Shown here: in pieces, positions 1 to 64,000 of the stretch
Position numbering within the stretch: the first letter of the stretch is position 1
How the letters are laid out: every line of letters starts with the position of its first letter
Origin: a virus
Taxonomy: Duplodnaviria > Caudoviricetes
Virus record (IMG/VR): IMGVR_UViG_3300035180_001220
Coordinates: 1-64,000 of that record
DNA length: 64,000 bases
Strand: one strand, 5' to 3'
The notes under the pieces: model-generated
Told to the model about the DNA's origin: nothing
What the model saw: only the letters and a program-made list of their open reading frames with translations
The model's database searches: none
Program-made: the position numbers and the translations under genes

Positions 1-103
1 ATGAATCACTTATCACCTTTTTGGAAATGGGATGTAGCATTGTCTCCTGAACTTTTAGAATGTTTTCTAAAAGAAATATCAGATCTTGAATTACATCAAG
101 GGG
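1..103 (+). repeat. Inverted exact copy of the first ~103 nt of the 2OG-Fe(II) oxygenase gene (49792-49894, minus strand)
   Basis: atgaatcacttatcacc...ttacatcaagggg equals the reverse complement of 49792-49894, then diverges. Confidence 0.9.
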
Positions 104-488
104 GCAATTCGAGGCAATACTATGGCAGCACTTTTTACCGGAACTAAATTCGTAACGAGCATATGATCCACAATTGTAGTCACAAAGATCATTGCCGGTG
201 TATTCTTTTATTAGGCGAGTAAATTTAGCACCCGATTTATGATTCTGTGCTTTTAGTTTGGTAGAACAAATAGTAGACCCACAGGTTTTGAACTTACTTT
301 TAGGTCTACGAGAATTAGATAGTGATCCGAGTTCGTAAGTTTTACAAACCGGGCTTGATGGTGTTGATAAATAACATTGCTGATGCTCCTTCAAAGCGTT
401 AGAGTGAGTGGGTATTTCCAGTACCGCGACTCGCACTATTATTTATCATATTTCTTGACAACAATACAATTTTGTACTATATTAAAGT

Positions 489-779
489 ATGATTACATTT
501 TATCCTCGAGATATAGCAAGGTGGAGAAAAGAGTTTGACTTTACTCCAGATATTACACTTATTCCAAAAGAAAAGACCGACTACAAGGTATTTTACAATC
601 GTGACGAACTTATTGGGTTTTTGAAAGAGCGCGGTGTTAGATTAGATGACCCACATCATCCACTAAAGATAGAATCAGTAAGCGGTGAGGTATGTACCAA
701 AGGACACAGCCATCAAGGCGAACTCTTTGCTGTGATTCAATGGACAGTGCTTGGTTGGATTAGGGATAACTATGTTTAA
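489..779 (+). CDS. hypothetical phage protein
   Basis: 96-aa ORF after a TTGACA-N17-TACTAT promoter-like sequence. Confidence 0.6.
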   Translation: MITFYPRDIARWRKEFDFTPDITLIPKEKTDYKVFYNRDELIGFLKERGVRLDDPHHPLKIESVSGEVCTKGHSHQGELFAVIQWTVLGWIRDNYV

Positions 780-993
780 GAAGGACCCAGCAACTGATCT
801 AGGTAAGGCTTCGAAGAAGGGCCGTGTTACTCTCTGGGTATCTGGTGGTGAATATGAAACATCAGTTGAACGTCCTACCAATTGGACTGATAAGGGTGTG
901 GGCTGGGAAGAAGCGTTGGTTACATACTACGAAGATGGTGAACTTATGTTCACTCAGACTATTGAAGAAGTTCGTGCTAACACAATGGTATAA
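772..993 (+). CDS. hypothetical phage protein
   Basis: ORF (MFKKDPAT...) overlapping the previous stop; SD-like aggga upstream. Confidence 0.55.
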   Translation: MFKKDPATDLGKASKKGRVTLWVSGGEYETSVERPTNWTDKGVGWEEALVTYYEDGELMFTQTIEEVRANTMV

Positions 994-1475
994 ATTATGT
1001 ATTTGATTATTACTACGAGGACTATCCACCATGAAGGTGATGAACTAAGCCGACAGTATCCTGGCTATGGGTATCCTGCTTACTCAGAAGTTGTTCAGCA
1101 TCTTGAGAAGTTTGAAAGCTATGGCCCTTCGCTCAAAAGGTGAAAGACTATCTCAAATCGCAGATGCCAATCAAGATTTATGAAGGTAAAGTATTGAAGG
1201 CTTCTCTAACTATTGATGTCGAAATAGGGGATAACACGGTAACAAGTTGATTACGCGGTGCCAGACAAGTCTGTTGTAAAGGAAAGTTGTTTGTTGTCAT
1301 TGCAGCACTAAGTTGGAATATGTTCCTATGGACATTAAATCCCGCTCATACAGAGATATTGGCGGTGGCAGCGGCACTGATTATGTTATTAAGTGCCCTC
1401 CTTGTAGAAATGAAGTAACTGTTAAAAGGTATTAAAAAGGAAATTCTATCTAAAATTGTTGAGACTTGGAATGGT

Positions 1476-2084
1476 TTGTCTACTTATGAAATGTGGGCCA
1501 ATATCATGACCATCGTCTGTATCTTCTTGGCTGGACGAAATAACGTTCACACTTGGTGGACTGGTATCGTTGCTAGCATTCTGTTCGGCTATGTGTTCTG
1601 GACTGCTAACCTCTACGCTGACACTACCCTCCAAGTGTTCTTCGTGGTTACGAGCCTCATTGGCTGGTACAACTGGATTAAGAAGGACAATCTTTATGAT
1701 GTTTCATCAGGGCAAGATGAAACAGAGCTTGAAGTAGTAACTGAAACACTGCCTGTGGATTACGCTCCTAAGGAGCAGATGATTAGCTACCTGATTTTGG
1801 CAGTACTTGTTGCTGCAGTGTATGGTTGGATTCTCCACACTTACACAAACGCTTTCGCACCACGGGTTGACTCAATAGTCCTTATGCTCAGCATCGTGGC
1901 CCAACTGTTGTTGATGTCCCGTAAGGTTCAAAACTGGCCAGTTTGGGTGTTGGTTAACATGCTGAGCACACTGCTGTACTTCACTCGTGAACTTTACCTG
2001 ACCTCTGCTCTGTATGCAGCGTTCTTTGTGAATGCTCTGGTCTCCTGGAGAACCTGGGTTAGGCTTGCTAAGGAGCAAGCTTAA
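1476..2084 (+). CDS. pnuC: nicotinamide riboside transporter PnuC
   Basis: Multi-TM protein with LYADxxLQ, GWYNW, DS..LSIVAQLL..RK.QNWPVW motifs. Confidence 0.9.
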   Translation: MSTYEMWANIMTIVCIFLAGRNNVHTWWTGIVASILFGYVFWTANLYADTTLQVFFVVTSLIGWYNWIKKDNLYDVSSGQDETELEVVTETLPVDYAPKEQMISYLILAVLVAAVYGWILHTYTNAFAPRVDSIVLMLSIVAQLLLMSRKVQNWPVWVLVNMLSTLLYFTRELYLTSALYAAFFVNALVSWRTWVRLAKEQA

Positions 2085-2429
2085 TACTGAAAGATCGTTT
2101 GGCCCTTATGGAAAAGGATGCTGTGCCAGCAAAGAGGTATTGTGCGCAAGCTTTACTTCAAGATTGTGCCAGTCCAACCTGACATCAGCAATCCCATCTT
2201 ACGCTTAGCCGGATATGATGACCAGGAGATTGCTTATGAAGCTGCTAAACTTGGTTATGTGAAAAATTGAAATTGTTAAACCGATGATCGCTGTTGGCCA
2301 TAAATAACAACGATTTGAAAAGGTAACTCGAGTAGAAGTCATTTGATGATAGAGTTCAGAAGGTCAGGACATACCTTCTAGACTTGCCCCTGTGCTATAA
2401 ATATATCTCTTTAAACGATCGAGCATATA

Positions 2430-2747
2430 ATGGCTGACATAATCAAAAGACCAGGACACTACGTGTTCAAACTGAAGGAATGGACTGATGATGATTTAGC
2501 TTCTGCTAAATCAACTCTTGAGACTAGCTATCCTCGCATCTTCAAGATGGTAGAAGCTGGATGGGGTAGTGGAGAGCTCCAGAAGAAATTGACAAGCATG
2601 CTGCATGTCGATAATGTAAAGCGTGAAGGATTCCCCGTTGACGTTTGCGAAGCGATCATGATCATCCAAGAATTTCATGAGCAGGAATTTGGCTTCGCAA
2701 ACACCTTCAACCACAGTACGTTCGGTCAACTGCCGGATCAGTGGTAA
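2430..2747 (+). CDS. conserved hypothetical protein (host-like YPRI...WG...REGFP motif)
   Basis: 105-aa ORF after late promoter TATAAATA (~2396). Confidence 0.7.
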   Translation: MADIIKRPGHYVFKLKEWTDDDLASAKSTLETSYPRIFKMVEAGWGSGELQKKLTSMLHVDNVKREGFPVDVCEAIMIIQEFHEQEFGFANTFNHSTFGQLPDQW

Positions 2748-2763
2748 CATTTCTCTGGCTTCC

Positions 2764-2771
2764 TATAAATA
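2764..2771 (+). promoter_or_regulatory. T4-type late promoter driving leader 1
   Basis: TATAAATA about 30 nt before the leader ORF. Confidence 0.65.
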
Positions 2772-2800
2772 AAGTCACTATTAACCCAATCGAGAATCAA

Positions 2801-2890
2801 GTGCAAACTTCCTCCCTAATATCAGTAACCTATCCGTTGACAGCATATGCTGCCGGCATTGCGTTACTCCCTGGGAGCCTTCACCCTTGA
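2801..2890 (+). CDS. leader peptide 1 (29 aa, MQTSSLISVTYPLTAYAAGIALLPGSLHP) of tRNA array 1 attenuator
   Basis: GTG start with GAGA SD; stop overlaps the antiterminator 5' strand; codons match the downstream tRNAs. Confidence 0.7.
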   Translation: MQTSSLISVTYPLTAYAAGIALLPGSLHP

Positions 2891-2947
2891 CTAGAAAGTA
2901 GAAAAACTTTTAAGATCAAGGGACTTCTTAGAAGTCCCTTTTCTTTT
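2884..2947 (+). terminator. attenuator 1: antiterminator (cccttga 2884-2890 / tcaaggg 2916-2922) exclusive with terminator (aagggacttc-tta-gaagtccctt-ttctttt)
   Basis: Two hairpins share aaggg; U-tract follows the second. Confidence 0.8.
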
Positions 2948-3017
2948 GTATAGAGATTTCTGTAAGTGGTTTGTTACAATTGTTGCAAACTATTTTCAAA
3001 AATAGCTAAAATAACTG

Positions 3018-3177
3018 TTTACATTGGTCTGATTGTAGTGTATAATTACTTATCAAACAAAAACGAAGGTGAATAACTGAAGCGGCGGATGCTCTAGATT
3101 TTTGCAGTGATTAACAGCAAATTTAGAAAGAAAGTTTGAAATAGTTGTTTACTTCAGTTTGAAGTATGATATAATTT
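3018..3177 (+). promoter_or_regulatory. two tandem sigma70-like promoters upstream of tRNA array 1
   Basis: tttacattggtctgattgtagtgtataat and tttacttcagtttgaagtatgatataat; boxA-like gtctttaaaa near 3246. Confidence 0.65.
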
Positions 3178-3349
3178 AATTTTACAGCAGCCTGATAGCT
3201 TACAGGTAATAGCCAAAGAACTTCATCGTAGGTTCCTTGTGATGGTCTTTAAAAATTCAGTAGAAACAATTAGCCGTACGGCTAATTGACTCTTGAATCC
3301 CTCGCGTAAGCTGTGGTTCTTTCTTGAGAAAATAAAACGTACGGACTTT

Positions 3350-3424
3350 GGGCACTTAACTCAGCGGTAGAGTTCTTCTTTTACACGGAAGCGGTCAGAG
3401 GTTCGATCCCTCTAGTGCCCACCA
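3350..3424 (+). tRNA. tRNA-Val(TAC)
   Basis: Cloverleaf, loop TT-TAC-AC, CCA end. Confidence 0.9.
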
Positions 3425-3638
3425 TTTCAAAATATCGTAGGTGATGATGCCCCGTACTAAGGGAAGCTTCCCTGATCTAAACGGTATTTTGAAATGGTAT
3501 GTGACAATAGCCCAACGATAGCTGACTTCGGAAGCGACAATAGGAGCACGATAACAATCCATTTATAAACGTACTTCTGAAGTTGGTTCAGTTAGACAGG
3601 GAGATCCAATAGCCTATGTCGTCAGTATGTTTATAAAT

Positions 3639-3720
3639 GGAGACGGAAAGCTGGTGGTTCCAGCAGCGAGTCTGTAAAACTCGGCCTTCGGGGAGAGGAT
3701 CGTAACCTCACGGCTCCACC
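3639..3720 (+). tRNA. tRNA-Tyr(GTA)
   Basis: cgagt-CTGTAAA-actcg, variable arm, atypical T loop. Confidence 0.8.
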
Positions 3721-3747
3721 GCCAGGTTAGCAGGTAATAAATAGACA

Positions 3748-4407
3748 ATGAAACAGCATTTGATCTATAAAATTACCAACACTCTCAACGGAAGATTTTA
3801 CGTTGGTATGCATACTGGCTTTGAAGATGACAATTACTTTGGTAGTGGTCGTCGAATTAAGGCAGAGATAAAGAAATATGGTAGAGAAAATTTTAAGAAA
3901 GAAATACTTGAAGTTTGCTCTGATAGAAAATCTCTTAAACAAAGAGAAGCAGCAATAGTTAATGAAGAACTTTTGATTGATCCCTTATGTCTTAACCTAA
4001 AGAATGGTGGAGAAGGTGGTGGTAAGTTTAAATCAAAAGAGCATCAGCAAAAATGCACCATTGCTGCAATAGGAACTGGTACTGCAACTCTCAGAAAAAG
4101 ATTACAGGATTCTGCTTATGAAAAACAGTTTAAGCAGAATGTTAGCAATAGTATGAAGGCTTATTATGCTGCAAATCCTCAGATGAAAAGCATAAATCAA
4201 GCGAAGGCAACTGCTGCTTCAAAATCGGTAGCAGTGTCGGAAAAGAGAAAAGAAACATTTGCTAAGATAAAATTCCAGCAAGGGGAAAATAATTCCCAGT
4301 TTGGTGTTAAGCGAATAGGAATAATAAAAGATGGGAAGATCAAAAAAGTTCTTCTTGATCAAGTTCAACTATTTTTAGATGATGGTTGGAAAAGAGGTTT
4401 TAAATAA
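3748..4407 (+). CDS. GIY-YIG (Seg-like) homing endonuclease
   Basis: IYKITN...FYVG..H...YFGSG...ENFKKEILE motif; inserted in the tRNA array. Confidence 0.9.
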   Translation: MKQHLIYKITNTLNGRFYVGMHTGFEDDNYFGSGRRIKAEIKKYGRENFKKEILEVCSDRKSLKQREAAIVNEELLIDPLCLNLKNGGEGGGKFKSKEHQQKCTIAAIGTGTATLRKRLQDSAYEKQFKQNVSNSMKAYYAANPQMKSINQAKATAASKSVAVSEKRKETFAKIKFQQGENNSQFGVKRIGIIKDGKIKKVLLDQVQLFLDDGWKRGFK

Positions 4408-4408
4408 T

Positions 4409-4486
4409 GCGGGATTAGTGTTCAACGGCCAAGCACAATAGTCTTCCAAACTGAAAGTACGAGTTCGAATCTCGTATCCCGCTCCA
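4409..4486 (+). tRNA. tRNA-Gly(TCC)
   Basis: gcgggat acceptor, CT-TCC-AA loop, TCCA end. Confidence 0.85.
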
Positions 4487-4500
4487 GTTAATTACGATTT

Positions 4501-4643
4501 TGTTAGTGAGAACTAAATGGGAAAGTTAGCGACAAGCTATTTGGAAAGTCTGGATTAATACAGAGCAAACTATTCAAATGGGGAGTGTATCACGATCGGT
4601 ATCGTACCGATATTAGATGGTTCGAATCCATCCACTAATAGCA
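4501..4643 (+). ncRNA. tRNA-like RNA with expanded anticodon region
   Basis: tgttagtg/cactaata acceptor-like stem, D-like aact..agtt, canonical gatggTTCGAATccatc T arm, ~85-nt structured middle. Confidence 0.5.
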
Positions 4644-4649
4644 ATTTTC

Positions 4650-4726
4650 CTCAGTGTTGGTTAGCAGCTATGCCGCCCTGTTTGGGGCGGAGACTTCGTG
4701 GGACTCGAGTCCCACGACTGAGACCA
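4650..4726 (+). tRNA. tRNA-Pro(TGG), divergent
   Basis: TT-TGG-GG loop, ctcagt/actgag acceptor, ACCA. Confidence 0.6.
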
Positions 4727-4759
4727 CGTAAATAGATTTTTAATCAGAGGAAATTAGAA

Positions 4760-5116
4760 ATGGATTATCGACCTATACAGCGATTTGCTGACTCAGAGTT
4801 TGCTTCACAGCTAAAATCTGAAGAGGATTCATTTCCTGATACTGATAAGATGCCGCTTGATGATTTTCCTGATACCGACTTTCAAGATAGTTTGGTTACT
4901 TCAGAAATGGAACCAGAGACAATGTCTTCTGAATTGTATGAAGAGTTTGAAGAGTCAAGAATGAACTCTAATCTGTCAAGAGAACAGAATGCTGCACCTA
5001 AAGAAAGATTTTGGCAGTTCGATTTTACTGATTCTGTTCAAGACATAAAAGATGGAACACTAGTCACGGAGATTAATGCCTCTGAGGATTTGTTCAACAA
5101 GTATTTCAATAAGTGA
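4760..5116 (+). CDS. acidic hypothetical protein
   Basis: 118-aa ORF with SD gagga. Confidence 0.6.
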   Translation: MDYRPIQRFADSEFASQLKSEEDSFPDTDKMPLDDFPDTDFQDSLVTSEMEPETMSSELYEEFEESRMNSNLSREQNAAPKERFWQFDFTDSVQDIKDGTLVTEINASEDLFNKYFNK

Positions 5117-5149
5117 TAGTTGTTTTAAGGCTAATGATTTGCAATTTAT

Positions 5150-5224
5150 GCGGGTGTAACTCAGTGGTAGAGTGGCAGCCTTCCAAGCTGTTCGTCGCAG
5201 GTTCAATCCCTGTCACCCGCTCCA
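5150..5224 (+). tRNA. tRNA-Gly(TCC)
   Basis: Canonical cloverleaf, TCCA. Confidence 0.9.
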
Positions 5225-5293
5225 AACAACAACGTGTTGCATTCAAGGTATGAAAATGCTATGCAACACTTTTATAACAAAAACAAGAAATAT

Positions 5294-5364
5294 TGCGGGA
5301 ATTCAGGGTATCCTCCAGTCTCATAAGCTCGGAGCAGAAGTTTCGAATACTTCCCCCGCATCCA
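5294..5364 (+). tRNA. tRNA-Met(CAT), degenerate with short D arm
   Basis: CT-CAT-AA loop, T-arm-like ttcgaat, TCCA. Confidence 0.45.
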
Positions 5365-5368
5365 CTAT

Positions 5369-5446
5369 GCCCTCGTTGCCAAATAGGAAAAGGCGCTTCA
5401 CTTAGAATGAAGAATAGCTAGGAGTGTGAGGTGCCCGTGGGTACCA
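5369..5446 (+). pseudogene. tRNA-Leu(TAG) pseudogene
   Basis: cttca-CTTAGAA-tgaag intact; T arm disrupted; ACCA. Confidence 0.55.
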
Positions 5447-5590
5447 GAATATTGTGTAAGTACGGTTAACCTTATGTGACTATGGACCTATTCTTCATCT
5501 GGCTATAGTGTACTTGATGTCCGTATTAGTATGAAGCGATTCATATCGGCAGTTGGTTGAAGACATAGACTGCGACAATAAATAGATAAT

Positions 5591-5675
5591 GCGAGCGTGA
5601 TGGAACTGGTAGACTTGGCAGTCTAAGAAGCTGCTGCCGAAAGGCGTGGGAGTTCGACTCTCCCCGCTCGCACCA
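5591..5675 (+). tRNA. tRNA-Leu(AAG)
   Basis: Leu-type D loop and long V arm; gcagt-CTAAGAA-gctgc. Confidence 0.85.
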
Positions 5676-5680
5676 AATTT

Positions 5681-5766
5681 GCCCGGGTGATGGAATGGTA
5701 GACTTGTCGCGCTTAGAACGCGATGCCATAAATGGCGTGGGGGTTCGAGTCCCTTCCTGGGCACCA
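5681..5766 (+). tRNA. tRNA-Leu(TAG)
   Basis: tcgcg-CTTAGAA-cgcga, long V arm, ACCA. Confidence 0.9.
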
Positions 5767-5772
5767 AAATAC

Positions 5773-5863
5773 GCGAGTGAGACTTGGTAGTCAGAGGAAC
5801 CTTATAAGTTCTTTGCCCCAGATTAGGGCCTTTGAGAGTGTTCGAATCACTCCGCTCGTACCA
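5773..5863 (+). tRNA. tRNA-Ile(TAT) with long variable arm
   Basis: ggaac-CTTATAA-gttct; ACCA. Confidence 0.75.
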
Positions 5864-5877
5864 ATTAGGAGTTGGCG

Positions 5878-6251
5878 TGTTGTTAAATGAACTTTATGAT
5901 GCTGAACAAGTAATCTTAAATGCACCTATGAATGAGATGGCTAATCTCTATCCAACTTCAACTGGTTTACCAGTTGTTATTTGGTTTGGTGAAGTTAGCG
6001 GGCAGCATGGTCCTAGAGTTAAAGTCAGTAATGCTCCTGGTAGATTTGATGTTAATAACTGTTTTGTTATTAGTGTTGCAAGAGAACCGGAAGTTTTAAC
6101 ACCTAAGAGTGTTAAGATAAAAACAGCAAAAATTGAAGACGCAACTGATTGGATTAAAATCAATTATGATGCGCTAATGGAACTATGGAAGATACACGAA
6201 TCTGGTGATGGTGATTCAACAGAAGTTCTTAGCAGATTAAAGAAAATTTAA
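5878..6251 (+). CDS. hypothetical phage protein (EMANL...HGPRVKV)
   Basis: SD aggag before GTG 5878; probable virion leader. Confidence 0.7.
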
Positions 6252-6253
6252 AT

Positions 6254-6346
6254 GCGAGTATGTAGGGAATCGGTAGACCGAGCTAGCTCAGAACTAATTG
6301 ACCCACGTAACTGTGGCTGGGAGTTCGAATCTCAATGGGAATACCA
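6254..6346 (+). pseudogene. tRNA-Leu(CAG) pseudogene
   Basis: 5' half, CT-CAG-AA loop and T loop present; acceptor 3' strand does not pair. Confidence 0.55.
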
Positions 6347-6440
6347 TTTCAAAGAGTAATGGATAGCGATGTAGTCCGAAAGGATCAAGAGATAATTTCA
6401 AAGACTCGCTTATAAACTGTATTCCATTACTCTTTGAAAT

Positions 6441-6472
6441 GGGGAGGTAGCTCAGTTGGTTAGAGTGCTGGA
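6441..6472 (+). pseudogene. isolated tRNA 5' half
   Basis: ggggaggTAGCTCAGTTGGTTAGAGTgctgga; no matching 3' half found nearby. Confidence 0.5.
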
Positions 6473-6578
6473 GGAACGAAAAGTTTGAAGATAGTGGGCC
6501 CACCTTGAATCACGGCTACGAGATTTTAAAGATTATTTTCTACCTTATCTATGATATAATAGACTAAGTAAAGATAAT

Positions 6579-6697
6579 GCGGGTATGGTGGAATTGGTAG
6601 ACACACCAGACTTCTACGGAACATCTGCTAACGCGGGTGTTCAAAAAAATTTGGCGGGGGCAACCCCATGCCGGTTCGATTCCGGCTACCCGCACCA
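6579..6697 (+). tRNA. tRNA-Leu(TAA) with 32-nt anticodon insertion (6614-6645)
   Basis: Leu body; removing ctacggaacatctgctaacgcgggtgttcaaa restores ccaga-CTTAAAA-tttgg. Confidence 0.75.
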
Positions 6698-6707
6698 TTA
6701 AGGAACA

Positions 6708-6941
6708 ATGCTGATTGTTTTAGCTACAGGATTGTTTCCAGTTTGTGATCGCAATGGTGGGAAAATTTCTGGTAGGTTGAATATCGCAAAAGCTAATATT
6801 CCAGTGCTAATTGAGCAGCGTACACAGAAAATGTTGAGAGATGGAACATATAATCACACAACACCGATTTGGCAGAATGCTTCTTTAACAGAGGAAGCGA
6901 AGAATTGCCACAATGCAATTAAGAGGCCATTCGCCGGGTGA
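6708..6941 (+). CDS. hypothetical protein
   Basis: 77-aa ORF with SD aagga; followed by an endonuclease C-terminal remnant. Confidence 0.45.
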   Translation: MLIVLATGLFPVCDRNGGKISGRLNIAKANIPVLIEQRTQKMLRDGTYNHTTPIWQNASLTEEAKNCHNAIKRPFAG

Positions 6942-7049
6942 AAAGAATAGTCAGTTTGAATCTTGTTGGGTAACTGATGGTGCAAAACCTGTCAAGATTA
7001 AGAATTTAGAGGAATATCTCATTAAAGGATATTTTAAAGGAAGAAAAAA

Positions 7050-7127
7050 GCCCTCGTAGCTCAGTTGGTAGTAGCACCGCACTTGTAATGCGGAGGTCGA
7101 CAGTTCGAATCTCGTCCGAGGGCACCA
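7050..7127 (+). tRNA. tRNA-Thr(TGT)
   Basis: ccgca-CTTGTAA-tgcgg, ACCA. Confidence 0.9.
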
Positions 7128-7415
7128 CTATCATGAAATGCATTAACAACGATAAAGATCATATTCAAGTTCTTTATGAACTCGGCATCTTAGACGATGA
7201 CGATGATTGGGAGTTGTTCTGCAAAATGCAAGCAGAAGAACCACAAATAGATACTGAAACTTGGTTTAAGTATCGTAGTGATGGAAGAATGGTAGAGTCG
7301 CTCTCTACAAAGTTTCAGCTTAACGATTTCTCGAAAGATGAATCGGCCGAAAGGTTTGCGGGAAAGTGAAACATCGGAATGATCTACCCTAGGCATTCCA
7401 AGAATAAGGAGATGT

Positions 7416-8012
7416 ATGAAGCTTCATGAACTAAAAGAAATGGCAATTAGGGGTGGGAATCTAACATCTCAAGCTGAAGAACACGCAAAGAGAATGGAAG
7501 TTTATTTGAAAGATGCCAAGCACATTGGTGATATTGATTCATTTCAAGTAAAACAAAAAGGCAAAGAATATGGAGTGTATAAAGGCGATGAGCTGGTAGC
7601 AATAGCTAATCTCGATCCTATTCCAAATGCATATTCTATTATTGATAATCTTTGGGTTAAGGAAAGTTTTAGAGGAAAGAAAATTCTTGCTAAGCTTCTA
7701 TGGTTTTTTAAATCTAGAGAGAATCACAATAAGATTCTATTTGGAAAAGGTCATACAGACGATACAGTTGATTTGCTAAAAGCAAATGGTTTATCTCTAT
7801 TTAAGAAATATTGGTTTGACCCAATAACAGGCAAAGAAGAAAAGTTTGATCCTAATACAGTAGATGATTATTATGGGTCAGGAAAAAGTAGATGGTCTCT
7901 AATGTTAGAGCATAATGGAGATGATAGTTTTTTAAACATGCCAAAGTTTAATACTTTGGAAGCTGGGTATATTTCCCAAGCATATGATTGGCAAATTGCT
8001 AATCATGAATAG
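7416..8012 (+). CDS. GNAT-like protein with MKLxEL virion leader
   Basis: IDNLWVKESFRGKKILAKLL acetyl-CoA-binding-like motif. Confidence 0.65.
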   Translation: MKLHELKEMAIRGGNLTSQAEEHAKRMEVYLKDAKHIGDIDSFQVKQKGKEYGVYKGDELVAIANLDPIPNAYSIIDNLWVKESFRGKKILAKLLWFFKSRENHNKILFGKGHTDDTVDLLKANGLSLFKKYWFDPITGKEEKFDPNTVDDYYGSGKSRWSLMLEHNGDDSFLNMPKFNTLEAGYISQAYDWQIANHE

Positions 8013-8122
8013 AATTTTTACTCTAGATGAAAATAACTGAGATGACCATCTAATCGCATAGACTGCCGGCAAAGTCGTTAAATTCCTTCTCAGGATTTGC
8101 AGTCATGAAGAGTAAAATAGTT

Positions 8123-8196
8123 AGCTCCATAGCTCAAAAGTAGAGCATACGACTGATAATCGTAAGACCTAGGGGCGGTACCTAGTGGAGCTACCA
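8123..8196 (+). tRNA. tRNA-Ile(GAT)
   Basis: tacga-CTGATAA-tcgta; atypical T loop; ACCA. Confidence 0.8.
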
Positions 8197-8205
8197 TAGT
8201 TTAAT

Positions 8206-8283
8206 GCCCACGTGGACAAATTGGTAAAGTCGGCTCTCTCAAAAGGAGTAGTTCTGTGAGTTCGAGTCTCACCGTGGGTACCA
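8206..8283 (+). tRNA. tRNA-Leu(CAA), short V arm
   Basis: gctct-CTCAAAA-ggagt; ACCA. Confidence 0.8.
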
Positions 8284-8730
8284 GGTTAGGATAGAAGATG
8301 AAAATACGAAATTTATTTCTTGTTCTGAAAGATCAGCTACCCTTAAAGCGATTGATTCGCAACTTAAGGAACGGAAACTTAAAAGGTTTGATTCACATTC
8401 GTTCTCATTTGAGAGCTGATGGGGCAAGCTAAGATAATATACAACACCAAAGCATCTGCTATTCGTGCAGCCGAACAAATGGCTAAGAAGACAGGCAGTA
8501 AGTTTGGTAAATGGAAGTGTATGCATTGTGATGGCTACCATATTGGTAAGAATAGAGTGCAGGATACTTAAAGAATTTGCAATTGACGTCATGGCGACCG
8601 CTGCCACAATGACAAAGCGGAACAGTTGCAGAACCAATGGTAGTGGATCTACAAGACTGACGAGATATCGTACGTAGGCTCGTTAAGTTAAAGCCGTCTA
8701 AGGATTGGACATCTAAGGCGCAGAAATTTT

Positions 8731-8861
8731 GGAGATGTAGTGTAATGGTAGCACGCGAAAAACATCGATCGCATTTTTTAGTTAGTAAAATAACCGGCCA
8801 GCTGATTGGTTATCACCCGTCACGTGCGAAGACCTCGGTTCGATTCCAGGTATCTCCACCA
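8731..8861 (+). ncRNA. tRNA-bodied (circularly permuted) Y-RNA-like molecule A
   Basis: ggagatg/tatctcc-ACCA acceptor plus D and T arms; anticodon arm replaced by the AACCG..GGTTATC module. Confidence 0.65.
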
Positions 8862-8899
8862 GATTACACTCTGTATAAATAGTGTTATAATAGATTAAG

Positions 8900-9042
8900 T
8901 TCTTAAATTTTAGAGTAACCGTTGGTCCTTGGTTATCTAACTTTATTTGGTATAAAAACCCGAGGTGGTTCGATTCCACCGTGCTCTAAGTGGACAAGGA
9001 GAGCAATTCCCAAGCCGTTTTTGTTGCCCTAAAATTTAAGAA
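8900..9042 (+). ncRNA. YrlA-like Y RNA
   Basis: ~20-bp terminal stem, AACCG..GGTTATC, internal T arm ggtggTTCGATTccacc, pyrimidine-rich 3' strand. Confidence 0.65.
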
Positions 9043-9046
9043 TTAA

Positions 9047-9134
9047 GGAAGTATGGCAGAGTGGTCGATTGCACCGCACTTGAAATGCGGAGGCTCTAAC
9101 GGGTCCGTGGGTTCGAATCCTACTACTTCCGCCA
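9047..9134 (+). tRNA. tRNA-Ser(TGA)
   Basis: Canonical, long V arm, GCCA. Confidence 0.92.
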
Positions 9135-9150
9135 GTTAGTTGAATATTTT

Positions 9151-9225
9151 GGGCTGATAGTATAATTGGGAATACAGTAGCTTTGCAAGCTTCAGTCCGG
9201 GGTTCGAATCCCCGTCGGTCCACCA
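9151..9225 (+). tRNA. tRNA-Ala(TGC)
   Basis: TT-TGC-AA loop, G3-U70, ACCA. Confidence 0.88.
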
Positions 9226-9232
9226 AAATAAC

Positions 9233-9316
9233 CGGAGCGTCGGCAAGCCAGGTATGTCACTGCGTTTGGGACGCAGCGCGAAAGCATCGCAGGTTCGAAT
9301 CCTGCCGCTCCGACCA
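9233..9316 (+). tRNA. tRNA-Pro(TGG) with extended variable region
   Basis: ctgcg-TTTGGGA-cgcag; cggagcg acceptor. Confidence 0.85.
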
Positions 9317-9335
9317 ATTTTTCTACTGAATTTAA

Positions 9336-9614
9336 ATGACTAATAAAAATCAACTTGTACCCGGTGATCTTGCTATTGTGATTAAGAGTCTTGACGGACA
9401 TGCTGTGGGAAAGATTGTTGAGTGTATCTCTATGGATGGAGAACATTCTCAATATGGTAAGATGTGGTTATGCAAATTTAGAACAAATGTAGTATCAGAG
9501 TATGGTGCAGTAGGAACTAAAATGCATGTACCACAGGACTGGTTACGAAAGATTCCAAGTGATCCTTTAGATGAAGAGGACCTTTACAGAGTAACAGATG
9601 AGTTAACTGTATAA
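9336..9614 (+). CDS. hypothetical SH3-like small protein
   Basis: LVPGDLAIVI...VGKIVEC...DWLRKI pattern. Confidence 0.65.
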   Translation: MTNKNQLVPGDLAIVIKSLDGHAVGKIVECISMDGEHSQYGKMWLCKFRTNVVSEYGAVGTKMHVPQDWLRKIPSDPLDEEDLYRVTDELTV

Positions 9615-9624
9615 AATAGATAAG

Positions 9625-9699
9625 GCGGGAGTAGCTCAGTTGGTAAAATCGGACGTTGCCAATGTCTAGTCGAGGGTTCGAACCCCTTCTCCCGATCCA
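9625..9699 (+). tRNA. tRNA-Gly(GCC), slightly degenerate
   Basis: TT-GCC-AA loop, TCCA. Confidence 0.75.
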
Positions 9700-9820
9700 T
9701 TTTAATTTTGAATGGGACATGAACTCGTAATACGCGAGCTACGCTACCTAGTTAAGCTACCATGCTGGAACTTAACACGCAAAATTATACATTGCAACTT
9801 TGTATAATAGGAGTACAATC

Positions 9821-11371
9821 ATGGCCAAACAAATCGGCACCGTCTCAGAAATTCACGGATACGTTTTAGCAAAATCCCCTAATGGGAATGTACATGCTCT
9901 AAAGGTAGGCGATGCCATTTTTGAGGGTGAAACAATCGTAGCAGGAACTGAAGCATCAATTGCAATCACAGAAGATAATAGTGTTCCACTAATGATTACA
10001 TCTGGACAAACAGTTCTAATTGATGCTAACGTTTTAGGAACATCTTCAGCCCAAGATAGTTCATTACAGCCTGGAACTGCTAATACAGTTATCACAGCAT
10101 TAGATCGTGGTCAAGATTTATCCACTACATTAGATGCAACTGCAGCTGGTCTTGGAGGTGGAGATGCTGCAGGTGAAGGACACAGTTTTGTAGTACTTGG
10201 TCGTATCCTTGAAGGTGTAAGTAGTAATCAATACGCATACGGATTTAATCCTCTAGGTGTTCCAGATGTTCCTCAAGGCATAGGCGAAGTACATTCAGCA
10301 CAAGTAGCTGTGTCTGTACCTCCTGCAGAACCTGTACCTCCTGCAGAACCTGTACCTGTACCTGAGCCTGTTCCTCCAGTTGAGCCTGTACCTGAGCCTG
10401 TTCCTCCAGTTGAGCCTGTACCTACTGTACCTGTACCTGTACCACCAGTTATTCCTGTTCCACCAGTTGAACCTATTCCTGAACCTGAACCTGAACCTGA
10501 ACCTGTACCACCAGTTATACCTGTACCTCCTGTAGAACCTATTCCTGAACCTGTACCACCAGTTATACCTGTACCTCCTGTAGAACCTATTCCTGAACCT
10601 GTACCACCAGTTATACCTGTACCTCCTGTAGAACCTATTCCTGAACCTGTACCACCAGTTATTCCTGTACCTCCTGTTCCACCAGTTATTCCTGTTCCTC
10701 CTGTTCCTCCTGTACCTCCAGTTGACGATAAAGAACATAAGGATAATGGCAGGGGTAACGGAGTAGATGATGCACCAGGTAATAGCGGTAATACAAAGGG
10801 TGATGATGCTGACGGGTCTAATACACCTGGCACAATCGATACATCAGGTGATCACTCACACGTTCCGCCAGCTCAGCCTCCTGGCCGCGCCCTGCATTCT
10901 GCTGATACATCTCACCCGAATAATGATGGTGGTAACGGTGTAGACTCAGCACCAGGTAATAGCGGTAATACAAAGGGTGATGGGGCCGATGGGTCAAATA
11001 CGCCAGGCACAACTACAGATCCGCTGCCAAGTCCTATTCCACCAGTAGATGATACTATTCACAGTAATAGCGGCCACAACAATGGATGGGGTAATGGAGA
11101 TCAAGCTGCCCCTGGAGCCAGCGGACCTGTTAACAATGCAGAGAATAATACATCTGGATTAACTGATCCAAGTCATGGCAATAATGCACTAAATGTTGCT
11201 GATGTTCTTCCACCTGCAGATGATATTGTCCTGCCTGGTAACAGCAATACTGGTGGGCATGGGCATGGGCATGGGCATATTCAGCCAACTATTGATGTCT
11301 GTACGAATCCAGCTGATCAGATTATTGCAGGCCTTGTAAAGAATGCTGCAAATAATGGTCATCACAGCTAA
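9821..11371 (+). CDS. retention-module-containing (T1SS adhesin-like) Pro-rich protein
   Basis: N-terminal LKVGDAIFEGE...LDATAAG...GHSFVVLGRI retention module; PEPVPPV repeats; GNG-rich repeats; C-terminal LNVADVL. Confidence 0.8.
   Translation: MAKQIGTVSEIHGYVLAKSPNGNVHALKVGDAIFEGETIVAGTEASIAITEDNSVPLMITSGQTVLIDANVLGTSSAQDSSLQPGTANTVITALDRGQDLSTTLDATAAGLGGGDAAGEGHSFVVLGRILEGVSSNQYAYGFNPLGVPDVPQGIGEVHSAQVAVSVPPAEPVPPAEPVPVPEPVPPVEPVPEPVPPVEPVPTVPVPVPPVIPVPPVEPIPEPEPEPEPVPPVIPVPPVEPIPEPVPPVIPVPPVEPIPEPVPPVIPVPPVEPIPEPVPPVIPVPPVPPVIPVPPVPPVPPVDDKEHKDNGRGNGVDDAPGNSGNTKGDDADGSNTPGTIDTSGDHSHVPPAQPPGRALHSADTSHPNNDGGNGVDSAPGNSGNTKGDGADGSNTPGTTTDPLPSPIPPVDDTIHSNSGHNNGWGNGDQAAPGASGPVNNAENNTSGLTDPSHGNNALNVADVLPPADDIVLPGNSNTGGHGHGHGHIQPTIDVCTNPADQIIAGLVKNAANNGHHS
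10312..10722 (+). repeat. coding tandem repeats (cctgtacc/ccagtt units encoding PEPVPPVIPVPPVE)
   Basis: Near-perfect 48-nt units at 10500-10660. Confidence 0.9.
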
Positions 11372-11513
11372 TAAATAAGACACGAAATCTCTCCATTTAC
11401 GAAACATTGTTTGTTAATGCAAACTCAAGGGAAAGTTATCTAAGATGCTGTCCTGTAGTTGCTGCAAAATTGGAAATGGAGAGCGTCTAAAAGAAGCGCA
11501 AAAAAGAAATTAA

Positions 11514-11604
11514 GGAGTGTAGGCTGGATGGTCAGGCCCTGCAGTTTTAAACCATAGAGCCGCTAATACTGGCTCGCAGGGTTCGACTTCCCGATACTCC
11601 GCCA
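11514..11604 (+). pseudogene. Ser-type tRNA, degenerate anticodon arm (loop reads TTA)
   Basis: ggagtgt/atactcc-GCCA, long V arm, poorly paired anticodon stem. Confidence 0.5.
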
Positions 11605-11806
11605 AATAACAAGAGAATATGAAACTAAATAGATACGAAGTTAGAATGAATGCGAACACATATACGCCTGAGCTACTCATGACTATTTCTGTTCCACTTG
11701 AGCTTATTGAGAACGTAGATTCAATGTGTAAAGAAGAATCCATTCATGTCTTAGGCTCATATCTTCTAGAAATTTTTAATGAAATGCAGAAGAACGAAAG
11801 TAAGCA

Positions 11807-12448
11807 ATGAAGCTTTCAGAAATTTATAAGGCACTGTTGGAATCACCTTATCAGCATGATGGGGGAATGGAGCGTGAACCATTTAGTTTGACATTCACAT
11901 CTAATAGCTCATTAGATCGCAATTATAAATTATTAGGGTTGATTGAGGTTGAAGATGAAATGGTCGGAATTTATTCCCTTAAAGGTGCTACTAAAGTAAT
12001 AGGTACTATTAAGCAAAATAAGCCAGCACCTAATAATGAACAATCTAATAGAGTTGTATTTTCGCTCAAATTTAAGCCAAAGCATACTTTAACAAAAATA
12101 CCTTCTAATTTGGATCAATCTAAAATTATTCAGGTTGATAAAGTTTCTACAGATAAATCATTTGAAGGTTTTGGAATTGCATCATATGCTTATGCCCAAT
12201 TAGCTAAACTTGGATTTACCATTTTATCAGATACATCTCAATTTACAGATGGTAGAAAGCTTTGGGAAAAAATGGCTAAAGAAGCACATTTGAATTCCTA
12301 TGAAATTTTTATCTTAGATGATGAATATGGATTTAAGGAAAGGGATGGAAAGCCTATTTCTTATAATGGCTCAAATATAAATGCAAATGAAATTTGGTCA
12401 AGTGGCGAAGATTATTCCAAAGAACATATTGTTCTAGTAATGAGATGA
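11807..12448 (+). CDS. GNAT-like protein with MKLxEI virion leader
   Basis: FEGFGIASYAY...SDTSQFTDGRKLWEKM. Confidence 0.65.
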   Translation: MKLSEIYKALLESPYQHDGGMEREPFSLTFTSNSSLDRNYKLLGLIEVEDEMVGIYSLKGATKVIGTIKQNKPAPNNEQSNRVVFSLKFKPKHTLTKIPSNLDQSKIIQVDKVSTDKSFEGFGIASYAYAQLAKLGFTILSDTSQFTDGRKLWEKMAKEAHLNSYEIFILDDEYGFKERDGKPISYNGSNINANEIWSSGEDYSKEHIVLVMR

Positions 12449-12670
12449 TCTTGCTTTCTTGGCTGTTTTATTATCTTGGATGCTTTGCATGCCGGATATT
12501 AGAATTGAATCATGAAAGTGAATGGTGGGCAGGATTTTGGTATCCTATCTATAACTGGTTCATGATAAAGTCGGTAGATTTACAAGCTAAGAATCCGAGG
12601 GGACCTTGGCAATAACTTCTTGATGCAGAAGTTCTTTTCGATGACAACACACAACACACTGGAGATTATT

Positions 12671-12919
12671 ATGTCAAACAAAACACCTTTTGAAATTCGC
12701 CTTGAGCTTTTGCACATCGCAAAGGACTATCTTGATAACGCTCAACAAGCCCAAATTCAACTTGCTAAGGATGCCTTCTACAAATCCGTAGAACTCGGCA
12801 ATCTTACTGTTCAGCAAATGAATGAACAAATCAGAGCTCTCATGCCTGAGCCTTACGCTGTAGACGAGATCGTAAAGAAAGCTGCCGAGATGTACACCTT
12901 CATCACCAAGAAGGACTAA
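12671..12919 (+). CDS. conserved phage protein (KTPFEIRLELL)
   Basis: SD ggag; motif recurrent in large phages. Confidence 0.7.
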   Translation: MSNKTPFEIRLELLHIAKDYLDNAQQAQIQLAKDAFYKSVELGNLTVQQMNEQIRALMPEPYAVDEIVKKAAEMYTFITKKD

Positions 12920-12921
12920 TT

Positions 12922-13104
12922 ATGCTTGAAAAGATTCTCAACTATCTAAAGAAGGCATTTGAATCCAAGCCAAAGGTTAGCGAGCTTGAAGAGTATCTTC
13001 ACCGCAATGCAGATTCAATTCGCACAAATATTGACCTTGAATACTACACCAAGTTGTTCGATGACCGTCAGAGAGTGAACTCGCGGTTCTACCGTAGTAT
13101 ATGA
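12922..13104 (+). CDS. small protein, DUF3563-like
   Basis: EEYL..ADS..DLEY pattern; tentative. Confidence 0.5.
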   Translation: MLEKILNYLKKAFESKPKVSELEEYLHRNADSIRTNIDLEYYTKLFDDRQRVNSRFYRSI

Positions 13105-13147
13105 CAGGATATCACTTTTTGCGTGAGCATTACTAAATAGATGGTAT

Positions 13148-13223
13148 TCCTCAATAGCTCAGTCGGTAGAGCGCCGGACTGTTAATCCGTAGGTCCCTGG
13201 TTCGAGCCCAGGTTGAGGAGCCA
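13148..13223 (+). tRNA. tRNA-Asn(GTT)
   Basis: Canonical host-like cloverleaf, GCCA. Confidence 0.95.
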
Positions 13224-13244
13224 ATCTACATCATCCGCACTAAA

Positions 13245-14300
13245 ATGTCAAAAGTACTATTCATCTTAAAACGGCGCGAAGACTTCAACAGCGCAATTCA
13301 TACAGCTGAGGGTCTCAGCACTGGGCTTTACAACTCAGCTAGCTTTATGAGGGACATGCTAAATGACAACGGGGTGGAATCAAAGATGGTCGTTGTTATT
13401 GACAACAATGATATCGACCGTGAAGTTACCAAGTATAGACCAACCCACGTTATCATTGAAGCTCTGTGGGTTGTTCCTACTAAGTTCGAAGTTCTCCTGC
13501 GCCTTCACCCAACAGTAAAGTGGATAATTCGTCTCCACAGTGAAATGCCATTCATGGCAGGAGAAGGTATCGCAATGAACTGGATAGGTGATTACTGTTC
13601 CTTTAAGAATGTTATCATTGGAGTTAATGCACCTCGCATGATGAATGAGGTAAATTTCTTCCTTCAGCACAAGTTCGGATGGACGGATGCTGTATCGGCA
13701 GAGAAGGTTATCTACATGCCAAACTTCTACCCGCAACTCTACAAACCAGCTAAGACCATTAACTACGAGTCTGATGTAGTTAATATTGGCTGCTTTGGTG
13801 CTGTCAGACCACTGAAAAATCACCTGGTCCAGGCTGTTGCAGCTCTTAAGTTCGCAAAGAAACACCATAAGAAACTTCGCTTCCACATAAATGCTGGACG
13901 AATCGAAATGAAGGGTGACTCAGTTGTTCACAACCTTACAGCTCTCTTCTCTCACCTCACTGATCTTGGACACGAGCTTATAAACAATCAGTGGACCCCA
14001 AGAGAACAATTCCTTGAGCTCTGTGCAACGATGGACATCGGTATGCAGTGCAACTTCAGTGAAACATTCAACATAGTTGGATGTGATCTGATAAGCCAGG
14101 GAGTACCCCTACTAGGTAGCTCAGAAATTCCATGGTTGAGTAGCGATGCATGGTGTGATCCCACTGAATCAGATATGATTGCTAACAAGCTCAGCGCGAT
14201 CTACGACAACCCATCCGATAATGTAAATAAGAATCAAGCTCTACTAACTAAATACACTAACAATACCGTCAGTGTCTGGGTAGATTATTTCAAAGGATGA
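13245..14300 (+). CDS. GT-B glycosyltransferase (family 1/4-like)
   Basis: GCFGAVRPLKN and SETFNIVGCD...GVP motifs. Confidence 0.8.
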   Translation: MSKVLFILKRREDFNSAIHTAEGLSTGLYNSASFMRDMLNDNGVESKMVVVIDNNDIDREVTKYRPTHVIIEALWVVPTKFEVLLRLHPTVKWIIRLHSEMPFMAGEGIAMNWIGDYCSFKNVIIGVNAPRMMNEVNFFLQHKFGWTDAVSAEKVIYMPNFYPQLYKPAKTINYESDVVNIGCFGAVRPLKNHLVQAVAALKFAKKHHKKLRFHINAGRIEMKGDSVVHNLTALFSHLTDLGHELINNQWTPREQFLELCATMDIGMQCNFSETFNIVGCDLISQGVPLLGSSEIPWLSSDAWCDPTESDMIANKLSAIYDNPSDNVNKNQALLTKYTNNTVSVWVDYFKG

Positions 14301-14304
14301 AATC

Positions 14305-14502
14305 ATGGCAGAAAAAGAAAAGCATAAGGTCGAAACGTTCCATTGGATTGAGAACGTAATTAAGAAAACCGTTTACTTCTTCGAGAGAGTTGAAGAAGCT
14401 TTGCACTTTGCAAAGCAGAGTCACGCTCATGACGTAAAGGTCTACAATCATGAAGGTGAACTTATTCACTGCAAGAATCATGGTGGCGAGACCTATGCAT
14501 AA
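14305..14502 (+). CDS. hypothetical protein
   Basis: 65-aa ORF with SD, follows the GT gene. Confidence 0.6.
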   Translation: MAEKEKHKVETFHWIENVIKKTVYFFERVEEALHFAKQSHAHDVKVYNHEGELIHCKNHGGETYA

Positions 14503-14764
14503 GCCTATTCGTCAAATGACAAATACTGAGCTATCTGATTACATTAGCTCAGTTACCATTCGCGCGCTTCATCTTCTTCACAATGATACTGACAGCATTC
14601 GTAAGTTAGCTCGTGAAGCAGTTGCTAAGTTAGCTTCAGCTCTTGATGGCACGGACGATGAGTTTGATCATTATGTTCCAAAGGCTCTCATGATGCTGGC
14701 GATTCTTGACCACATGACAGACCGCCGAACAGTTGGTGAAGTCTGCGATTACCTGAACTTCTAA
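14495..14764 (+). CDS. hypothetical protein
   Basis: ORF overlapping the previous stop. Confidence 0.55.
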   Translation: MHKPIRQMTNTELSDYISSVTIRALHLLHNDTDSIRKLAREAVAKLASALDGTDDEFDHYVPKALMMLAILDHMTDRRTVGEVCDYLNF

Positions 14765-14913
14765 GCAGAATAGGAAAGTATCTGAGGTCGAGAGCCTATT
14801 CCTCAGCGAGACCCCAGCTTAAGCTGAACCACACCAGGCAATTGGAGCCGAAATGTCGTAGCTTTAGTTTTACAGAACACCGCAAATAGTGTATAATTAC
14901 TTATAACGAATTT

Positions 14914-15105
14914 TTAGTAATGTACTAGTGCATAGCGGCGGTTTAATTCACAGCCTTGCTTATCGGAGCTCCTATTCTTTCTACTTTCTAGATAAGAGTA
15001 GGGTATGATAAGAATCTCTTATAAACTGGGAGTCATAACCCAGACAAATAGAGATCAGCCATAATTTATGTGGTGGCAGTAAGACTAGCCCATTTCCATT
15101 ACTAA
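14914..15105 (+). ncRNA. unclassified structured RNA after a sigma70-like promoter
   Basis: ttagtaatg/cattactaa terminal stem, several internal hairpins, no ORF. Confidence 0.45.
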
Positions 15106-15120
15106 TAAATTTTGGTTAGT

Positions 15121-15231
15121 GCAACGGTAGCTTAAGTGGTAAAAGCAGTGGACTCTCACGAAGCATCTGCCAACCGGCGGGTGCTTAAGATAATCCACCG
15201 ACATTGGGTTCAAGTCCCAAACGTTGCACCA
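15121..15231 (+). tRNA. tRNA-Met/Ile2(CAT) with 34-nt anticodon insertion (15156-15189)
   Basis: Removing tcacgaagcatctgccaaccggcgggtgcttaag restores gtgga-CTCATAA-tccac (a one-nt shift gives GAT). Confidence 0.7.
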
Positions 15232-15276
15232 TTAATCTCTGGGTTCAAGTCCTGGGTCGCATCAAATAGAAAGAAG

Positions 15277-15700
15277 ATGATGAAACAAATTTTAGGTTTC
15301 AAAGATGAACATAGTTGGCTATCAAACTTCACGCCATGTGAAGTAGAATTTGACGGCGATTTTTTACCCAAGCGTCGAGCATGCACACATTGCCGCAAAA
15401 ACATTTGACCCTGTTTTGCGTCAGCAAATCAAAACACTTCCAACTGGTAAGGCTAAAAGATTCGGGGCAAAGATTACATTGATCCCTGATTGGGATATAA
15501 TAAAACTAAACGTAATGGAGCATTTGCTTAAACAGAAGTTTAGGCAAGAACCATTTAGAACATTGCTTCTTGCAACAGGTGATGCTTATATCGAAGAAAC
15601 AAACTGGTGGAAGGATACTTTCTGGGGTGTTTGTACTGGTGTAGGACAGAACAATTTAGGTAAGATGATAATGGAAATACGAAAGGAAATGTGGTGTTGA
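15277..15700 (+). pseudogene. NADAR (YbiA-like) protein, frameshifted at a T-run near 15360
   Basis: WLSNF in one frame; YPSVEH..AAK...LLATGDAYIEE.NWWKDTFWGVC.G.GQNNLGK in the next. Confidence 0.8.
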
Positions 15701-16119
15701 TTAGTCAAATTAAAGCAGCTCAATTGGCTGCTCGTAAGCTTCGAAATCAAGTAGCAGCTTCTGCTCTTACTACTCTTATTGGTGAAGCTGAAATGGTTGG
15801 TAAGAATGCTGGGCGTGAAGTCACTGATGCAGAAGTTGTAGCAGTGGTTGGTAAGTTCATCAAGAACATCAACGAAACATTGAAGGCATTGCCAGTTAAT
15901 GATGCGCGCTCGTCTGCTTACCTGGAAGAACTTCGTATCTTTGAAGCATTTATGCCCCAACAATTGGATGCGATGCAGCTTGAAATGACTATCGCCGGGA
16001 TCACGGCAGCTGTTGGTAAGAATACGGGAGCCATTATGAAAGAGTTGAAGGCTGGGTTCAGCGGACAATATGATGGCAGGCAAGCATCTGAAATTGTTAA
16101 GCGGCTTGTGGCAGGTTAA
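15691..16119 (+). CDS. GatB/YqeY-like protein
   Basis: TDAEVVAVV...FMPQQL...GAIMKELK...YDG pattern. Confidence 0.8.
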   Translation: MVLISQIKAAQLAARKLRNQVAASALTTLIGEAEMVGKNAGREVTDAEVVAVVGKFIKNINETLKALPVNDARSSAYLEELRIFEAFMPQQLDAMQLEMTIAGITAAVGKNTGAIMKELKAGFSGQYDGRQASEIVKRLVAG

Positions 16120-16512
16120 ACGACCTTGTATAGTAAAATGTCAGAGAAAATTTTCTGACATTTTACTTCATGTTTTCTTTCATAGTTTAGAGTTTGATTA
16201 TGAAAACTGTGCCGGCATTTCCTGCCGCTCCATTCTGGTTCTATAGCTCGTATAAAAGTATGTCAGCCAAACCTTTTTCACAAATAAATTAGGTCAAGTC
16301 ATTCAGCCAGGTGATGCAGTAGTTATGATTACTTCTGGTCGCAATGGTCATACGAATATTCGTAAAGGTATCTATCTTGAAGACAACGGTAATGGTCCAG
16401 TATGCATGTGGGTCAACAGTAACTATTGGAAGCGAACAACACTTCCTTCAGGTCGTATTTTTCTGCTAAATACCCCCGTTAGCTGCAATCACATAACATT
16501 ATAGGACATCAC

Positions 16513-16785
16513 ATGAAATACAGAATTATAAAGAGAGAGCATTTCTCAGGTAAAGATACCATCTGTCGTTATCTTGTCGCCCAGTACAAGACCAATTTTC
16601 TTTCGCAGTGGAAGAATATTGAGTACTTTTATAAGTCTGATTTTGAAGATATTCCTGGAGTCTGGACCCATGTGTGCAGTGACTTAGTTCAAGCACGCAT
16701 GGCTCTTAATCAACACAAGAAAGGTATCGCTATCTTCGATACCTTGATGGTCAAGGTATCAGATACCTTGATCTTCGAAGAATAA
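16513..16785 (+). CDS. hypothetical protein
   Basis: MKYRII start, SD agga. Confidence 0.55.
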   Translation: MKYRIIKREHFSGKDTICRYLVAQYKTNFLSQWKNIEYFYKSDFEDIPGVWTHVCSDLVQARMALNQHKKGIAIFDTLMVKVSDTLIFEE

Positions 16786-17352
16786 ATGTCTAACCTTTGG
16801 TTAAATATCCGTTGGAAGTCTTACCACTTCCAATGGCAAAGGGGCGACTGGTCCCCACACATCCATCAGAACTCTTTCTGGCAACCTTCTTGGAAGACGT
16901 TCGCTATCTATCAAATAGGCAATTGGCACTCGGCTTGAACCAGTTATCGTAACTACTAAAGGCGAAAAATCTTTTGTGGTGGGAACAAAAAGTTTAAAAA
17001 GGCCCATCACTTGATCAAATTTACCAGGTGTGGAAAGATTTTGATGGTAAGAAGAACACATCTACTAAATCAAAATCCGGTCTCCCACTGAAGGTTGAAT
17101 AGCAAACCAAATGGTATTGTTATTACATTCACAGATGCGGCAAGCGCTAAAGAAGCCATCGAAGCTTCTATTGCATTGGCTGCTGCTAAAGTTAGCAAGG
17201 ATGTAAAATCAAAAGCTGCTTGGAAAGCAGGTGCTAATGATTGATGATTGATGAGCTTGCTAAGAAGGGCAAGCTAGGAAAATACGCTGAAGCAAAATAA
17301 GTTTACTTGATAGCTCCTTTAGGGTATAATAGAACTTCTAAAGGAGCTTATC

Positions 17353-17598
17353 GTGGATATTAAAGAACTTCGGTCTAAACTACACGAGGGTAAAGTTACT
17401 GTCACTTTCACAAAAGTGAATGGTGATGTTCGTGTAATGGATTGCACACTCAATATGGAATTAGTTCCACCATCGGGCTGGCCTCAAGGAAAGATTGAAC
17501 TTTCTGAAGATACTTCAAATCGAACCATTCGAGTTTATGATTTGAAAGCACAGGGCTGGCGTTCATTTGTATTTGATAATGTAACCAATATTGTATGA
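17353..17598 (+). CDS. WYL-like/SH3 beta-barrel phage protein (DUF2693-like)
   Basis: VTFTKVNGDVRVM.CTL...VYDL.AQGWRSF. Confidence 0.85.
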   Translation: MDIKELRSKLHEGKVTVTFTKVNGDVRVMDCTLNMELVPPSGWPQGKIELSEDTSNRTIRVYDLKAQGWRSFVFDNVTNIV

Positions 17599-17810
17599 GT
17601 ACATCTGTAAATAACATCACTGGGGATTTGATGCGCACCAAGGGTGCAACCAATGCTTATCGCGCCGGGCATGAGCGAATTTTTGGCGAACGAAAATTCG
17701 TTGAAAAAGAAATGTTCCGTATTAAAGAATGGGTCAAACAATTTGGAGACCCTACTAAAGAAGAATTCGACGAATACATTGCTACTGGAAAGATTAAAGA
17801 CAGATGCTAA
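17595..17810 (+). CDS. hypothetical protein
   Basis: NNITGD...AYR.G.ERIF pattern. Confidence 0.6.
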   Translation: MSTSVNNITGDLMRTKGATNAYRAGHERIFGERKFVEKEMFRIKEWVKQFGDPTKEEFDEYIATGKIKDRC

Positions 17811-18688
17811 TCAAGACTCTCCCCGTTAACTTGCTAGGTCGCGATTACGTTTGCGGGGATATTCACGGGTCCTATACTCGTGTGATGCAGTTTTTGGCGC
17901 ATGTAGATTTCGATAAGACTAAGGATAGACTTATCTGTGCTGGTGATTTGATCGATCGCGGTCCAGAGAATGAGCAGTGCTTGCATTTGCTCTATGAGCC
18001 ATGGTTTGAATGCGCTATGGGCAATCACGAGTGGATGATGGTCGATAGCTTTAAGCATGGCGGGCTTGATTATGGCATGGCATGGCTAAATCATGGTGGC
18101 ATGTGGGCTAGAGATTATATCTCTGAACCTTCTAATGTGGGAGCATTTGTTCGCGGGGCTGTAGAAGATAAGATGCAGCATCTGCCTTTTTTGCTAACTG
18201 TTCCTATGGCAAATGGAAAGAAGTTCCACGTTCTGCATGCAGAAATTTATTATGACGAGCATCTCACTGATGCAAATATGACTGACGAATATTTGATGAA
18301 ACAAATAATGACACGTCAGACATATGATGGTGATGTAGTTTTATGGGGTCGTAAATACTTTATCCGTTTTTACGATACGACCCTAGATGATAGAGTGATA
18401 GATAAGTTTAGAAAGAGTTTGACCCTGGACAATAAAACTCTGGGCTCATTGTTTAACTCTGGATTATCTCACATCTATTCTGGCCATACTATTGTAAGAG
18501 AGCCTATCCAGTTTATGGGACAGACGAATCTTGATACAATGGCTTATGGCAGTTATCCTAGTGATAGCCGATATGGAGCAGTTGAACCACCAGCATGGTG
18601 CGGGTTAACTGTTACTGAACCTAAAACAGACACATTCTGGCATGTTAGCCAGAATGGTGTTAAAGAAATTAAACCTGTAGTAATTTGA
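17804..18688 (+). CDS. Ser/Thr protein phosphatase (NinI-like metallophosphoesterase)
   Basis: GDIHG, GDLIDRG, GNHE, GHT motifs. Confidence 0.9.
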   Translation: MLIKTLPVNLLGRDYVCGDIHGSYTRVMQFLAHVDFDKTKDRLICAGDLIDRGPENEQCLHLLYEPWFECAMGNHEWMMVDSFKHGGLDYGMAWLNHGGMWARDYISEPSNVGAFVRGAVEDKMQHLPFLLTVPMANGKKFHVLHAEIYYDEHLTDANMTDEYLMKQIMTRQTYDGDVVLWGRKYFIRFYDTTLDDRVIDKFRKSLTLDNKTLGSLFNSGLSHIYSGHTIVREPIQFMGQTNLDTMAYGSYPSDSRYGAVEPPAWCGLTVTEPKTDTFWHVSQNGVKEIKPVVI

Positions 18689-18702
18689 AAAGGAAACTCA
18701 CA

Positions 18703-18924
18703 ATGTCACGTAACTCCAAGAACTCCAAGCGCATCGCAGCAGCACGCGAAATGTCCAAGATACGCGTCGCAGGTGGGCATGGACCTTCGAAGACAGAACC
18801 AAAGCACGGAAAGAAAAATGCTTGGTGGCAGAAATTCCGCAGTTATGCGGAGTATGTGTCGGGTCCGAAGAAGAGTGGAAGGAAAAATGCAGCAGGTGAA
18901 GACGGACTTGAACTAACAGTCTGA
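18703..18924 (+). CDS. small basic protein
   Basis: SD aagga; K/R-rich. Confidence 0.55.
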   Translation: MSRNSKNSKRIAAAREMSKIRVAGGHGPSKTEPKHGKKNAWWQKFRSYAEYVSGPKKSGRKNAAGEDGLELTV

Positions 18925-19411
18925 AAATGAAAGAGAGATTAGCATCCCTTAAGATTGGGGCGTCCTGGTTATTCGGGGTACCCCTTATCATTATTGCGGC
19001 GATCTTCTTTATCAGTGTTACGGTTAGCCTATTTCTTATAGAGGTCTCATTTAATAAGAACAGATCTAAACAAAGTCTTCCATAAACGACACAAGTCAGT
19101 TACTGACTATTTCAAACCATATCGTCACTTGAAGAAATTCAGCACCGCTGTTAAAGGAGAAGACGTCGGTGTCCGCTGAGGGAATCGAATGGCTGAGATG
19201 GAGAGCATTCTACTCTTTTATTTGTAGCAGTTGATGGAGCAATCTGCGCAGCTGTCAGTAAGTCATGGGGCAAGTTCTACAGTGAAACTGAGCAGAACCG
19301 CTAAAGGCACCGGTGAAATTTTTCCCAAAAGTATGGAAATCCTACTAAATACCATGCTACTAAAACAAAAACTGCATCAAAGAAGATGCTTAGAAAGGCA
19401 GGGATACTCAA

Positions 19412-19708
19412 ATGAGCAGAGCAATTGCCAGAGTTGGTGACAAAGTATCTGAGGTTCGGAACACTGATGGTGATCAGACGGACTACGTGATAGCTACTGG
19501 CTCGCCCAGCGTGTTTATCAATGGCAAAGCAGTTGCCAGGCTTGGAGATAAAGATTCGGATAACGATCCCATTACATCGGCATCACCTTCTGTCTTTGTA
19601 AATGGGATTCCTGCTGCAAGAATTGGTGATGATGTAGCAGATGATGATGATCCAGGGGGCGACCCCAAGAAAATAGTTGAAGGTTCAAAAAATGTTGGTG
19701 GTGTATGA
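19412..19708 (+). CDS. PAAR spike-tip protein
   Basis: ARVGD, GSPSVFINGKAVARLGD, PAARIGD repeats. Confidence 0.9.
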   Translation: MSRAIARVGDKVSEVRNTDGDQTDYVIATGSPSVFINGKAVARLGDKDSDNDPITSASPSVFVNGIPAARIGDDVADDDDPGGDPKKIVEGSKNVGGV

Positions 19709-20331
19709 TGCAAACTTATCCTAACCTTTGGGTGATTAACGATATGGCTAATTCGGAGAAGCCAGATATTATTGCGCACTTACAGCGACTTGACGCTAAT
19801 GATCGCTACCTTCGGTTCTTTACTGTTCTGAATGATGAAGCTATTGCTCGTTATGTCAATGAGATGATAGACTTCAAGACGCAAATTGGCTACGGCATCT
19901 ACGATACAGACAAGAAGACATTGATTGCGTTCGCCCACATCACTGAAGATAAAAATGGGACCGCTGAAGTTGGCATCTCTGTAGATAAAGCATTACGTGG
20001 TGTTGGGCTTGCAAAGAATCTAATGGAAAGAATTTTAGTGCATTGCAAGGCAACGGGAATAAATACACTGTTCATGTCATGCTTGCGAGAGAATAAGATT
20101 ATGCAGTCTATGGCTCGTAAGGCAGGACTTCATGTTGTTTTAGACCATGATGAAGCAATAGCACACCTAGAGTTAGACGTAAATCCATTTCAGAAAGTAG
20201 TTTATCAAACAAAAGAAATAGCACATCAACACGTAACGATTTTTGACAAATGCTACCGTCAAAATGCGTTGTTGCTTCAATCTATGTTTGACACTACATA
20301 TGCTCTCTACAATCGAAGAAATAGTGGATGA
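19705..20331 (+). CDS. GNAT N-acetyltransferase
   Basis: DRYLRFF; AEVGISVD..LRGVGLA; CLREN..M. Confidence 0.88.
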   Translation: MMQTYPNLWVINDMANSEKPDIIAHLQRLDANDRYLRFFTVLNDEAIARYVNEMIDFKTQIGYGIYDTDKKTLIAFAHITEDKNGTAEVGISVDKALRGVGLAKNLMERILVHCKATGINTLFMSCLRENKIMQSMARKAGLHVVLDHDEAIAHLELDVNPFQKVVYQTKEIAHQHVTIFDKCYRQNALLLQSMFDTTYALYNRRNSG

Positions 20332-20647
20332 TCTTTATAAGAATCTCCTCCCCAACAAAAAATTATTGCTGAAGAAAACTCCTTTCGAAGGGTTAATAGA
20401 ACTCAACTGTTCATTTGGTAAAGTAATCCGCATTCGATATCATCTGACATCTGATAACCCAATTGTCAGGACGTGGTTTGATAACCCAGCCAATCGTGTT
20501 ATAATAGGTCATCTGGATGCAAGTGAAGATCACCCTTATAACGTTAGCCTAAAGATTATACAAGAAGTCTGGAAAAAAGTAAATGCTGAAAATACTATGA
20601 AAGTTGCTGGGCTGTATGACCACATTGGGTCATCATTAAAGAAGTAA
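20327..20647 (+). CDS. hypothetical protein
   Basis: ORF coupled to the previous stop; start uncertain. Confidence 0.45.
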   Translation, partial: DDLYKNLLPNKKLLLKKTPFEGLIELNCSFGKVIRIRYHLTSDNPIVRTWFDNPANRVIIGHLDASEDHPYNVSLKIIQEVWKKVNAENTMKVAGLYDHIGSSLKK

Positions 20648-20734
20648 CGATGTATAGTGAATTGAGAGAAACACTGCCAATTGGGATAAGTATATCCTTC
20701 AGTGCGGGCACATAAGCAGTAAGAAGACCTACTA

Positions 20735-21265
20735 ATGAACGTTATATTCCTTGACGTCGATGGCGTCCTAAATTCAGAGCGCTCGTTCCTAGCAGGCGAT
20801 AGTCGCAGCATGCAATATGAGATAGATAATCCAGACGATCCGTATTGGCAAAAAATTACGATATGCACTATTGATCCTGTTGCAGTCGATTTGGTGAATC
20901 GTGTCTGCCACAAATGTGATGCTAAGATTGTAGTTTCATCTACTCATCGAAAGCATTTCCCAGATTCAGATGACAAGTTGGTTCTAATGAAGAACTATTT
21001 TGAAGCTCTTGGAATTAACAAAGAATACATTATTGGATGGACAGAATCCTTGAATGCAATTAGAGGGGTTGAAATCAAGGATTACTTAGATCGACATCCA
21101 GAAGTGACTGATTATGTTATCCTCGACGATTCATCGGATATGATGCCAGAACAGATGCCTTTCTTTGTTCGGTGTGACGGTTTGGTTGGGGTTTCATCGG
21201 AAAACTACTTTCAGATGATGAAATTATTCAAGAGTTCCGAGCCACCGATTCTAACATTAGACTGA
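20735..21265 (+). CDS. HAD-domain protein (Swiss Army Knife RNA-repair-like HAD)
   Basis: IFLDVDGVLN, VVSST.R, RGVEI..YL, YVILDD. Confidence 0.85.
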   Translation: MNVIFLDVDGVLNSERSFLAGDSRSMQYEIDNPDDPYWQKITICTIDPVAVDLVNRVCHKCDAKIVVSSTHRKHFPDSDDKLVLMKNYFEALGINKEYIIGWTESLNAIRGVEIKDYLDRHPEVTDYVILDDSSDMMPEQMPFFVRCDGLVGVSSENYFQMMKLFKSSEPPILTLD

Positions 21266-21469
21266 TTACTTTCTGCAGGGTATAGTGTATAATTACTTAT
21301 CTTCAAAAAAGAAAGTTTATCGTGGATTTTGAAACTGTTGTTTTGCATTATGCTGTTGAAATTATTGGCAACCACATCAAGCTAAATTCACTAATGACAC
21401 TCTTTTTGTGAGCGATATGAAATGATGTCTGTTCCGATAAAGTGTTCAAATGTGTTTGCTGAGGAATAA

Positions 21470-21733
21470 ATGATGACAAAGTTCAAGACAGAAGATACTG
21501 GTTTCTTCACAATGGAAGATGCCACTGCTGTTCTCAAATTGAATACTGAGCTTTCTAAGTTGTATGCGCTAACAAAGATTGACGACTTTGTGAAAGCACA
21601 CCCGCAAACACAGCAAAAGAACATTGACAAAGCTCGCAAGATGGTTTTCAAAGCCCGTAATTCAACCGAGCTTTCATTCAGTATCTCTAACTTTGTGCTT
21701 GCACACACCTCCGAAAATCTCGCTGTAATCTAA
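21470..21733 (+). CDS. hypothetical protein
   Basis: 87-aa ORF, SD gagga. Confidence 0.6.
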   Translation: MMTKFKTEDTGFFTMEDATAVLKLNTELSKLYALTKIDDFVKAHPQTQQKNIDKARKMVFKARNSTELSFSISNFVLAHTSENLAVI

Positions 21734-21746
21734 GGGGAAAAACAAA

Positions 21747-21932
21747 ATGAAATTCATTGCTATTGCTCTTATTGCTCTTTCACTTGCTGGCTGCGGCAAG
21801 TTTGATCAACTTGAAGCTCATTACACTGGTTGGTCTGAAATCTGTGTGAAGGGTGTTCAGTACATCCAGTTCACGTCAGGTTCCAGTGTTGAATATGATC
21901 AGGCTGGACAAGTTGTAAAGTGCGGTAAATAA
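21747..21932 (+). CDS. small lipoprotein
   Basis: Lipobox LAGC after a hydrophobic signal. Confidence 0.75.
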   Translation: MKFIAIALIALSLAGCGKFDQLEAHYTGWSEICVKGVQYIQFTSGSSVEYDQAGQVVKCGK

Positions 21933-21941
21933 AGAATACTT

Positions 21942-22019
21942 CTGACCATAGCTCAGCCGGATTAGAGCAATTGCCTTCTAAGCAATAGGTCGGGGGTTCG
22001 AACCCCTCTGGTCAGGCCA
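21942..22019 (+). tRNA. tRNA-Arg(TCT)
   Basis: attgc-CTTCTAA-gcaat; GCCA. Confidence 0.92.
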
Positions 22020-22024
22020 TTAAT

Positions 22025-22666
22025 GTGAAACTTAAAGATATAAAAGCTGCAGCTAAAAATAATTTCTGCGATACACGTAAAGAGTTCGTTGATACTTTTT
22101 TGGGCGAGATGCCAGGTATGGCAGGCGATTTAGATCTTTACCCATCGTTGCTGAATATAATAAATGATCTTCAGTCAAACGGTGTTAATAGCAATAAAAT
22201 TTCTGAAAATCTGTTTAAGATAGTATCACATGATGTTGCTTATTATTGGGCTGAGCAACTTAAGGTTCCAGTTCTCATTATAGAAATACGAATTAAGCCT
22301 GATGCATATTATGTAAGCATGACAGGTAAAAAGTCAGAGGCATTTGGAAAACCGCCATATGCTTCTGATTTATATGAAGCTATTTTGAAAGACAGTAAGC
22401 ATTCATTATTGTTTAGTGATGAGTATTTATCTGACAAAAGTTTTGATATATGGGCCAGATTACTAAAGGATGGTAAGAAGATTTCAGTTTATGATACTAA
22501 GGAGATGAAACCTATTCGTATTTCATCTCCTGAAGATCTAAAGCAATTTTATCATTCAACCGGAAAAAGATTTAGATTTACTTTATCAGAGAACCATTTA
22601 ATGGATGGTGCTATAATGGCTAAATTTAATCTTTATAGAACAAGGAAAGAGAATAATATTCTTTAA
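22025..22666 (+). CDS. virion-leader protein, possible divergent GNAT fold
   Basis: MKLKDI start; LFSDEYLSDKSFDIWARL resembles the paralogs. Confidence 0.6.
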   Translation: MKLKDIKAAAKNNFCDTRKEFVDTFLGEMPGMAGDLDLYPSLLNIINDLQSNGVNSNKISENLFKIVSHDVAYYWAEQLKVPVLIIEIRIKPDAYYVSMTGKKSEAFGKPPYASDLYEAILKDSKHSLLFSDEYLSDKSFDIWARLLKDGKKISVYDTKEMKPIRISSPEDLKQFYHSTGKRFRFTLSENHLMDGAIMAKFNLYRTRKENNIL

Positions 22667-22672
22667 CATAAC

Positions 22673-22750
22673 GCACTATTAGCTCATTGGTAGAGCGAGG
22701 ACTTCTAAACTCCGGGCTGGGGGCAGGTTCGATCCTAACATAGCGCACCA
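22673..22750 (+). pseudogene. degenerate tRNA (anticodon TCT or CTA, ambiguous)
   Basis: D arm and ACCA present; anticodon and T stems mispaired. Confidence 0.5.
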
Positions 22751-22760
22751 TTTTTATATT

Positions 22761-22973
22761 ATGAAAACGTACCATATTGCACTTGTCGTTGCTGTTCTCT
22801 ACGGTTTGTTCTTATCAATAGGATACATCCATACAGAAGGGTATGGTGGTATGTTCAATGAGATGCTTGTCCTTTCTGGTATGTGGTGGATGGGTGGATG
22901 GTTTCAAGCAGCATTGGAAAATGCAAGACAAGAGGAAGAGGAAGAGGAAGATGTTGGACCCGCATCCATGTAA
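22761..22973 (+). CDS. small membrane protein
   Basis: Two hydrophobic segments and an acidic tail. Confidence 0.55.
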   Translation: MKTYHIALVVAVLYGLFLSIGYIHTEGYGGMFNEMLVLSGMWWMGGWFQAALENARQEEEEEEDVGPASM

Positions 22974-23672
22974 TCAATCTTGGTCTCCACTAAGTGTGGC
23001 ATAGTGCTATCGGCTGGTATAATTTCGGTCACGCTTTGAAACCCTATCACAATATTCAGCACACATTTAAAGTTGATGCTGTTATGTTTCTTGAAAAGTT
23101 CCTAACCTGTCGCGAATACATTCTAATCAGCGCGATCGACCATCTGACCATCTGACCATTATCCCTCGTATATTCATTTAACAACTAAAGACAAAGTTGG
23201 CTTAGCTGTGCTCAAGGTAAAAACTTGCTACGGCTGGCATCGCTGTGTCTTGCTTTTATGAACAGCCCGTGAAAATGGCACTTACTGAAGAAGTGCGATT
23301 TCAAATGAGTACGGAAAAGCTTCTCATACACAATATCACGAGCTACTAAGTGAGCTAAACCACGCGTCGCTAAACCACGAAGTCCGAACTCCGTTCGGAC
23401 TCACAGGAATTTGCAAAGAATTATCACACCATTAGTTATCTTGCACGTCCTATTGACAGCCCCGAATTCAAGGCATTCTTTTCAATACGGGACAAGCTTT
23501 CTAAAGCTGAAAACATAAGAGCATTTGCTAAGAAGACTGCTTGAGAACTGCAGGAAGCAAAGGTAGAAGCTGAACATCAATGGCACTTAGCTCGGAAGAT
23601 CTAAGTTTACTTTATGCGGGAACTGTAGTATAATTATAGTTCCTGCTAAATATCTTTTTACTTGGAGGTTAT

Positions 23673-23837
23673 ATGAAGATCGTAATAAAGGTGGCTTCGC
23701 CACGCAACCAAGTGCTCAATCGGATTCTTCGCTCGAAGAAGAATGTGAAGCATTCAGATGAACGTTTTCCAACTCGCGCTCAGCGCAAGCAAGCAGCTTT
23801 TCGCTCTGAAAAACCTTTTGCCCTTGGACTGATCTAA
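23673..23837 (+). CDS. small basic protein, ArfA-like character (54 aa)
   Basis: SD ggagg; RNQVLNRILRSKKNVKH; stop lies inside a strong hairpin. Confidence 0.55.
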   Translation: MKIVIKVASPRNQVLNRILRSKKNVKHSDERFPTRAQRKQAAFRSEKPFALGLI

Positions 23838-23964
23838 AGGCAAAAGGTTTTAATCTATGTTATAATAGACTATGATGATTTTGTAAAGGGCTCTAATTAC
23901 AAATGACGAAATTCTGAGAGATCAGAATAAATAAAGTTGAAGATACCACTCTTTGGAGCATAAG

Positions 23965-24252
23965 ATGAAAGTTTTTGAGATTTTGCGTAAGGATGTTGCA
24001 GAGGTTACAGAGCAACAAGTTATTGACCGTATTAAAAACTTTGATTGGAAATATGAATTTTCCGATGATGTGTCAAGCATTACCTGGGGCACGCGAGAGT
24101 TGGAACTAATTGAGAATATGGTTTATCAGGTTTACAAAAAGAAGCCTGAGGCCGCAATAAATATCTGGAATGAATACAGTCCAGAAGGTACTAGCGACAA
24201 ATCAATCGTACCTTCTTTTATCCTAAGACTTGAGTCACAGGATAAATCGTAA
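23965..24252 (+). CDS. hypothetical protein with MKVFEI leader
   Basis: SD ggag; FDWKYEFSDD motif. Confidence 0.65.
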   Translation: MKVFEILRKDVAEVTEQQVIDRIKNFDWKYEFSDDVSSITWGTRELELIENMVYQVYKKKPEAAINIWNEYSPEGTSDKSIVPSFILRLESQDKS

Positions 24253-24341
24253 GAGCTTTTGATCACGAATAATCGGGGTCATTAGAGGAGAGATGCCGAA
24301 AGGGTCTCATTATTAATGTTCGCTTATTAAAGGAGCACACT

Positions 24342-24773
24342 ATGTCAAATGATATTTTCATTAACGATTTTCTTAAACACGCCTTCGGATTGCACGACAC
24401 TGTTAACCAAGTAGCTCGTCTCCGCACTCACAACCAATCTTTCCCTCCATATAATATTATTGTGAATGATGCAAGTCATCCCACAGAATATAAGCTTGAG
24501 CTTGCAGTTGCTGGTTTCTCCAAAGACCAAATTGCTGTTAAGATCCGTAAAGACAATGGAGTAAGTATGTTGGTTATCACTGGCACCAAAGACGAAGATG
24601 CGAAAGAACAGCACTATCAAGTACGTGGTCTTTCTAACCGTTCTTTCACTCGTGAATTTACTATGTCTGATGCTGTTAAGGTTGATGCAATCAAACTTGA
24701 AGATGGTATTCTAACAGTAACACTTGTTACTCAAGAAGTTCTTCAGAAAGAAACTATTCTTCAAATAAGTTAA
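24342..24773 (+). CDS. small heat-shock protein Hsp20 (IbpA-like)
   Basis: FPPYNI, LELAVAGF, RSFTREF, LEDGILTV. Confidence 0.93.
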   Translation: MSNDIFINDFLKHAFGLHDTVNQVARLRTHNQSFPPYNIIVNDASHPTEYKLELAVAGFSKDQIAVKIRKDNGVSMLVITGTKDEDAKEQHYQVRGLSNRSFTREFTMSDAVKVDAIKLEDGILTVTLVTQEVLQKETILQIS

Positions 24774-24804
24774 GGAATTGGGGAGTGTCACTCCCCCCCT
24801 CTAC

Positions 24805-25374
24805 ATGTTTTTAAATCGCAGAGGGATTGAAGAATCCCACCTACATAATTATTCAGAATATCTGTATAAAGTTTGGTCATGCGGAGAATCTCTTTTAGTT
24901 GCATATCTTAAAAATAAGATCCAAGTTCATAAAGTCTTCGTTAAGAAAGATAGAGCTTGGATCTATTTCGCTGTTGATACTACAAAACAAATAACAACTT
25001 CACTTGGGTATATTTGTCTTCGCACCATTCCTAAATGGAAGGCTCTTGAGACTTTTAATCTTTATGTTCTGCCAGAGTATCGTGGCATGGGTATTGCTCT
25101 TTCACTTTATGATGCAGTATTTAAGGATGGAAAAATTGTTGTATCAGGGTGGAGCCACACTAAGAAATCTCACGGCTTATGGATGAAGTTGGTTCAGAAT
25201 CCAAGGTATGTTGCTTGGGCACATGACATGCTGAATCTAGCTCGATTAGCCCCAATACTAATAGAAAATGATGAGTATGTTTGCGAGTTAAAGCTTTATG
25301 ATAACATGAAGAATGTCAGAAAAAAGAAATTAGAAGACATACGAATAGTAATTTACAACCCAAAATACATATGA
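24805..25374 (+). CDS. GNAT-like acetyltransferase
   Basis: LYVLPEYRGMGIALSLY. Confidence 0.75.
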   Translation: MFLNRRGIEESHLHNYSEYLYKVWSCGESLLVAYLKNKIQVHKVFVKKDRAWIYFAVDTTKQITTSLGYICLRTIPKWKALETFNLYVLPEYRGMGIALSLYDAVFKDGKIVVSGWSHTKKSHGLWMKLVQNPRYVAWAHDMLNLARLAPILIENDEYVCELKLYDNMKNVRKKKLEDIRIVIYNPKYI

Positions 25375-26081
25375 TAAACACTGAACTTAATACCAATTTG
25401 GGTTATCCTAAAGAAAATCCATTTGCCCCTAAAAAGAAGCCACTTACTATCAGTTCAAATGATGATGTGAGTTTGATGATTGAGACTGTTTCTGGTCGTC
25501 GAATTAATCCTACTAATCCAGATGCTCTTCAGATTGATATTCAAGATATTGCCTGGTCTCTATCTCGAATCCCCAGATATGTCGGACACACCATCACCGC
25601 CACTCCATATAACGTAGCCCAGCACTCTGTCTATGTAGCCCAGCTCGTTGAAAAGATGATTACTCGTGAGATAGTAACTCCAATCCCAGAAGATGACCTT
25701 GACGCTGCCTATGCAGAAGGTAGCTTGGGTCTTCATGCCCTCTTCCATGATGCGCATGAAGCTTACACTGGTGATATCCCATCACCTATTAAGCGCATAC
25801 CAGAGCTGCGGGGTCCTCTTAAGGCAATCGAGCAAAGACTTGATTCAAGTATTCGTGAAGCCTTTGGTCTGGAAGATCCATCTGAATCTATACGGAATAT
25901 CGTCAAGTACGCTGACAACCTGGCACAAGCAGTTGAAAGCTACCAGTTCATGTCATCTCGTGGGCTCAGCTGGAATTTGCCGAAAGCATCACTTGCTCTA
26001 CTCCATGACTTCCAGGGACCTAAATCTCCACTTGAATCGTATCAAATCTTCTTGGAAGAGTACAGTTCGTTGAATGGGTGA
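25371..26081 (+). CDS. HD-domain 5'-deoxynucleotidase (YfbR/YfdR-like)
   Basis: DIAWSLS..RY.GH, YNVAQHSV, HDAHEAYTGDI.SP.K. Confidence 0.88.
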   Translation: MINTELNTNLGYPKENPFAPKKKPLTISSNDDVSLMIETVSGRRINPTNPDALQIDIQDIAWSLSRIPRYVGHTITATPYNVAQHSVYVAQLVEKMITREIVTPIPEDDLDAAYAEGSLGLHALFHDAHEAYTGDIPSPIKRIPELRGPLKAIEQRLDSSIREAFGLEDPSESIRNIVKYADNLAQAVESYQFMSSRGLSWNLPKASLALLHDFQGPKSPLESYQIFLEEYSSLNG

Positions 26082-26118
26082 TAAATAAAGCAACATATTT
26101 CTACCTATAGGAGCACCC

Positions 26119-26595
26119 ATGAAACTAATAAAAGAACTGCTTGAATCCAATGGAATTTCCGTTGTAGCTAATAAAAATTCAAAGAACAAGGAAATGTTCA
26201 CCGTCAAGCTCAAGGGTGAGCCAATTGGTTCTGTTTGGCAGGACGATGATTCATGGTCTGCAGAGTACGACGCTACTGGAGCATCCTGGGATAGCTTAGA
26301 TTCTAAGCAAGACGCGGTTGATAAGGTTACAGATCAGCTGAACGAGTCATCCAATGAATACGCTACTACAGAAAATGAACAAGCTCGTATGAGGAACATG
26401 CTCGACGTACTTGAACAGAACATCGACCGTCTTGGAACACAGCTCTCTGCCCAATCTCAGCTCGCAAAGCTGATTGCTAAGGTTGGTGGTGATGAACGCC
26501 ATTTCAAGAGCATTGTAAAAGACTTTGATTCCCTGCACGAAAACGTTCATGATTTGGTCAAATACACAATAATACATATGAGTGATGAGGACTAA
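26119..26595 (+). CDS. hypothetical protein with virion leader
   Basis: MKLIKELLES; late promoter ATAAATA at ~26081. Confidence 0.65.
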   Translation: MKLIKELLESNGISVVANKNSKNKEMFTVKLKGEPIGSVWQDDDSWSAEYDATGASWDSLDSKQDAVDKVTDQLNESSNEYATTENEQARMRNMLDVLEQNIDRLGTQLSAQSQLAKLIAKVGGDERHFKSIVKDFDSLHENVHDLVKYTIIHMSDED

Positions 26596-26600
26596 AATAA

Positions 26601-27728
26601 ATGTCGAAAATAATCAAAGCTTACGCTGAAGAAGTGAAGAAGCCGTCCATGTCCCTCATAAAGTCAATCGAGAATGGTCTCGTTGCTGAGGGACCATTCA
26701 ACGCGCTTAAGAGCTTAGTTACTGGTTCAAAGTCAGCTAAAGATGCCACTACCCCCGACCGTGCCACATCTGATTCAATGTCAGAAACCCTTTCAACTAA
26801 TCTCAATAAGATCGTTGATGAGTTACTTCACACTACAGACGATCGCTACGTTATTTTCTGCACACTTGGATTCGTTAGCAAGTTCTATCTCAAGGCTGGC
26901 GGTGGTCAAGGTGTTATTGAGCAAGTAAAGAATGATGACGTTCTTAAGAGCATCTCAGCTTTCCAAGCTAGAGACGCTGGCTTCAGCCTTGTCAAGCTTG
27001 ATCCAAAATTTCAATTTACTGACCTTATTAACAGTGCTGGCTCATCTTACAACGCGGCTGTCATCCTTGACATCCCAAAGCAGTTAAGCGATGAACTTGA
27101 AAAGGCAAAGAGCAGTGGCGACACCAACAAGATTCGTGAAACTCTAATCAAGATGATGAGCCACAAGTACTACGTAATGACGCTTAACGTTCCACAAGCC
27201 AAGAAAATTTCAGCTGATATGGACAAGCATCGTTCAGCGTTTGACGAGCAAGTCACGATCTTCAATCCAGCAGTAATCGCAAACTACCCAGTTAAAAACA
27301 TCCTTGATTCTGCTAAGCTTGAATGGCAAGATGAGCACTCTTACAAATATGCTGAAATAAAATCAAAACCTCATGCAGAGGATGCTGAATCACCTGAGGG
27401 TGGCACTGACAAGGAAGGTAAGCCAAGCGTATCAAAGACACCTTCAGGCGGTCTTGATTTGAATAAGTCAATCATGGACGCGGTTATATCTGGTAAGGGT
27501 GATGCTGACAAGATAGCACAGCGCCTATTCTTCACTCTCAACAAACACTTTGATCTTCACACGGTTGAAAATGCAATCATTGAGTTGGGAGCAGCATTTG
27601 GTGGGGGTATCCTGAACAAGCTTAACGCTATCCTCACCCAAAATTACGCCAATGAGTGGGAAAGAAAGCAGCCAGCAGGAGACAAGTCAAAGTCAGCAGC
27701 GGAACAGCACCAGGATAATGAAGAATAA
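26601..27728 (+). CDS. hypothetical (probable virion) protein
   Basis: 375-aa ORF, LVAEGP cleavage-like site. Confidence 0.7.
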   Translation: MSKIIKAYAEEVKKPSMSLIKSIENGLVAEGPFNALKSLVTGSKSAKDATTPDRATSDSMSETLSTNLNKIVDELLHTTDDRYVIFCTLGFVSKFYLKAGGGQGVIEQVKNDDVLKSISAFQARDAGFSLVKLDPKFQFTDLINSAGSSYNAAVILDIPKQLSDELEKAKSSGDTNKIRETLIKMMSHKYYVMTLNVPQAKKISADMDKHRSAFDEQVTIFNPAVIANYPVKNILDSAKLEWQDEHSYKYAEIKSKPHAEDAESPEGGTDKEGKPSVSKTPSGGLDLNKSIMDAVISGKGDADKIAQRLFFTLNKHFDLHTVENAIIELGAAFGGGILNKLNAILTQNYANEWERKQPAGDKSKSAAEQHQDNEE

Positions 27729-27842
27729 CTAAAAAGTTGCTGTGAAAACAGTTAGATGAATTTACGACATAAGGTGTAACTAAACAGAGTTTAAAAATTG
27801 GGTCCTTACTCTGTTGGCCGTTACAATTAGGAGTCATCATTA

Positions 27843-28641
27843 ATGCACAAAATAACCTAGTCTTCTGGGTGAAGACAGCTGGTAAAGTTTTACGCGAGAA
27901 GGATGGTATAGTTTATGTGCCATTTGGATCGGAATATTCCCTCTATCTGAAAAACTTGACTTACCGTCGATGCCAAGTAAAAATTGGCATCGACGGTAAG
28001 TCAATTTCCGGAAATGACAAATTCATTATTGCAGCAAAAGGAACAATCGAAATAGAACGTTTCATCAACAATGGAAACACGTGCATGGGAAATTGATTCA
28101 AGTTCATTGAAAGAACTTCAAGTGTTGAGAAACACCGTGGTATCCAAGTCGAAGATGGTTTGATTACGGTTGAGTATGAATTTGAAGCATAGCCCAGCAA
28201 TAGTACCAAGACGGCGGCGTCTTCCGGATTCCTCCATTAAATCTATCACAGCGGTCAAGCTCTACTCCTTACTATCTGCTGGGTGTAAGAGGACTATCTA
28301 GTTTTAACTTTGACAGCCAAATCTGCAAATATGATGGAGATACTGATAGTGCTAAGTACAACGTGCCAAGAAGCAAATCAGTTGCTGTGGCAAATCAGAA
28401 CTACGCAGGTATTATAGTTCAAGGTTCGCTATCAACACAGAAGTTCCGGCAGGCAGAAGGGATTATCTCTGACTGCGTGAAGCACGTGTTAACAATCCAG
28501 CTTCTTGGGGAACTTGAGTCTGTGCCGGTGGTTAAACCAGTTCTTGTAACGCACAAACCACGGGGCAGAACTTGCGGTAAAATCAACAAGGCAATTTCGA
28601 AATTCTGCACTGAGTGTGGTACCTCACTTTCAACCATTTAA
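27843..28641 (+). pseudogene. disrupted gene with C-terminal zinc ribbon
   Basis: PFGSEYS.YLKN...IERF fragments across frames and stops; ends KFCTECGT. Confidence 0.65.
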
Positions 28642-28696
28642 CAAATGAGCTAAGTCATTCTATCTCCATATAAATAATCAAAATGCGGGAGATAGA

Positions 28697-30556
28697 ATGC
28701 ACCTTCAGGATAATATAACGTTTGCGGTTGTAGTAAAGGATTTAGCGTGGCGGACTGAACTTACAGTCCGCTTTTGTGAGTACTTCAGCCAAAAATTCAA
28801 CATTGACTTCCTGGGAAAAATCATCTTCCCTGCAAGCATCGACGATGCTTTGGAAAAATGTGAGACCGATTACTTGATAGTTCAGTCGAGCGGTCACATT
28901 ATCTTTGACAGGTCATTCTTCACATTTATCGAAAAGATTGCCTTAGCGAATGAGGACATCGCTGTTGGCTACATTGAGCTTGCAGAAGATTACGCTATCC
29001 TCCGCCAAGACTGCATCTTCTTCAACATGAAGCTTTGGGAAGAGAGCGGAAAACCAGCATACGTAAGCATGCTAAGAGAGGGAGATAGATTTTCTATTGG
29101 AGACTTCAAGCTCGACAACAAGAAACCGTTCTTCATTACTTCAACAGAAACAGACAGGATTTATATCTCGCACGAAGCTTCTAACCAAGGAGCTGAGATT
29201 ATAGCAAAACAGCTTGCACAGTTTAAGGTTGCAAAATCCTTCTCTCAACTCCAGAATAAAGAAGCGCATCTTCTGGATACTGATACAGCGTACTCAGAAA
29301 TTCACAGTGAAACAATCTTCGAGAAGCTATACCTACGAGAAGCTTTCAAGCGCATTCACCTTACAGATAAAACTGAAGACATAGTTCATCTTGATGCTCA
29401 GCACATTTCAATGGTTGTCGCTCCGGCGAATGGAATTAAGACTCTTGCTATTGTAAATCATTTTAGAGCAGAGAATGTCATTGTCTATGACATCAATCCA
29501 ATATCACTTGATTTCCAGAAACTAGTGTTTGCTATCAGCAAGCCCACGCTAGTTGGAGAGCTAATAGATCAATTCAAGGCAACTCGGCCGTATGCAGTTT
29601 TTGCAGATGAGGACCTTGTTGATAGGGATGTTGTTCTTAAGCCATTGACAAGAAGCACGCGCATTCGCTATGAGGTAGTAGATGCATTTAGCTTTGAGAT
29701 GGAGAACCTTATAAAGTCATTCGATGATTCTCTTCCAACAGTATTTGACATAGCTGATATCTTTACTTATCCGTACAACTTCTACCGTAGACCTATGTTC
29801 CAGGTAGAAGGACTGTTCATTGAATTATTCTCCCTTATTAAGTCGCGTCGTGGTGCCTCGTTCATTATTGGTGTTGCACCAGGATATCAGAGCCTCAATG
29901 ATATTGAGATCAATACTTCGCGCGCACAGTATGAAGTCGATCCTACAATAGACCCATATGCTGTTGATGAATCTATTCCTGAAGAGGATAGAGTTCCCAT
30001 TGAGGTTGAGCCAATAATGTATTCCCCAAAAGCGACTGCACCTAGAGCTGAAGAAGAACCTAGTTCTGGTTGGGTGTCTGCCCTACGCAAGTCGCTTAAA
30101 ATGCCTAAGCGACAGATAGTTGAAATCGTAAAGGAAGTTATTGTTGAGAAGGTGGTTGAGAAGGAAGTTATTGTTGAGAAGGTGGTTGAAAAACCAGTCT
30201 ACATTGATCGTCCAACAAACGCGAGACCTTCACTACCAACCGTAAAAACAGCTATCCCAGTAACAGCCGAAGCATCTTCTATTCCAATCGATTTGGCTGT
30301 ATCAGATGGATTCGCCAAGCAGAAGAACAGTGAACAGACTATCATCCTCACTAAGAACGTAAAGTATGATGAACTCGACGCTATCTTTGAGTATCACATT
30401 AACCTCGAGACAAAGGCCTGGAGCTTCAAGGTAGGTAAGGTTGGAGTTGATAAGAGAATAGAATTTTCAAATGGTCTGTCAGATGATGGACTGCTTAAGC
30501 ACCTTCAGCAGCAAGTTAAGATCAACCCCAAAACAGCAGCTAGGTATTTTCAATAA
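28697..30556 (+). CDS. large hypothetical protein; C-terminal domain paralogous to the next gene
   Basis: 619 aa; KEVIVEKVVE duplication; late promoter inside an RBS hairpin. Confidence 0.75.
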   Translation: MHLQDNITFAVVVKDLAWRTELTVRFCEYFSQKFNIDFLGKIIFPASIDDALEKCETDYLIVQSSGHIIFDRSFFTFIEKIALANEDIAVGYIELAEDYAILRQDCIFFNMKLWEESGKPAYVSMLREGDRFSIGDFKLDNKKPFFITSTETDRIYISHEASNQGAEIIAKQLAQFKVAKSFSQLQNKEAHLLDTDTAYSEIHSETIFEKLYLREAFKRIHLTDKTEDIVHLDAQHISMVVAPANGIKTLAIVNHFRAENVIVYDINPISLDFQKLVFAISKPTLVGELIDQFKATRPYAVFADEDLVDRDVVLKPLTRSTRIRYEVVDAFSFEMENLIKSFDDSLPTVFDIADIFTYPYNFYRRPMFQVEGLFIELFSLIKSRRGASFIIGVAPGYQSLNDIEINTSRAQYEVDPTIDPYAVDESIPEEDRVPIEVEPIMYSPKATAPRAEEEPSSGWVSALRKSLKMPKRQIVEIVKEVIVEKVVEKEVIVEKVVEKPVYIDRPTNARPSLPTVKTAIPVTAEASSIPIDLAVSDGFAKQKNSEQTIILTKNVKYDELDAIFEYHINLETKAWSFKVGKVGVDKRIEFSNGLSDDGLLKHLQQQVKINPKTAARYFQ

Positions 30557-30576
30557 ATAGCTTGAAAGGAATATCT

Positions 30577-30915
30577 ATGAAAGTCTATGAACTATTTGAG
30601 AACTTTGACGCCGAAGATGTGTATGACTACGCAGTGAAGCAGGGATACAGGAAACAGACTGGCACGAAGACTGTTGATGGAAAGAAGTTTCCGGTCATTG
30701 TATTGAAGAAGAATGCGGACTTTGAAGAGTTCGTACTTCAGTTTAAGTACATCATCAATCCAGAGACACAAGCTTGGACTTTCGTGGTTAGCAGGGGAGA
30801 TGAAGATGGAATTGAAATGGCCTCTGGAGAAGATGCTGAGACGCTCATCACTCACTTGAAGAAAAAGAAGAAGGTCTCAGCCCACAACCTTCAAAAATAT
30901 TTCACGCAAGACTAA
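30577..30915 (+). CDS. hypothetical protein with MKVYELFE leader
   Basis: Late promoter ATAAATA upstream; SD aagga. Confidence 0.7.
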   Translation: MKVYELFENFDAEDVYDYAVKQGYRKQTGTKTVDGKKFPVIVLKKNADFEEFVLQFKYIINPETQAWTFVVSRGDEDGIEMASGEDAETLITHLKKKKKVSAHNLQKYFTQD

Positions 30916-30923
30916 AAGAAGTG

Positions 30924-31119
30924 TGTACATTCCTCCAGACCGTGGTATAATTACTCTATCAGCAGATTAAATGCTGTTGATAATCTAAAAGATTTGGAAA
31001 ATATTTCAGCAGACTGTTTACTTTGTCTGAGACTTAGGTTATAATTGCTTTTCAACAAAAATTCTTTTGTTGAAAACAATTTTGCAGGATGTCAGAAATT
31101 TTTTGGCATCCTATAAATA
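30924..31119 (+). promoter_or_regulatory. two sigma70-like promoters and a late promoter upstream of leader 2
   Basis: tgtacatt..N..tataat, tttacttt..N..tataat, TATAAATA at 31112. Confidence 0.65.
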
Positions 31120-31166
31120 AATTCATGCAGCAATGTTGCTGCGACAGTAAAGGAAAAGAGATTATT

Positions 31167-31295
31167 ATGTTTAGCACTTCTTTTAATATGACGAACATGT
31201 TTTGGCAGCAATGTCAAGATGCAGTCGTGCGTATTGAACGCAGTGAGCATGATAAAAGACTTTCAGCCCTTAGTGATGGAGCCGGATTAGCCTAA
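31167..31295 (+). CDS. leader peptide 2 (42 aa, MFSTSFNMTNMFWQQCQDAVVRIERSEHDKRLSALSDGAGLA) of tRNA array 2 attenuator
   Basis: SD-like aagga/gaga; last codons overlap the antiterminator; codons match the array-2 anticodons. Confidence 0.75.
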   Translation: MFSTSFNMTNMFWQQCQDAVVRIERSEHDKRLSALSDGAGLA

Positions 31296-31345
31296 AGGTC
31301 AATCCTACTTAACACACTAAGGGTACTGGAAAGGTACCCTTTTTT
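31267..31345 (+). terminator. attenuator 2: antiterminator (cccttagtg 31267-31275 / cactaaggg 31315-31323) exclusive with terminator (aagggtact-ggaaa-ggtaccctt-ttt)
   Basis: Overlapping hairpins share aaggg; U-tract follows. Confidence 0.8.
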
Positions 31346-31622
31346 ATTACTCCGGAAACTGTGAAGTTTTCGATCCTTGGTTTAGGAACTACCAAGTTAA
31401 AAAAGTCTGGACCGCTAAGAATCAGTCGAGTATCCTTCAGACTGCCGAGTGCGACAAAGGAAAATAAATTTGGTGAATGAAGTCTTCTTTTGAAGACTTC
31501 ATTCTTAAGGATTTCGTTCAAGTGGCGCTTGATTAAATTAGGTTGTGGAACCTAAGCGGAAATCCTTAAGAATGAACGAATTTAAACACCATAAATAACT
31601 CCACTAAGATGGAGTTATTAGA

Positions 31623-32249
31623 ATGGAATTATTCGAGCTGTTTAAGAGATTACCAGAAGATTATGCACATAGAACTGTAGCTGGACCTGATGATAGACCA
31701 CACAATAAACCCAAATTTGATCCTAGATATTCAAAAATTGTTGGAACATTTGACAATAAAGATGTCTGGGGGTCAAAGGAAATAAAGGGTTATGATATAT
31801 TTGGTTTTAGAGATGGTGAAAAAACGATTGCATATGTTATCTTAGATGAAAGGGAAGTTAAACCAAATACACAGGAATTTAAGGAACTCTGGACTGATTC
31901 CAATTATAGAAGAAAAGGTTTAGCATCAGGATTAATTTTATTTTTAACAACTAAATGTAAGACTAATTTGCTGCTAAGTCCAGTTGAACTAGTTAGCGAT
32001 GATGCTAGAGATATTTTTAAAGTATTGGGTAAATCTGGTAAGATAAAGATAGAAGATCAGGATGGCAAATTAGATACATTTGATGAAATTTTATCAGCTA
32101 AAATGAAAACTGATTATTCTTTGTTGATACGAGAAGATGTTATTCAGAAGAAGGTATTTGGCTCAAAGATGTTTTTAGAAAATAACCAATCAACACTGGC
32201 TGAACCCTATTCAATAGGGGTTATGCAAGATTGGTCTGAGTTTGAGTGA
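31623..32249 (+). CDS. GNAT-like protein with MELFEL leader
   Basis: ELWTDSNYRRKGLASGLI. Confidence 0.7.
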   Translation: MELFELFKRLPEDYAHRTVAGPDDRPHNKPKFDPRYSKIVGTFDNKDVWGSKEIKGYDIFGFRDGEKTIAYVILDEREVKPNTQEFKELWTDSNYRRKGLASGLILFLTTKCKTNLLLSPVELVSDDARDIFKVLGKSGKIKIEDQDGKLDTFDEILSAKMKTDYSLLIREDVIQKKVFGSKMFLENNQSTLAEPYSIGVMQDWSEFE

Positions 32250-32254
32250 ATTAT

Positions 32255-32328
32255 ATAGGTGTAGTTCCAATTGGTAGAACGGTGAACTCCAAATCCACAT
32301 GTTGCAGGTTCGAATCCTGCCACCTATG
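32255..32328 (+). tRNA. tRNA-Trp(CCA)
   Basis: CT-CCA-AA loop; CCA end not encoded. Confidence 0.8.
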
Positions 32329-32451
32329 CATTCGACATTTTGGCACATGCTGGGTAACCGATGGGGTTAAACCTACCAAAATAAAGAAAAGAAATTTAGG
32401 TGAGTATCTGACTAAAGGATATTCACTTGGCAGAAAATGAGAGTTTAGAGG

Positions 32452-32526
32452 GGTGACCTTAGTGTAGCGGTAGCACAAGAGATTGTGATTCTCTTAGTAT
32501 GGGTTCAACTCTCCATAGGTCACCCC
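32452..32526 (+). tRNA. tRNA-His(GTG)
   Basis: agaga-TTGTGAT-tctct; G-1:C73. Confidence 0.85.
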
Positions 32527-32539
32527 TGTAAACTCTTAT

Positions 32540-32615
32540 GTCCCATTCGTCTAGTGGCCAAGGACGCTGCCCCCTCAAGGCGGAGACTGCAGTTCGAATC
32601 TGCAACGGGACTCCA
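32540..32615 (+). tRNA. tRNA-Glu(CTC)
   Basis: ctgcc-CCCTCAA-ggcgg; TCCA. Confidence 0.82.
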
Positions 32616-32622
32616 AGTTATT

Positions 32623-32698
32623 GCTCGCGAAGTATTAGTTGGTGGTATGCAACCTTCGTAACATTGAGGATTCGGTTCGAGGCCGGACGCGAGCTCCA
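32623..32698 (+). tRNA. tRNA-Thr(CGT)
   Basis: TT-CGT-AA loop; gctcgcg acceptor; TCCA. Confidence 0.7.
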
Positions 32699-32704
32699 TT
32701 TTAT

Positions 32705-32777
32705 ATCCTGTAAGACTAGAAGCTGGTCGTTTGGCTTTCACCCAAGAGGAACGGGGCAGTACCCGTACAGGATACCA
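32705..32777 (+). tRNA. tRNA-Glu(TTC)
   Basis: ttgg-CTTTCAC-ccaa; atypical T loop; ACCA. Confidence 0.75.
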
Positions 32778-32783
32778 ATTTAT

Positions 32784-32859
32784 GTGCGTGTGATCTGAAA
32801 GGCTAGGAACGAGATTGCAACCCTCGATTATGCAGGTTCGACTCCTGTCACGCACTCCA
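32784..32859 (+). tRNA. tRNA-Cys(GCA)
   Basis: TT-GCA-AC loop; TCCA. Confidence 0.85.
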
Positions 32860-32867
32860 AAGTTAAT

Positions 32868-32931
32868 GACAACCGGTTTTACATAGGGTTATCCTTTTAA
32901 GATTTTCCCCCTTAGTATATTTTTCGTTGTC
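32868..32931 (+). ncRNA. minimal Y-RNA-like module
   Basis: gacAAC-CGG...gGGTTATC...pyrimidine tract-GTTgtc. Confidence 0.55.
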
Positions 32932-32934
32932 TTT

Positions 32935-33010
32935 GCCGATGTGGGACAGGGGTTGTCCAGCTGATTGTCTATCAGCCTTTATGACGGTTCGAGTCCGTTC
33001 GCCGGCGCCA
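32935..33010 (+). tRNA. tRNA-Asp(GTC)
   Basis: gctga-TTGTCTA-tcagc; GCCA. Confidence 0.75.
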
Positions 33011-33016
33011 ATTCAT

Positions 33017-33092
33017 GGTTCATTAGCTCAATTGGGAGAGCGCGACACTGTCACTGTCGAGGTAACCGGATCGAAACCGGTATGGGCCGCCA
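33017..33092 (+). tRNA. tRNA-Asp(GTC)
   Basis: cgaca-CTGTCAC-tgtcg; GCCA. Confidence 0.88.
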
Positions 33093-33097
33093 AATTT

Positions 33098-33172
33098 GTT
33101 CCGTGACGCAGCTAGTGTGGCGACTTGGCCTTCACCCAAGTGAGATGGGAGCAAAACCCATACGGAACTCCA
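33098..33172 (+). tRNA. tRNA-Glu(TTC)
   Basis: cttgg-CCTTCAC-ccaag; atypical T loop; TCCA. Confidence 0.72.
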
Positions 33173-33323
33173 TAGGACATCAGGCTTAGTTTTACTAAGA
33201 GAGGTTGGACTAAGGAAGCATCAGAAATTTTAAATGTAGGTCCAGCAGTAGTTAGAAGATGGATGCGAAGAGAAATACCTGAATTTTATGAAAGGTATTG
33301 TTCATTCGGTTCAAAAAGAATAT

Positions 33324-33398
33324 GGGTCTGAAACTTTGATGGTGAAGCTTTGCCTCTTAAGCAACTGGAATCCAGTTCGAATCTGGACAGACCCACCA
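33324..33398 (+). tRNA. tRNA-Lys(CTT)
   Basis: ttgc-CTCTTAA-gcaa; ACCA. Confidence 0.82.
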
Positions 33399-33404
33399 AA
33401 TTAT

Positions 33405-33480
33405 TGGCCAGTAGCTCAGTTGGTAGAGCGCAACGCTGTTAACGTTGATGTCATAGGTTCGATGCCTGTCTGGTCAGCCA
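33405..33480 (+). tRNA. tRNA-Asn(GTT)
   Basis: caacg-CTGTTAA-cgttg; GCCA. Confidence 0.92.
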
Positions 33481-33569
33481 AATTATCCTTGTGTTAAGTG
33501 GAGCCGCTCAGGTCCTCAGCCAATACGAAGCAATGTACTCTGCGATAAAGTACCTCAAGGGCCAAATAT

Positions 33570-33645
33570 TCCATTTTAGTATTCTCGGCGAGTACCCTCG
33601 GCTGTTAACCGAAAGAGGCTAGTTCGAATCCAGCAAATGGAGCCA
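33570..33645 (+). tRNA. tRNA-Asn(GTT)
   Basis: tcgg-CTGTTAA-ccga; GCCA. Confidence 0.8.
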
Positions 33646-33653
33646 AATTAAAT

Positions 33654-33728
33654 CCCTAGGGAGCATACTGGCCATGTAATCGGCTGATAACCGATAGACA
33701 GTGAGTTCGATTCTCACACTAGGGACCA
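33654..33728 (+). tRNA. tRNA-Ile(GAT)
   Basis: atcgg-CTGATAA-ccgat; ACCA. Confidence 0.78.
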
Positions 33729-33730
33729 AT

Positions 33731-33805
33731 CGTGATGTAGCATTGAGGTAATGCACCGGTCTCATACGCCGTCCCAAGTGAGTTCGATTCTCACCATCAC
33801 AACCA
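33731..33805 (+). tRNA. tRNA-Met(CAT), initiator-like
   Basis: CT-CAT-AC loop; C1:A72 mismatch; ACCA. Confidence 0.78.
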
Positions 33806-33812
33806 AAATATT

Positions 33813-33888
33813 GCTGCTTAAGCTAATCAAGTGAAAGCGTGACCCTGAAAAGGTTGAGAGACTGGCGCGATACCAGTAGGCAGCACCA
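33813..33888 (+). tRNA. tRNA-Phe(GAA)
   Basis: CT-GAA-AA loop; ACCA. Confidence 0.8.
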
Positions 33889-33897
33889 AAGATTATA

Positions 33898-33972
33898 TGC
33901 GGGATGAATCATAAAGTACGATACCTGGCTTTGAACCAGAGTAACAAGGGGCAGTACCTTGATCCCGTTCCA
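33898..33972 (+). tRNA. tRNA-Gln(TTG)
   Basis: ctgg-CTTTGAA-ccag; CCA. Confidence 0.72.
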
Positions 33973-33979
33973 ATTTATA

Positions 33980-34055
33980 TACCGGATTGGAGTAATTGGA
34001 AACTCAACAGACTCTGACTCTGTAGTTCAAGGTTCGAGTCCTTGGTCCGGTGCCA
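33980..34055 (+). tRNA. tRNA-Gln(CTG)
   Basis: acaga-CTCTGAC-tctgt; CCA. Confidence 0.88.
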
Positions 34056-34060
34056 AATTT

Positions 34061-34135
34061 TTCTGAACCGGCAGCCAAATAGGTTATCCAAACTTCTAAT
34101 TTGACATCACCCTATTAGCATTCATTTGTTCAGAA
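34061..34135 (+). ncRNA. minimal Y-RNA-like module
   Basis: ttctgAAC-CGG..aataGGTTATC...cctatt..ttcattt-GTTcagaa. Confidence 0.6.
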
Positions 34136-34145
34136 TAAAAAATAC

Positions 34146-34214
34146 TTCTCCATGTTGACATGGAAATCATACTAGCCTGCGAAGCTGGAGGTTCAATTCC
34201 TGATGGAGAAACCA
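34146..34214 (+). tRNA. tRNA-Arg(GCG), shortened V/T region (possibly pseudogene)
   Basis: ctagc-CTGCGAA-gctgg; ACCA. Confidence 0.55.
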
Positions 34215-34222
34215 AAAAATTT

Positions 34223-34299
34223 CTGGCATTAGCATAACTGGAGAATGTACGTGTCTTCTAAATACGTTAATGTAGGTTCGACTCCTACATGTCGGGCCA
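34223..34299 (+). tRNA. tRNA-Arg(TCT)
   Basis: cgtgt-CTTCTAA-atacg; GCCA. Confidence 0.85.
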
Positions 34300-34306
34300 A
34301 ATATAT

Positions 34307-34379
34307 GCGTCCTTAGTTCAATGGTAGAGCACTGCTTTGACTCGGCGGCAATGTAGATTCGATTTCTACAGGACGTACC
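34307..34379 (+). tRNA. tRNA-Val(GAC)
   Basis: ctgct-TTGACTC-ggcgg; gcgtcct/aggacgt acceptor. Confidence 0.7.
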
Positions 34380-34385
34380 GAATGT

Positions 34386-34472
34386 GGATAATGGTGCTGC
34401 TGGGCACGAGTTGGTTTGCTAAACCGACCTACTTCGAAAGAGGTAACGGTTCGAGTCCGTCTTCATCCTCCA
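34386..34472 (+). tRNA. tRNA-Ser(GCT)
   Basis: TT-GCT-AA loop, long V arm, TCCA. Confidence 0.72.
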
Positions 34473-34518
34473 GTTTTCAAATTGGGTACATCGGATATAA
34501 TCAAATAAAAGGAATATT

Positions 34519-35127
34519 ATGTCTGACTATCCAATGCTGCAAGAAATGCCCCAAGATATCGAATCGATTGACTGGCACAAGCTAAATGACTCTTCGGAAA
34601 ATGAAGAGCTGTATAGAAAACTGAATACAAGCAAATATAAAAAGCACATATTAACTGCCTTCGATAAAGCTGAAATTTTCCAGCAAGGCTCTCAATATTT
34701 TTGCTTAGACGCTAGAATGAAACAGATTACTTATTATATGAAGTATGAAGTGAAGAATAATGGAAAATTAGGAAGTTATGTCTGGCAATCATTAGTGTGG
34801 ACATACCCAGCAGCATCTTATATTTCTGGGGTTCCACAGAAAATGTTTTTTGAATATTTGCTTCCTAAATTTGGAACTATAATTGCTGATAGCCAGCAAA
34901 CATGGGATGGAAAAAGATTCTGGAGGCTGAGATTAGCAGAAGCATTTCAAAAAAAATTAAATGTTTATTTTTACGATTTTAGTAATCATGCTATTGAAAA
35001 GATAGATGACTATAAGCATTTTGAAGAATGCGATAAAAGAAGAGGAATCTGGGGTCCGTCAGATCTAAATCAGATGAAACGTATGGTGATCTCCAACAAA
35101 GATTTGTCACTTACAAAGGGTAGTTAA
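34519..35127 (+). CDS. hypothetical protein, distant member of the GNAT-like virion family
   Basis: LQEMP leader; IADSQQTWDGKRFW. Confidence 0.7.
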   Translation: MSDYPMLQEMPQDIESIDWHKLNDSSENEELYRKLNTSKYKKHILTAFDKAEIFQQGSQYFCLDARMKQITYYMKYEVKNNGKLGSYVWQSLVWTYPAASYISGVPQKMFFEYLLPKFGTIIADSQQTWDGKRFWRLRLAEAFQKKLNVYFYDFSNHAIEKIDDYKHFEECDKRRGIWGPSDLNQMKRMVISNKDLSLTKGS

Positions 35128-35206
35128 GCTGCACTGGGTGCGCAACTGTTTCGAAAGCAGATTGACTTAGCAATAGGTTGGGGTCCGATTCCTCAGCTAC
35201 CCGCCA
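35118..35206 (+). tRNA. tRNA-Ser(CGA)
   Basis: ctgt-TTCGAAA-gcag, long V arm, GCCA. Confidence 0.68.
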
Positions 35207-35213
35207 ATTTTAT

Positions 35214-35290
35214 GCCTTGATAGTTTACTAGTTAGAACATCCTCTGTACAAGTGGAAGAAAGTGGAGCGTAACCGCGGCGAGGTGGCAGC
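35214..35290 (+). pseudogene. degenerate tRNA
   Basis: gccttga-tagtt..agaac 5' half; 3' half decayed. Confidence 0.4.
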
Positions 35291-35352
35291 TACTCGAAAT
35301 CTGCAGCATCAAAGGCGAGCCTTTAAATTTAGGATGCTGCTCTAAGAAATTT

Positions 35353-35426
35353 GCTCTCATAGTCTAATGGTAGAATGCAACTTTGGTAAGGTTGAGATGG
35401 AAGTTCAATCCTCGCAGAGAGCACCA
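35353..35426 (+). tRNA. tRNA-Thr(GGT), degenerate T arm
   Basis: caact-TTGGTAA-ggttg; ACCA. Confidence 0.65.
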
Positions 35427-35599
35427 ACAATTTTAGAAGCAGCTGGTAGAACAGCAACTGGTAGTCAGGACGTACATCGGTGTATAGGCAAATATCGGAC
35501 GGACGACGTGGGCCGAATATTACCGAATGACCCTTTGACGGTCTTACAAGTTAGTGCAGCGTATCGAACCTGTAAATCTAACCTTCTAATCACATTTAT

Positions 35600-35674
35600 G
35601 GAGTCGTCGCCTAGAGGCTTGGCACGTGGCTTTTAACCACGCATACGTGGGTTCGAATCCCACCGGCTCTACCA
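35600..35674 (+). tRNA. tRNA-Lys(TTT)
   Basis: cgtgg-CTTTTAA-ccacg; ACCA. Confidence 0.88.
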
Positions 35675-35682
35675 AATCTTAT

Positions 35683-35810
35683 GCCGATGTAGTGTAATGG
35701 TAGCACACGCAAAACATCGTTTTTACCCTTTGTTCAGAAATGAACCGTTCAAAAATGGTTATCATCATTATCAGATCGGGGAGTTGGTTCGAATCCAACC
35801 AATCGGCACC
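35683..35810 (+). ncRNA. tRNA-bodied (circularly permuted) Y-RNA-like molecule B
   Basis: Same D arm as 8731 (gatgtagtgtaatggtagcac), aaaacatcg...GTTc-loop-gAACCG..GGTTATC, T arm, gccgat/atcggc acceptor. Confidence 0.65.
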
Positions 35811-35820
35811 GCAAATTTAT

Positions 35821-35895
35821 GCCTCCTTTGTTCAACGGACAGAATAAAAGTCTTCGAAGCTTTAGATGCGGGTTTGATTCCTGCAGTGGGCGCCA
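35821..35895 (+). tRNA. tRNA-Arg(TCG)
   Basis: aaagt-CTTCGAA-gcttt; GCCA. Confidence 0.75.
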
Positions 35896-35925
35896 AGTAT
35901 AAATAGATCTTTACAAGGATCTGAA

Positions 35926-36390
35926 ATGAAGTTGTTTGAAATTGCAAAACAGAAACCGATGTTCACCATGGTTATTGGTGGTGCAGGTTCTGGCAAGAAC
36001 TACTTCATAGAGAACAATCCAAAACTTAAGCGCACTAAGTGCATCGATGTAGACGAGATTAAGAAACATGTCTCATTAGATACAGCAATTAAGCAAGTAA
36101 AGATTGATCTAGAAGCTGCCTTCAAGAAAGGCGAAGACGTTGTTCACCCTACTACTGGCTCTAATCTAAAAGGTCAGCAGAACAAAATTGCATTAGCTAA
36201 AGAATATGGCTATGCTATCACACTTATCCTCAAAGACACTCCCCTAGAACAAGCTCTCAAGAATGTAAAGAAGAGAGCTGAAGGTGGTGGGCATGATGTG
36301 TTAGAGAAGGATATCGTTGCATCTAATGAGAAAGCTCGCGCTAACTACAAAGAGCTTTCACCATTGGCTGACACATCAAAGATTCTCTAA
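35926..36390 (+). CDS. P-loop kinase (zeta-toxin/AAA_33-like) with MKLFEI leader
   Basis: GGAGSGKN Walker A; DVDEI; RAEGGGHDV. Confidence 0.8.
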   Translation: MKLFEIAKQKPMFTMVIGGAGSGKNYFIENNPKLKRTKCIDVDEIKKHVSLDTAIKQVKIDLEAAFKKGEDVVHPTTGSNLKGQQNKIALAKEYGYAITLILKDTPLEQALKNVKKRAEGGGHDVLEKDIVASNEKARANYKELSPLADTSKIL

Positions 36391-36673
36391 ATAATTTAGA
36401 CACCTACCAATGGAAGGATGTCGTGACTGCAGCGGGGGTCACCCAGTCTTTAATAGGTGCCCCACTTATTGTTTGCTATGAAGCTGCAAGAAATGTGAGT
36501 ATGACGGAGATGTTTAAGTTCTACTAAGAAGCTTCATCAGCATAAAAGATCTTATGCAGGAGTTAATCTCTAAGAAAGCAGGGGCTGCAATATTCGATCT
36601 AATCTATAAAGTAACAGTGCATTAAGTTACAAAATAAACATGCCTCCATAAAATAGAATCTAATTTTTATGGA

Positions 36674-37057
36674 TTGGCTAGTACATTGCAAAACACATAT
36701 AGAATTTTAGATGATGACCACAAAGAAATCGTAAGGATGATTCTCAGTCTAATAGATACGGCAGACTTGCATGCTGTTACTCAAAAATTAGAACCGCTCA
36801 AGGCTAAATTTACAGAGCATTTTGAAGCAGAAGAAGCAATAATGTCTGCTATCGCGTATCCATATCTTGAGTACCACAATCACAGTCATTTTCACTTATC
36901 AGATTACTTGAATCTAATTCAGATTAGTTCTAGTTTTACGAGTATTAAATTCATGTTAAAAGAACTGCTAACACAATTCGCAAGGCATGCAGATTTATCT
37001 CTTCATCGAGAAGAAACATGTAAAGCATTAACCAGTTTTCATAAATTAAAACTCTAA
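36674..37057 (+). CDS. hemerythrin-like protein (C-terminus possibly degraded)
   Basis: DDDH, HFEAEE..M...YP...H...H. Confidence 0.75.
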   Translation: MASTLQNTYRILDDDHKEIVRMILSLIDTADLHAVTQKLEPLKAKFTEHFEAEEAIMSAIAYPYLEYHNHSHFHLSDYLNLIQISSSFTSIKFMLKELLTQFARHADLSLHREETCKALTSFHKLKL

Positions 37058-37092
37058 GTATAATATAACCCTATAGATGATAGGGGTATGTT

Positions 37093-37476
37093 ATGTCTCC
37101 AGAGCAATTTAAGCACTACATGATGGGTGACCCTAAATATGATGCTGAGCATTATATGCTGTTTCAAACTATAAATGCATATAGAGCTTTAGACAATCCT
37201 ACGCATGAACAAGCTGATACAGCATTACGGGAAATTTTCGAAGCATTTACAAATCACGTGGCAGAAGAAGAAGCGTATATGGAAGCTACAGATTTCCCAT
37301 ATTTAGCATATCATCGAGAGATGCACACGTCGTTGCTGAAACAGTTGCAGCATTATATATTACATCAGCATTTTCATGCAGCGCTAGTTAAGTCTGAGCT
37401 CTATGATTTCAGTATTGCATTTGCGCATCATATTGATGAAGCTGATAGGCAATTTTACGATCTTCATAAACAATAA
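37093..37476 (+). CDS. hemerythrin-like protein
   Basis: DAEH, HVAEEE.YM...FPY..YH..MH, HHIDEAD. Confidence 0.85.
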   Translation: MSPEQFKHYMMGDPKYDAEHYMLFQTINAYRALDNPTHEQADTALREIFEAFTNHVAEEEAYMEATDFPYLAYHREMHTSLLKQLQHYILHQHFHAALVKSELYDFSIAFAHHIDEADRQFYDLHKQ

Positions 37477-37518
37477 TCCCTTCAACGCCTCATAAATATC
37501 TTCTAGTGGAGAATATTT

Positions 37519-38211
37519 ATGAGGCGTTTTTGTGGGCTGGTATTTTTAACTTCAGCTCTTGGCTTAGCTTATGCCGAGACAAATGTGGTGCGCTCCATAA
37601 ACAGCAGATCTGCTACATCTATAGGAATAGAGCTGAAGAACTCTTTAACAGAATCACCAAAGAACTTTACAATCTCACCTTCGAATAAGATTGTTATTGA
37701 TCTTGAAGATACTATTTCGGAAGTACCACGAACAACTAAACTCCAATCATCTTCTGTTATAGTTGTCACTTCACAAGAGCGAACTCGTATCATTATCACC
37801 TTGGGCCGTGAAGTTAAATATGCACTTAAAACTAAAGATATATCTTTAGTGATTGAACTAGATGATGCACAACCATCTATAACATCTACAACAACCCCAG
37901 AAGCACTAATCACTATCATACGTGACATTTTAAAGAGCGAAATAAATCTCAAAGATTCAATCGAGCATATCAATTCGCTGTTGCTAATGCCACCAAATGA
38001 GTTCACAGAAGAAGCACAGGAATCAGCAGGTGTTGTGTATGAACGTTTGAACCAACCTGAAAAAGCAAAGGCTGAATATAAAGCATTCATTTCAATGTAC
38101 CCTGATAGCACGAGGTTAGCTCGAGTTCGGCAACACCTCATAGCACTGACCTTTACTTCAAGTGCGCACAAGCATATGATAACACGGTTAACTATGCTTC
38201 GCTATTTTTGA
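37519..38211 (+). CDS. exported AMIN-like/TPR protein (possibly truncated)
   Basis: Signal peptide; KIVIDL...RTRIII.L; TPR-like EAQE..GV.YE...AKAEY...YPDS. Confidence 0.6.
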   Translation: MRRFCGLVFLTSALGLAYAETNVVRSINSRSATSIGIELKNSLTESPKNFTISPSNKIVIDLEDTISEVPRTTKLQSSSVIVVTSQERTRIIITLGREVKYALKTKDISLVIELDDAQPSITSTTTPEALITIIRDILKSEINLKDSIEHINSLLLMPPNEFTEEAQESAGVVYERLNQPEKAKAEYKAFISMYPDSTRLARVRQHLIALTFTSSAHKHMITRLTMLRYF

Positions 38212-38309
38212 AGAAGGTTGCTGGTTTCTTTGCTGTTTCCCTTGATTCAGTATTTGCATAAATAAATTCGAACCCCTATAAATACTCCTATAATTTATAG
38301 GGGTTCGAA

Positions 38310-38801
38310 ATGAGAAAAAGAATACCGCTTGATGATATTCTAACAGTGAATAGCACCTTTGCCAGACATGCACTAAAGTTTAGATTAATTGATGAAAAGA
38401 GATTAGAATATATCTGCGATGAATGTCAAAATAGAGGCGAGTGGAATGGTAAAAAATTATCGCTGCATCTAGACCATACTAATAGTGTGTTCAATGATAA
38501 TAGAATAGAGAACCTTAGATTTCTTTGCCCCAACTGTCATGCGCAAACAGATTCTTATGCTGGGAAAAACATCATAGGCAAGAAGAATAAAGGAACTGCT
38601 AAGACTGATTATCGTTATCTAAAAAGAGAAGCGGATAAAAAGAAGTGGGATGATATTAGAAACAACTCAGGAATTGATTTCAACAAACGTGGTTGGGTTG
38701 GACAGGTTGCTGATATTTTACAAATCTCACCACAAAAGATAAATAAATGGTTACAACGAGTTGATGCTGAATTTCATTCAGCAAAATATACAGGGGTGTA
38801 G
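38310..38801 (+). CDS. HNH homing endonuclease
   Basis: CDEC...LHLDH.N....DNRIENLRFLCPNCH. Confidence 0.9.
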   Translation: MRKRIPLDDILTVNSTFARHALKFRLIDEKRLEYICDECQNRGEWNGKKLSLHLDHTNSVFNDNRIENLRFLCPNCHAQTDSYAGKNIIGKKNKGTAKTDYRYLKREADKKKWDDIRNNSGIDFNKRGWVGQVADILQISPQKINKWLQRVDAEFHSAKYTGV

Positions 38802-38868
38802 TTCCAATTGGCAGAACGGCGGCCTCCAAATCCGTATGTTGGGAGTTCGAATCTCTCCACCCCTGCCA
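38792..38868 (+). tRNA. tRNA-Trp(CCA)
   Basis: CT-CCA-AA loop; GCCA. Confidence 0.9.
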
Positions 38869-38973
38869 AATCCCTTGCGCCCGTCATCTAAACTGAACAT
38901 AATGTACTAAAACTATCACATTTTAGAACATTATTCAGTGTTAATCTGACTAGAATCAGTTGCATAATAAACT

Positions 38974-39216
38974 ATGCGCAAAGAAATCAAAGTCATTTAT
39001 CTTCACGGGTATGGGTCTAGCTCAGCGTCTGGCAAGGTTGCGGGACTCAGAGAATACTTCTGGGATGTTTATGCTCCAGATATCCCAAATTGCCTCCTGG
39101 TCATGAGCTTAGAGACCCCACAACTAAAGCACTACCTTCATCGCCCCAGGATTAATGGAGAATATCAGGCCAAACTGGTAGTAGGCCAACCTAGTAAGCA
39201 CATAGAACAAACTTAG
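38974..39216 (+). pseudogene. YqiA-like alpha/beta hydrolase N-terminal fragment fused to unrelated sequence
   Basis: IYLHGYGSS..SGK only; terminator agcccg-ttcatt-cgggct-ttttt follows. Confidence 0.55.
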
Positions 39217-39291
39217 CCCGTTCATTCGGGCTTTTTTGTGCCCAGTTATTGGGTTGCTCATAAATATTCTACCATCAGAATATTATTCCAC

Positions 39292-39552
39292 ATGCATAAT
39301 AGACACTTAGTAGTAATTTCAAACCCTAGGGTAGCCAATGGTGAAATGATGGTGTCATTAAGTATTGCAGACTGGAACAAAGATTTATGTTTCTATTATC
39401 CAGTAGAGCACATAGACAATAAGTCCCTCTACCTGCATGTACTCTGGAAATTATCTGGTGATGACAAATACGTGATTTTCGCAACTGCAGAAGCCGACAC
39501 TGAGCAGAAAGAATATTCTAGGCTCAAGTTGCAAAATTGGGATTTTGCATAG
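39292..39552 (+). CDS. hypothetical protein
   Basis: ORF after late promoter CATAAATA. Confidence 0.45.
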   Translation: MHNRHLVVISNPRVANGEMMVSLSIADWNKDLCFYYPVEHIDNKSLYLHVLWKLSGDDKYVIFATAEADTEQKEYSRLKLQNWDFA

Positions 39553-39595
39553 TTTATACTGATGATTTTCCAGTGTAAAATGAAACAAGTTAATA

Positions 39596-39669
39596 GCTCT
39601 CATAGTATAATGGCATTACGTATCCTTGGTAAGGATATAACACAAGTTCGACTCTTGTTGGGAGCACCA
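39596..39669 (+). tRNA. tRNA-Thr(GGT)
   Basis: tatcc-TTGGTAA-ggata; ACCA. Confidence 0.88.
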
Positions 39670-39859
39670 GTTTATCAACTCGTTAAGAAAGCCTATGCAG
39701 ACCCAATCTGAACCAAAGACTTCACTTGCGCAATTCCTTCTGGACCATCAAGCCCAGAATGAATACTTGCGTGATAAGCTGTTTGAACGTCCAAACAAGA
39801 TTTGTTGGTTACTGCAGCCCCAAAAGAAAGATAAAGAAAAAGATGATTCACTGAAAAGA

Positions 39860-40360
39860 AACTAATACGATCTATGTTGGTATGGATGGAGTTGTTGCTG
39901 ACTTCGATCAGTTCGTATTAGAGAATCTAGGCAGACCATTTGACCATAAGGTCGGTCCTAAAGGTGATGATGAGAGGTGGAATTTCTTAAAGGGTGTTCC
40001 ACGGCTGTATCGCATCTTAAAGCCTATATCATATGCTAGAGAGATCATGGAGGCAGTAAAGGCAACAGGTTCAAATGTTGAAATGCTGACAGCTATTCCT
40101 CATCGCGCTGCATTACCTGGTGCTGAGCAAGATAAACGTGAATGGATGGATGAGCATTTTCCAGGGTAAAGGTAATCATTGGTCCGTATTCTGCAGATAA
40201 GTGGAAGTGGGCTAAGCCAGGTCACATCATCATTGATGATCGAACAGACAACATCCAAGATTGGGTTGAGAAAGGTAAAGGCATCCTTCATCTCTATGAT
40301 AACCATCTAAACACACTAAACTGGATTAGCACACTCACTACCCGGCAATATTTTATATAA
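39860..40360 (+). pseudogene. 5'(3')-deoxyribonucleotidase (NT5C-like HAD), frameshifted
   Basis: MDGVVADF, LTA.P, K.EW in one frame; IIIDDR..NI..W in another. Confidence 0.75.
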
Positions 40361-40395
40361 ATAAAGCCAGTAATATCTATTCTGGAGTAACTAAC

Positions 40396-40974
40396 ATGAA
40401 AGTTTCTGAACTATTTGAAGCAGTCCAAGGATCACCTGGTCAAGGTGGTACATTGCAGGGTGGTGCTTATTACAAGCCAAAGTTTACACCATCTAAGAGT
40501 GTTGCCGGCCTTGGTGACATCCGTGGTTCTGTAAAGGACTGGATGGATGCTATCGGTGCTTCTCCTCAGGATATCGAGAAAGCAGTTTCACGTGTAAAGG
40601 GTTCCACTCTTTTCAGAAATGAATTCCCTAAAGCAGGTCTTGAGTATGATGCTCGGCCAGCAGGTGAAAAGAATGGTACATTATCATTTAAGGTAAATCG
40701 CAAATGGACATATGGAGGGCAAACTCGTACTGCTCGTACTGGCTATAACGTTTATGCTAATGGACAAATCCGTTGCACATCTGAAAATATGTGGGGTAAA
40801 GAAATGATGGCTCCACTTAAGTCACCTAAGCCACGTGTGAAAGCTGGTGATCCAGTAGGTTCAATTGTTATGATTATGACTGCAGCAATGGAAGAACTTC
40901 TTGCTAAGTGGAATAAAGCTTCTGAAAGAATGGAACGTGAAGCTACTAAGGCGGCAAAGCAGGAAGTTAAGTAG
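40396..40974 (+). CDS. hypothetical virion protein with MKVSELFEA leader
   Basis: Late promoter TATAAATA at ~40356; SD ggag. Confidence 0.7.
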   Translation: MKVSELFEAVQGSPGQGGTLQGGAYYKPKFTPSKSVAGLGDIRGSVKDWMDAIGASPQDIEKAVSRVKGSTLFRNEFPKAGLEYDARPAGEKNGTLSFKVNRKWTYGGQTRTARTGYNVYANGQIRCTSENMWGKEMMAPLKSPKPRVKAGDPVGSIVMIMTAAMEELLAKWNKASERMEREATKAAKQEVK

Positions 40975-41152
40975 GTCAAATGGTTAAGTGGTTAAGTTTT
41001 CTTTACTTATCGCTGTGGTCTTTCTTAGTGCTATCGGTGTATGGGGTGTATCATGCTCTAAAGAAACGCAGCGCGTTAATGTAATCGATCTTGAACAAGA
41101 GAGCCACTAAGATTCAAAGCTGAATTGTAAAAGGGCTCCAATTGGAGCCCTT

Positions 41153-41881
41153 TTATTTGAGGGATAACTTGTCAGAGTAAGTAATCTTCTTAGGGATTAC
41201 GGCCCCTAAGTTACTCTGAGCTATAAAGTTCTGCTTTGTAGTCAAGTACTTATCAAGTTGGGCAGTGATGAGACCCGCAGAGTTCGGCATAATCACAGTA
41301 AAGGATTCCTGGGTTGCCGGAATGAAGATGAGCTTAGCGATGCTGGATGGAATTGGAGTGCCATCCTTGAGAGTGCTAATCGTGCCCTTGAAGATTGGAC
41401 TTGTGATAACATAGATTTCACCTTTAGCTGTTTGCTTGCGGGTGCGCATCTCTAAAGATCGCCAAATTCCTCTGTTCATCTTGTTGACTTGAGGTACCAT
41501 GTTGGTCATAAAGAAGCTTTCATCTGCTGCAACTGCATCGTCAGCAAAGTCTTCAAATGGTGCCATGTGACCCTTGTCAAATTGAGTACCGATAAAAGCT
41601 TTGACAGTGGCTTGATGATTTAGAGGAATAGCTGAATCTGGACGGAAGTTATCTTTGCGAGGTTGATCAGCATTAGCAACATTAGCCGCAGTCATTTTTT
41701 CAGCAACCCAAACTGGTGTTCCTTTTGCTGGATTAAACCCAATTGCATAGCGCTTCTTGCAGAGAACGATTGTATTTGGAACGTTAGGTACTACACCATC
41801 AGCAAAGAACTGAGGGCAAGATACCTGAGCGAATGACAAAGTAGTAAATAGAACTAGAGTAGCAACGATGAGTTTTTTCAT
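41153..41881 (-). CDS. secreted DNA/RNA non-specific endonuclease (NucA/EndA family)
   Basis: Signal peptide; FDKGHMAP, ESFFMTNMVPQ...NRGIW..LE. Confidence 0.9.
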   Translation of the reverse strand: MKKLIVATLVLFTTLSFAQVSCPQFFADGVVPNVPNTIVLCKKRYAIGFNPAKGTPVWVAEKMTAANVANADQPRKDNFRPDSAIPLNHQATVKAFIGTQFDKGHMAPFEDFADDAVAADESFFMTNMVPQVNKMNRGIWRSLEMRTRKQTAKGEIYVITSPIFKGTISTLKDGTPIPSSIAKLIFIPATQESFTVIMPNSAGLITAQLDKYLTTKQNFIAQSNLGAVIPKKITYSDKLSLK

Positions 41882-42164
41882 GGTAACCTTTGCGGAAATT
41901 GATAGCTTATTTATGTTAATCTGATCAACCCAGTTTATTTTGACAGGTTGAAATGTTATAATTTACTCAGATAATAAATCTGACTGGAGCCTGAATGGAT
42001 TTTGCAGTAGATTTTATCAACGGAATTAGTCTTGGAGCAGAGTATGTTCCAGCTGAGAGTGATGATGAAGTTAATACTTTCATCATCGATATTGTGTTAT
42101 TAAGATTGTTGTTTCAGTGGGAGTGAAACAGTTGTGGCAGGTAACTGAAATAGGAGAAATGAAA

Positions 42165-42734
42165 ATGGCAAAGATTCTGCAACTCGACATCAACGGTCAG
42201 CCTAACGAATGGATTTCGTGGCAAGATGCTGCTGTGTACCATGCTAAGGGACTTGTCTCTTGGTCATTGGGCGAGTATGAAACAGTAATCCGTGGTGGTA
42301 ATAACCGCATTACTGGAGAACAATCCATTATCAAGACTTCTTCCATCATTGCTGTTAAGGGTGCTATTGGTAAGAGACGTCATCGTATCCCTGCTTTGAA
42401 CAACACTGAGCTGTTCCGTAGAGACCGTTGCACGTGTGCTTACTGTGGTCAGGTGTTCTCTGAACACAAGCTTACCCGTGACCACATCATCCCACGTTAC
42501 TTGAAGGGTCAAGATGTTTGGATGAATGTTGTAACTTGCTGCTCGAAGTGTAACCAGAAGAAGGACTGCAAGACTCTTGAAGAAGCTGGCATGACGTTGC
42601 TTTACGCTCCATACGTTCCATCTAAGGCAGAACATTTGATCCTCGCAAATAGAAATGTACTAGCAGATCAAATGGAGTTCCTTATGGCATTCGTTCCTGC
42701 AAACTCAAGACTTAGAACAGAACTTATACATTAA
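42165..42734 (+). CDS. McrA-like HNH endonuclease
   Basis: LFRRDRCTCAYCG...LTRDHIIP..GQD.W.NVVTCC..CN. Confidence 0.9.
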   Translation: MAKILQLDINGQPNEWISWQDAAVYHAKGLVSWSLGEYETVIRGGNNRITGEQSIIKTSSIIAVKGAIGKRRHRIPALNNTELFRRDRCTCAYCGQVFSEHKLTRDHIIPRYLKGQDVWMNVVTCCSKCNQKKDCKTLEEAGMTLLYAPYVPSKAEHLILANRNVLADQMEFLMAFVPANSRLRTELIH

Positions 42735-42854
42735 AATTTTAAAACTGTACAGCGTGTGAACTCGGTGATCACTTAGAAATAAGAAAATTTGAACCTTTGG
42801 TGCAAATTGAACAGATGGCTTAGGGTGCAGTTTGAACTTTATATTAAGCAGTTG

Positions 42855-42908
42855 ATACCTTCAGCAGAAGAACCTCTAGCAATAGGAGTTCTTCTGCTGA
42901 AGGTATTG
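42855..42908. terminator. strong intergenic hairpin
   Basis: ataccttcagcagaagaac/gttcttctgctgaaggtat inverted repeat. Confidence 0.6.
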
Positions 42909-42963
42909 AATAAAGTATTGTTTATTGGACATAATGGAATTTTTGAATTAAACTGGAGATAGA

Positions 42964-43485
42964 ATGAAAGAAATTGATCCTCGTATGGAGCGTGTTTTGA
43001 CTGGACAGCTCAAAGCCACATTTATCAATTCTATCTTAGCACTTATCATTTCATTTGGGTCAGTATTTTACTTTTGGGATTTTGGAATTGAGAACTTTAT
43101 TGCAGGCGCAATTGCTGCATTTGCGCTGAATAAGCTTCTCAATCTAATTACTCTAACATACTTCCAATATAAGAACTATGCTGGAAAATTTAATGAAATG
43201 ATTGAAGATGCTGCACGTGCATCTGAATTAATTTCAAGCTATGACCCATCTAAAGAAGATAAAGGTCCTCAGCTTCAGCAGTTGTCTGTGACTATCATGG
43301 GCACACCAGAGAAAACTATCGGTAGATACATGGATACAGAGTTCTATGAATGGCTTTCTATTAAGGGGGCCGATGATAAGTTGATTAAAGTTGTTTTCAC
43401 TGGAACAATCTCTCTTGAGAATGGAGATATCCCTCCACCAAACAGCATCGTTATTCCACCTGGGTTGATTTATCAGGTTGAGTAG
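42964..43485 (+). CDS. membrane protein
   Basis: Two N-terminal TM segments. Confidence 0.65.
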   Translation: MKEIDPRMERVLTGQLKATFINSILALIISFGSVFYFWDFGIENFIAGAIAAFALNKLLNLITLTYFQYKNYAGKFNEMIEDAARASELISSYDPSKEDKGPQLQQLSVTIMGTPEKTIGRYMDTEFYEWLSIKGADDKLIKVVFTGTISLENGDIPPPNSIVIPPGLIYQVE

Positions 43486-43552
43486 TTATAAATAAAATTA
43501 CTATTTCATCAGTTTACACCCTCTTAGTTGCAGGGTATAATAAATGAAATTA

Positions 43553-43643
43553 AACGAATTAGACAAAACCGGCCGTTGATAGTTTATCTTTAAATATAAA
43601 CCACTATTGACAATTCATTAGTTTTTCTATTCTCTGATTCGTT
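43553..43643 (+). ncRNA. Y-RNA-like module upstream of Ro60
   Basis: Follows a promoter; aacgaattaga/tctgattcgtt stem, AACCGG..gttgatagTTTATC/actattgac. Confidence 0.6.
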
Positions 43644-43653
43644 CAATAAACCC

Positions 43654-44011
43654 TTTGCATTAACGCTATTTTAGCCCTCCTAACCGGAGGCTGTTGGTTA
43701 ACACTACTATGTAATCTACTATGTAGAGCTTATCGGTACGCCAGTTGAAAGACAAGCCATCTTTAAGATATGTGCTCATGCAGACTACATGAGAGAGGGA
43801 TTCCTTACCCTGGACCAATACGGGAATATTTCTGGTAGAAACCAGATATTTGTAAGATTGAATAACTTAGATAGGAAATCCAACCGATAAATTGGATGTA
43901 GGTCCATTATAGTTTAGCTGGTTCTGAAGGGAATTTCATGTTAAGCATTTTTGGTACTGAAATACCCAACTCCAAACATTTGTTGAAGGGTTAAAATAAC
44001 GTTAATGCGAA
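43654..44011 (+). ncRNA. unclassified ~360-nt structured RNA directly upstream of Ro60
   Basis: ~25-bp terminal stem tttgcattaacgctattttagccct/agggttaaaataacgttaatgcgaa; many internal hairpins; no ORF. Confidence 0.6.
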
Positions 44012-44054
44012 ACTTTGCTATAATACTGTAGCCGCTCTTATAAAGGAAATTAAA

Positions 44055-45668
44055 ATGTTTTTCTACGCAAACACGATGTCTACCACGCCAGCTAAGGTTG
44101 TTACCCCACAGACCGAGGCTATCCCTGGCCGCGAGGCCGATATGGCACAGAATAATGCTGGCGGTGTCGTCTTTAAGATGGACGAGTGGGCCTATCTTGA
44201 CCGCTTTTTAATTTTGGGAAGTGCGACTCCATCTTACTACGCTTCTGCCCAGAAGTTGACGAAGGATGCTGCAAAGAATGTATTGGCTTGCATCGCTGCA
44301 AACGGCGTACAAACAGTAGAGAAGATTGTTGAAATCTCCCAGGCTGGGCGTGCTCCAAAGAACGACCCCGCGGTGTTTGCTCTTGCACTTTGTGCAATTA
44401 GCAAGGATGCTGAAACCGTTTCTGCTGCTTATGCCGCTCTGCCAAAGGTCGCCCGTACGGGCACCCACCTTTTCCAATTCGTTGCTGCTTTGGATGAGCT
44501 TGGTAAGTGGAATGCTGCTGCAAAGCGTGGTATTGCCGCGTGGTACACTAAGCGCAACGAAGACCGTTTGGCAATGCAGTTGATGAAGTATCAGTCCCGC
44601 AATGGATGGTCTCACCGTGACGTCTTGCGTCTTGCTCACGTTAAGCCAGGAAATGAACTTCAGAGTAACATGTTCCGATATGTTGTAAAGGGTGCAGATG
44701 CAATTGAACAAGGTCAGGCAATGCCACAGACCATGATCGATTACGAAATGCTGAAGCGTAACCCAGATCAGAAGACTGCTCTGCGCATCATCGCAGACAA
44801 CAAGGACTTCACGTGGGAAATGATGCCTACTGAATTGCATAAGAACAAGGCAGTAATGTCTGCTCTTATCCCTAACATGGGTATGACCGCGCTTATTCGT
44901 AAGCTTGGTGCTTTGACTGCGGCTGGAGTTATCGCTCCTTTGTCTTCGGACTTGAAGGCTGTTGTTGCTAAGCTGAAGGATGCTGATACCATCAAGGCAG
45001 CTCGTGTACACCCAATCACGATCTTGTCTGCTCTTCGCCAGTACTCTTTGGGTCATGGTGATAAGGGTAGCTTGACTTGGACTGCTAACCAAGCTGTTGT
45101 AGATGCTTTGAACGATGCATTTTACGATGCATTCGAGTTCATCCCAACTACTGGACAGGGTTACTTGTTTGGTATGGATATTTCTGGTTCCATGTTCAGT
45201 TCTCAAGTATCTGGTACGCCGGGAATGACTGCTGCAGAAGTATCTGCTTGTATGGCACTTGCTGTCGCTAAGCGCGAAAGCAACTACGAAATGTTCGGCT
45301 TCGACACACGTCCAAAGCCATTGAAGATTTCTCCAAGCATGCGTTTGGACGGTGTTATCAAGGCTATGCGAGACCTACGCTGGTCTGGGGGCGGTACTGA
45401 TTGTTCTTTGCCAATGACCTACGCTATTGATAACAAGATTAGCGGAGTAGATAAGTTCTGCATCTACACCGACAGCGAGACCTATGCAGGTCATATGCAG
45501 CCTGTGCAAGCCTTGGCGCAGTACCGTGCTAAGTTCAGCAAGAACGCGAAGTTGATTGTTTGCGGAACCTCCGTAACCAACTTTACCATTGCTGACCCTA
45601 AGGATCCAGGAATGTTGGACGTAGTTGGATTTGATTCTTCTGTACCACAGTTGATTCAGTCCTTCTGA
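44055..45668 (+). CDS. rsr: Ro60/Rsr TROVE-vWA RNA-binding protein
   Basis: NNAGG..F, RFLILGS, KYQSRNGWSHRD.LRLAH, vWA DISGSM, GGTDC, YTDSET, DVVGFD. Confidence 0.95.
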   Translation: MFFYANTMSTTPAKVVTPQTEAIPGREADMAQNNAGGVVFKMDEWAYLDRFLILGSATPSYYASAQKLTKDAAKNVLACIAANGVQTVEKIVEISQAGRAPKNDPAVFALALCAISKDAETVSAAYAALPKVARTGTHLFQFVAALDELGKWNAAAKRGIAAWYTKRNEDRLAMQLMKYQSRNGWSHRDVLRLAHVKPGNELQSNMFRYVVKGADAIEQGQAMPQTMIDYEMLKRNPDQKTALRIIADNKDFTWEMMPTELHKNKAVMSALIPNMGMTALIRKLGALTAAGVIAPLSSDLKAVVAKLKDADTIKAARVHPITILSALRQYSLGHGDKGSLTWTANQAVVDALNDAFYDAFEFIPTTGQGYLFGMDISGSMFSSQVSGTPGMTAAEVSACMALAVAKRESNYEMFGFDTRPKPLKISPSMRLDGVIKAMRDLRWSGGGTDCSLPMTYAIDNKISGVDKFCIYTDSETYAGHMQPVQALAQYRAKFSKNAKLIVCGTSVTNFTIADPKDPGMLDVVGFDSSVPQLIQSF

Positions 45669-45735
45669 GTAAACGCAAGTTTACTCCCCCTAAAGGGATA
45701 GAGTATAATGAACTCTATCCCCTTTTGTGGTTTGT

Positions 45736-45999
45736 ATGAAATTCCGAATCGACTTTAAAGACCCCGACGCTCTTAACATTCATCAAATTGCAAATGATTG
45801 TCTCTTTGCTGATAAAGATGAGGCGTGGGAAGAAGGTTTCGCTAATCTAAGTTCTGTTCAGCGAAAAGAAATTCTTGATGAGGTGAAGGAATCAATCAAG
45901 GAATTTCTCGATCAATGGATGCGGTACAGTGAATACATCACTGTTGAATTTAACATGGACACGAAGACAGCTATGGTTGTCCCGCTGATAAGCCAATGA
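45736..45999 (+). CDS. hypothetical protein
   Basis: MKFRIDFKDPD...EYITVEF pattern. Confidence 0.6.
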   Translation: MKFRIDFKDPDALNIHQIANDCLFADKDEAWEEGFANLSSVQRKEILDEVKESIKEFLDQWMRYSEYITVEFNMDTKTAMVVPLISQ

Positions 46000-46520
46000 A
46001 AATCTTTAGCATGATTTGTGCCGTCTCTTTAGACGGTATTATCGGTGATACAGAAATAAATGCTATCCCGTGGTATCTTCCATCTGACTTGAAGCATTTC
46101 AAGGAAGTAACATTAGGCAAGACTGTTGTAATGGGTTCAAGAACCTATCGAAGCATTGGTAAGGCTCTACCCAATCGGCACAATGTTGTTATCAGTAGAA
46201 CTCCTTTCGTTGAGGAGGGTGTTAATGTTATCTACCGTGGCTTCAATGAAGTCTATCGATATGAGCCAGAAGGTTTCTTTGTTATAGGTGGAGAACATAT
46301 CTACGCTGAAGCCCTGAAGCATTCGCCCATGACATTGTACATCACTATTGTTAAGATGACTCCTGACGGTGATGTTCGCTTCCCTATAGCAGGAAGAAGA
46401 TTCATGCAGGATGAAGTTACAACTTCGACTGGCTTGAAGTATAATTGCATAAGCCGTTCTGAATGGCAAAAGGAAAATGAAATTGAATTCCAGCATACCG
46501 TCTTTAGGCTAGCATCTTAG
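45996..46520 (+). CDS. folA: dihydrofolate reductase
   Basis: IPW.LPSDLKHFK..T.G..VVMG.RTY.SI..LP.R.N; VIGG..IY. Confidence 0.93.
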   Translation: MKIFSMICAVSLDGIIGDTEINAIPWYLPSDLKHFKEVTLGKTVVMGSRTYRSIGKALPNRHNVVISRTPFVEEGVNVIYRGFNEVYRYEPEGFFVIGGEHIYAEALKHSPMTLYITIVKMTPDGDVRFPIAGRRFMQDEVTTSTGLKYNCISRSEWQKENEIEFQHTVFRLAS

Positions 46521-46757
46521 TGACTCGAATACCAAGATAAAAATCTTTGAAATTTTTACTCCTCTATTATAAAATGTGGCATATTTAAATTTATTTTCTG
46601 TGCACCATGTAGATAATGATCTTACTATTATCGTGGGCTCTCCAGATTGGAATTCTATTTGTCAGTCGCATGCCCGCACTTTATTTTTACATCGATACCC
46701 AATGTAAAAATGATTAGTTATTTTATGGGTAAGCTTATAGACGTAGGGATAGTTCAT
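46520..46757 (-). pseudogene. internally deleted GIY-YIG endonuclease remnant
   Basis: MNYPYVYKLTHKITNHFYIGYR then a stop. Confidence 0.6.
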
Positions 46758-46758
46758 T

Positions 46759-47337
46759 ATGAATTTAGGTAAAACGATAAGAGTATTCATAGATTGTGAG
46801 TTCACTGACTTCATGAACTCGGATCTTATCTCTATTGGCCTCGCTGCTGACAATGGGGATGAATTCTATGGTGAGAATTCCGAGTTCATCAGACCGTGGG
46901 CCACTGACTTTGTAAAGAAAACAGTTTACCCGCTACTTACTCCTGAAAAATGCGCCTACCGGCGCATCGAGCTTTCAGCTCGTGTCTGGAGTTGGATAGA
47001 GGAACTTCCAGCAGAATTTGTAATTATCACTGCTGACTACAAGACTGATCTTGAACTGCTGGTAAAGCTCTTTGACGAGGATGTTCACCCAAAGATTCTT
47101 GAAATGCAGAACATCTTCAACAACATCTACTATGCGTGTGATGCACATACGACAGCGATGGGTGGTTCTAGTGATGATTACGATATGCTTAAGACGAGAG
47201 TAAAATCAAAATATGAGCTCTATCACATGGACTACTTCTTTCGCACGAAGGAACTCCCGCACCATGCTCTGTCAGATGCAAGGGCAAACAGAGAAGCCTA
47301 CACGAAAATCATTAACGAGTTTGGACTGCCACGATGA
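46759..47337 (+). CDS. DEDD 3'-5' exoribonuclease (Rv2179c-like)
   Basis: FIDCEFTD, LISIGL, HHALSDA. Confidence 0.82.
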   Translation: MNLGKTIRVFIDCEFTDFMNSDLISIGLAADNGDEFYGENSEFIRPWATDFVKKTVYPLLTPEKCAYRRIELSARVWSWIEELPAEFVIITADYKTDLELLVKLFDEDVHPKILEMQNIFNNIYYACDAHTTAMGGSSDDYDMLKTRVKSKYELYHMDYFFRTKELPHHALSDARANREAYTKIINEFGLPR

Positions 47338-47741
47338 ATTTTTTTAACCGCAAATTGAGCAGTGACGCTTTCACCAGCCTGATTGATGCTAGCACTACAG
47401 TGGAAGGAAATGTTTCCTTCTCAGGAATATTAAAGATTCAGGGTGTCTTTAATGGTGATATAATTAGAAAAACATCTGAAGACAAAGAGTGCTTGATAAT
47501 CACGAATGAAGGTAGAGTATCAAGCAACAAGGTAAATGTTTTCGACGCTGTTATTTCGGGTAATCTCACTGCAGAATGTCTTTGGGTTGAATCTACTCTT
47601 AGGATTACGGCTAACGCAGTAATCAATGCAAAGCAAATCTACTACCGGATTTTAGAGATAGAGCCCGGTGCCAAGATTACTGGTCAAATGCTTCACCTGG
47701 ACATGAGCAGCGTCGGTGAAGCGATTGACTCAGTGATGTAA
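47334..47741 (+). CDS. bactofilin (polymer-forming cytoskeletal protein)
   Basis: SLI...TVEGNV.F.G.L.I.G...G.I...LEIEPGAKI.G. Confidence 0.85.
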   Translation: MNFFNRKLSSDAFTSLIDASTTVEGNVSFSGILKIQGVFNGDIIRKTSEDKECLIITNEGRVSSNKVNVFDAVISGNLTAECLWVESTLRITANAVINAKQIYYRILEIEPGAKITGQMLHLDMSSVGEAIDSVM

Positions 47742-48001
47742 ATAATGCATTAGCAGCAACAAGTCCTGGGTCGCTGTATCTACGTTTCATCCGCTGAGAA
47801 GACTCTTCAGTGCGTGAAGTTCCTTTGGGTGGGGCTATGATGTTCAACTGATGCAGGTGGATGAGAATGGTTATCAGACCCTGATATGCAAGGTGTAACG
47901 GTGTTTCACAAAGTAACCCCAATTTTGTTACTTTGTTACCAAAATAACTGTTTACTTTTGTCAGGTCATGGTGTATAATCTTAATATCTAAAGACAAAAG
48001 G

Positions 48002-48601
48002 ATGATGAAAATGAACAAGCTCTCAGCTATCGTGTTGGCAATCGCTGCATTTTCAGCGAACGCTCAGACAGTAAACTCAAATGGCACTTACAACTACGTG
48101 CCAAACGCTGCTGAACGAGTTCCTGATGGCGCTTCTGGTCCAGGAATTGTTTACACCCAGCGAACAACCGGCACCATCATTTCTGTTGGTGCTCCTGTCT
48201 ACAAGAATGTTACAGTCGGGCAGATTTGTAATCAACCTCAACCTCAATATCACCAGCAGCAGAACGGTTCTGCCTTGAATATGGGCACCGTTATCGGTGG
48301 TATTGCTGGCGCAATCGTTGGTAATCAAGTTGGTGGACGTGGCGATGGAAAGACTGCTGCTACTGCATTGGGAGCTGTCACTGGAGCTTTTGTTGGAAAT
48401 AACATGAACCAACAGTCAAATGTTCAGCCACAATACCAGCAAGGAACTGGTTGCCAACTTCAATTCGAACCGCAATTGGTTGGATATTACTACACAGTCC
48501 AATATCAGCATCTTCAAATGCAGGGATTCATGGCTCGACTACCACAAGTTGGTGAAACTGCTGAAGTTATTATTCGCAGTACCTTCTACGCAGCACAGTA
48601 A
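48002..48601 (+). CDS. glycine-zipper 2TM protein (YcfJ-like)
   Basis: Signal peptide; GTVIGGIAGAIVGNQVGG..GK.AATALGAVTG. Confidence 0.88.
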   Translation: MMKMNKLSAIVLAIAAFSANAQTVNSNGTYNYVPNAAERVPDGASGPGIVYTQRTTGTIISVGAPVYKNVTVGQICNQPQPQYHQQQNGSALNMGTVIGGIAGAIVGNQVGGRGDGKTAATALGAVTGAFVGNNMNQQSNVQPQYQQGTGCQLQFEPQLVGYYYTVQYQHLQMQGFMARLPQVGETAEVIIRSTFYAAQ

Positions 48602-48639
48602 TAGTTCTCTAAACCAAACACAGGGCACTTTTGTTTCGC

Positions 48640-48999
48640 TTAAAGCGGTTGCGCTAACCCTGCTTCTAAAGGATTTTGAATACCTCTAGGAATCATCGAA
48701 GGGTCTAGAATATCTTCTTCACGTTCACCAGTTCGGAGAGCGTGCAAACAAGCTGCAATGGTGTCATCTTCAAGAGCTTCAATAAAGTGTGACTTACCTT
48801 TTGCTATAAAGATAAGATGTGGTGCAGCAAATTCTGTAACCTCACCGTCAACATGAACTTTTACGCTGCCTCGAGAAAGCATTGTTATATGATCAAAGTT
48901 GTGAACGTGACCTTCATTCATATCACCAGCCTTATGAAAGTGCATTTGGCGAATCCATAGATTGGAAACGCAGACCATAGTTGTTTCTGGATAACTCAT
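48640..48999 (-). CDS. cupin-domain protein
   Basis: GHVHNFDH...G.V...H.I.ALED...C.H. Confidence 0.85.
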   Translation of the reverse strand: MSYPETTMVCVSNLWIRQMHFHKAGDMNEGHVHNFDHITMLSRGSVKVHVDGEVTEFAAPHLIFIAKGKSHFIEALEDDTIAACLHALRTGEREEDILDPSMIPRGIQNPLEAGLAQPL

Positions 49000-49385
49000 A
49001 ATGTTGTAACTGGGATAGCTGTTGGATTATTAATGATGACGCCAAATTTGACAAGGACTGCAGCAATCTTCTTTTCAAATTCAACCTGCGCCCACATTTG
49101 CTGATTAGCTAGTTCTGTCGGATCAATCGCAGGTACATTTACTGGTGCATTCTTATCGAACGTTAATGTACCAGAATGTCCAACATTCACCGTCTGAAAT
49201 GTTGCTATTGAATTTTCCCACATTGATGATGGCGCATACTGCTGGATCATCTGTGTCAAATCTTGCCCAACAAGCGGAATAGGCATCCCTACATCCACTG
49301 GCTCAAAACCGTCTGCTGTATAGCGTACCTCCATAACCTTACGGTCGGTATCTGTTCGTGTAACTTCAAATGTGTAATTAATCAT
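48996..49385 (-). CDS. tail-fibre-associated hypothetical protein
   Basis: In the tail-fibre operon. Confidence 0.6.
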   Translation of the reverse strand: MINYTFEVTRTDTDRKVMEVRYTADGFEPVDVGMPIPLVGQDLTQMIQQYAPSSMWENSIATFQTVNVGHSGTLTFDKNAPVNVPAIDPTELANQQMWAQVEFEKKIAAVLVKFGVIINNPTAIPVTTL

Positions 49386-49447
49386 TTATTTCTCCTTACC
49401 AAGTTGTTGGACCATTTACCCAACATGTTGCTGTTAATCTTCTTCCT

Positions 49448-49894
49448 CTAGTAACTGGCGTTACTCTGTGTCTCAAAAATAGATGGGAATACCACAATTG
49501 ACCCCTTACTTAACTGCACTGGTTCAGGTGCATTCTCAAGTTCGAGCTGACCACCATCAAAATCTTCAGTACTGTTAAGCAGACAAATGGCTGTTAGTTT
49601 TCTAGTAATAGGATTATCTGACAATAGGTACGTGTCAGTATGCCAATTATAAAACTGTCCTTCAGTATATGAAGCAATCTGCACATACTGGGGTGAGGTA
49701 ACTTTTCTATTCCACCCTGCCATCCAATGCCATCCACTAATAATTCCAACATTAGAGTTTCTTACATTTTCAATTTGGCCTGAAAATGTTGCCCCTTGAT
49801 GTAATTCAAGATCTGATATTTCTTTTAGAAAACATTCTAAAAGTTCAGGAGACAATGCTACATCCCATTTCCAAAAAGGTGATAAGTGATTCAT
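49448..49894 (-). CDS. 2OG-Fe(II) oxygenase (apparently deleted/frameshifted)
   Basis: Y..G.FY.WHTD, RKLT...L, FDGG.LE, GS.VVFPS; distal H..R motif shifted out of frame. Confidence 0.75.
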   Translation of the reverse strand: MNHLSPFWKWDVALSPELLECFLKEISDLELHQGATFSGQIENVRNSNVGIISGWHWMAGWNRKVTSPQYVQIASYTEGQFYNWHTDTYLLSDNPITRKLTAICLLNSTEDFDGGQLELENAPEPVQLSKGSIVVFPSIFETQSNASY

Positions 49895-49912
49895 GATGAT
49901 ATACGTTATTAG

Positions 49913-51733
49913 TTAGGCTAGAGCGCCATATCTGGCGCCAACTGCTGCCCACGTTATATTTACATTACCACTAGTGCATGCTCCACCTGCTCCACCTGCT
50001 GAAGCAGAAGTAACATTTCCCCAAGAGGTAATACCTGGCTGAACTGAACCTGCTGCACCACTTTGACCTGCTGCTCCCAAGCTACCACCTGCTCCGCCAT
50101 TACCGCCTGCGACAATATAAGCATTATCGTAATAGGTATATGCAATACCACCAAGTCCATAAATTGGTCCTACCGCTCCACCTGCAGTTAATGAACCTGA
50201 TGTACCTGGATATGGGTTGTCATTACCAGAAGCTCTACTACCAGAGTAACCAACTGAACCGCTGTTACTTCCATTAACACCACCACCAGCTCCAGCATTC
50301 GCGCCTGCGCCGCCTCCGCCGCCTCCGCCGCCTGCATAAACGGTTTTTATGCCGCCCTTGCCAAAATTAGTCTGGCCGTAAATGTACTGACCCATACCTC
50401 CCGCTCCGCCGCCACCACCGATAATGTTGTTATTTGTTACTGTGATTGCCTGCTGTGCTAACATTGCTGGCCCACCAGCACTGCCATTAGCATTACCGCC
50501 CGCTCCAACAATGTAACCGTTGTTAGTTAGGTTAATTATATCTGACCCACTCCATCCAGTGCCAGTATCAAAAGCGAAGTTAGCAATAGATGATGCGCCT
50601 ACGACAACGCCTGGATTAACGTTTACATTTATAGTTGTTCCTGGAGCATATGTTCCATTAATTGTCACTGCTGAACCGTACTGGCTATTAATCCTATTGT
50701 CAAATAAAACAAAATTCTGAACGTTACCAGTAATCGTAATGTACATTGCTGGTGGCGGAGGAACATATGATGCATCTAGTGTTGTGGTAGTAGATATAGA
50801 TGGCACTATAAGTGCCAAACTAGAAGCTTTTAAGATAGTCACATTTACTGTTGTTCCAGGACTAACATTGTCAACAGTGTTAGTATATTCGTCAGTGAAT
50901 GTAACTCTAAAATTAAGTGTAAGCCCATTACCACCATTTACGCCAGCTACATTTGACGTGGATGCTTCAATATAATAGTCATTGGCGCTATAAGCACCAC
51001 CACCAGAATTTACTCCATTATAAATGGTTTGCCAAGTTCCATTTAGCTGATAGTATCCTATGCCAGTAGCATTCCCAGTAGCTCCAGATATTTTATATGA
51101 ATTGTTCCCTCTGAAAGCAGCCACTACTCCATTCAATGCATTTGCCCATGCTGCATCTTGAGGTGTAACACCACTAGGATGGCTTAGTGCAAAGCGAACT
51201 TCTCCACCAGTATTGAAGAAAAAACGAACCTGATCTTCATTTATGAAGGTCATGCTATATTCAGCAGATATGGAAATGTTGTTAGATGCATTACCCCAAG
51301 CATATGACCTAACAGTTGTCGTGCCTGCTACTACAGACATATTTCCTATTAAGTAATTAAATCTGTTAGCATCCAGAGCACTAAGCATAGTTACTAAGTC
51401 GTAAGAAGGATTGCCAGCAGGATATGCTTTGATGTTATTTCCGGCATTAAAATCAGTACTAGGTGGTACTGTTACAGTACTAGTTCCCTGCCAAGCAGCA
51501 AGATTAGATATAACTGTTCTTAAATCCTGCCATTCTTGGCCAATTACACTACCTATGGTCTTAACTCCCAAATTAGGAGTAGTTTGCCCATATCCTCTAT
51601 CTCCATAGCCAACACCCCACAAATAACCTGCTTTAGCAACAGCAGCTGCTGCATTTGGTGCAGCAGCTGCTGTTAGGCCTGCAAGAGCTGTATAGTCAGT
51701 GGTAGCTATATTACTGTTTTGCGAATATGTCAT
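49913..51733 (-). CDS. virion structural/tail fibre protein, Gly-rich C-terminus
   Basis: G.GDRGYGQ, RFFFNTGG, poly-Gly stretches. Confidence 0.75.
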   Translation of the reverse strand: MTYSQNSNIATTDYTALAGLTAAAAPNAAAAVAKAGYLWGVGYGDRGYGQTTPNLGVKTIGSVIGQEWQDLRTVISNLAAWQGTSTVTVPPSTDFNAGNNIKAYPAGNPSYDLVTMLSALDANRFNYLIGNMSVVAGTTTVRSYAWGNASNNISISAEYSMTFINEDQVRFFFNTGGEVRFALSHPSGVTPQDAAWANALNGVVAAFRGNNSYKISGATGNATGIGYYQLNGTWQTIYNGVNSGGGAYSANDYYIEASTSNVAGVNGGNGLTLNFRVTFTDEYTNTVDNVSPGTTVNVTILKASSLALIVPSISTTTTLDASYVPPPPAMYITITGNVQNFVLFDNRINSQYGSAVTINGTYAPGTTINVNVNPGVVVGASSIANFAFDTGTGWSGSDIINLTNNGYIVGAGGNANGSAGGPAMLAQQAITVTNNNIIGGGGGAGGMGQYIYGQTNFGKGGIKTVYAGGGGGGGGAGANAGAGGGVNGSNSGSVGYSGSRASGNDNPYPGTSGSLTAGGAVGPIYGLGGIAYTYYDNAYIVAGGNGGAGGSLGAAGQSGAAGSVQPGITSWGNVTSASAGGAGGACTSGNVNITWAAVGARYGALA

Positions 51734-51804
51734 TTTGTAAAAGAAGTCCTTAACTGGTATTATTTAGTAGTGAAGTCTATCAGATCATTTCGCTGCCAGG
51801 GCTG

Positions 51805-52629
51805 CTAGCGAATTTTCGCAAGCAGCCCTGTGATAGCTTCAATCAGCAAAGGAGCAAGACGTTCATATTGGACTGTCTTGTAATTCTCTCCGCTAATAGA
51901 TTGACTAGTAGTTCCTTCATCTCTAGAGATATCGAATGGTGCTGCTTGAACTGCTTCAGGAACAACAGCTTCAACTTCCTGAGCTGATACACCTACTTGA
52001 ACACGTTCATCGGTGAAGCCATATGATTTACCAAGTGCATTTACTGTGTAGTAGAATCCGGATAGCTTATTTACCTTATCCAATGCTCCAACTATTTCGC
52101 CAGTCCTGTCTTTAAGACGCACGTCAGAATAGAATGCTGCAACATCGCCTGCTGCATATAACGTGCCATTGACTTGGAATGAAGAGTTATTATAGGTTTG
52201 AACTAAGCTTGCACTAGTAGAGAAAATACCAGTTGTGTATGTTTCATTGTACCAGCCAGCATTGCCAGCAGTTCTCCACCATCCATCAGTTCCATTTGTA
52301 TGAGCATATGCATTTGACAAGGTATTTGCACTACCAGAAATGCTGATGTTATAAGTAGCAGCATTATCGATTACAACTTTGTTCCAAGCTGAAGCGCCAT
52401 TACCATTTGTGGAACGATAGTATAAGTTGTTTGTGTAGAAATCTGCAGATAACTGCATCGCATAATAGTTAGTGCTGTTGCTGTGGGTGGTGCTAAGTAG
52501 GTGATAATATCCGCTGGAGGTTACTGACCAACCAGTTGCTGCAGTTGCCGATATTGCTGCAGTTGAAGAAATGCCAGCCATCGCGTTATAGTGTGGTGCT
52601 TGGATTATCCCAGCTTGTTGATATGACAT
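51805..52629 (-). CDS. chimeric tail fibre fragment with peptidase S74 chaperone
   Basis: FYSDVRLK...GVSAQEV..VVPEAV...V.YERL.PLLIEAI. Confidence 0.8.
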   Translation of the reverse strand: MSYQQAGIIQAPHYNAMAGISSTAAISATAATGWSVTSSGYYHLLSTTHSNSTNYYAMQLSADFYTNNLYYRSTNGNGASAWNKVVIDNAATYNISISGSANTLSNAYAHTNGTDGWWRTAGNAGWYNETYTTGIFSTSASLVQTYNNSSFQVNGTLYAAGDVAAFYSDVRLKDRTGEIVGALDKVNKLSGFYYTVNALGKSYGFTDERVQVGVSAQEVEAVVPEAVQAAPFDISRDEGTTSQSISGENYKTVQYERLAPLLIEAITGLLAKIR

Positions 52630-52630
52630 T

Positions 52631-55600
52631 TTACTTCTTGCTCAATTCATTTTCAAGGAGTGCAACTCTAGCATCCAGTGCCTTTATAGCTTCAATAAGA
52701 ACAGGGACTATTTTAGAGTAGTCAACTGTCTTGTAAACATCGCCATCAATTTGAACAGAGTCAGTTACTATTTCTGGCATTACAGCTTCGACTTGGTCTG
52801 CAAGAATACCATAGTCATGTTTACCAGCCTTGAATGAAGTGTGGGCAATTCCCGACTTCCAGTCAAATGTACCACCGTCAAGCTGTTTAAGAATACTAAT
52901 TGGGTTAGCAATAACTTTGAAGTTTTCCTTAAGGCGTGGGTCAGAGTAAGCAGTTACATTACCGCCAGCCACCATATTACCAGATGGATCTGAGTACCAA
53001 GACCATGCTGCGCGATTCCACCCGCCTAGACCAAAATAGCCATCAGCTCTAATACCCATCTTAACAGCGTAAGCATCATTCCAGAAAGTCATACCAGCAA
53101 GATTTGAATCACCTGTACCACTAGCCCTGACAATCACTGAACCTCTAGTAGCACCACCATCTTGAGACATTGCCATGCTAGTTGTTACACCAAACATAGG
53201 ATTTGTCTGTTGTGTTGCTGAGAAGTAGGTAGCATTTCCTACCGTCAAGTTATTAGCAGTACCAGTTGCGTTGGTAAGAACAACAGCTGAAGGCGTGCCA
53301 AGGTTTGGGGTTACAAGCGTTGGAGATGTAGATAGAACAACAGCTCCGGTACCAGTTGAAGAACCAAATCCTGCAGACCATGTACCACTCGTAATTGTTC
53401 CTAGCGTTGTAATTTGGGATTGATTTGCAAGAACGCTAATAGTGTTACCAGAGATACCAACACCGGTTCCAGCTGAAAGAACAGCAGCGCTGAACTGTGC
53501 CCACGTAACAGGAGATGTATCTACCGTAGTTACTGTTGATGTAACTATCCAGCCTGTATTTGACTGAGATGTTCCGCTTGTTACAAGAACAGCAGCACCA
53601 TTGAACTCATTAATTGGTGTTGATGCATCCATATCAGCTGCCCGAGACCAAGCTGAAGTGCTTACAACGTAGATACCATTTTCAGAAGATGTAGTTTGGT
53701 TCTTTACGAGAACTCTTGTGCCAACTGTAACCGCGATGCCATCAATAGTTTGCGTTCCACTACGTGTGATGTTAGTGGTAGTAGCAACTAAGACCGTGTT
53801 CTTCCAGGTCAATCCTGCGGCTACAGCGTCAACGTAGTTCTTATTAGCTACTTGTGTTCCCAATGTAGGAGTGTCGGCTACTGTAATGCTTTGACCGGTA
53901 GGAATGGTAATTGAACCAGTCATTACCCCGCCACTCAGCGACAGCTTAGACGTGTCACTAGGGTGAACGTGATCAGCGCGAGCAACTTCAAAATCATAAC
54001 CAACAGCAGCAGTTCCATCCATTAGTGGGACAGTGCTTGAAAGTCCTGTAATCGAGTTGAATGAAACACCCGTAGCAATGCCAATGCTTGGCGCTACAAG
54101 AAGAGGACCATTGTTGAATACAAGTTGACCAGTTCCAGTCTCATCAGAGATAACACCGGCGAGTTGCGCTGAAGTTGTAGATGCAAACTGCGCTAGAGGA
54201 CCACTTGTTACTGCGGTGGCTGGATCGCTGGGGTGAACGTGATCTTGTCTAGCGACAAGAGTGGATGTTCCAACAGTAGCTGCACCAGGGACCAGCGGTG
54301 TTGCAACTGCAAGGCCAGTAATAGAGTTGAATGAGGTACCAGTAGCAACGCCGATATTAGGAGTTACAAGGATTGCTCCAGCTATTGTTGGTGAAGTGTC
54401 CATTACAAACTTGGAACCAGTACCAGTTTGAGATGCTACAGACGTAGCGTTTCCAACAGAGGTAATTGGACCGGTTAGGTTTGCATTAGTCGTGACTGTA
54501 GAAGCATTACCAGTTAAGTTACCGGTGAATGTAGTCGCGTAAACATTCTGCCAAACAGCAGAAGGCGTACCAATCGTGTAGCTGTTGGTAGCAGATGGAA
54601 CCATTGATCCACCAATGCTACCACCGCTTGAGCTAGCTGGTGTATATCCAAGCGCTGTGATAATATCGGCTGAAGAAATAGTAGTTCCGATAGTAATACG
54701 GCCCTTTGCATCAACAGTAACTTTCGTATATGTTCCTGCCGTAACACCAGTGTTACCGAGAGTTGCAGTAAGAATAACGTCAGACGTACCATCAATGTTT
54801 GGAGTTGATCCAAGAAGATCACCAGAAAGATTTATCTTTCTAGCATTCTTCCAGCTGGTGGCGGTGCTTGCATTACCGATAAGATCAGCAGTAACAATAC
54901 CAGCAGCGAAACTTCCAGCTGCATCTCTAGCAACCAATGTTGATCCCACGTTCGCAGCTGTCGCATTAGAGGTAATGGTTGGATTGCCAGAAACACCATC
55001 AGGGTTAGTAATTGAAATACCAAGACCGCTTACGGCTAGACTTATCGTGTTAAAGCTGTTAGTGCCAATATTAGCAAGTAAACCAGTAGAGCTTACACTT
55101 GAAATACTTGTTAGATTTCCATTTAACGGTTGAGCATCGGTGATTCCGTAACCATTAAGAGTTGTTGGCTTACCATCTATAGATGTCCACGCAAGAGTTG
55201 AAGTACCTGCAGTGACGCGACCGTATGTATCAACCGTAATGCCTGCATAATTTCCAGCAGCAACTCCAGTAGTTGCAAGGTCAATGTTGTCAGCATTAAC
55301 TACGATGCGGGAGGTTGAAGCTGTGCCAATGTCAAACGTGTGACCAGTAAGAGTAAGACCAGCTCCTGCAGTGAAGTCACCTGGACGGCTAAAGACCGTG
55401 AAAATAAGTGCGGTAACATCAACGGTGATAGTGCCAGTGGTTGTTAAAACCCATGAGCTGTTACCAGAAGATGTACCAACAGCAACGTAGATAAGCGCGC
55501 CAGTTTTAATCTCAACTACTGGCTGATTGTTAGAATCAAGGTTGTCAAAGTCAGTGGCTCTAGCCCAAGCGTCACTTGCTGCAGTGTAAATACCATTTGC

Positions 55601-56689
55601 AGCTGCATTAGATTGGTCCTTTACAAGAACTCTATCACCTGCAGTCAAGACGATGTCATCTATAGTTTGAAGACCGCTTAGGACGATAGGTCCAGTTGTT
55701 GCAACTCTAACGGATTTCTGAAGTGAAAGACCAGCAGCAACGTTATCAACGTAAAGCTTAGTAGCAAGGTGAGATGCGATTGTTGGAGGAGAACCAGTGA
55801 CTGGATTGTTAAATGTCCAATTGCCTGTGATCGTTTCATTACCCGCGACACGAGCTAAAACAGTGCCGTCAAGAATTTGATTTTCAGATATAGCGAGAGA
55901 TGCTTGGTACTGAGTAACAGAATCAACTGAAATTCTAGCACTAGAAACAGAACCGCTTATCATTTGAGAAGCATCTATTCCAATAGGAACATTTACTGCA
56001 TGAGTAACTCTACCCTTCACATCTATGTCGAGCTGTGGAACCGAAGAAGCTATTCCATAGGATGCGGCAGTAACACCAGAGTTAGCTAGTGTCAAGGCGA
56101 TAGAAGTGGTTCCAAAACCAGTTGCATCGCCAGAAACGGCTATCTGTTGGTTCTGGGTAATATAAGTAGTGGTATCCAGCGCCCACGAATTTACTCCTAT
56201 CTTCTTCAAAAAGCCAGCTGTATCGCTAATAGCAGCAATAGCCGTAAGATCAGCATCAAGTGGCTGTGCATCAGTTATGTTGTAGCCACCAAGGGTAGTT
56301 GGAGTAGAACCACCTATAACTCTGCCAAGTGAATCGACCTTTACTTTCGTGTAGAATGTACCTTGCACCGGATCAATTGCTGGCGTAAATGCAGCAAGTC
56401 CGGACACTGGGTCAATAGGTGATACTGGAGGAAGGATGTTGCGAATTTCTTCAGGCGTAATGCTGTTCTGGTTAAGCTGTAATGTCCAGTTAGTTGGATT
56501 ATAGATGTTTCCGGTGTCTGCTCCATTATAGGAGTAGACACCATTAAGTGCAGGGTTTGGGTTGCCGATAAGGTTGAAGAGCTCACCCTTAACTGGAACG
56601 TGCGGGGCAGATGGAAAAGCACTGCCACTCGCTACAATCAGAGTGGAAATCTCTGAACCTTCTACCAAATTGATGCCGGAAAATTGCAT
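52631..56689 (-). CDS. long tail fibre with C-terminal S74 chaperone
   Basis: Repeated YTKV.VD..GRV, PTTL.GYGITDA, GDRVLVK.Q; SDPRLKEN...DYSKIVPVLIEAIK. Confidence 0.9.
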   Translation of the reverse strand: MQFSGINLVEGSEISTLIVASGSAFPSAPHVPVKGELFNLIGNPNPALNGVYSYNGADTGNIYNPTNWTLQLNQNSITPEEIRNILPPVSPIDPVSGLAAFTPAIDPVQGTFYTKVKVDSLGRVIGGSTPTTLGGYNITDAQPLDADLTAIAAISDTAGFLKKIGVNSWALDTTTYITQNQQIAVSGDATGFGTTSIALTLANSGVTAASYGIASSVPQLDIDVKGRVTHAVNVPIGIDASQMISGSVSSARISVDSVTQYQASLAISENQILDGTVLARVAGNETITGNWTFNNPVTGSPPTIASHLATKLYVDNVAAGLSLQKSVRVATTGPIVLSGLQTIDDIVLTAGDRVLVKDQSNAAANGIYTAASDAWARATDFDNLDSNNQPVVEIKTGALIYVAVGTSSGNSSWVLTTTGTITVDVTALIFTVFSRPGDFTAGAGLTLTGHTFDIGTASTSRIVVNADNIDLATTGVAAGNYAGITVDTYGRVTAGTSTLAWTSIDGKPTTLNGYGITDAQPLNGNLTSISSVSSTGLLANIGTNSFNTISLAVSGLGISITNPDGVSGNPTITSNATAANVGSTLVARDAAGSFAAGIVTADLIGNASTATSWKNARKINLSGDLLGSTPNIDGTSDVILTATLGNTGVTAGTYTKVTVDAKGRITIGTTISSADIITALGYTPASSSGGSIGGSMVPSATNSYTIGTPSAVWQNVYATTFTGNLTGNASTVTTNANLTGPITSVGNATSVASQTGTGSKFVMDTSPTIAGAILVTPNIGVATGTSFNSITGLAVATPLVPGAATVGTSTLVARQDHVHPSDPATAVTSGPLAQFASTTSAQLAGVISDETGTGQLVFNNGPLLVAPSIGIATGVSFNSITGLSSTVPLMDGTAAVGYDFEVARADHVHPSDTSKLSLSGGVMTGSITIPTGQSITVADTPTLGTQVANKNYVDAVAAGLTWKNTVLVATTTNITRSGTQTIDGIAVTVGTRVLVKNQTTSSENGIYVVSTSAWSRAADMDASTPINEFNGAAVLVTSGTSQSNTGWIVTSTVTTVDTSPVTWAQFSAAVLSAGTGVGISGNTISVLANQSQITTLGTITSGTWSAGFGSSTGTGAVVLSTSPTLVTPNLGTPSAVVLTNATGTANNLTVGNATYFSATQQTNPMFGVTTSMAMSQDGGATRGSVIVRASGTGDSNLAGMTFWNDAYAVKMGIRADGYFGLGGWNRAAWSWYSDPSGNMVAGGNVTAYSDPRLKENFKVIANPISILKQLDGGTFDWKSGIAHTSFKAGKHDYGILADQVEAVMPEIVTDSVQIDGDVYKTVDYSKIVPVLIEAIKALDARVALLENELSKK

Positions 56690-56789
56690 GTCATTAATCT
56701 CCTAAGTCATTATATTTATGAAAACGTGCTACGATTGACATATCTTACTCATCCCCAATAAATATTGGAATTATTCAAAGGATTTTCTC

Positions 56790-57671
56790 GTGATCTCTTT
56801 CAAACAGTTTCTAATGGAGGGCGGCAAAGCAACTGCTAAGTTTGATGTGCAGCGAGCAGAGCAAGCTGATGTAAAGGCAGCTTTAGAATTTGTATCTAAA
56901 GTGCTTGGAATTCCATTTGACACGCTCAAAAATGATCTTCTAGGTTCAACAGAGCTTACTCTTCTAGGTAAAAAGAAAGACAGCGGAGATGTAGACATCG
57001 CTATGTCACTTAAGGATTCTGACGTCAACAAAATAAATGACGAGATGCTTAAGGCAACTGGTGGAGAGGGTGACTACAATGCTGGAACAAAGGTGGGTTC
57101 CTACGCAGTTCCAGTTAACGGAAAGAAGATTCAGGTCGACCTTATGTACGTGAACAATAAGGACTGGGCTAAGTTTGCGTATCACTCTGCAATTGGAAGA
57201 GGTTCAGTCTATCCAGGTTCCGTTCGCAATATCATCATGCTTACGGCTCTTGCACATACACAAGAGCCTGGTAAAGATTTTGTTATGCGTGATGAAGATG
57301 GTAAAGCAATCATCAGAGCATCTAAGTCTGTCAAGCTAGACTCTGGAATGGAACGTCTATTCAAGATGGCTAAAGTCAATGCTAAGACGGGAAAATACAA
57401 CAAGACCATTGAAACTGTAGCTCCTGAAGAAATAGAAGCTCACCTTAAGTCACTTGGTAAGGATGTAAAGTTCTCCAAGGATAAGGATCACACTGATGTT
57501 CCAGATGAAGTGGCAGCATTTATCTTTGGCAAGAGTGTCAAAGCTGCTGATGTTATGACAGCAGAGAATGTTATCAAGCATATCAAGAAGCTTAAGAATT
57601 CTACTGAAATTATAGAAGCTGCACGTAAAGAGCTTGAACGTCTGAAGCTACCTATCCCGAAAGAACTATGA
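56790..57671 (+). CDS. nucleotidyltransferase-like virion protein
   Basis: MISFKQFLMEGG leader; LGS...SGDVDIA...IQVDLM. Confidence 0.7.
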   Translation: MISFKQFLMEGGKATAKFDVQRAEQADVKAALEFVSKVLGIPFDTLKNDLLGSTELTLLGKKKDSGDVDIAMSLKDSDVNKINDEMLKATGGEGDYNAGTKVGSYAVPVNGKKIQVDLMYVNNKDWAKFAYHSAIGRGSVYPGSVRNIIMLTALAHTQEPGKDFVMRDEDGKAIIRASKSVKLDSGMERLFKMAKVNAKTGKYNKTIETVAPEEIEAHLKSLGKDVKFSKDKDHTDVPDEVAAFIFGKSVKAADVMTAENVIKHIKKLKNSTEIIEAARKELERLKLPIPKEL

Positions 57672-57702
57672 AAGTCAAAGAACTATGAAAGTCAAAGAAC
57701 TA
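57665..57702 (+). repeat. 18-nt tandem duplication at a gene junction
   Basis: aactatgaaagtcaaaga twice. Confidence 0.85.
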
Positions 57703-58695
57703 TTTGAAGCAGTGAAGCGAAAGCCAGGTGATACGTATTCTGATGATGAGCTGAAGGCCCAACAGGATGAAAGACTTAAAAGGAAAACCGCGGCCCAAAG
57801 CCAACTTATAAATTTGCTAAAAACAAAATGTAAAAAGAACTTTACTGCCTTGGTAAATGGTACGTCATCAATTCTGTATAGATCAACTAACATGCCAAAT
57901 TATGTGAAGCTTGGTGATTATGTGTTTGCAGATATTACAGGAAGAACTGAACCACGCCGTTCAAAGACTGGTAGTAATCTATTCATGAACTATGCATCAC
58001 AATCTCACGATTGGGCTGGATATCCTAAAAGAGAAATTTCAAATTCAGCTACTCCAGATTATTCTGCTGCTAAACAGTTTGGCGGGGTGTGTTGGCTGAT
58101 TATTCCTTACGATGACGTAGGACCATTTGCCAGATGTAAGGGCGATTTCAATTACATAGATTTAGGTGATGGAACAGAAGGTATGATAGACCGGCTTAGC
58201 ATAATTGATAATGTGATCCTCACAGCCCAAAATGTGCTAAAATCTAAGTCGAAAGAGCTAAGAGCATTAGGGCCTAAAATTTTTAGTCTTGTAGATTCTC
58301 GTATTCTTAAATTTGTTCCAGAACGCCACCGATACTCAATTGAAGAAATAGAGCAGTTATCAGATACCATTGAAAAACTGATATATGAATTTGACGAAAT
58401 AGGTTCACAGACTTATAAAGATGTTCGTAACATTGTTAGCTTGAAAGAAGCGCTAGATTATTTCGAAGATGAATTTAACACACGTTCATTGGACGAGTGG
58501 CTATCAGAACATATTGCCCCTAAAGCGTTAGGAATAAAATTATTCGATTCATATCCTGGGATGAAAATTCCTAAAAATTCTGAAGTCTGGTTTGAAGGTA
58601 GCTATGTTGCAATTGCAGCAGACCCTGGCGGATATGAGGAGACTGATAAACTTGTATCCTCTGAATGGTTTAAGGGGATAGCAAAACAGGTCTAA
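57685..58695 (+). CDS. hypothetical virion protein with MKVKELFEA leader
   Basis: 336 aa; ILYR...PKRE.S.SAT...A..FG...EVWF. Confidence 0.7.
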   Translation: MKVKELFEAVKRKPGDTYSDDELKAQQDERLKRKTAAQSQLINLLKTKCKKNFTALVNGTSSILYRSTNMPNYVKLGDYVFADITGRTEPRRSKTGSNLFMNYASQSHDWAGYPKREISNSATPDYSAAKQFGGVCWLIIPYDDVGPFARCKGDFNYIDLGDGTEGMIDRLSIIDNVILTAQNVLKSKSKELRALGPKIFSLVDSRILKFVPERHRYSIEEIEQLSDTIEKLIYEFDEIGSQTYKDVRNIVSLKEALDYFEDEFNTRSLDEWLSEHIAPKALGIKLFDSYPGMKIPKNSEVWFEGSYVAIAADPGGYEETDKLVSSEWFKGIAKQV

Positions 58696-58752
58696 GATTT
58701 CTTGTTATTGAAGCCGTGATAAAATATACATTACAGCTTACAAGGAGCCTAC

Positions 58753-59502
58753 ATGACATTAACAACATCAGACATTCGCGACCTGTTTAAGGCTCGCTTA
58801 GCAGCAAAGCAATTCACGTCAATCAACCGTGAAGCTTCAATGACCAACCTGGTTGGCAACACAACCATTGAAATTGTGGGCGCATCTTTTATTGCTGATG
58901 AAGATGCTATCTTCGGCGAAGTCAATTGGGATTACGTTGAACGCGAAGAAGCTTGGTATAACTCTTTATCCTGTAATGTAAATGATTTTCCTGGCGGTGC
59001 CCCCGCCATCTGGAAAGCGGTTGCAGATAAGGACGGCTTTATTAACAGCAATTATGGTGCTATTCTTTTTTCTGATTGGAACGGTAATCAATATGAAAAC
59101 TGTGTAGCAGAACTAAAGTCTAATCCTGGCTCGCGAAGAGCTACGGCGATTTACAATCGACCGTCAATGTGGAAAGATTACAATCTAAATGGGCGTAGTG
59201 ATTTTCTATGCACTAATGCCGTCGGCTATCTTATTAGACAAGATGAGCTTCACGCAGTTGTTCAAATGCGCAGTAATGATGCCTGGGCCGGGTATCGAAA
59301 TGATAGAGCATGGCAGCAGCATATTTTAGAAAAGATGGCCGCAGAACTCTCTGTTGAGCCTGGTAATCTTTATTGGAATGTAACCTCACTCCATGTTTAT
59401 GCACGGAATTATTATCTTGTAGATCACTATTCTAAAACTGGTAAATACCATATTTCTAAAGAAAAATACAAAGAACTTTATCCAGAGTCTGAATATATCT
59501 AA
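58753..59502 (+). CDS. dCMP hydroxymethylase (T4 gp42-like thymidylate synthase family)
   Basis: INSNYG, SRRA...Y.RP, DFLCTN.V.YLIR, MRSND...GYRND, SLHVY. Confidence 0.85.
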   Translation: MTLTTSDIRDLFKARLAAKQFTSINREASMTNLVGNTTIEIVGASFIADEDAIFGEVNWDYVEREEAWYNSLSCNVNDFPGGAPAIWKAVADKDGFINSNYGAILFSDWNGNQYENCVAELKSNPGSRRATAIYNRPSMWKDYNLNGRSDFLCTNAVGYLIRQDELHAVVQMRSNDAWAGYRNDRAWQQHILEKMAAELSVEPGNLYWNVTSLHVYARNYYLVDHYSKTGKYHISKEKYKELYPESEYI

Positions 59503-59816
59503 TCACGTTTTCGCAGGTACTCGAGAAGAGTAGATTGAGACGAGTATTACCGTCTCAATCTACTGATGAAGACTGCGTAGTTTATTGGATACATGATAGC
59601 ACGTGTGTTCGTTCAATAACTGATGAGTATGTTGTCGTAACTACGGTAAAGCGTTATTGAGCACATAAGCTAGAACATCTTAGGTCTGGTAGATTTCCAA
59701 AAGAGGCAGTCATGGATATTATTCGTGACGGTAATATTGCAAGATGTTACCTTTATAGGGATCATCGTGATTGTTTAGCATCCGTTGGCATATTTAAACC
59801 TAAAAAAGAGAAAATA

Positions 59817-60014
59817 ATGGAACAAGTCTTCCTATCCCGTCGCAACCTTCTTTTGCTTCTTGATAAGCTTGACAAGAAGAAGCCCGGCGATCCTATTATT
59901 GCTGCATCTATTATCAAACATGACGGGCAAGGTGAGGATTTCAATCAAACAATTCCAATCATCTGCGTAACAGCAGTCGAAGATGAAATTTATTATGGAG
60001 CAAATCATGTCTGA
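59817..60014 (+). CDS. small protein, paralog A
   Basis: QVFLSRRNLLLLLDKLD. Confidence 0.65.
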   Translation: MEQVFLSRRNLLLLLDKLDKKKPGDPIIAASIIKHDGQGEDFNQTIPIICVTAVEDEIYYGANHV

Positions 60015-60243
60015 TGTTGAACATGTCTTCCTATCTCGCCGTAATCTGTTGACCCTGCTTAACAAGCTAGACCGCAAAGCTACAGGTGATAATTCTACGC
60101 TTTGCACTATCATTAAGAATGATGATGCCCACACCAAGTATCCCCAATCTTGCCCAACAATAGTGGTTACTGCTATTGATGATGACGAGTATTACGACAC
60201 TCGCGAAGCAGGCAAAGTTCACCCCCTGGATACACCAAAATGA
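60007..60243 (+). CDS. small protein, paralog B
   Basis: HVFLSRRNLLTLLNKLD. Confidence 0.7.
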   Translation: MSDVEHVFLSRRNLLTLLNKLDRKATGDNSTLCTIIKNDDAHTKYPQSCPTIVVTAIDDDEYYDTREAGKVHPLDTPK

Positions 60244-60839
60244 GATTAAAAGAACTCCGTGAAATGGCAGTCAGGAATCCTATGGAAATGAATTTGACGG
60301 ATTCTCAGCTTGATGAATTTTCTAAACTGTTATCAACTTCAACGGATGTAAAACAAATAAATGAAAATAAGACAGTGAAGATCAAGCACAGTGATGGTAA
60401 AATTTACTATTCTCTTTGGCTTAGTGAGATACTTGTTTCCTTTAGCGTATGTTCTTTCATAACTATTGCTGCTAAGAAATATCTTAGTATTTTATTTTCT
60501 CATACACTAAAGGAATTTCAGCGAAAAGGTTATTCCCAAGAACTTATTTGGGAATTACATCTAATCATTGAAGAACCAATTTACATCGGCGGATCATTTA
60601 CAACTGCAGGTGAAGGTTCTACAGTCAAACTAGCAAATTATCTTGAAAAGATTAGAAGTATAAAACTAAAGATGATCGATAATAAATCGGGCGAAATTTT
60701 GGATTATGATAATGGCCTATTAATGAAAAAACCAAAAATTGGGCTATTAATAGAAAGTGCTGGAATGTTTGAAGCATTTACTGATGCTGGCCTTGTAAAA
60801 TTTTGGTTGAATGACAATATAGATTTTAGTGAGACATAG
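60240..60839 (+). CDS. GNAT-like protein with MRLKELREMA leader
   Basis: HTLKEFQRKGYSQELI. Confidence 0.6.
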   Translation: MRLKELREMAVRNPMEMNLTDSQLDEFSKLLSTSTDVKQINENKTVKIKHSDGKIYYSLWLSEILVSFSVCSFITIAAKKYLSILFSHTLKEFQRKGYSQELIWELHLIIEEPIYIGGSFTTAGEGSTVKLANYLEKIRSIKLKMIDNKSGEILDYDNGLLMKKPKIGLLIESAGMFEAFTDAGLVKFWLNDNIDFSET

Positions 60840-61306
60840 AATGCAAGTTAAAGATCCGCGTAAAGCGCACTTACACATCTCTCTCGTAAAGAGTGTCTTT
60901 CGTGTTTTAGCAGGTGCTGTTATAATGAGCCAGATGTTTTATACTGGTGGTTTGCTTATCATCATTGCTGAAGTTCTTGGCGTCTTGGAAGAGATTGTGT
61001 GACCTGTGAATGTCAAGTCTGTAAAGATATTGCCCCGCAGGAAACGTATTATAATTAATGGAAATGAGGAACAACGCCTCCAAGTTTTCAGCGAGCCGTT
61101 TGACCGCATTGAAGATGCTGAGACAGATGTAACATACTATAAAGCTATTTTGCATGGCTAAATGGTAAAGCAATCTTAGAACACTGGCTGAAGCTGTTGA
61201 TCTGCACAAACACATCCAAAGTAAAAATTGCTCGGGATAGTGACAGAAAATGCAAGTGGTAGCCAAAGTCTGATGACTTTCAAATTTACAAAGTGGTACT
61301 TATTAA

Positions 61307-63049
61307 ATGAAATACGAAAAACAAGTTGCTAATGCCTTTGAGCGGTTAGGATTCGTTCCCCGTGCAGGGCAGATGGATGCCGTTAACCAGGTCTTGGTTG
61401 CATTTGTGGATGAGAACATGCAGAATGTTGTCTTGAATGCTTCTACTGGAACCGGTAAGTCTATCATCGGCGCTGCTGTTGCTGAGGCATTGATTGAGAT
61501 TCGTGGTGGGTTGGATTCTGCTACTAAGGCTAGTATCTCATTGACGGCCACAAACGTCCTCGCAAAACAGTATTCCACTACCTTTGAAAAGCTGGGTGGT
61601 AATGGCAAGTACATACAGATTAAGGGAGCAGGCAATTACGGTTGTTCTGCTTTATCTACTGGTGATGAAGAAGAAAATGCAGAAGCTTGCGCATGGTATA
61701 CGATGGTACAATCTGGTTCTGAGTTTGAAGAAGTAATTAACCAGCATTGCAATAAGTGTGAGTACCTGAAAGTTAAGAAGCTAAAGAACACTACTCGACA
61801 TCTTACAACCAACTACTCCTATTTCTTTATTGATCGGATGTACACTGGTAAGTTTGAAGACCGCGATCTACTTATCTGGGATGAAGCTCACCTTGTTAAT
61901 GATCTCTTCTCTGAACATAATGCAATTCACTTCTCACAGAAGCGAGTACAACAAATGGCTCAGGAAATTGCTGATACAGTTCGCCTAACTGATTTGGAAA
62001 TCTCTAAAATTCTGACTTCAGTGGCTGCAGACTGTAGCAAGAAGGATAAGATTAACCAAAGCAACTATGAAGCTTACCTTCGTGCCATGCATAAAGTTTA
62101 TTCTTATGCTAAGGAACAGGGAACCATTGCTGCTGAAAAAGCATTACGCTCAAATCAAAATGGGCAGTACTCCAAGCTGACACGCTTCACGAAGAAGTAT
62201 GAAGGACTTGCTTGTAAGATTGATGACCTCTTCAACTATAACTACGAGCATGTGTTCGAGTATAAGGAAGAAGATAACTCAGTTACGGTGAAGCCTGTAT
62301 TTGTTGGTTCAATGACAGAAGCTTTGCAGTGCAGTCCGCATAATCTCTTTATGTCAGCTACTGTAACCGATCAGTTCATGATTAAGACTTTGCACTTGGA
62401 TGTTGCGAAGACAAAGTTCATTAAGCTTGAGCCTACATTCCCTAAAGAGAATAAGGAAGTTGTGTTCTTTGATCCGCTATCTTTGAGTTACACCTCTCTT
62501 CAGAATCCCGACACAGTGAAAGCACTTCGAAAGAATGTAGCACGGGTAGTTAGAAAGCACATCGACGATAATGAACGTGGTATCATTCTTACGCCATCAT
62601 TTAAGCTACAAGCCGAATTGGTTGCAGAAATTACTCCTCTTGCTAGAGCAGGCAGGATGAAATTGTTCGAGCATGTACAGGGCACTAAGCTTGAAGCTAC
62701 TCTAACAGCATTCAAAGAATATAAGGGAGAACTCCCTGCTATTCTTGTATCACCTTCTATGTTTGAAGGTATTGACTTACCTGGAGACCTATCACGGTTT
62801 CAGATTTTAGTTAAGGCTCCATTCCCATCTCTGGGTGATAAGAGAATGAAGTTCATTCTAGACCACCACAAAGACATTTACGAGATAATTACGATCATGA
62901 AATGCGTGCAAGGCGCTGGCCGAAGTGTAAGATCGATAGATGATCACGCAGTTACATATATCCTAGATTTAAATGGGCAAAGAATTTGGGGATCACCAGC
63001 AAACATATGGAAAAACGAATTCAATACCCGATATACTAAATTCTTATGA
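61307..63049 (+). CDS. DinG/XPD-family SF2 helicase
   Basis: R.GQ, ASTGTGKS, DEAH, SAT, EGIDLPG, QGAGRSVR..DD. Confidence 0.9.
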   Translation: MKYEKQVANAFERLGFVPRAGQMDAVNQVLVAFVDENMQNVVLNASTGTGKSIIGAAVAEALIEIRGGLDSATKASISLTATNVLAKQYSTTFEKLGGNGKYIQIKGAGNYGCSALSTGDEEENAEACAWYTMVQSGSEFEEVINQHCNKCEYLKVKKLKNTTRHLTTNYSYFFIDRMYTGKFEDRDLLIWDEAHLVNDLFSEHNAIHFSQKRVQQMAQEIADTVRLTDLEISKILTSVAADCSKKDKINQSNYEAYLRAMHKVYSYAKEQGTIAAEKALRSNQNGQYSKLTRFTKKYEGLACKIDDLFNYNYEHVFEYKEEDNSVTVKPVFVGSMTEALQCSPHNLFMSATVTDQFMIKTLHLDVAKTKFIKLEPTFPKENKEVVFFDPLSLSYTSLQNPDTVKALRKNVARVVRKHIDDNERGIILTPSFKLQAELVAEITPLARAGRMKLFEHVQGTKLEATLTAFKEYKGELPAILVSPSMFEGIDLPGDLSRFQILVKAPFPSLGDKRMKFILDHHKDIYEIITIMKCVQGAGRSVRSIDDHAVTYILDLNGQRIWGSPANIWKNEFNTRYTKFL

Positions 63050-63282
63050 ACATCGAACAACTAAAAGAATATTTTGCAGAACAAATCAGCCGTGGTATCA
63101 CTAATCTATTCTTCATGACACAGGAAGTTCATCCTGCTAATAAAGATGAATGGTGCGTGAGGGTTATCCCAGCGGCTGAGCTCGCAGAACTGGTTCCACA
63201 TCTGCAGGATTATACATACTACCGTAATACGAATCACTGCCCACATTTTTACAAGTGTCAAGTCAGGTTGAGCTTTACATAG
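63046..63282 (+). CDS. hypothetical protein
   Basis: Coupled to the helicase stop. Confidence 0.5.
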   Translation: MNIEQLKEYFAEQISRGITNLFFMTQEVHPANKDEWCVRVIPAAELAELVPHLQDYTYYRNTNHCPHFYKCQVRLSFT

Positions 63283-63330
63283 GCAAGTTGCGTGTTATAA
63301 TAAATTTTATCTTATTTTAAAGGAGACGTA

Positions 63331-63645
63331 ATGTCCAAAAAGTTGAAGTATAAAGAAGACAAGTGTATCTATCGTTTGAACCTCACTCATACTGAAGTTG
63401 AACTAATTGCGGCCTTAGTGCAGCAGGTTCGTCTTGGCAGTGGTGACATCTATAAAGAAGTTGCATTTAATCTGTGCGAGTTATTTGGTAGCACAGAAGA
63501 CTTTAATTGTTCTGTTTTGGATTCACACATCACTGTTGGATCTTCCATTGATAAGGGAGGGTATACGACTATTGAAGTCGAGGAAGCTGCATTCCAAGGT
63601 ATGGGATGCCAAGGTTGCTGCTCAGGATGCAGTTGTGGCGATTGA
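63331..63645 (+). CDS. hypothetical protein with Cys-rich tail
   Basis: SD aaggag; ends CQGCCSGCSC. Confidence 0.6.
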   Translation: MSKKLKYKEDKCIYRLNLTHTEVELIAALVQQVRLGSGDIYKEVAFNLCELFGSTEDFNCSVLDSHITVGSSIDKGGYTTIEVEEAAFQGMGCQGCCSGCSCGD

Positions 63646-63699
63646 TAGTTATCATAACCTTCTATAAATTGACCCATCTAAAATAGATAGAGTAAAAGT

Positions 63700-64000
63700 A
63701 TGACAATAAATGCTATCCTCGTGGAGGGTTTGGACAGATTGGGCAAGAGTACATTAGTAGAAAGTATTCAACAAGAGCTCGGATATTTCCAAGTCATTCA
63801 TTTTGGGAAGCCACAACACTTGAAGTTCTATGAGCAAAAAGACAACAATGGATTTGTTTCGACTGGGGAGAGCGCGTATCTTTACCAGCACGCCTCATTC
63901 GACAACATGTTCAGAATCCTTAATTCAACAGCAAGAGTTATCTTTGATCGAGCACATCTCGGAGAATGCGTCTACTCACCAATTTATCGCAACTATTCTG
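63700..64000 (+). CDS. thymidylate-kinase-like dNMP kinase (truncated by the window edge)
   Basis: LVEGLDRLGKST Walker A; FDRAHLGE.VYS..YR. Confidence 0.82.
   Translation, partial: MTINAILVEGLDRLGKSTLVESIQQELGYFQVIHFGKPQHLKFYEQKDNNGFVSTGESAYLYQHASFDNMFRILNSTARVIFDRAHLGECVYSPIYRNYS

What the first reader, a model, noticed from the sequence alone, without database searches (positions are those of the whole stretch)
2764..2947. Leader 1 uses almost every Leu/Ala/Thr/Ile/Gly codon once
Codons: GTG CAA ACT TCC TCC CTA ATA TCA GTA ACC TAT CCG TTG ACA GCA TAT GCT GCC GGC ATT GCG TTA CTC CCT GGG AGC CTT CAC CCT TGA. That is 26 distinct sense codons out of 29. It has five different Leu codons (array 1 has TAG, AAG, TAA, CAA and a CAG pseudogene), all four Ala codons and the rare ATA (array 1 has Ile-TAT). 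26 of 28 post-start residues are array-1 amino acids. The stop lies inside the antiterminator 5' strand. Caveat: two sigma70-like promoters (3018, 3148) lie downstream of this terminator, so it may gate only late or upstream transcription.
Basis: partly seen in the sequence, partly recalled or inferred. Interest (0 to 1): 0.85.

Follow-up and report, generated by a model that had tools for sequence, protein, structure and literature searches.

The report
Mini-gene and terminator before phage tRNAs
Just ahead of a large uncultured phage's first tRNA gene row sits a small, conserved unit (late promoter, 29-codon mini-gene, hairpin, stop signal) that may let transcription run on when ribosomes lag, but its "every codon once" pattern looks like chance.

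Summary
The codon list is correct: GTG 2801 to TGA 2890 has 29 sense codons, 26 of them distinct, with five Leu and four Ala codons. This is not exceptional. 33 of 1926 equal-length open frames in the contig are as diverse. Only 14 of 28 codons are read by array-1 tRNAs (chance, P 0.32). A natural relative has 24 of 29 distinct. "26 of 28 array-1 residues" is really 24 of 28.

The architecture is real. TATAAATA (2764) is a strand-biased late-promoter motif. A strong hairpin (2884-2922, z -5.7) holds the stop codon in its 5' arm and shares 5 nt with the terminator's 5' arm (2918-2940). The terminator keeps its stem in relatives through a compensatory change. Block 2779-2891 differs at only 3 of 113 positions. 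An RNA-library contig joins the terminator end to about 2779.

A second such unit precedes tRNA array 2. Only one of seven array heads in five published phages has this layout.

My best reading (0.4) is a ribosome-position-dependent attenuator of late transcription, not a codon-by-codon sensor. The main rival (0.3) is a small structured late RNA in which the ORF is incidental. Nothing shows translation or switching.

The parts
2764..2771 (+). T4-type late promoter motif TATAAATA; expected start about 2777
   Evidence: The motif occurs 11 times on the + strand and once on the - strand of the 112-kb contig. A second-order Markov model expects about 2.5 and 2.0. Seven of the 11, by my reading of the listing, lie 28-56 nt before a start codon.
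2777..2949 (+). Inferred short late transcript of about 172 nt, from the promoter to the end of the terminator T run
   Evidence: Positions inferred. A 157-nt contig from RNA library X10 joins the relative's terminator end to about 2779. Contigs cannot prove RNA ends.
2789..2794 (+). Weak Shine-Dalgarno-like ATCGAG, 6 nt before GTG
   Evidence: The same hexamer at the same spacing precedes ATG 2430 of the upstream gene. AGGA and GGAG are the enriched motifs before 115 long ORFs; GAGA occurs before 11% against a 5% background.
2801..2890 (+). 29-codon mini-ORF (GTG start, TGA stop)
   Evidence: It is intact in relatives X7 and X10, with 2 synonymous changes and 1 Ile-to-Val change. No predicted protein in the 5.8-billion-protein collection shares words with its 49-codon frame.
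2812..2877 (+). Long imperfect hairpin inside the ORF
   Evidence: MFE -20.2 kcal/mol, z -2.43, matched by 6 of 200 shuffles. All 3 substitutions in the relative fall at unpaired positions, and 2858 A>G adds a pair.
2884..2922 (+). Competitor ('antiterminator') hairpin A. Its 5' arm holds the stop codon. Its 3' arm shares 2918-2922 with the terminator's 5' arm.
   Evidence: -16.3 kcal/mol, z -5.69, matched by 0 of 200 shuffles. The competitor score of -11.3 is reached by 5 of 1000 shuffles of the upstream 70 nt. The outer stem is unchanged in relatives while the apical part carries 5 changes.
2918..2949 (+). Intrinsic terminator: 10-bp stem, 3-nt loop, T run
   Evidence: -14.3 kcal/mol. In X5 and X7, 2926 T>C together with 2932 A>G is compensatory, and the stem is kept at -14.1.
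3018..3046 (+). Sigma70-like early promoter 1, downstream of the terminator
   Evidence: TTTACA-17-TATAAT, 11 of 12 matches. The cassette is repeated elsewhere in the contig.
3148..3175 (+). Sigma70-like early promoter 2
   Evidence: TTTACT-16-TATAAT with TG, 10 of 12 matches.
3350..3424 (+). tRNA-Val (TAC), the first gene of tRNA array 1
   Evidence: ARAGORN; Rfam 63.6 bits.

Best explanation
Positions 2764-2949 form a self-contained late 'leader' unit at the head of tRNA array 1. A T4-type late promoter starts an RNA of about 172 nt. The RNA carries a 29-codon mini-ORF, then hairpin A, then an intrinsic terminator.

Proposed mechanism (inferred, not shown):
- Hairpin A forms first and holds the bottom of the terminator's 5' arm.
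- A ribosome that has reached the last roughly five codons or the stop codon covers A's 5' arm, so the terminator forms cleanly and the short RNA is released.
- A ribosome that lags, or is absent, leaves A in place. This lowers termination and lets some late transcription run through the early-promoter region into the tRNA genes.

On this reading it is a sensor of general translation progress. The near-unique codon set is not a designed feature. At early times the array is served by its own two sigma70-type promoters.
For: Shown here:
- The promoter motif is enriched and strand-biased, and lies 37 nt before the GTG, within the 28-56 nt spacing seen at other starts.
- The start context ATCGAG plus 6 nt is the same as that of the upstream gene.
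- Hairpin A is highly non-random (z -5.69, 0 of 200 shuffles; 5 of 1000). It overlaps the terminator arm and contains the stop codon.
- With the ribosome footprint masked at A-site codons 5 to 23, P(terminator pair) is 0.75-0.83. With it at codon 26 or the stop it is 1.00.
- The A-to-terminator refolding barrier of 3.9-6.9 kcal/mol is in the range of trpL (2.9-6.5) but below most values for hisL, thrL and leuL (5.7-15.6) under the same script.
- In relatives the ORF is intact, A's outer stem is unchanged, and the terminator stem is kept by a compensatory pair.
- Among the 6 perfect-stem terminators of the contig, the two ahead of tRNA arrays have the strongest competitors (-13.6 and -11.3). 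The others range from -8.3 to 0. Ten terminators in 100 kb from five published phages range from -6.2 to 0.
- The second unit (31112-31341) has a good SD, an ATG, 42 codons and a competitor that beats its terminator unless the ribosome sits at codons 35-41.
- 24 of 28 residues are array-1 amino acids, which lies in the 1.5-5% tail.
Against: - The start signals are weak: GTG and only a GAG-type SD, whereas AGGA and GGAG are the enriched motifs.
- There is no run of control codons, and codon-level matching to array-1 anticodons is at chance (14 of 28, P 0.315).
- There is no 1:2-type protector helix, so untranslated RNA folds into A, unlike trpL, hisL, thrL and leuL.
- A shares only 5 nt with the 10-nt terminator arm, the barrier is at the low end, and at equilibrium the terminator still forms (P about 0.8).
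- Two strong promoters lie between the terminator and the first tRNA.
- The block 2779-2891 differs at only 3 of 113 positions, while the neighbouring gene differs at 18-23%. That is more conservation than a peptide needs and points to an RNA-level constraint.
- No gene caller's product matches the frame.
- Six of seven array heads in five published phages lack the layout.
- Nothing shows translation or regulated read-through.
Confidence: 0.4

Rival explanations
1. The unit encodes a small structured late RNA of about 172 nt, either trans-acting or simply stable, that ends at a constitutive terminator. The ORF is incidental. Hairpin A and the long hairpin belong to the RNA's own fold, and its place beside the tRNA array is not regulatory.
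For: - The block 2779-2891 is conserved at the nucleotide level (3 of 113 differences), whereas the last 6 codons of the upstream gene already carry 4 synonymous changes in X5.
- All 3 substitutions fall at unpaired positions.
- GC is 0.48 in the block against 0.23-0.38 in its flanks.
- The layout is that of a typical sRNA: promoter, structured body, A/U-rich hairpin, terminator.
- An RNA-library contig joins the terminator end to about 2779, as expected for a discrete abundant RNA.
- The ORF ignores the phage's codon bias: P(at least 26 distinct) is 0.008 under phage codon usage and 0.048 under uniform usage.
- T4 itself keeps two stable RNAs of unknown role in its tRNA cluster (annotation).
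Against: - No Rfam family matches.
- There is no antisense target in the contig beyond chance: the best is a 14-mer, reached by 16 of 200 shuffles.
- There is no similarity to T4 rnaC or rnaD.
- It does not explain why the stop codon sits in A's arm, why A overlaps the terminator, or why the same layout recurs before array 2.
Confidence: 0.3
2. An ordinary terminator ends the upstream late gene 2430-2747. The TATAAATA at 2764, the ORF and the overlap of hairpin A with the terminator are coincidences.
For: - The terminator lies 171 nt after the gene's stop codon, and the gene has its own TATAAATA at 2396.
- About 2.5 of the 11 + strand motifs are expected by chance.
- 33 of 1926 frames are as codon-diverse.
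- The promoter and terminator scans overall are not above their shuffles (30 found against 27.6; 10 against 8.5).
Against: - Hairpin A has z -5.69, and the competitor score is reached by 5 of 1000 shuffles.
- The intergenic stretch is more conserved than the gene it would merely terminate.
- The twin unit before array 2 is the top-ranked competitor in an unbiased scan of 51 candidates.
Confidence: 0.13
3. It is an RNA-only cis switch. The conserved block 2779-2891 acts as a sensor domain for a ligand, a tRNA or a protein. Its closing helix (2790-2794 with 2886-2890) competes with hairpin A for the segment 2884-2892 and so sets termination without any ribosome.
For: - The conservation pattern resembles a riboswitch: a constant sensor block and a variable apical part of the expression platform.
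- The closing helix appears in the MFE of the block.
Against: - The closing helix has only 5 pairs, one of them G-U, and the block's fold is not strongly non-random (z -1.95, 8 of 200 shuffles).
- No Rfam match.
- No T-box-like bulge appears in the fold of hairpin A (T-box features recalled, not tested).
- With three substitutions there is no covariation to test.
Confidence: 0.1
4. It is a real small late gene for a 29-residue hydrophobic peptide, followed by a normal terminator.
For: - The spacing from the late promoter and the start context match the upstream gene.
- The ORF is intact in relatives, with 2 synonymous changes and 1 Ile-to-Val change.
- The peptide has no charged residue.
Against: - Synonymous sites are almost invariant, unlike the neighbouring gene.
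- Codon usage is unlike that of phage genes.
- It uses a GTG start, and no homologue or called gene exists.
- P(at least 2 of 3 transitions synonymous) is 0.29 by chance.
Confidence: 0.07

Closest known systems
Leader-peptide (ribosome-mediated) transcription attenuators of enterobacterial amino-acid operons: trpL, hisL, thrL, leuL. They were fetched from E. coli K-12 and run through the same scripts.
   Same: - A short ORF lies between a promoter and an intrinsic terminator.
- The distance from stop codon to T run is 50 nt here, against 44-93 nt in the four controls.
- An alternative helix holds part of the terminator's 5' arm.
- The terminator is the equilibrium fold, and any anti-termination must be kinetic.
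   Different: - There is no run of control codons.
- There is no protector (1:2) helix, so untranslated RNA forms the competitor by default.
- The start signals are weak.
- The downstream genes are tRNAs that have their own promoters.
- The promoter is a phage late promoter.
Leader ORFs that sense general ribosome stalling and control a terminator: for example the B. subtilis antibiotic-induced leaders and the mycobacterial whiB7 uORF. I saw only the abstracts listed for PMC6851288, PMC13689557 and PMC10274678. Details of their mechanisms are recalled, not read.
   Same: The logic proposed here is the same: any slowing of the ribosome on a short ORF, rather than hunger for one amino acid, shifts the terminator/antiterminator choice.
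   Different: Those units control resistance or stress genes of cells and respond to drugs. This one would control tRNA genes of a phage, and nothing has been tested.
Attenuator-derived small RNA rnTrpL of Sinorhizobium (abstract listing of PMC6614838)
   Same: A terminated leader transcript that accumulates as a discrete small RNA and may act on its own.
   Different: There is no sequence or structural relation, and no target was found here.
Stable RNAs rnaC and rnaD in the phage T4 tRNA cluster (record annotation)
   Same: Small structured RNAs of unknown role, encoded beside phage tRNA genes.
   Different: - They lie at the distal end of the T4 cluster, inside the tRNA transcript.
- There is no similarity; the best short matches have E of at least 0.22.
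- T4 has no TATAAATA in the 104 nt before its first tRNA.

Membership tests
Leader-peptide transcription attenuator | Promoter-proximal short ORF with usable start signals | tested here: inconclusive
   GTG start 37 nt after TATAAATA. Only a GAG-type SD, though identical to the upstream gene's start context.
Leader-peptide transcription attenuator | Intrinsic terminator between the leader ORF and the regulated genes | tested here: met
   10-bp stem plus T run. A compensatory change keeps the stem in relatives.
Leader-peptide transcription attenuator | Alternative helix that sequesters the terminator's 5' arm | tested here: met
   Hairpin A shares 2918-2922. Before the 3' arm exists, 5-9 of the 10 arm nucleotides are held. 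5 of 1000 shuffles reach its score. The barrier is at the low end of the four E. coli controls.
Leader-peptide transcription attenuator | Ribosome position decides which helix forms | tested here: met
   In silico only. P(terminator pair) is 0.75-0.83 with the A site at codons 5-23, and 1.00 at codon 26 or the stop.
Leader-peptide transcription attenuator | Run of control codons cognate to what the operon supplies | tested here: not met
   No repeated codon runs. 14 of 28 codons are read by array-1 anticodons against a null of 12.0 (P 0.315). Only the amino-acid-level match lies in the 1.5-5% tail.
Leader-peptide transcription attenuator | Protector (1:2) helix that makes termination the default without translation | tested here: not met
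   Free RNA forms hairpin A. In trpL, hisL, thrL and leuL, 0-3 arm nucleotides are held in free RNA; here it is 8 of 10.
Leader-peptide transcription attenuator | Regulated genes depend on read-through, with no promoter of their own in between | tested here: not met
   Two sigma70-like promoters at 3018 and 3148.
Leader-peptide transcription attenuator | The leader is translated and read-through responds to translation | not testable with these tools
   No ribosome or end-mapping data are available. The RNA-library contig shows presence only.
T4-type late promoter | TATAAATA about 6 nt before the start site, used genome-wide | tested here: met
   11 on the + strand against 1 on the - strand, with about 2.5 expected; placed before ORF starts. 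A gp55-type factor was not searched for, and the contig is only 32% complete.
Any Rfam family (release 15) | Covariance-model match at the gathering score | tested here: not met
   There are no hits in 2779-2891. Only sub-threshold hits (E 0.23-0.94) fall on the terminator hairpin.
tRNA, tmRNA or tRNA-like | Cloverleaf found by ARAGORN | tested here: not met
   0 genes in 2700-3000 at a relaxed threshold, tmRNA search included.

The most novel reading that the evidence does not exclude
This phage places both of its tRNA arrays behind leader-ORF attenuators. These read how fast ribosomes move and open late transcription into the tRNA genes when decoding lags, for instance after host tRNA loss. 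This is a control logic that three full-text searches did not find described for tRNA genes. The terminated leader may also persist as an abundant RNA of about 172 nt seen joined head to tail.
Probability: 0.35. Interest if true: 0.8.

Novelty: new variant of a known kind. Interest (0 to 1): 0.5.

Why it matters
tRNA genes are generally thought to be controlled at their promoters. A translation-sensing terminator ahead of phage tRNA arrays would be a new use of attenuation. It would also give a direct, testable link between decoding trouble in the infected cell and the phage's supply of its own tRNAs.

For this locus the evidence is structural and comparative only. The specific codon-by-codon idea does not hold up, so the value lies in the architecture rather than the codon list. 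The architecture appears twice in this contig and once, weakly, in Xanthomonas phage X1.

Tried and rejected
Searches for relatives that found nothing:
- blastn of 2400-3400 against 50,697 phage records.
- The 105-aa upstream protein in IMG/VR and in JGI metagenome contigs.
- The PnuC-like neighbour in IMG/VR.
- Four exact or gapped DNA patterns from the unit in IMG/VR or metagenome contigs.
- The 105-aa protein matches only itself among 5.8 billion proteins.
- The 49-codon frame matches nothing.
- This scan's index holds no look-alike stretch.

So comparative data come only from one read-laying run on 4 of the 13 listed runs. That call did not show 47 of the differences and 9 of the indels. 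The positions of 10 of the 23 differences of the X7 piece are therefore unknown, as are 7 of the 14 differences and the single gap of the X5 contig.

Parts without RNA-library cover (the upstream gene; 2952 to about 2990) are not used as evidence. A contig in an RNA library is not proof of transcription.

Rejected ideas:
- tRNA-like or tmRNA.
- Any Rfam family.
- Similarity to T4 rnaC or rnaD.
- An antisense target in the contig.
- The 49-codon extension from GTG 2741.

My first kinetic argument that hairpin A is too weak was withdrawn. The same script gave trpL a similar barrier.

The L2 codon counts, and the L2 peptide printed, used a frame shifted by one base. correct this.

The substitution pattern is uninformative: P(at least 2 of 3 synonymous) is 0.29, and P(3 of 3 unpaired) is 0.10.

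Survey of seven array heads in KVP40, Aeh1, S-PM2 (2 heads), S-SCSM1 and X1 (2 heads), 2 kb upstream of each:
- Six have no such unit.
- X1's has a competitor reached by 93 of 1000 shuffles, so it is not significant on its own.

Full report
**Where the window lies**

The window is the first 64 kb of a 112,303-base linear IMG/VR virus record that CheckV rates 32% complete. GC is 41%. It carries 35 tRNA genes by ARAGORN. Its proteins are only distantly related to cultured phages, at 26-37% identity for a tail-fibre-like protein and a helicase. The finding lies between a 105-codon gene (2430-2747) and tRNA-Val at 3350, the first gene of array 1.

**The observation**

The codon string is exact. 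GTG 2801 to TGA 2890 gives 29 sense codons, 26 of them distinct, with five Leu codons and all four Ala codons. Three details are wrong or unconfirmed:
- 24, not 26, of the 28 post-start residues have a tRNA in array 1.
- A Leu-TAA tRNA is not found. The tRNA at 11514-11604 has anticodon TTA, which reads UAA.
- ATA is not rare in this phage.

**Is it more than chance?**
- Among 1926 terminal 29-codon stretches of open frames in all six frames of the contig, 33 (1.7%) have at least 26 distinct codons. Two, this one included, combine at least 5 Leu with 4 Ala codon types.
- Given the peptide, phage codon usage would give at least 26 distinct codons with probability 0.008. Uniform usage gives 0.048. 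Much of the "diversity" is therefore simply the absence of the phage's codon bias, which is what a frame that is not an ordinary gene shows.
- Under simple wobble, 14 of 28 codons are read by array-1 anticodons, against a null mean of 12.0 (P 0.315).
- The amino-acid-level match (24 of 28) is reached by 28 of 1926 frames if Arg is left out and by 101 of 1926 if it is counted.
- In a natural variant the count drops to 24 of 29 distinct codons, with four Leu and two Thr types.
- The headline codon pattern is therefore real but not compelling, and it is not maintained.

**The anatomy around the ORF**

*Promoter and start.*
- TATAAATA occurs 11 times on the + strand and once on the - strand, with about 2.5 expected. 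It mostly sits 28-56 nt before start codons, including ATG 2430 and GTG 2801.
- Both of those starts are preceded by ATCGAG plus six bases.

*Hairpins and terminator.*
- The ORF contains a long imperfect hairpin at 2812-2877 (z -2.43).
- Immediately after it comes hairpin A, 2884-2922 (-16.3 kcal/mol, z -5.69, 0 of 200 shuffles).
- A's 5' arm contains the stop codon. Its 3' arm shares 2918-2922 with the 5' arm of the terminator (2918-2940 plus T run).
- The gain from pairing the terminator arm with upstream RNA (-11.3 kcal/mol) is reached by 5 of 1000 dinucleotide shuffles.

*What else was checked.*
- Two strong sigma70-like promoters follow at 3018 and 3148. Their cassette is repeated elsewhere in the contig.
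- No Rfam family, tRNA-like fold or tmRNA fits 2740-3000.

**Relatives**

No relative was found in the phage, IMG/VR or JGI collections. Public runs do hold variants.
- In X7 (DNA) and X10 (RNA library of the same sample), 2779-2891 differs at only three positions: 2830 C>T (synonymous), 2858 A>G (Ile to Val) and 2881 T>C (synonymous).
- At least ten differences lie in 2892-2940, and pieces of the upstream gene differ at 18-23%.
- All three changes in the block fall at unpaired positions of the predicted fold, and one adds a pair.
- Hairpin A keeps its outer stem while its apical part carries five changes (-15.9 against -16.3 kcal/mol).
- The terminator keeps its stem through the compensatory pair 2926 T>C with 2932 A>G.
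- With three substitutions, neither coding (P 0.29) nor structure (P 0.10) can be told from chance.
- Many differences were not displayed by the tool, so counts outside 2779-2891 are lower bounds.

**An unexplained RNA contig**

One 157-nt contig of the RNA library is circularly permuted relative to the window.
- Its loose end equals the relative's version of 2922-2949 plus two letters, joined directly to 2779-2891.
- The DNA contig of the same sample runs straight through 2752-2972.
- The junction therefore links the end of the terminator T run to within about two bases of the start expected from TATAAATA.
- This fits a discrete RNA of about 172 nt seen head to tail, as a circle or through template switching on an abundant RNA. 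A tandem DNA copy in another strain is not excluded, and contigs cannot prove RNA ends.

**Does the structure behave like a switch?**

I ran the same script on the E. coli trpL, hisL, thrL and leuL leaders.
- In those controls the terminator remains the equilibrium fold (P 0.99-1.00) even with a ribosome masked at the control codons. The antiterminator holds 0-9 nucleotides of the terminator's 5' arm. The estimated refolding barrier is 2.9-15.6 kcal/mol.
- Here, A holds 5-9 of the 10 arm nucleotides and the barrier is 3.9-6.9 kcal/mol.
- P(terminator pair) is 0.75-0.83 with the ribosome at codons 5-23, and 1.00 at codon 26 or the stop.
- The unit is thus within the range of real attenuators, at the weak end.
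- It differs in having no protector helix: untranslated RNA folds into A by default.

**A twin unit before array 2**

An unbiased scan of 51 terminator-like sites in the contig ranked first a site I had not looked for, 31319-31341.
- It lies behind TATAAATA at 31112, a good SD, and a 42-codon ORF from ATG 31167.
- Its competitor (arms 31269-31277 and 31314-31322; 0 of 1000 shuffles) beats the terminator unless the ribosome sits at codons 35-41.
- That ORF contains all 14 amino-acid kinds served by array 2, which 15 of 1027 frames do.
- With a strict definition, the contig has six perfect-stem terminators. The two before tRNA arrays score -13.6 and -11.3. The others score -8.3 to 0. Ten terminators in 100 kb from five published phages score -6.2 to 0.

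**Survey of published phages**

I looked 2 kb upstream of seven tRNA array heads in five published phages.
- Six heads have no such unit: KVP40, Aeh1, S-PM2 (2 heads), S-SCSM1 and one head of Xanthomonas phage X1. T4 has none either.
- The main array of X1 has an unannotated 39-codon ORF a few bases after CATAAATA. An upstream copy of the terminator's 3' arm lies near the ORF's end. A terminator follows, then promoter-like sites of the sigma70 type (my reading of the sequence; not scanned), then tRNA-Trp.
- X1's competitor is not significant on its own (93 of 1000 shuffles).
- The layout is therefore not general among T4-like phages.

**Earlier notes and the literature**

Earlier notes of this scan report similar readings in at least eight other genomes. 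I treat them as leads only.

Three full-text searches found no paper that describes attenuation of phage tRNA genes (listings and abstract starts only).

**Verdict**

The unit is real, conserved and probably expressed.
- Most likely (0.4) it is a ribosome-position-dependent attenuator of late transcription at the head of array 1, acting as a general sensor of translation progress.
- Nearly as likely (0.3) it is a small structured late RNA whose ORF is incidental.
- Less likely are a plain terminator with coincidences (0.13), an RNA-only switch (0.1) and a mini-protein gene (0.07).
- The claim in the title, that the leader uses each codon once as a design, is not supported.

Noticed in passing
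window 31112-31341: A second unit lies ahead of tRNA array 2. It comprises TATAAATA, an SD-like AAAGGAAAAGAG, a 42-codon ORF (ATG 31167 to TAA 31295), a 9-bp competitor (31269-31277 with 31314-31322) and a terminator at 31319-31341. In free RNA the competitor beats the terminator (P(terminator pair) 0.13). The ORF holds all 14 amino-acid kinds of array 2, which 15 of 1027 frames do. Here the early promoters lie upstream of the unit.
   Followed up: partly
window 2779-2951 (run X10): An RNA-library contig is circularly permuted: the terminator end is joined to about 2779. The DNA contig of the same sample is collinear. It could be a head-to-tail RNA or a tandem DNA copy in another strain; this is unresolved.
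   Followed up: partly
window 11514-11604: A tRNA with anticodon TTA (reads the UAA stop) and a long variable arm: a possible ochre suppressor carried by the phage.
   Followed up: no
window 6579-6697 and about 8731-8861: tRNA genes with short introns in the anticodon loop: Arg-TCT with 32 nt and Ile-GAT with 38 nt. They were found by Rfam and by ARAGORN in intron mode, but not by the default ARAGORN run.
   Followed up: partly
window 3748-4407: A homing-endonuclease ORF (phrog_314, E 5e-36) lies inside tRNA array 1. This parallels segB inside T4's tRNA cluster.
   Followed up: no
window 3000-3055; contig 47941, 76385, 81636, 82525, 85543: The early-promoter cassette is repeated at several places in the contig at 74-96% identity. 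Many short contigs of runs X5 and X7 align only to it.
   Followed up: no
L026 1648-1841 (Xanthomonas phage X1, record 135547-135740): An unannotated 39-codon ORF lies just after CATAAATA. It is followed by a hairpin and a terminator, then sigma70-like promoter sites (my reading of the sequence; not scanned), about 320 nt before the first tRNA of the phage's main array. The layout matches the one studied here, but the competitor is weak (93 of 1000 shuffles).
   Followed up: partly
window 1476-2084: A PnuC-like nicotinamide mononucleotide transporter ORF (phrog_1880, E 5e-31) lies upstream of the unit.
   Followed up: no

What the first reader, a model, noticed from the sequence alone, without database searches (positions are those of the whole stretch)
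2801..35895. Codon-sampling leader-peptide attenuators matched to their own tRNA arrays: a candidate tRNA-pool sensor
Seen: two tRNA arrays with nearly complementary amino-acid sets. Array 1 carries V,Y,G,P,L,I,T,S(TGA),A,M. Array 2 carries W,H,E,C,D,K,N,F,Q,R,M plus T(CGT/GGT), V(GAC), S(GCT/CGA) and I(GAT). Each is preceded by a short ORF whose 3' end overlaps an antiterminator that excludes an intrinsic terminator, and each leader's codons mirror its own array. The two leaders share no sequence, only architecture and the CCCTT/AAGGG switch. Established: trp/his-type ribosome attenuation; phage tRNAs counter host anticodon nucleases. Inference: a ribosome that finishes the leader covers the antiterminator so the terminator forms; stalling at any depleted codon gives readthrough into the replacement tRNAs. 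Classical attenuators repeat one amino acid; these sample each codon roughly once. I know of no description of this arrangement.
Basis: partly seen in the sequence, partly recalled or inferred. Interest (0 to 1): 0.95.

Follow-up and report, generated by a model that had tools for sequence, protein, structure and literature searches.

The report
Test-gene switches before phage tRNA arrays
In this giant phage each of the two main blocks of tRNA genes is preceded by a tiny gene spelled almost only in the codons those tRNAs read and tied to a switchable transcription stop, so the phage may make spare tRNAs only when those codons are read slowly.

Summary
Both leaders exist. Each is a short ORF behind a T4-type late-promoter box. 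The two boxes share 20 of 22 nt. Each ORF is followed by a strong intrinsic terminator whose 5' arm can pair with the ORF's 3' end instead.

For:
- L1 (2801-2890) holds a cognate codon for 12 of 12 array-1 anticodons.
- The first 31 codons of L2 (31167-31259) cover 15 of 17 array-2 anticodons.
- None of 877 (L1) or 785 (L2) other short ORFs of the contig is as one-sided.
- L2 is conserved. Eight homologous peptides of 33-43 aa from other metagenomes never use Leu, Gly, Pro or Tyr in the core, and Ala at one column only. These are the five amino acids with no tRNA in array 2.
- The seven full-length homologues and the window's own L2 each keep 14-15 of the 15 array-2 amino acids. His and Ile sit in different columns in different members.
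- In three relatives' contigs the module lies about 200 nt before tRNA-Trp.

Against:
- Synonymous-codon choice is not matched to the arrays.
- Array 1 has two promoters of its own behind T1.
- L1 has no homologues, and its alternative helix is not significant (p 0.06).
- There are no expression data.

Best reading: ribosome-mediated attenuators gating tRNA arrays (confidence 0.5). The scan noted the same design on other phage DNA. I found no paper describing it.

The parts
2756..2777 (+). Late-promoter-like box of module 1 (TATAAATA at 2764-2771). It matches the module 2 box at 20 of 22 nt.
   Evidence: 2 matches at up to 3 mismatches, 0 expected. TATAAATA occurs 11 times on + and 1 time on -, mostly 20-50 nt before ORF starts. 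That it is a T4-type late promoter is my recall.
2801..2890 (+). Leader ORF L1: 29 codons plus TGA, GTG start, GAGA 6 nt upstream.
   Evidence: 12 of 12 array-1 anticodons have a cognate codon. 26 distinct codons of 29. No homologue found.
2884..2922 (+). Alternative helix AT1: CCCTTGA (2884-2890, includes the stop) pairs with TCAAGGG (2916-2922). It shares AAGGG with the terminator.
   Evidence: -16.3 kcal/mol; 7-bp helix, p 0.058 against shuffles.
2918..2948 (+). Intrinsic terminator T1 (10-bp stem, then a T-run).
   Evidence: -14.3 kcal/mol.
3018..3175 (+). Two early sigma-70-type promoters (3018-3046 and 3148-3175) between T1 and tRNA-Val.
   Evidence: 11 of 12 and 10 of 12 matches; they belong to a promoter family with 16 sites on + and 1 on -.
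3350..9699 (+). tRNA array 1, a loose block with ORFs between the tRNAs: Val, Gly x3, Leu x3, Ile x2, Thr, Ser, Ala, Pro, and a low-scoring Tyr.
30924..31045 (+). Two early promoters of module 2 (30924-30951 and 31017-31045). Both are conserved in L009.
31052..31142 (+). Structured 5' leader: hairpins at 31052-31073, 31086-31112 and 31127-31142. The late-promoter box 31104-31125 lies inside it.
   Evidence: L009 shows compensatory changes. I read compensatory changes in X6 by hand from the difference table.
31150..31160 (+). Shine-Dalgarno site of L2 (AAGGAAAAGAG). L009 has AAAAGGAAC aligned at the same place, with substitutions. X6 shows no listed change here.
31167..31295 (+). Leader ORF L2: 42 codons plus TAA. 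The core is codons 1-31 and the tail is codons 32-42.
31266..31324 (+). Alternative helix AT2: 31266-31275 pairs with 31315-31324 and encloses the stop codon and two small hairpins.
   Evidence: -26.9 kcal/mol, p 0.003, z -3.6 to -3.95.
31319..31347 (+). Intrinsic terminator T2 (9-bp stem, then T6).
   Evidence: -12.6 kcal/mol.
31342..31487 (+). Conserved non-coding spacer between T2 and the array.
   Evidence: few differences in X6 and X5. Single-base insertions at 31398 and 31400 rule out a conserved ORF.
31488..32249 (+). Insertion peculiar to this phage. It holds a GNAT acetyltransferase ORF (31623-32249) whose SD lies in a hairpin.
   Evidence: PF00583, E 1.2e-4; three contigs join 31487 to 32250/32251 with 47-51 nt between.
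32255..35895 (+). tRNA array 2, a tight block covering 15 amino acids, with no Leu, Gly, Pro, Ala or Tyr.

Best explanation
These are two ribosome-mediated transcription attenuators that gate readthrough into the phage's tRNA arrays.

Layout. Each module is a promoter, a short translated ORF, a helix formed by the ORF's 3' end with the 5' arm of an intrinsic terminator, and the terminator itself.

Mechanism (inferred).
- The alternative helix forms first, so naked RNA reads through.
- A ribosome that runs to the stop codon keeps the upstream strand away from its partner. The terminator then forms and transcription stops.
- A ribosome that stalls earlier, in roughly the first 23 codons of L1 or the first 28 of L2, leaves the helix free. 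Transcription then continues into the tRNA genes.

What is sensed. The leader holds about one codon for nearly every tRNA species of its own array, so slow decoding of any of them raises synthesis of that array. This is a feedback on tRNA supply.

Scope.
- Module 2 lies between the only detectable promoters and array 2. It is conserved in related uncultured phages.
- Module 1 can act only on transcripts from its late-type promoter, because array 1 also has two early promoters of its own.
For: Anatomy
- Terminators. Competing helices and their energies.
- L2's helix: p 0.003, and it is the minimum-free-energy fold.
- No promoter-family site lies between 31017 and 43513. No TATAAATA lies between 31112 and 35898.

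Signs that L2 is translated
- The SD region is kept while the 5' leader diverges. In X6 about 25 substitutions and 5 indels fall in 31047-31149.
- Only 3 substitutions fall in 31167-31250, two of them synonymous, and there is an in-frame ATA insertion.
- Of the 8 homologues, 7 are 41-43 aa and start at the same ATG. The eighth, P0005, is 33 aa.

Linkage
- 3 contigs from 3 runs join the module to tRNA-Trp with 47-51 nt in place of 31488-32249.

Mirror
- L1 covers 12 of 12 array-1 anticodons (P 3e-4 against gene windows, 1e-3 against short ORFs) and 5 of 21 array-2 anticodons.
- L2 core covers 15 of 17 array-2 anticodons (P 5e-4) and 5 of 14 array-1 anticodons.
- 0 of 877 and 0 of 785 other short ORFs reach their own-minus-other coverage.
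- The L009 core covers 14 of 17 (P 0.005).

Family
- Of 83 column-residue states in the core, 1 is L, G, P, Y or A.
- 0 of 52 substitutions go to those residues, against 15.9 expected (P < 5e-6).
- Coverage of the 15 array-2 amino acids is 117 of 120, against 110 +/- 1.75 after column shuffling (P 5e-5). For six divergent members it is 87 of 90 (P 7e-4).
- His occurs once per member, in five different columns.

Link between the modules
- They share a 22-nt box, 20 of 22 nt identical, with 0 matches expected by chance.
Against: - There are no expression, termination or ribosome data at all.
- The fraction of leader codons that the array can read is not significant with default tRNA sets (P 0.07-0.24).
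- Given the peptide, synonymous choice does not favour array codons (P 0.70 and 0.24). The match is therefore to amino acids and to coverage, not to isoacceptors.
- L2's invariant Arg codons CGT and CGC, and also TCT and GCA, have no array-2 reader. L009 also uses ACA twice.
- Seven core positions are invariant (F12, W13, Q17, V21, R22, E24, R25). A pure codon sampler does not need that.
- L1: no homologue; helix p 0.058; two promoters lie behind T1; coverage falls to 12 of 15 (P 0.02-0.035) if the scattered downstream tRNAs are counted.
- L1's codon diversity is also what non-coding sequence would give (P 0.06 under uniform synonymous use).
- No anti-antiterminator (trp 1:2 type) was found.
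Confidence: 0.5

Rival explanations
1. L2 encodes a working 42-aa microprotein, for example an anti-defence or translation-related peptide, expressed with the tRNAs. T2 is simply its leaky terminator. The odd alphabet reflects the peptide's structure, and the match to the array is coincidence. L1 is an unrelated chance ORF.
For: The family has seven invariant residues and a fixed length of 41-43 aa in 8 of its 9 members. The peptide order is conserved at 39-61% core identity. Small phage peptides with a function are known (T4 Stp, recalled).
Against: - AlphaFold gives only a generic helix at pLDDT 65.7. A helix without Leu or Ala is odd.
- His and Ile sit in different columns in different members, while every member keeps one.
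- The C-terminal tail is read in different frames in P0003 and L009 from near-identical DNA. The tail therefore looks conserved as RNA, not as protein.
- No Pfam family matches.
- This reading does not explain L1's 12 of 12 coverage or the shared box.
Confidence: 0.2
2. The modules are attenuators, but they sense something other than the array's own tRNAs. The signal could be overall coupling of translation to transcription, or a sequence-specific arrest of the nascent peptide (TnaC or SecM style) triggered by a factor or metabolite.
For: The motif FW..Q...VR.ER is invariant, lies at a fixed distance from the stop and could sit in the exit tunnel (inference). Codon-level matching is absent.
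Against: An arrest peptide explains none of the following: avoidance of exactly the five amino acids missing from array 2; the pangram-like retention of the other fifteen; or L1, which has a different peptide but the same coverage property.
Confidence: 0.15
3. Nothing regulatory is here. T1 and T2 are ordinary terminators of small late transcripts or sRNAs, the competing helices are incidental, and the codon mirror is a post hoc pattern.
For: L1's helix has p 0.058. Array 1 has its own promoters. Runs of array-1 amino acids of 25 or more occur 7 times in the six frames of the contig. The tests of decodable fraction are not significant under strict definitions. Both regions fold well as RNA.
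Against: L2's ORF is conserved, with an in-frame indel, while the spacer behind it tolerates frameshifts. Out-of-sample family tests give P < 1e-3. Both leaders are the extreme of all short ORFs, each in its own direction. Array 2 has no other detectable promoter.
Confidence: 0.15

Closest known systems
Multivalent leader-peptide attenuators of enterobacterial amino-acid operons (ilvGMEDA: Leu/Val/Ile; thr: Thr/Ile), and the single-amino-acid trp, his, leu and phe leaders (recalled, no call)
   Same: A short translated leader ORF. An intrinsic terminator with a mutually exclusive alternative helix. Ribosome position decides which structure forms. The regulatory codons are cognate to the operon's product.
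   Different: - The regulated genes here are tRNAs, not biosynthetic enzymes.
- There are no runs of one codon. About one codon stands for each of 12-18 tRNA species.
- No 1:2-type anti-antiterminator was found, so untranslated RNA should read through.
T-box riboswitches (tRNA-sensing leaders of aminoacyl-tRNA synthetase and amino-acid genes)
   Same: They sense tRNA status and switch between a terminator and an antiterminator.
   Different: A T-box binds one uncharged tRNA directly and needs no ORF. No T-box or any other Rfam family matched here.
The long tRNA array (trn operon) of Anabaena PCC 7120, induced by translational stress
   Same: An accessory tRNA array that is switched on when translation is impaired.
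   Different: It is controlled by the protein repressor TrcR (PMC10272220, abstract read). A term search of PMC8421152 gave 0 occurrences of 'attenuat', 'leader peptide' and 'terminator' in the main text. It is a cellular array, not a phage one.
Phage tRNAs as a counter to tRNA-targeting defences (PMC10264068, PMC11555353; only titles and abstract starts in the listing were seen)
   Same: These papers give a reason why a phage would need spare tRNAs on demand.
   Different: Judging by the listing alone, they concern the tRNAs themselves and not a sensor that controls them.

Membership tests
Ribosome-mediated (leader-peptide) transcription attenuator | A short ORF with a ribosome-binding site in the transcribed leader | tested here: met
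   - L2: the ATG at 31167 has AAGGAAAAGAG upstream. The SD region is kept in L009 (with substitutions) and X6. The ORF is kept in 8 homologues, with an in-frame indel.
- L1: GTG with GAGA 6 nt upstream, like ORF 2430, but no homologue.
- Translation itself was not observed.
Ribosome-mediated (leader-peptide) transcription attenuator | An intrinsic terminator between the leader ORF and the regulated genes | tested here: met
   T1 at 2918-2940 (10 bp, T-run) and T2 at 31319-31341 (9 bp, T6)..
Ribosome-mediated (leader-peptide) transcription attenuator | A mutually exclusive antiterminator that a ribosome on the ORF's end can block | tested here: inconclusive
   - L2: 9 Watson-Crick pairs plus a G-U, p 0.003, and it is the minimum-free-energy fold.
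- L1: 7 bp including the stop codon, p 0.058.
- Conservation in relatives is seen only indirectly: the tail motif [AT]L[SCG], and a 30-nt loose end in X10.
Ribosome-mediated (leader-peptide) transcription attenuator | Regulatory codons cognate to the product of the regulated genes | tested here: met
   Anticodon coverage is 12 of 12 for L1 and 15 of 17 for L2, and both leaders are the extreme of all short ORFs. Synonymous choice is not enriched, and there are no codon runs.
Ribosome-mediated (leader-peptide) transcription attenuator | The regulated genes depend on readthrough, with no promoter in between | tested here: inconclusive
   - Met for array 2. The promoter-family scan finds no site between 31017 and 43513. 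The general scan lists only weak 9-of-12 matches at 31141 and 32866.
- Not met for array 1: promoters at 3018 and 3148.
Ribosome-mediated (leader-peptide) transcription attenuator | An anti-antiterminator or pause hairpin (trp 1:2) that gives termination without translation | tested here: not met
   The folds show no upstream partner for the 5' strand of either alternative helix.
Ribosome-mediated (leader-peptide) transcription attenuator | Readthrough responds to supply of charged tRNA | not testable with these tools
   No RNA data. All four runs laid were DNA contigs.
T-box riboswitch | Specifier loop, T-box sequence and Stem I, as scored by Rfam's model | tested here: not met
   No match at gathering score in the window. 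No match at E <= 5 in 30900-31700 or 2700-3400.

The most novel reading that the evidence does not exclude
Jumbo phages carry 'pangram' leader peptides. Selection keeps at least one codon for every tRNA species of the array behind the leader, and none for the tRNAs kept elsewhere. His and Ile codons sit at different positions in different homologues, but every full-length member keeps at least one of each. The leader plus its terminator switch then acts as a many-input feedback sensor that tops up a whole block of tRNAs when any one of them becomes limiting, for instance under host anticodon nucleases. If so, the leader's alphabet should predict the array's content in every relative.
Probability: 0.45. 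Interest if true: 0.9.

Novelty: new variant of a known kind. Interest (0 to 1): 0.8.

Why it matters
Why phages carry tRNA arrays is still debated, and how those arrays are controlled is almost unknown. If this reading is right:
- It would extend trp-type attenuation from one to three amino acids to a dozen or more tRNA species.
- The target would be tRNA genes rather than biosynthetic enzymes.
- Phages would gain a demand-driven supply of spare tRNAs.
- It would give a readable rule, that the leader alphabet equals the array content, which can be checked on any genome.
- It would provide a compact natural sensor of decoding capacity.

Tried and rejected
Relatives' DNA
- The phages collection gave no match by DNA or by protein (the four hits have E 7-9 and are chance).
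- IMG/VR gave nothing with ORF 2430-2747, the GNAT ORF, PnuC, the L2 peptide or its family alignment, or a tRNA-Trp 30-mer.
- Genome contigs gave nothing with the exact 24-mer. The degenerate pattern gave two chance hits inside unrelated genes (L010 and L011).
- The one metagenome scan gave a single 1118-bp contig, L009. It ends just after the L2 stop codon, so its terminator is unseen.
The contigs of P0003 and P0005-P0013 therefore could not be read, and co-variation of leader and array was not tested.
- The difference table of read laying was cut ('12 more are not shown'). Changes in X5, X6 and X10 inside 31222-31487, where compensation in AT2 and T2 would show, are unseen.

Other dead ends
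- The 68-aa ORF from 31089 is rejected. Its ATG is buried in a hairpin, it has no SD, and the frame is broken in L009.
- Rfam gave no family for either leader.
- L1 as a 49-aa ORF from 2741 has no homologue.
- The 22-nt box is not specific to the leaders. The same box precedes an ordinary gene in an IMG/VR contig with no tRNA (L012). It is more likely a promoter-type motif.
- The spacer 31342-31622 is not repeated in this contig.
- My recollection that the Anabaena tRNA operon is controlled by attenuation was wrong.
- A RiPP-precursor reading was considered and dropped, because only two residues follow the Gly-rich tail.
- Paper searches listed no account of leader-peptide attenuators before tRNA genes. 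I saw only listings, except for PMC8421152 (term search) and PMC10272220 (outline and abstract). Supplements were not opened.

Full report
WHERE THIS LIES. The window is the first 64 kb of a 112,303-bp viral contig that CheckV rates 32% complete. It is therefore a fragment of a phage of roughly 350 kb. PHROG matches to long tail fibre and baseplate proteins, an RNase H, a helicase and a Ro60-like RNA-binding protein suggest a T4-like myovirus. No cultured phage resembles it, by DNA or by protein.

THE tRNAs. ARAGORN finds 35 tRNAs, or 37 when inserts are allowed. Rfam finds 36.
- Array 2 (32255-35895) is tight. At default thresholds it serves 15 amino acids: W, H, E, C, D, K, N, I, M, F, Q, R, V, S and T. 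It has no tRNA for Leu, Gly, Pro, Ala or Tyr at any threshold I tried.
- Array 1 (3350-9699) is loose, with ORFs between the tRNAs, one of them a GIY-YIG endonuclease. It serves V, G, L, I, T, S, A and P, mostly through UNN anticodons, plus a low-scoring Tyr.
- More tRNAs lie scattered downstream: a TTA-anticodon tRNA at 11514, Asn at 13148, one with an insert at 15121, and Arg at 21942.
- The two sets are therefore nearly complementary. In effect they split into family-box and split-box amino acids.

MODULE 1.
- ORF 2430-2747 ends at 2747.
- TATAAATA follows at 2764-2771, then GAGA, and then GTG at 2801. The GTG opens a 29-codon ORF that ends in TGA at 2888-2890.
- The last seven bases, CCCTTGA, can pair with TCAAGGG at 2916-2922. 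That segment shares AAGGG with the 10-bp terminator T1 at 2918-2940.
- The alternative fold (-16.3 kcal/mol) is about as strong as T1 (-14.3). A 7-bp helix arises in 5.8% of shuffles.
- Two strong promoters follow T1, at 3018-3046 and 3148-3175. They belong to a family T[TG]TAC[AT]-N16-18-TATAAT with 16 sites on the + strand and 1 on the - strand.
- Array 1 is therefore transcribed without passing L1. L1 could add only readthrough from upstream.

MODULE 2.
- Two promoters of the same family (30924, 31017) are followed by three hairpins.
- TATAAATA lies at 31112-31119 and a Shine-Dalgarno site at 31150-31160.
- The ATG at 31167 opens a 42-codon ORF that ends at 31295.
- The 68-codon ORF from 31089 is not real. 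Its ATG lies inside a hairpin, it has no SD, and the frame is broken in the relative L009.
- GCCCTTAGTG (31266-31275) pairs with CACTAAGGGT (31315-31324). That segment overlaps terminator T2 at 31319-31341.
- This fold (-26.9 kcal/mol) beats T2 (-12.6) and is the minimum-free-energy structure. Its z-score is -3.6 to -3.95, and a helix this long arises in 0.3% of shuffles.
- No promoter-family site lies between 31017 and 43513, and no TATAAATA between 31112 and 35898. The general scan lists only weak 9-of-12 matches at 31141 and 32866.
- Array 2 therefore appears to depend on passing T2.

A SHARED BOX.
- Contrary to the finding, the leaders share sequence. 2756-2777 and 31104-31125 agree at 20 of 22 positions around TATAAATA, with none expected by chance.
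- TATAAATA occurs 11 times on the + strand and once on the - strand, mostly 20-50 nt before ORF starts.
- I recall this as the T4 late-promoter motif. The same box precedes an ordinary gene in an unrelated IMG/VR contig. I read it as a promoter, not as a leader-specific signal.
- It gives each leader ORF its own start of transcription.

RELATIVES OF L2.
- One word-based search gave a 42-aa homologue, P0003.
- The metagenome scan gave L009, which has the same tandem promoters, hairpins and SD.
- The exhaustive HMMER search gave seven more small peptides: six of 41-43 aa, one of them being L009's own product (P0007), and one of 33 aa (P0005). It also gave three long repetitive proteins that I set aside as spurious.
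- Laying contigs of four runs on 30900-32300 showed three things:
  1. Three contigs from three runs join 31487 to 32250/32251 with 47-51 nt between. In those relatives the GNAT ORF is absent and the module lies about 200 nt before tRNA-Trp.
  2. In X6 the 5' leader carries about 25 substitutions and 5 indels in 31047-31149. The ORF core 31167-31250 carries 3 substitutions, two of them synonymous, and an in-frame ATA insertion. The spacer behind T2 carries single-base insertions.
  3. Hairpin 31127-31142 is GCAGCA/UGCUGC here and GUCGCAA/UUGCGAC in L009. By my hand reading of the table it has yet another sequence that still pairs in X6.
- The C-terminal tails of P0003 and L009 are the same DNA read in two frames. 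Most members keep [AT]L[SCG], which fits a conserved CCCTTNGT strand. The tail therefore looks conserved as RNA and the core as codons.

DOES THE LEADER MIRROR THE ARRAY? Several statistics disagree, and all are given here.
- Fraction of leader codons that the array can read:
  - L1: 15 of 29 (P 0.07-0.16) with default tRNAs and strict wobble. This rises to 26 of 29 (P 1e-3 to 0.02) only with low-scoring tRNAs and four-way U34 reading.
  - L2 whole: 24-29 of 42 (P 0.1-0.24).
  - L2 core: 22-27 of 31 (P 0.03 to 1e-3).
- Given the peptide, synonymous choice does not favour array codons: P 0.70 and 0.24.
- The statistic that fits the claim of 'sampling' is coverage, that is, how many anticodon species of an array find a cognate codon in the leader.
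  - L1 covers 12 of 12 default array-1 anticodons (14 of 14 with Tyr and Leu-TAA). The mean for 29-codon windows of genes is 6.7. P is 3e-4 against gene windows and 1e-3 against 877 short ORFs.
  - L1 covers only 5 of 21 array-2 anticodons.
  - L2's core covers 15 of 17 (18 of 21) array-2 anticodons (P 5e-4) and 5 of 14 array-1 anticodons.
  - By own-minus-other coverage, none of 877 and none of 785 other short ORFs of the contig reaches L1 or L2.
- Sensitivity of the L1 result: 12 of 13 if tRNA 6579 is Arg-TCT as ARAGORN calls it (P 0.003). It is 12 of 15 if the scattered Asn, Arg and Glu tRNAs that I had left out are counted (P 0.02-0.035).
- L1 also uses 26 distinct codons in 29 (P 0.009). 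Given its peptide, that is unusual for a gene (P 0.008) but nearly what uniform usage gives (P 0.06).

OUT-OF-SAMPLE TEST ON THE L2 FAMILY.
- The alignment has nine sequences: the window's own L2 and eight homologues. In the 31 core columns there are 83 column-residue states. One of them (Ala at column 19) belongs to L, G, P, Y or A.
- Of 52 substitutions away from the column consensus, none goes to those five residues. BLOSUM62 predicts 15.9 (P < 5e-6).
- Only 4 of 18,059 31-residue windows of this phage's proteins have at most one such residue.
- The tails are 27-73% L, G, P, Y or A.
- Conversely, each of the eight full-length members holds 14 or 15 of the 15 array-2 amino acids. The total is 117 of 120, against 110 +/- 1.75 when residues are shuffled within columns (P 5e-5).
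- With six members that share 12-19 of 31 core residues, the total is 87 of 90 (P 7e-4).
- His occurs exactly once in each member, at columns 28, 28, 28, 15, 14, 29, 14 and 30. Ile appears elsewhere in exactly the three members that lost it at column 23.
- Only 20 of 18,059 protein windows hold all fifteen.
- Column shuffling ignores relatedness, so these P values are optimistic.
- Exceptions: P0011 and P0013 have no Cys, and P0010 has no Ser in the core.
- This composition-level constraint is what a sampler predicts. It is not what I would expect of an ordinary folded peptide. AlphaFold gave only a generic helix at pLDDT 65.7.

MECHANISM (INFERRED).
- The alternative helix is transcribed first and is the stronger fold, so untranslated RNA should read through.
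- A ribosome at the stop codon covers the L1 upstream strand. In L2 it sits between the two strands of the helix. Either way the terminator can form.
- A ribosome stalled about 15 nt or more upstream leaves the helix free. That corresponds to codons 1-23 of L1 and 1-28 of L2.
- This fits the split of L2 into a matched core and an unmatched tail. It also fits the position of two of L1's three foreign codons (AGC, CAC) among its last six.
- None of this has been observed.

WEAK POINTS.
- Seven invariant residues point to an added constraint at the level of the peptide or the RNA.
- CGT, CGC, TCT and GCA in L2, and ACA in L009, are not read by array 2.
- L1 stands on one sequence.
- Array 1 has its own promoters.
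- The hosts, and the arrays of the relatives, are unknown.

WHAT IS KNOWN.
- In mechanism the modules resemble multivalent leader-peptide attenuators (recalled). They meet the ORF, terminator and cognate-codon criteria.
- They meet the promoter-dependence criterion for array 2 only. They lack a 1:2-type hairpin.
- They are not T-boxes.
- The nearest case in print that I could check is the stress-induced tRNA array of Anabaena, which is under the repressor TrcR and not under attenuation.
- Five paper searches listed nothing on leaders before tRNA genes.
- Earlier notes of this scan report the same design in other phage genomes. I could not test those notes and do not count them as evidence.

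VERDICT.
It remains unproven.
- Confidence in the attenuator-sensor reading is 0.5. It is higher for module 2 than for module 1.

Noticed in passing
6579-6697 and 15121-15231: Two tRNAs carry related inserts of 32 and 34 nt in the anticodon loop. ARAGORN places both at 37/38 and calls them Arg-TCT and Glu-CTC. The one at 6579 has a long variable arm, which fits Leu better than Arg.
   Followed up: partly
11514-11604 and 22673-22750: Two suppressor-like tRNAs: anticodon TTA (91 nt, long variable arm; default ARAGORN threshold) and CTA (lowered threshold only). The ORFs I read were open under table 11, so recoding is not evident.
   Followed up: no
31488-32249: A GNAT acetyltransferase ORF (31623-32249) with its Shine-Dalgarno site inside a hairpin (31594-31619). 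An 18-bp alternative stem (TTCATTCTTAAGGATTTC / GAAATCCTTAAGAATGAA) lies just upstream. The segment is inserted between the leader and tRNA-Trp, and three relatives' contigs lack it.
   Followed up: partly
whole contig (3018, 3148, 14869, 17302, 23606, 30924, 31017, 43513, 45680, 47951, 63274 and five more beyond the window): An early promoter family with extended conservation (aactgTKTAC ... GTATAATtacttat): 16 sites on + and 1 on -. The sites are often in tandem pairs about 100-130 bp apart.
   Followed up: partly
3180-3349: The 170-nt transcribed leader between promoter 3148 and tRNA-Val is structured (z -2.5) and holds a perfect 9-bp hairpin at 3267-3288. It has no ORF and no Rfam match.
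   Followed up: no
44055-45668: A 537-aa protein matches phrog_850, 'RNA-binding protein' (E 1e-71). Rfam gave only a weak YrlA match (22 bits) at 33366-33430.
   Followed up: no
1476-2084; L009 38-730: A PnuC-type nicotinamide mononucleotide transporter (PF04973, E 7e-46) lies upstream of module 1. In the relative L009, judged by eye, a Sir2-like NAD-dependent deacetylase gene precedes module 2.
   Followed up: no
31162-31255: The L2 coding region can fold into a long hairpin that pairs the start-codon region with codons 27-30 (z -2.5). This may add RNA-level constraint on the conserved core.
   Followed up: no

What the first reader, a model, noticed from the sequence alone, without database searches (positions are those of the whole stretch)
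15121..15231. Second tRNA (CAT) with the same mini-intron family, showing covariation
The insert tcacg-aagcatctgcc-aacc-ggcgggtgctt-aag splits C^AT. Compared with the 6614 insert, ACG, CATCTGC, GCGGGTG and the trailing AA are conserved, and the basal pairs change compensatorily (gaac/gttc versus aagc/gctt). The same element at the same register in two unrelated tRNA bodies suggests a recognised processing signal or a tiny mobile element. A one-nt shift of the boundary would give Ile-GAT.
Basis: seen in the sequence. Interest (0 to 1): 0.78.

Follow-up and report, generated by a model that had tools for sequence, protein, structure and literature searches.

The report
Hairpin mini-insert splitting phage tRNA anticodons
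Two otherwise normal tRNA genes of a very large bacterial virus each carry the same small hairpin-forming insert in the middle of the anticodon, which looks like a tiny intron of a kind not yet described, though its removal has not been shown.

Summary
Window 15121-15231 is a tRNA gene (Rfam tRNA model 46.3 bits) with a 34-nt insert (15156-15189) in the anticodon loop. A homologous 32-nt insert (6614-6645) splits a second, unrelated tRNA (6579-6697).

The second tRNA is tRNA-Leu(UAA) by homology. That fixes its insert between nt 34 and 35 (CTT/…/AAAA). The same register in the first tRNA gives CTC/…/ATAA, anticodon CAT.

Both inserts have the plan leader NNACG, a 10-11 bp stem, a 4-nt loop and a tail AAR. 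The stem core CATCTGC/GCGGGTG is invariant and holds two G·U pairs. Two basal pairs differ by changes on both sides. The hairpin is stable only on the tRNA strand.

The host genome is a fragment of a roughly 350-kb T4-like jumbo phage from microbial mat and sediment samples. I found no further copy in the record, in 80 related loci, in IMG/VR, in GTDB species genomes or in GenBank phages. Related phages carry other, unrelated anticodon-loop inserts in about 1% of their tRNAs.

It is not a group I intron, not an archaeal bulge-helix-bulge intron, and matches no Rfam family. My best reading (0.42) is a protein-excised, ligase-sealed mini-intron. The rivals are dead tRNA genes or an unspliced tRNA-scaffolded hairpin RNA. 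No RNA data exist.

The parts
15121..15231 (+). tRNA gene with encoded CCA and an interrupted anticodon loop. The anticodon is CAT if the insert is removed in the register of the Leu copy (elongator Met or Ile2 type).
   Evidence: Rfam RF00005 46.3 bits. ARAGORN -i. The cloverleaf is the minimum-free-energy fold, z -3.6.
15156..15189 (+). 34-nt insert: leader TCACG, 11-bp stem, loop AACC, tail AAG. It lies between nt 34 and 35 of the tRNA.
   Evidence: Hairpin -18.1 kcal/mol, z -5.4 on the + strand, against -9.4, z -0.9 on the - strand.
15161..15186 (+). Hairpin proper: 5' strand 15161-15171, loop 15172-15175, 3' strand 15176-15186. It contains the invariant core CATCTGC/GCGGGTG with two G.U pairs.
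6579..6697 (+). tRNA-Leu(UAA) gene (type II, long variable arm, encoded CCA) interrupted by the sister insert.
   Evidence: Rfam 46.2 bits. The body aligns best with intron-less Leu(taa) tRNAs of related phages. Nt 1-35 match tRNA-Leu genes of GenBank phages and the homology stops at U34.
6614..6645 (+). 32-nt sister insert: leader CTACG, 10-bp stem GAACATCTGC/GCGGGTGTTC, loop TAAC, tail AAA. It lies between nt 34 and 35 (CTT/.../AAAA).
14869..14897 (+). Promoter-like site TTTACA-17-TATAAT (11 of 12), about 225 nt upstream of the tRNA. It is a consensus match only.
   Evidence: 2 sites found, 1.8 expected in shuffles.

Best explanation
The two inserts are copies of one small RNA-level intervening sequence, a 'hairpin mini-intron'. 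It sits between the first and second anticodon nucleotides (34/35) of tRNA-Leu(UAA) and of a CAU tRNA in a jumbo phage of bacteria.

Proposed mechanism, inferred and not shown:
1. The pre-tRNA folds as a normal cloverleaf whose anticodon arm is prolonged by the hairpin.
2. A protein endonuclease recognises the conserved hairpin core (CAUCUGC/GCGGGUG with its two G.U pairs, flanked by ACG and AA).
3. It cuts in the two single-stranded joints, 5 nt before and 3 nt after the stem.
4. An RNA ligase of the phage RNA-repair type (Rnl1 or Rnl2, with end-healing if needed) reseals the 7-nt anticodon loop.

What is shown: the homology of the two inserts, their identical register, the strand-specific hairpin, the intact tRNA bodies, and the fact that precise removal restores the loops seen in intron-less homologues.

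What is inferred: that removal happens at all, which enzymes do it, and where they cut.
For: 1. Both genes score as full tRNAs apart from the insert (46.3 and 46.2 bits). Both encode CCA.
2. For the Leu gene, related intron-less Leu(taa) genes read ...GACTT directly followed by AAAATCT. GenBank phage tRNA-Leu matches end exactly at query nt 35, which is U34. So exact removal of 6614-6645 restores a canonical loop. The same 5-nt leader and 3-nt tail rule in the second gene leaves CTC/.../ATAA, the loop halves seen in Met(cat) tRNAs of relatives.
3. The two genes are not redundant. There is no other Leu(taa) tRNA among the 37 ARAGORN and 36 Rfam calls. The only other CAT tRNA (33731) has a C1.A72 mismatch typical of initiators.
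4. The inserts have diverged (24 of 32 aligned positions identical) yet all 10 shared pairs are kept. Two pairs changed on both sides, and one extra C-G pair is present in the 34-nt copy.
5. The two G.U pairs sit at the same places in both copies, so the hairpin is strong only on the tRNA strand: -18.1 and -14.6 kcal/mol, z -5.4 and -6.1, against -9.4 and -6.8, z -0.9 and -2.8. This points to RNA rather than a DNA palindrome.
6. Related jumbo phages also carry anticodon-loop inserts. These are a 28-nt hairpin in tRNA-Gly(GCC) of G006/L134, a 46-nt insert in G001 and a roughly 90-nt insert in G004.
7. The two near-complete relatives that have an interrupted tRNA each encode an ATP-dependent RNA ligase: PF09414 in G001 and PF09511 in G004. 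Near-complete G002, which has no interrupted tRNA listed, has neither.
8. The inserted form is the form present in contigs of 4 of 4 DNA runs from 4 studies. One of these runs differs from the window nearby (6517, 14974) but not inside the genes.
9. There is a precedent: Lak megaphages have tRNA genes with 'enigmatic', conserved introns (PMC6784885, passages read).
Against: - No RNA evidence exists, since no RNA run holds the stretch.
- No enzyme system is known in bacteria or phages that excises such an insert.
- No RtcB (0 of 5 records) and no tRNA-splicing endonuclease (0 of 5) turned up in the record or in four relatives.
- No RNA ligase was found in the 112-kb record itself. That record is only about 32% of a genome.
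- There are only two copies. No homologue appeared in 1.29 Mb of own and related DNA, IMG/VR, GTDB species genomes or GenBank phages.
- The covariation is 2 pairs in 2 sequences and is not significant.
- Intact loops could simply reflect a recent insertion.
- tRNA fragments lie next to both genes, so this region does accumulate tRNA debris.
- The 15121 gene has a G7.A66 mismatch.
- The link with RNA ligases rests on three near-complete genomes, and such ligases are common in jumbo phages anyway (PMC7824862, passages).
Confidence: 0.42

Rival explanations
1. Dead genes. A small selfish hairpin element (a DNA-level or single-strand-DNA-level insertion with a preference for ...GACTY/A...) landed in two tRNA genes and inactivated them. 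Nothing is spliced.
For: There are only two copies and no known splicing machinery. Both 5' flanks read GACTY. tRNA gene fragments lie nearby at about 6441-6475 and about 15237-15264. The region holds homing-endonuclease genes: GIY-YIG at 3748-4407 and HNH at 42117-42734. Phage tRNAs are usually dispensable.
Against: Both tRNA bodies and both loop halves are intact, although the two inserts have diverged by 8 of 32 aligned positions. Both insertions are at exactly 34/35 of a tRNA and nowhere else in 112 kb. The hairpin is asymmetric between strands, with conserved G.U pairs. No Y1 (IS200/IS605/REP-type) transposase was found in 0 of 4 records. There are no target-site duplications.
Confidence: 0.2
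2. A tRNA-scaffolded small RNA. The hairpin is not removed. The tRNA body serves as a stable, RNase P/Z-processed chassis that displays the conserved hairpin. The hairpin would act as a decoy or ligand for a host or phage protein, for instance a hairpin-binding defence nuclease. This would resemble engineered tRNA scaffolds, or tRNA-like Y RNAs that work with Ro60.
For: The upper stem is invariant (14 nt) while the periphery varies, as expected for a protein-binding site. The chimera folds as a cloverleaf plus a protruding helix. The phage encodes a Ro60/TROVE protein at 44055-45668, which in bacteria partners with tRNA-like RNAs (PMC7824862 passages). The 8-mer GGCGGGTG recurs in the roughly 90-nt insert of a different phage, G004.
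Against: A scaffold has no need to keep both halves of the correct anticodon loop for the tRNA's own identity, yet the Leu body does keep T/.../AA. There is no match to any Rfam family, CRISPR repeat families and Y RNA included, at E<=10 over the inserts or E<=1 around the Ro60 gene. The terminal loops differ between the copies (TAAC and AACC).
Confidence: 0.2
3. A self-splicing or self-cleaving RNA: a degenerate group I intron or a new small ribozyme.
For: The Leu insert sits at exactly the classical group I site of bacterial tRNA-Leu(UAA), CUU/a...g/AAAA (10.1101/2020.01.27.920355, whole text read). The other tRNA carries CAU, an anticodon whose tRNAs also host group I introns in bacteria (same paper). 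The 15156 copy ends in G.
Against: At 32-34 nt there is no room for a group I core. The same paper describes introns up to 1817 bp, and Aragorn calls there were kept from 50 bp. Rfam's group I model and all ribozyme models give no match. The Leu copy ends in A rather than G, and the CAU copy follows C rather than U. The structure is a plain hairpin.
Confidence: 0.03
4. An assembly or sequencing artefact.
For: The genome is a metagenomic contig, and 3 of the 4 runs that hold it may be its source.
Against: Contigs of 4 of 4 runs bridge both genes with 0 differences inside them. One of those runs comes from a slightly different strain. The two homologous but non-identical copies lie 8.5 kb apart.
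Confidence: 0.01

Closest known systems
[quoted passage not shown]
   Same: They interrupt the anticodon loop. The Leu(UAA) insert lies at exactly the Leu.3 site, after U34.
   Different: These inserts are 32-34 nt against hundreds of nt. They have no catalytic core and no Rfam match. The Leu copy lacks the terminal G, and the CAT copy has C instead of U before the insert.
Protein-spliced tRNA introns of archaea and eukaryotes (bulge-helix-bulge motif, EndA/Sen endonuclease, RtcB or Trl1 ligase)
   Same: They are short (tens of nt), lie in the anticodon arm, extend the anticodon stem as a helix, and need a protein endonuclease plus a ligase.
   Different: The position is 34/35 rather than 37/38. 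Neither possible register has two 3-nt bulges separated by a 4-bp helix (my inspection). The virus looks bacterial (encoded CCA, an initiator-like tRNA with C1.A72, T4-like genes). No EndA or RtcB was found in related genomes.
'Enigmatic' tRNA introns of Lak megaphages (Devoto et al. 2019, PMC6784885)
   Same: They are phage-encoded tRNAs with anticodon-loop inserts of unknown mechanism. They are sporadic among related genomes and conserved where present.
   Different: It is a different phage group and habitat. The Lak inserts were mapped with eukaryote settings, and one may itself encode a tRNA. Their sequences are in supplements that I could not open, so likeness to this hairpin is untested.
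Intervening sequences of bacterial 23S rRNA removed by RNase III (recalled, no call)
   Same: They are small hairpin insertions in a stable RNA gene, sporadic in distribution and excised after transcription.
   Different: rRNA pieces are not religated. A tRNA cut in its anticodon would be useless without ligation.
T4-type anticodon-loop repair (PrrC cleavage, then Pnkp and Rnl1; summarised in PMC7824862 and PMC9503650, passages)
   Same: It provides enzymes that seal breaks in anticodon loops. Rnl1- and Rnl2-type ligases occur in relatives G004 and G001.
   Different: Repair rejoins one break. Here two cuts and loss of 32-34 nt would be needed, and no ligase was seen in the partial record itself.

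Membership tests
tRNA (Rfam RF00005) | Cloverleaf with conserved D and T arms, scoring above the gathering threshold of 29 bits | tested here: met
   46.3 bits (15121-15228) and 46.2 bits (6579-6694), with the insert as a local gap in the anticodon loop.
Group I intron | Catalytic core P3-P9, length of roughly 200 nt or more | tested here: not met
   The inserts are 34 and 32 nt. There was no Intron_gpI match at gathering score in the window or at E<=10 on the loci.
Group I intron | U before the 5' splice site and G as the last intron nucleotide | tested here: not met
   The Leu copy has U before but A last. The CAT copy has C before and G last. Neither copy has both.
Archaeal/eukaryal protein-spliced tRNA intron | Bulge-helix-bulge: two 3-nt bulges holding the splice sites, 4 bp apart | tested here: not met
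   The predicted fold has a 3x3 and a 3x2 internal loop separated by 2 bp. Pairing by hand for registers 34/35 and 37/38 gives no 4-bp central helix.
Archaeal/eukaryal protein-spliced tRNA intron | Splicing endonuclease (PF01974) and RtcB (PF01139) available | tested here: inconclusive
   0 of 5 records for each family. The record itself is about 32% complete, and the host is unknown.
REP / IS200-IS605-type palindromic elements | Many copies, mostly intergenic, with a Y1 transposase | tested here: not met
   There are 2 copies, both inside tRNA genes. PF01797 was found in 0 of 4 records.
Solitary CRISPR repeat (RNA anti-CRISPR) | Likeness to a CRISPR repeat family | tested here: inconclusive
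   No Rfam CRISPR-DR match at E<=10. Host arrays are unknown. The Racr paper (PMC10651486) was seen in a search listing only.
Small self-cleaving ribozymes (hammerhead, hairpin, twister and others) | Match to the family's covariance model | tested here: not met
   No match at E<=10 on L121, L122, L203 or L204.
Lak-type phage tRNA introns | Sequence likeness to the published inserts | not testable with these tools

The most novel reading that the evidence does not exclude
This is a new class of tRNA intron in a virus of bacteria. It is neither self-splicing nor bulge-helix-bulge. It is defined by a short hairpin with a conserved G.U-bearing core that a dedicated endonuclease recognises, and it is excised between anticodon nucleotides 34 and 35 and resealed by a phage RNA-repair ligase. 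That would make 'RNA repair' enzymes of jumbo phages part of a true splicing pathway.
Probability: 0.35. Interest if true: 0.85.

Novelty: new variant of a known kind. Interest (0 to 1): 0.58.

Why it matters
[quoted passage not shown] Protein-dependent tRNA splicing is regarded as a trait of archaea and eukaryotes.

A 32-34-nt hairpin cannot splice itself. If these two tRNAs mature, a bacterial virus or its host must have an unrecognised cut-and-ligate pathway. That would give the many phage RNA ligases and end-healing enzymes a housekeeping role beyond repair. It would also explain the 'enigmatic' introns reported in other huge phages.

If the hairpin stays in place, the finding would instead be a natural tRNA scaffold displaying a small RNA, which is also undescribed in phages.

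Either outcome can be tested with one tRNA-seq or Northern experiment.

Tried and rejected
RNA evidence. The look-up of sequencing runs listed no RNA holder, only 4 DNA runs held as contigs. Expression and splicing therefore could not be examined.

Intron-less alleles. Read laying showed no joint skipping 6614-6645 or 15156-15189 among the 15 joints listed (7 more were not shown). The joints that do touch the tRNAs carry foreign letters and come from other organisms' tRNAs.

Further family members.
All are coding sequence or unrelated hairpins.
- The ACG-anchored pattern gave 46 loci, and 0 had 4 of 4 basal pairs.
- The tighter pattern in GTDB species genomes gave 45 loci. Of these, 0 had 4 of 4 basal pairs, 9 had 3 of 4, and 0 lay in a tRNA by ARAGORN -i.
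- Covariance model R1 found only its own two seed sequences in 86 sources, 1.29 Mb, at E<=10.
- blastn against GenBank phages matched only the 5' exon of the Leu gene (54 records, none covering 80% or more). The CAT gene gave nothing.

Close relatives. The neighbouring 351-aa gene finds only relatives of 68% protein identity or less. No allele with or without the insert could be compared. Insert-less alleles of the L134 and L131 interrupted tRNAs were also absent from the held loci.

Identity of the CAT tRNA by body similarity. This was not diagnostic. Of the top 25 intron-less tRNAs (390 distinct compared), there were Phe 7, Met(cat) 6, Lys(ttt) 3 and Ile(gat) 1, with no Glu(ctc) and no Lys(ctt). 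In whole-gene alignment the single best hit was Lys(ttt) at 53.4, against 49.2 for Met(cat).

Neighbouring proteins as candidate enzymes.
- The 523-aa ORF is a proline-rich repeat protein.
- The 351-aa ORF has no Pfam or PHROG family.
- The phosphoesterase at 17804-18688 is of the lambda/PrpA phosphatase type.
- A weak P-loop kinase (AAA_33, 27.5 bits) lies at 35926-36390.
- KptA was found in 0 of 5 records above the cut-off.
None of these ties to the inserts.

Codon use. TTA makes up 305 of 1863 Leu codons in 72 long ORFs, which decides nothing.

Rejected mechanisms.
- RNase P or RNase Z cutting the hairpin as a minihelix would leave the 5-nt leader on the exon.
- RNase III excision would not leave a ligatable 7-nt loop.

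Other ARAGORN calls. Three further 'intron' calls in relatives (L131 11531-11743, L132 3943-4150 and L132 13669-13768) look like false positives and were not counted.

Supplementary tables of PMC6784885 could not be opened and may hold comparable intron sequences.

Literature. Seven full-text searches turned up no paper describing hairpin inserts at 34/35 of phage tRNAs.

Full report
WHAT IS THERE. The window is the first 64 kb of a 112,303-base IMG/VR virus record that CheckV rates about 32% complete. Window 15121-15231 reads as a tRNA with encoded CCA. Its anticodon stem (GTGGA 15148-15152 with TCCAC 15194-15198) encloses 41 nt instead of 7.

Rfam's tRNA model matches 15121-15228 at 46.3 bits, with the surplus as one gap in the anticodon loop. 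ARAGORN calls the gene only when introns are allowed (not). A second interrupted tRNA lies at 6579-6697 (46.2 bits).

WHICH tRNAs, AND WHERE EXACTLY IS THE INSERT. The 6579 gene has a long variable arm. Its best matches among 623 tRNAs of related phages are intron-less Leu(taa) genes, which read ...GACTT followed directly by AAAATCT.

In GenBank phages, 54 records match its first 35 nt, mostly annotated tRNA-Leu. Every listed match stops at or before query nt 35, which is U34. Of the anticodons obtainable by sliding the boundaries (AAA, TAA, TCA, TCT), only TAA is a leucine anticodon. So the insert is 6614-6645 (32 nt), written CTT/.../AAAA, between nt 34 and 35. ARAGORN's label 'Arg(tct)' comes from its assumed insertion site.

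In that copy the insert is a 5-nt leader, a 10-bp stem, a 4-nt loop and a 3-nt tail. Applying the same 5-nt and 3-nt rule to the 15121 gene gives insert 15156-15189 (34 nt), written CTC/.../ATAA, hence anticodon CAT. Sliding the boundaries gives other readings:
- GAT, one nt to the left.
- CTT, one nt to the right.
- CTC, ARAGORN's label.

Three points favour CAT:
- The register is shared with the Leu copy.
- The window already has two GAT tRNAs, one CTC and one CTT. Its only other CAT tRNA (33731) has the C1.A72 mismatch of bacterial initiators (the link to initiators is my recollection).
- Among the four possible readings, Met(cat) tRNAs of relatives resemble the body most: 6 of the top 25, against Ile(gat) 1, Glu(ctc) 0 and Lys(ctt) 0.

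However, Phe (7) and Lys(ttt) (3) score as well, so body similarity alone is not diagnostic. I cannot tell elongator Met from Ile2.

ANATOMY OF THE INSERT. The two inserts align with 24 invariant columns of 34. ACG lies just before the stem. The stem core CATCTGC/GCGGGTG is invariant, and AA follows the stem. All 10 shared pairs are standard pairs in both copies:
- 8 never vary, and 2 of those 8 are U.G in both copies.
- 2 basal pairs differ on both sides (A-U/G-C and G-C/A-U).
- The longer copy has one more C-G pair under the loop.

With two sequences this is not statistical proof, since 121 of 500 shuffles do as well. The structure clearly beats shifted registers, though: 100% of cells paired, against 30-50%.

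The hairpins are very stable on the tRNA strand (-18.1 and -14.6 kcal/mol; z -5.4 and -6.1; 0 of 200 shuffles fold as well). They are weak on the opposite strand (-9.4 and -6.8; z -0.9 and -2.8), because G.U becomes C.A there. That asymmetry argues for a structure used in RNA of the tRNA's own strand, not a DNA palindrome.

The whole 15121 precursor folds as a cloverleaf. Its anticodon stem continues through a 3x3 loop, two pairs and a 3x2 loop into the hairpin.

THE GENOME. Its genes are those of a large T4-like phage of bacteria:
- T4 beta-glucosyltransferase, both topoisomerase II subunits, thymidylate synthase and a second enzyme of that family.
- SegE-type GIY-YIG and HNH endonucleases.
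- PnuC, several GNAT acetyltransferases, tail-fibre proteins, and a Ro60/TROVE-vWA protein.

Relatives found through a conserved 351-aa gene that sits among the tRNAs reach 326-354 kb. Encoded CCA ends and the initiator-like tRNA point to a bacterial host. The DNA occurs in four microbial-mat and sediment runs.

IS THE ELEMENT FOUND ELSEWHERE? No.
- The core pattern occurs twice in the whole record.
- A covariance model of the two inserts finds only those two in the record plus 80 related loci, 1.29 Mb, at E<=10.
None had the basal stem intact or lay inside a tRNA.
- No close relative of this phage is available; the marker protein reaches at most 68% identity.

The family is therefore these two copies and no more.

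OTHER INSERTS IN THE PHAGE GROUP. Interrupted tRNAs are rare but present. ARAGORN -i flagged 5 of 623 tRNAs in 80 IMG/VR loci and 3 of 276 in 80 metagenome loci; the latter 3 repeat the same contigs.

The tRNA model over ten related records gave 157 and 119 matches (150 and 119 of them listed). Only three were longer than 95 nt:
- G006:111816-111915, a tRNA-Gly(GCC) with a 28-nt hairpin. Its base, AAGCA...TGCTT followed by AA, resembles the base of the 15156 copy.
- G001:126886-127002, with a 46-nt insert and an unclear anticodon arm.
- G004:137750-137909, with a roughly 90-nt three-hairpin insert that contains the 8-mer GGCGGGTG also present in the 15156 copy.

In the Gly case, removal again restores the loop typical of intron-less homologues, but at 35/36 or 36/37 rather than 34/35. 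So the phenomenon recurs in this group, while the sequences and sites differ.

WHAT IT IS NOT.
- Group I intron: far too short, no Rfam match, and neither copy has both the U before and the G at the end. The Leu site is nevertheless the classical group I site CUU/a...g/AAAA (10.1101/2020.01.27.920355, read in full).
- Bulge-helix-bulge intron: no such motif can be drawn in either register.
- Known ribozyme, CRISPR repeat or other Rfam family: none at E<=10.
- Repeated palindromic element with a Y1 transposase: two copies only, and no such gene.
- Artefact: contigs from four runs of four studies carry both interrupted genes unchanged. One of these runs differs from the window at 6517 and 14974.

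ENZYMES. RtcB and the tRNA-splicing endonuclease are absent from the record and four relatives (0 of 5 each). KptA is absent above its cut-off.

ATP-dependent RNA ligases occur in G001 (Rnl2-type PF09414, 99.8 bits) and G004 (Rnl1-type PF09511, 108.5 bits). These are the two near-complete relatives that have an interrupted tRNA. Neither ligase occurs in near-complete G002, which has none listed. This is suggestive, but it rests on three genomes. The record itself shows no ligase, though two thirds of the genome are missing.

Beside the 15121 gene lie a NADAR gene split over two frames and a YqeY-like gene. NADAR domains have been linked by context to phage RNA repair (PMC9503650, passages). 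This is context only.

READING. Several facts fit an intervening sequence that is tolerated because it is removed:
- The tRNA bodies are intact.
- Both loop halves are exact.
- The two tRNAs are not redundant in the set.
- The hairpin is maintained and is specific to the tRNA strand.
- The upper stem is invariant.

Since 32-34 nt cannot self-splice, removal would need a nuclease and a ligase. The conserved hairpin is the obvious recognition element, and phage Rnl-type ligases are the obvious sealers. I give this 0.42.

The same facts, apart from the exact loop halves, also fit an unspliced tRNA-scaffolded hairpin RNA (0.20). If the insertions are recent, they fit two genes killed by a tiny selfish element (0.20). 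Self-splicing (0.03) and artefact (0.01) are unlikely. The remainder is for something I have not thought of.

LITERATURE. Phage tRNA introns are on record only as 'enigmatic' features of Lak megaphages (PMC6784885, passages). Seven full-text searches found nothing on hairpin inserts at 34/35 of phage tRNAs. Jumbo-phage RNA-repair inventories, Ro60 included, are reviewed in PMC7824862 (passages).

Noticed in passing
window 15277-15700: A NADAR-domain gene directly downstream of the interrupted tRNA is split over two reading frames. The first 43 codons are at 15277-15408. Profile positions 35-163 are at 15350-15700 (Pfam E 1.4e-15). This could be a frameshift, a sequencing error or a pseudogene.
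   Followed up: partly
window 15691-16119: A YqeY-like (GatB/YqeY domain) protein, a family related to a tRNA-binding domain, lies two genes after the interrupted tRNA (Pfam E 3.2e-14).
   Followed up: no
window about 15237-15264 and about 6441-6475: tRNA gene fragments flank both interrupted genes. A T-arm plus 3' acceptor-like piece follows the CCA of the 15121 gene. An acceptor, D-arm and anticodon-stem 5' piece lies 100 nt before the 6579 gene. This suggests frequent rearrangement in the tRNA region.
   Followed up: partly
window 44055-45668: A Ro60 homologue (TROVE plus Ro60 vWA domains; E 4.7e-35 and 3.5e-53). No Y RNA or other Rfam family was detected in 42500-48500 at E<=1 apart from chance miRNA-like hits. 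A partner RNA, if any, is unidentified.
   Followed up: partly
window 11514-11604 and 5773-5863: Two 91-nt ARAGORN calls with long variable arms and odd anticodon stems, 'tRNA-Stop(tta)' and 'tRNA-Ile(tat)'. Neither reaches Rfam's tRNA gathering score. The first would be an ochre-suppressor-like tRNA if real.
   Followed up: no
L203 (G004:137750-137909, - strand): A tRNA (Thr-TGT or Pro-TGG by boundary choice) of a related 333-kb phage carries a roughly 90-nt, three-hairpin insert in the anticodon loop. It contains the 8-mer GGCGGGTG that also forms the 3' strand of the 15156 hairpin. The same genome has a T4 Rnl1-type ligase at 289451-290032.
   Followed up: partly
L134 4261-4363 (G006:111816-111915): tRNA-Gly(GCC) of a related phage has a 28-nt hairpin insert. 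Its base (AAGCA...TGCTT, then AA) matches the base of the 15156 hairpin. The anticodon stem is extended to 8 bp in the predicted precursor.
   Followed up: partly
window 13245-14300: A 351-aa protein with no Pfam or PHROG family is conserved (60-68% identity) in at least 155 IMG/VR stretches and 373 metagenome stretches. In the loci examined it usually sits inside or beside tRNA arrays.
   Followed up: partly
window 9800-11371: A 523-aa ORF made largely of proline-rich PVPPVEP-type repeats and Gly/Asn/Asp-rich stretches lies between tRNA genes. It has no family match.
   Followed up: no
window 13148-13223: This tRNA-Asn(GTT) has a summed contig depth above 2000 in all four metagenome runs, against about 10-30 for its surroundings. 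It is 95% identical to a stretch of a Ralstonia phage. Its sequence is evidently shared with abundant organisms.
   Followed up: no
window 36674-37476: Two adjacent hemerythrin-domain ORFs (127 aa each) lie just after the second tRNA cluster. A weak P-loop kinase (AAA_33) ORF is at 35926-36390.
   Followed up: no
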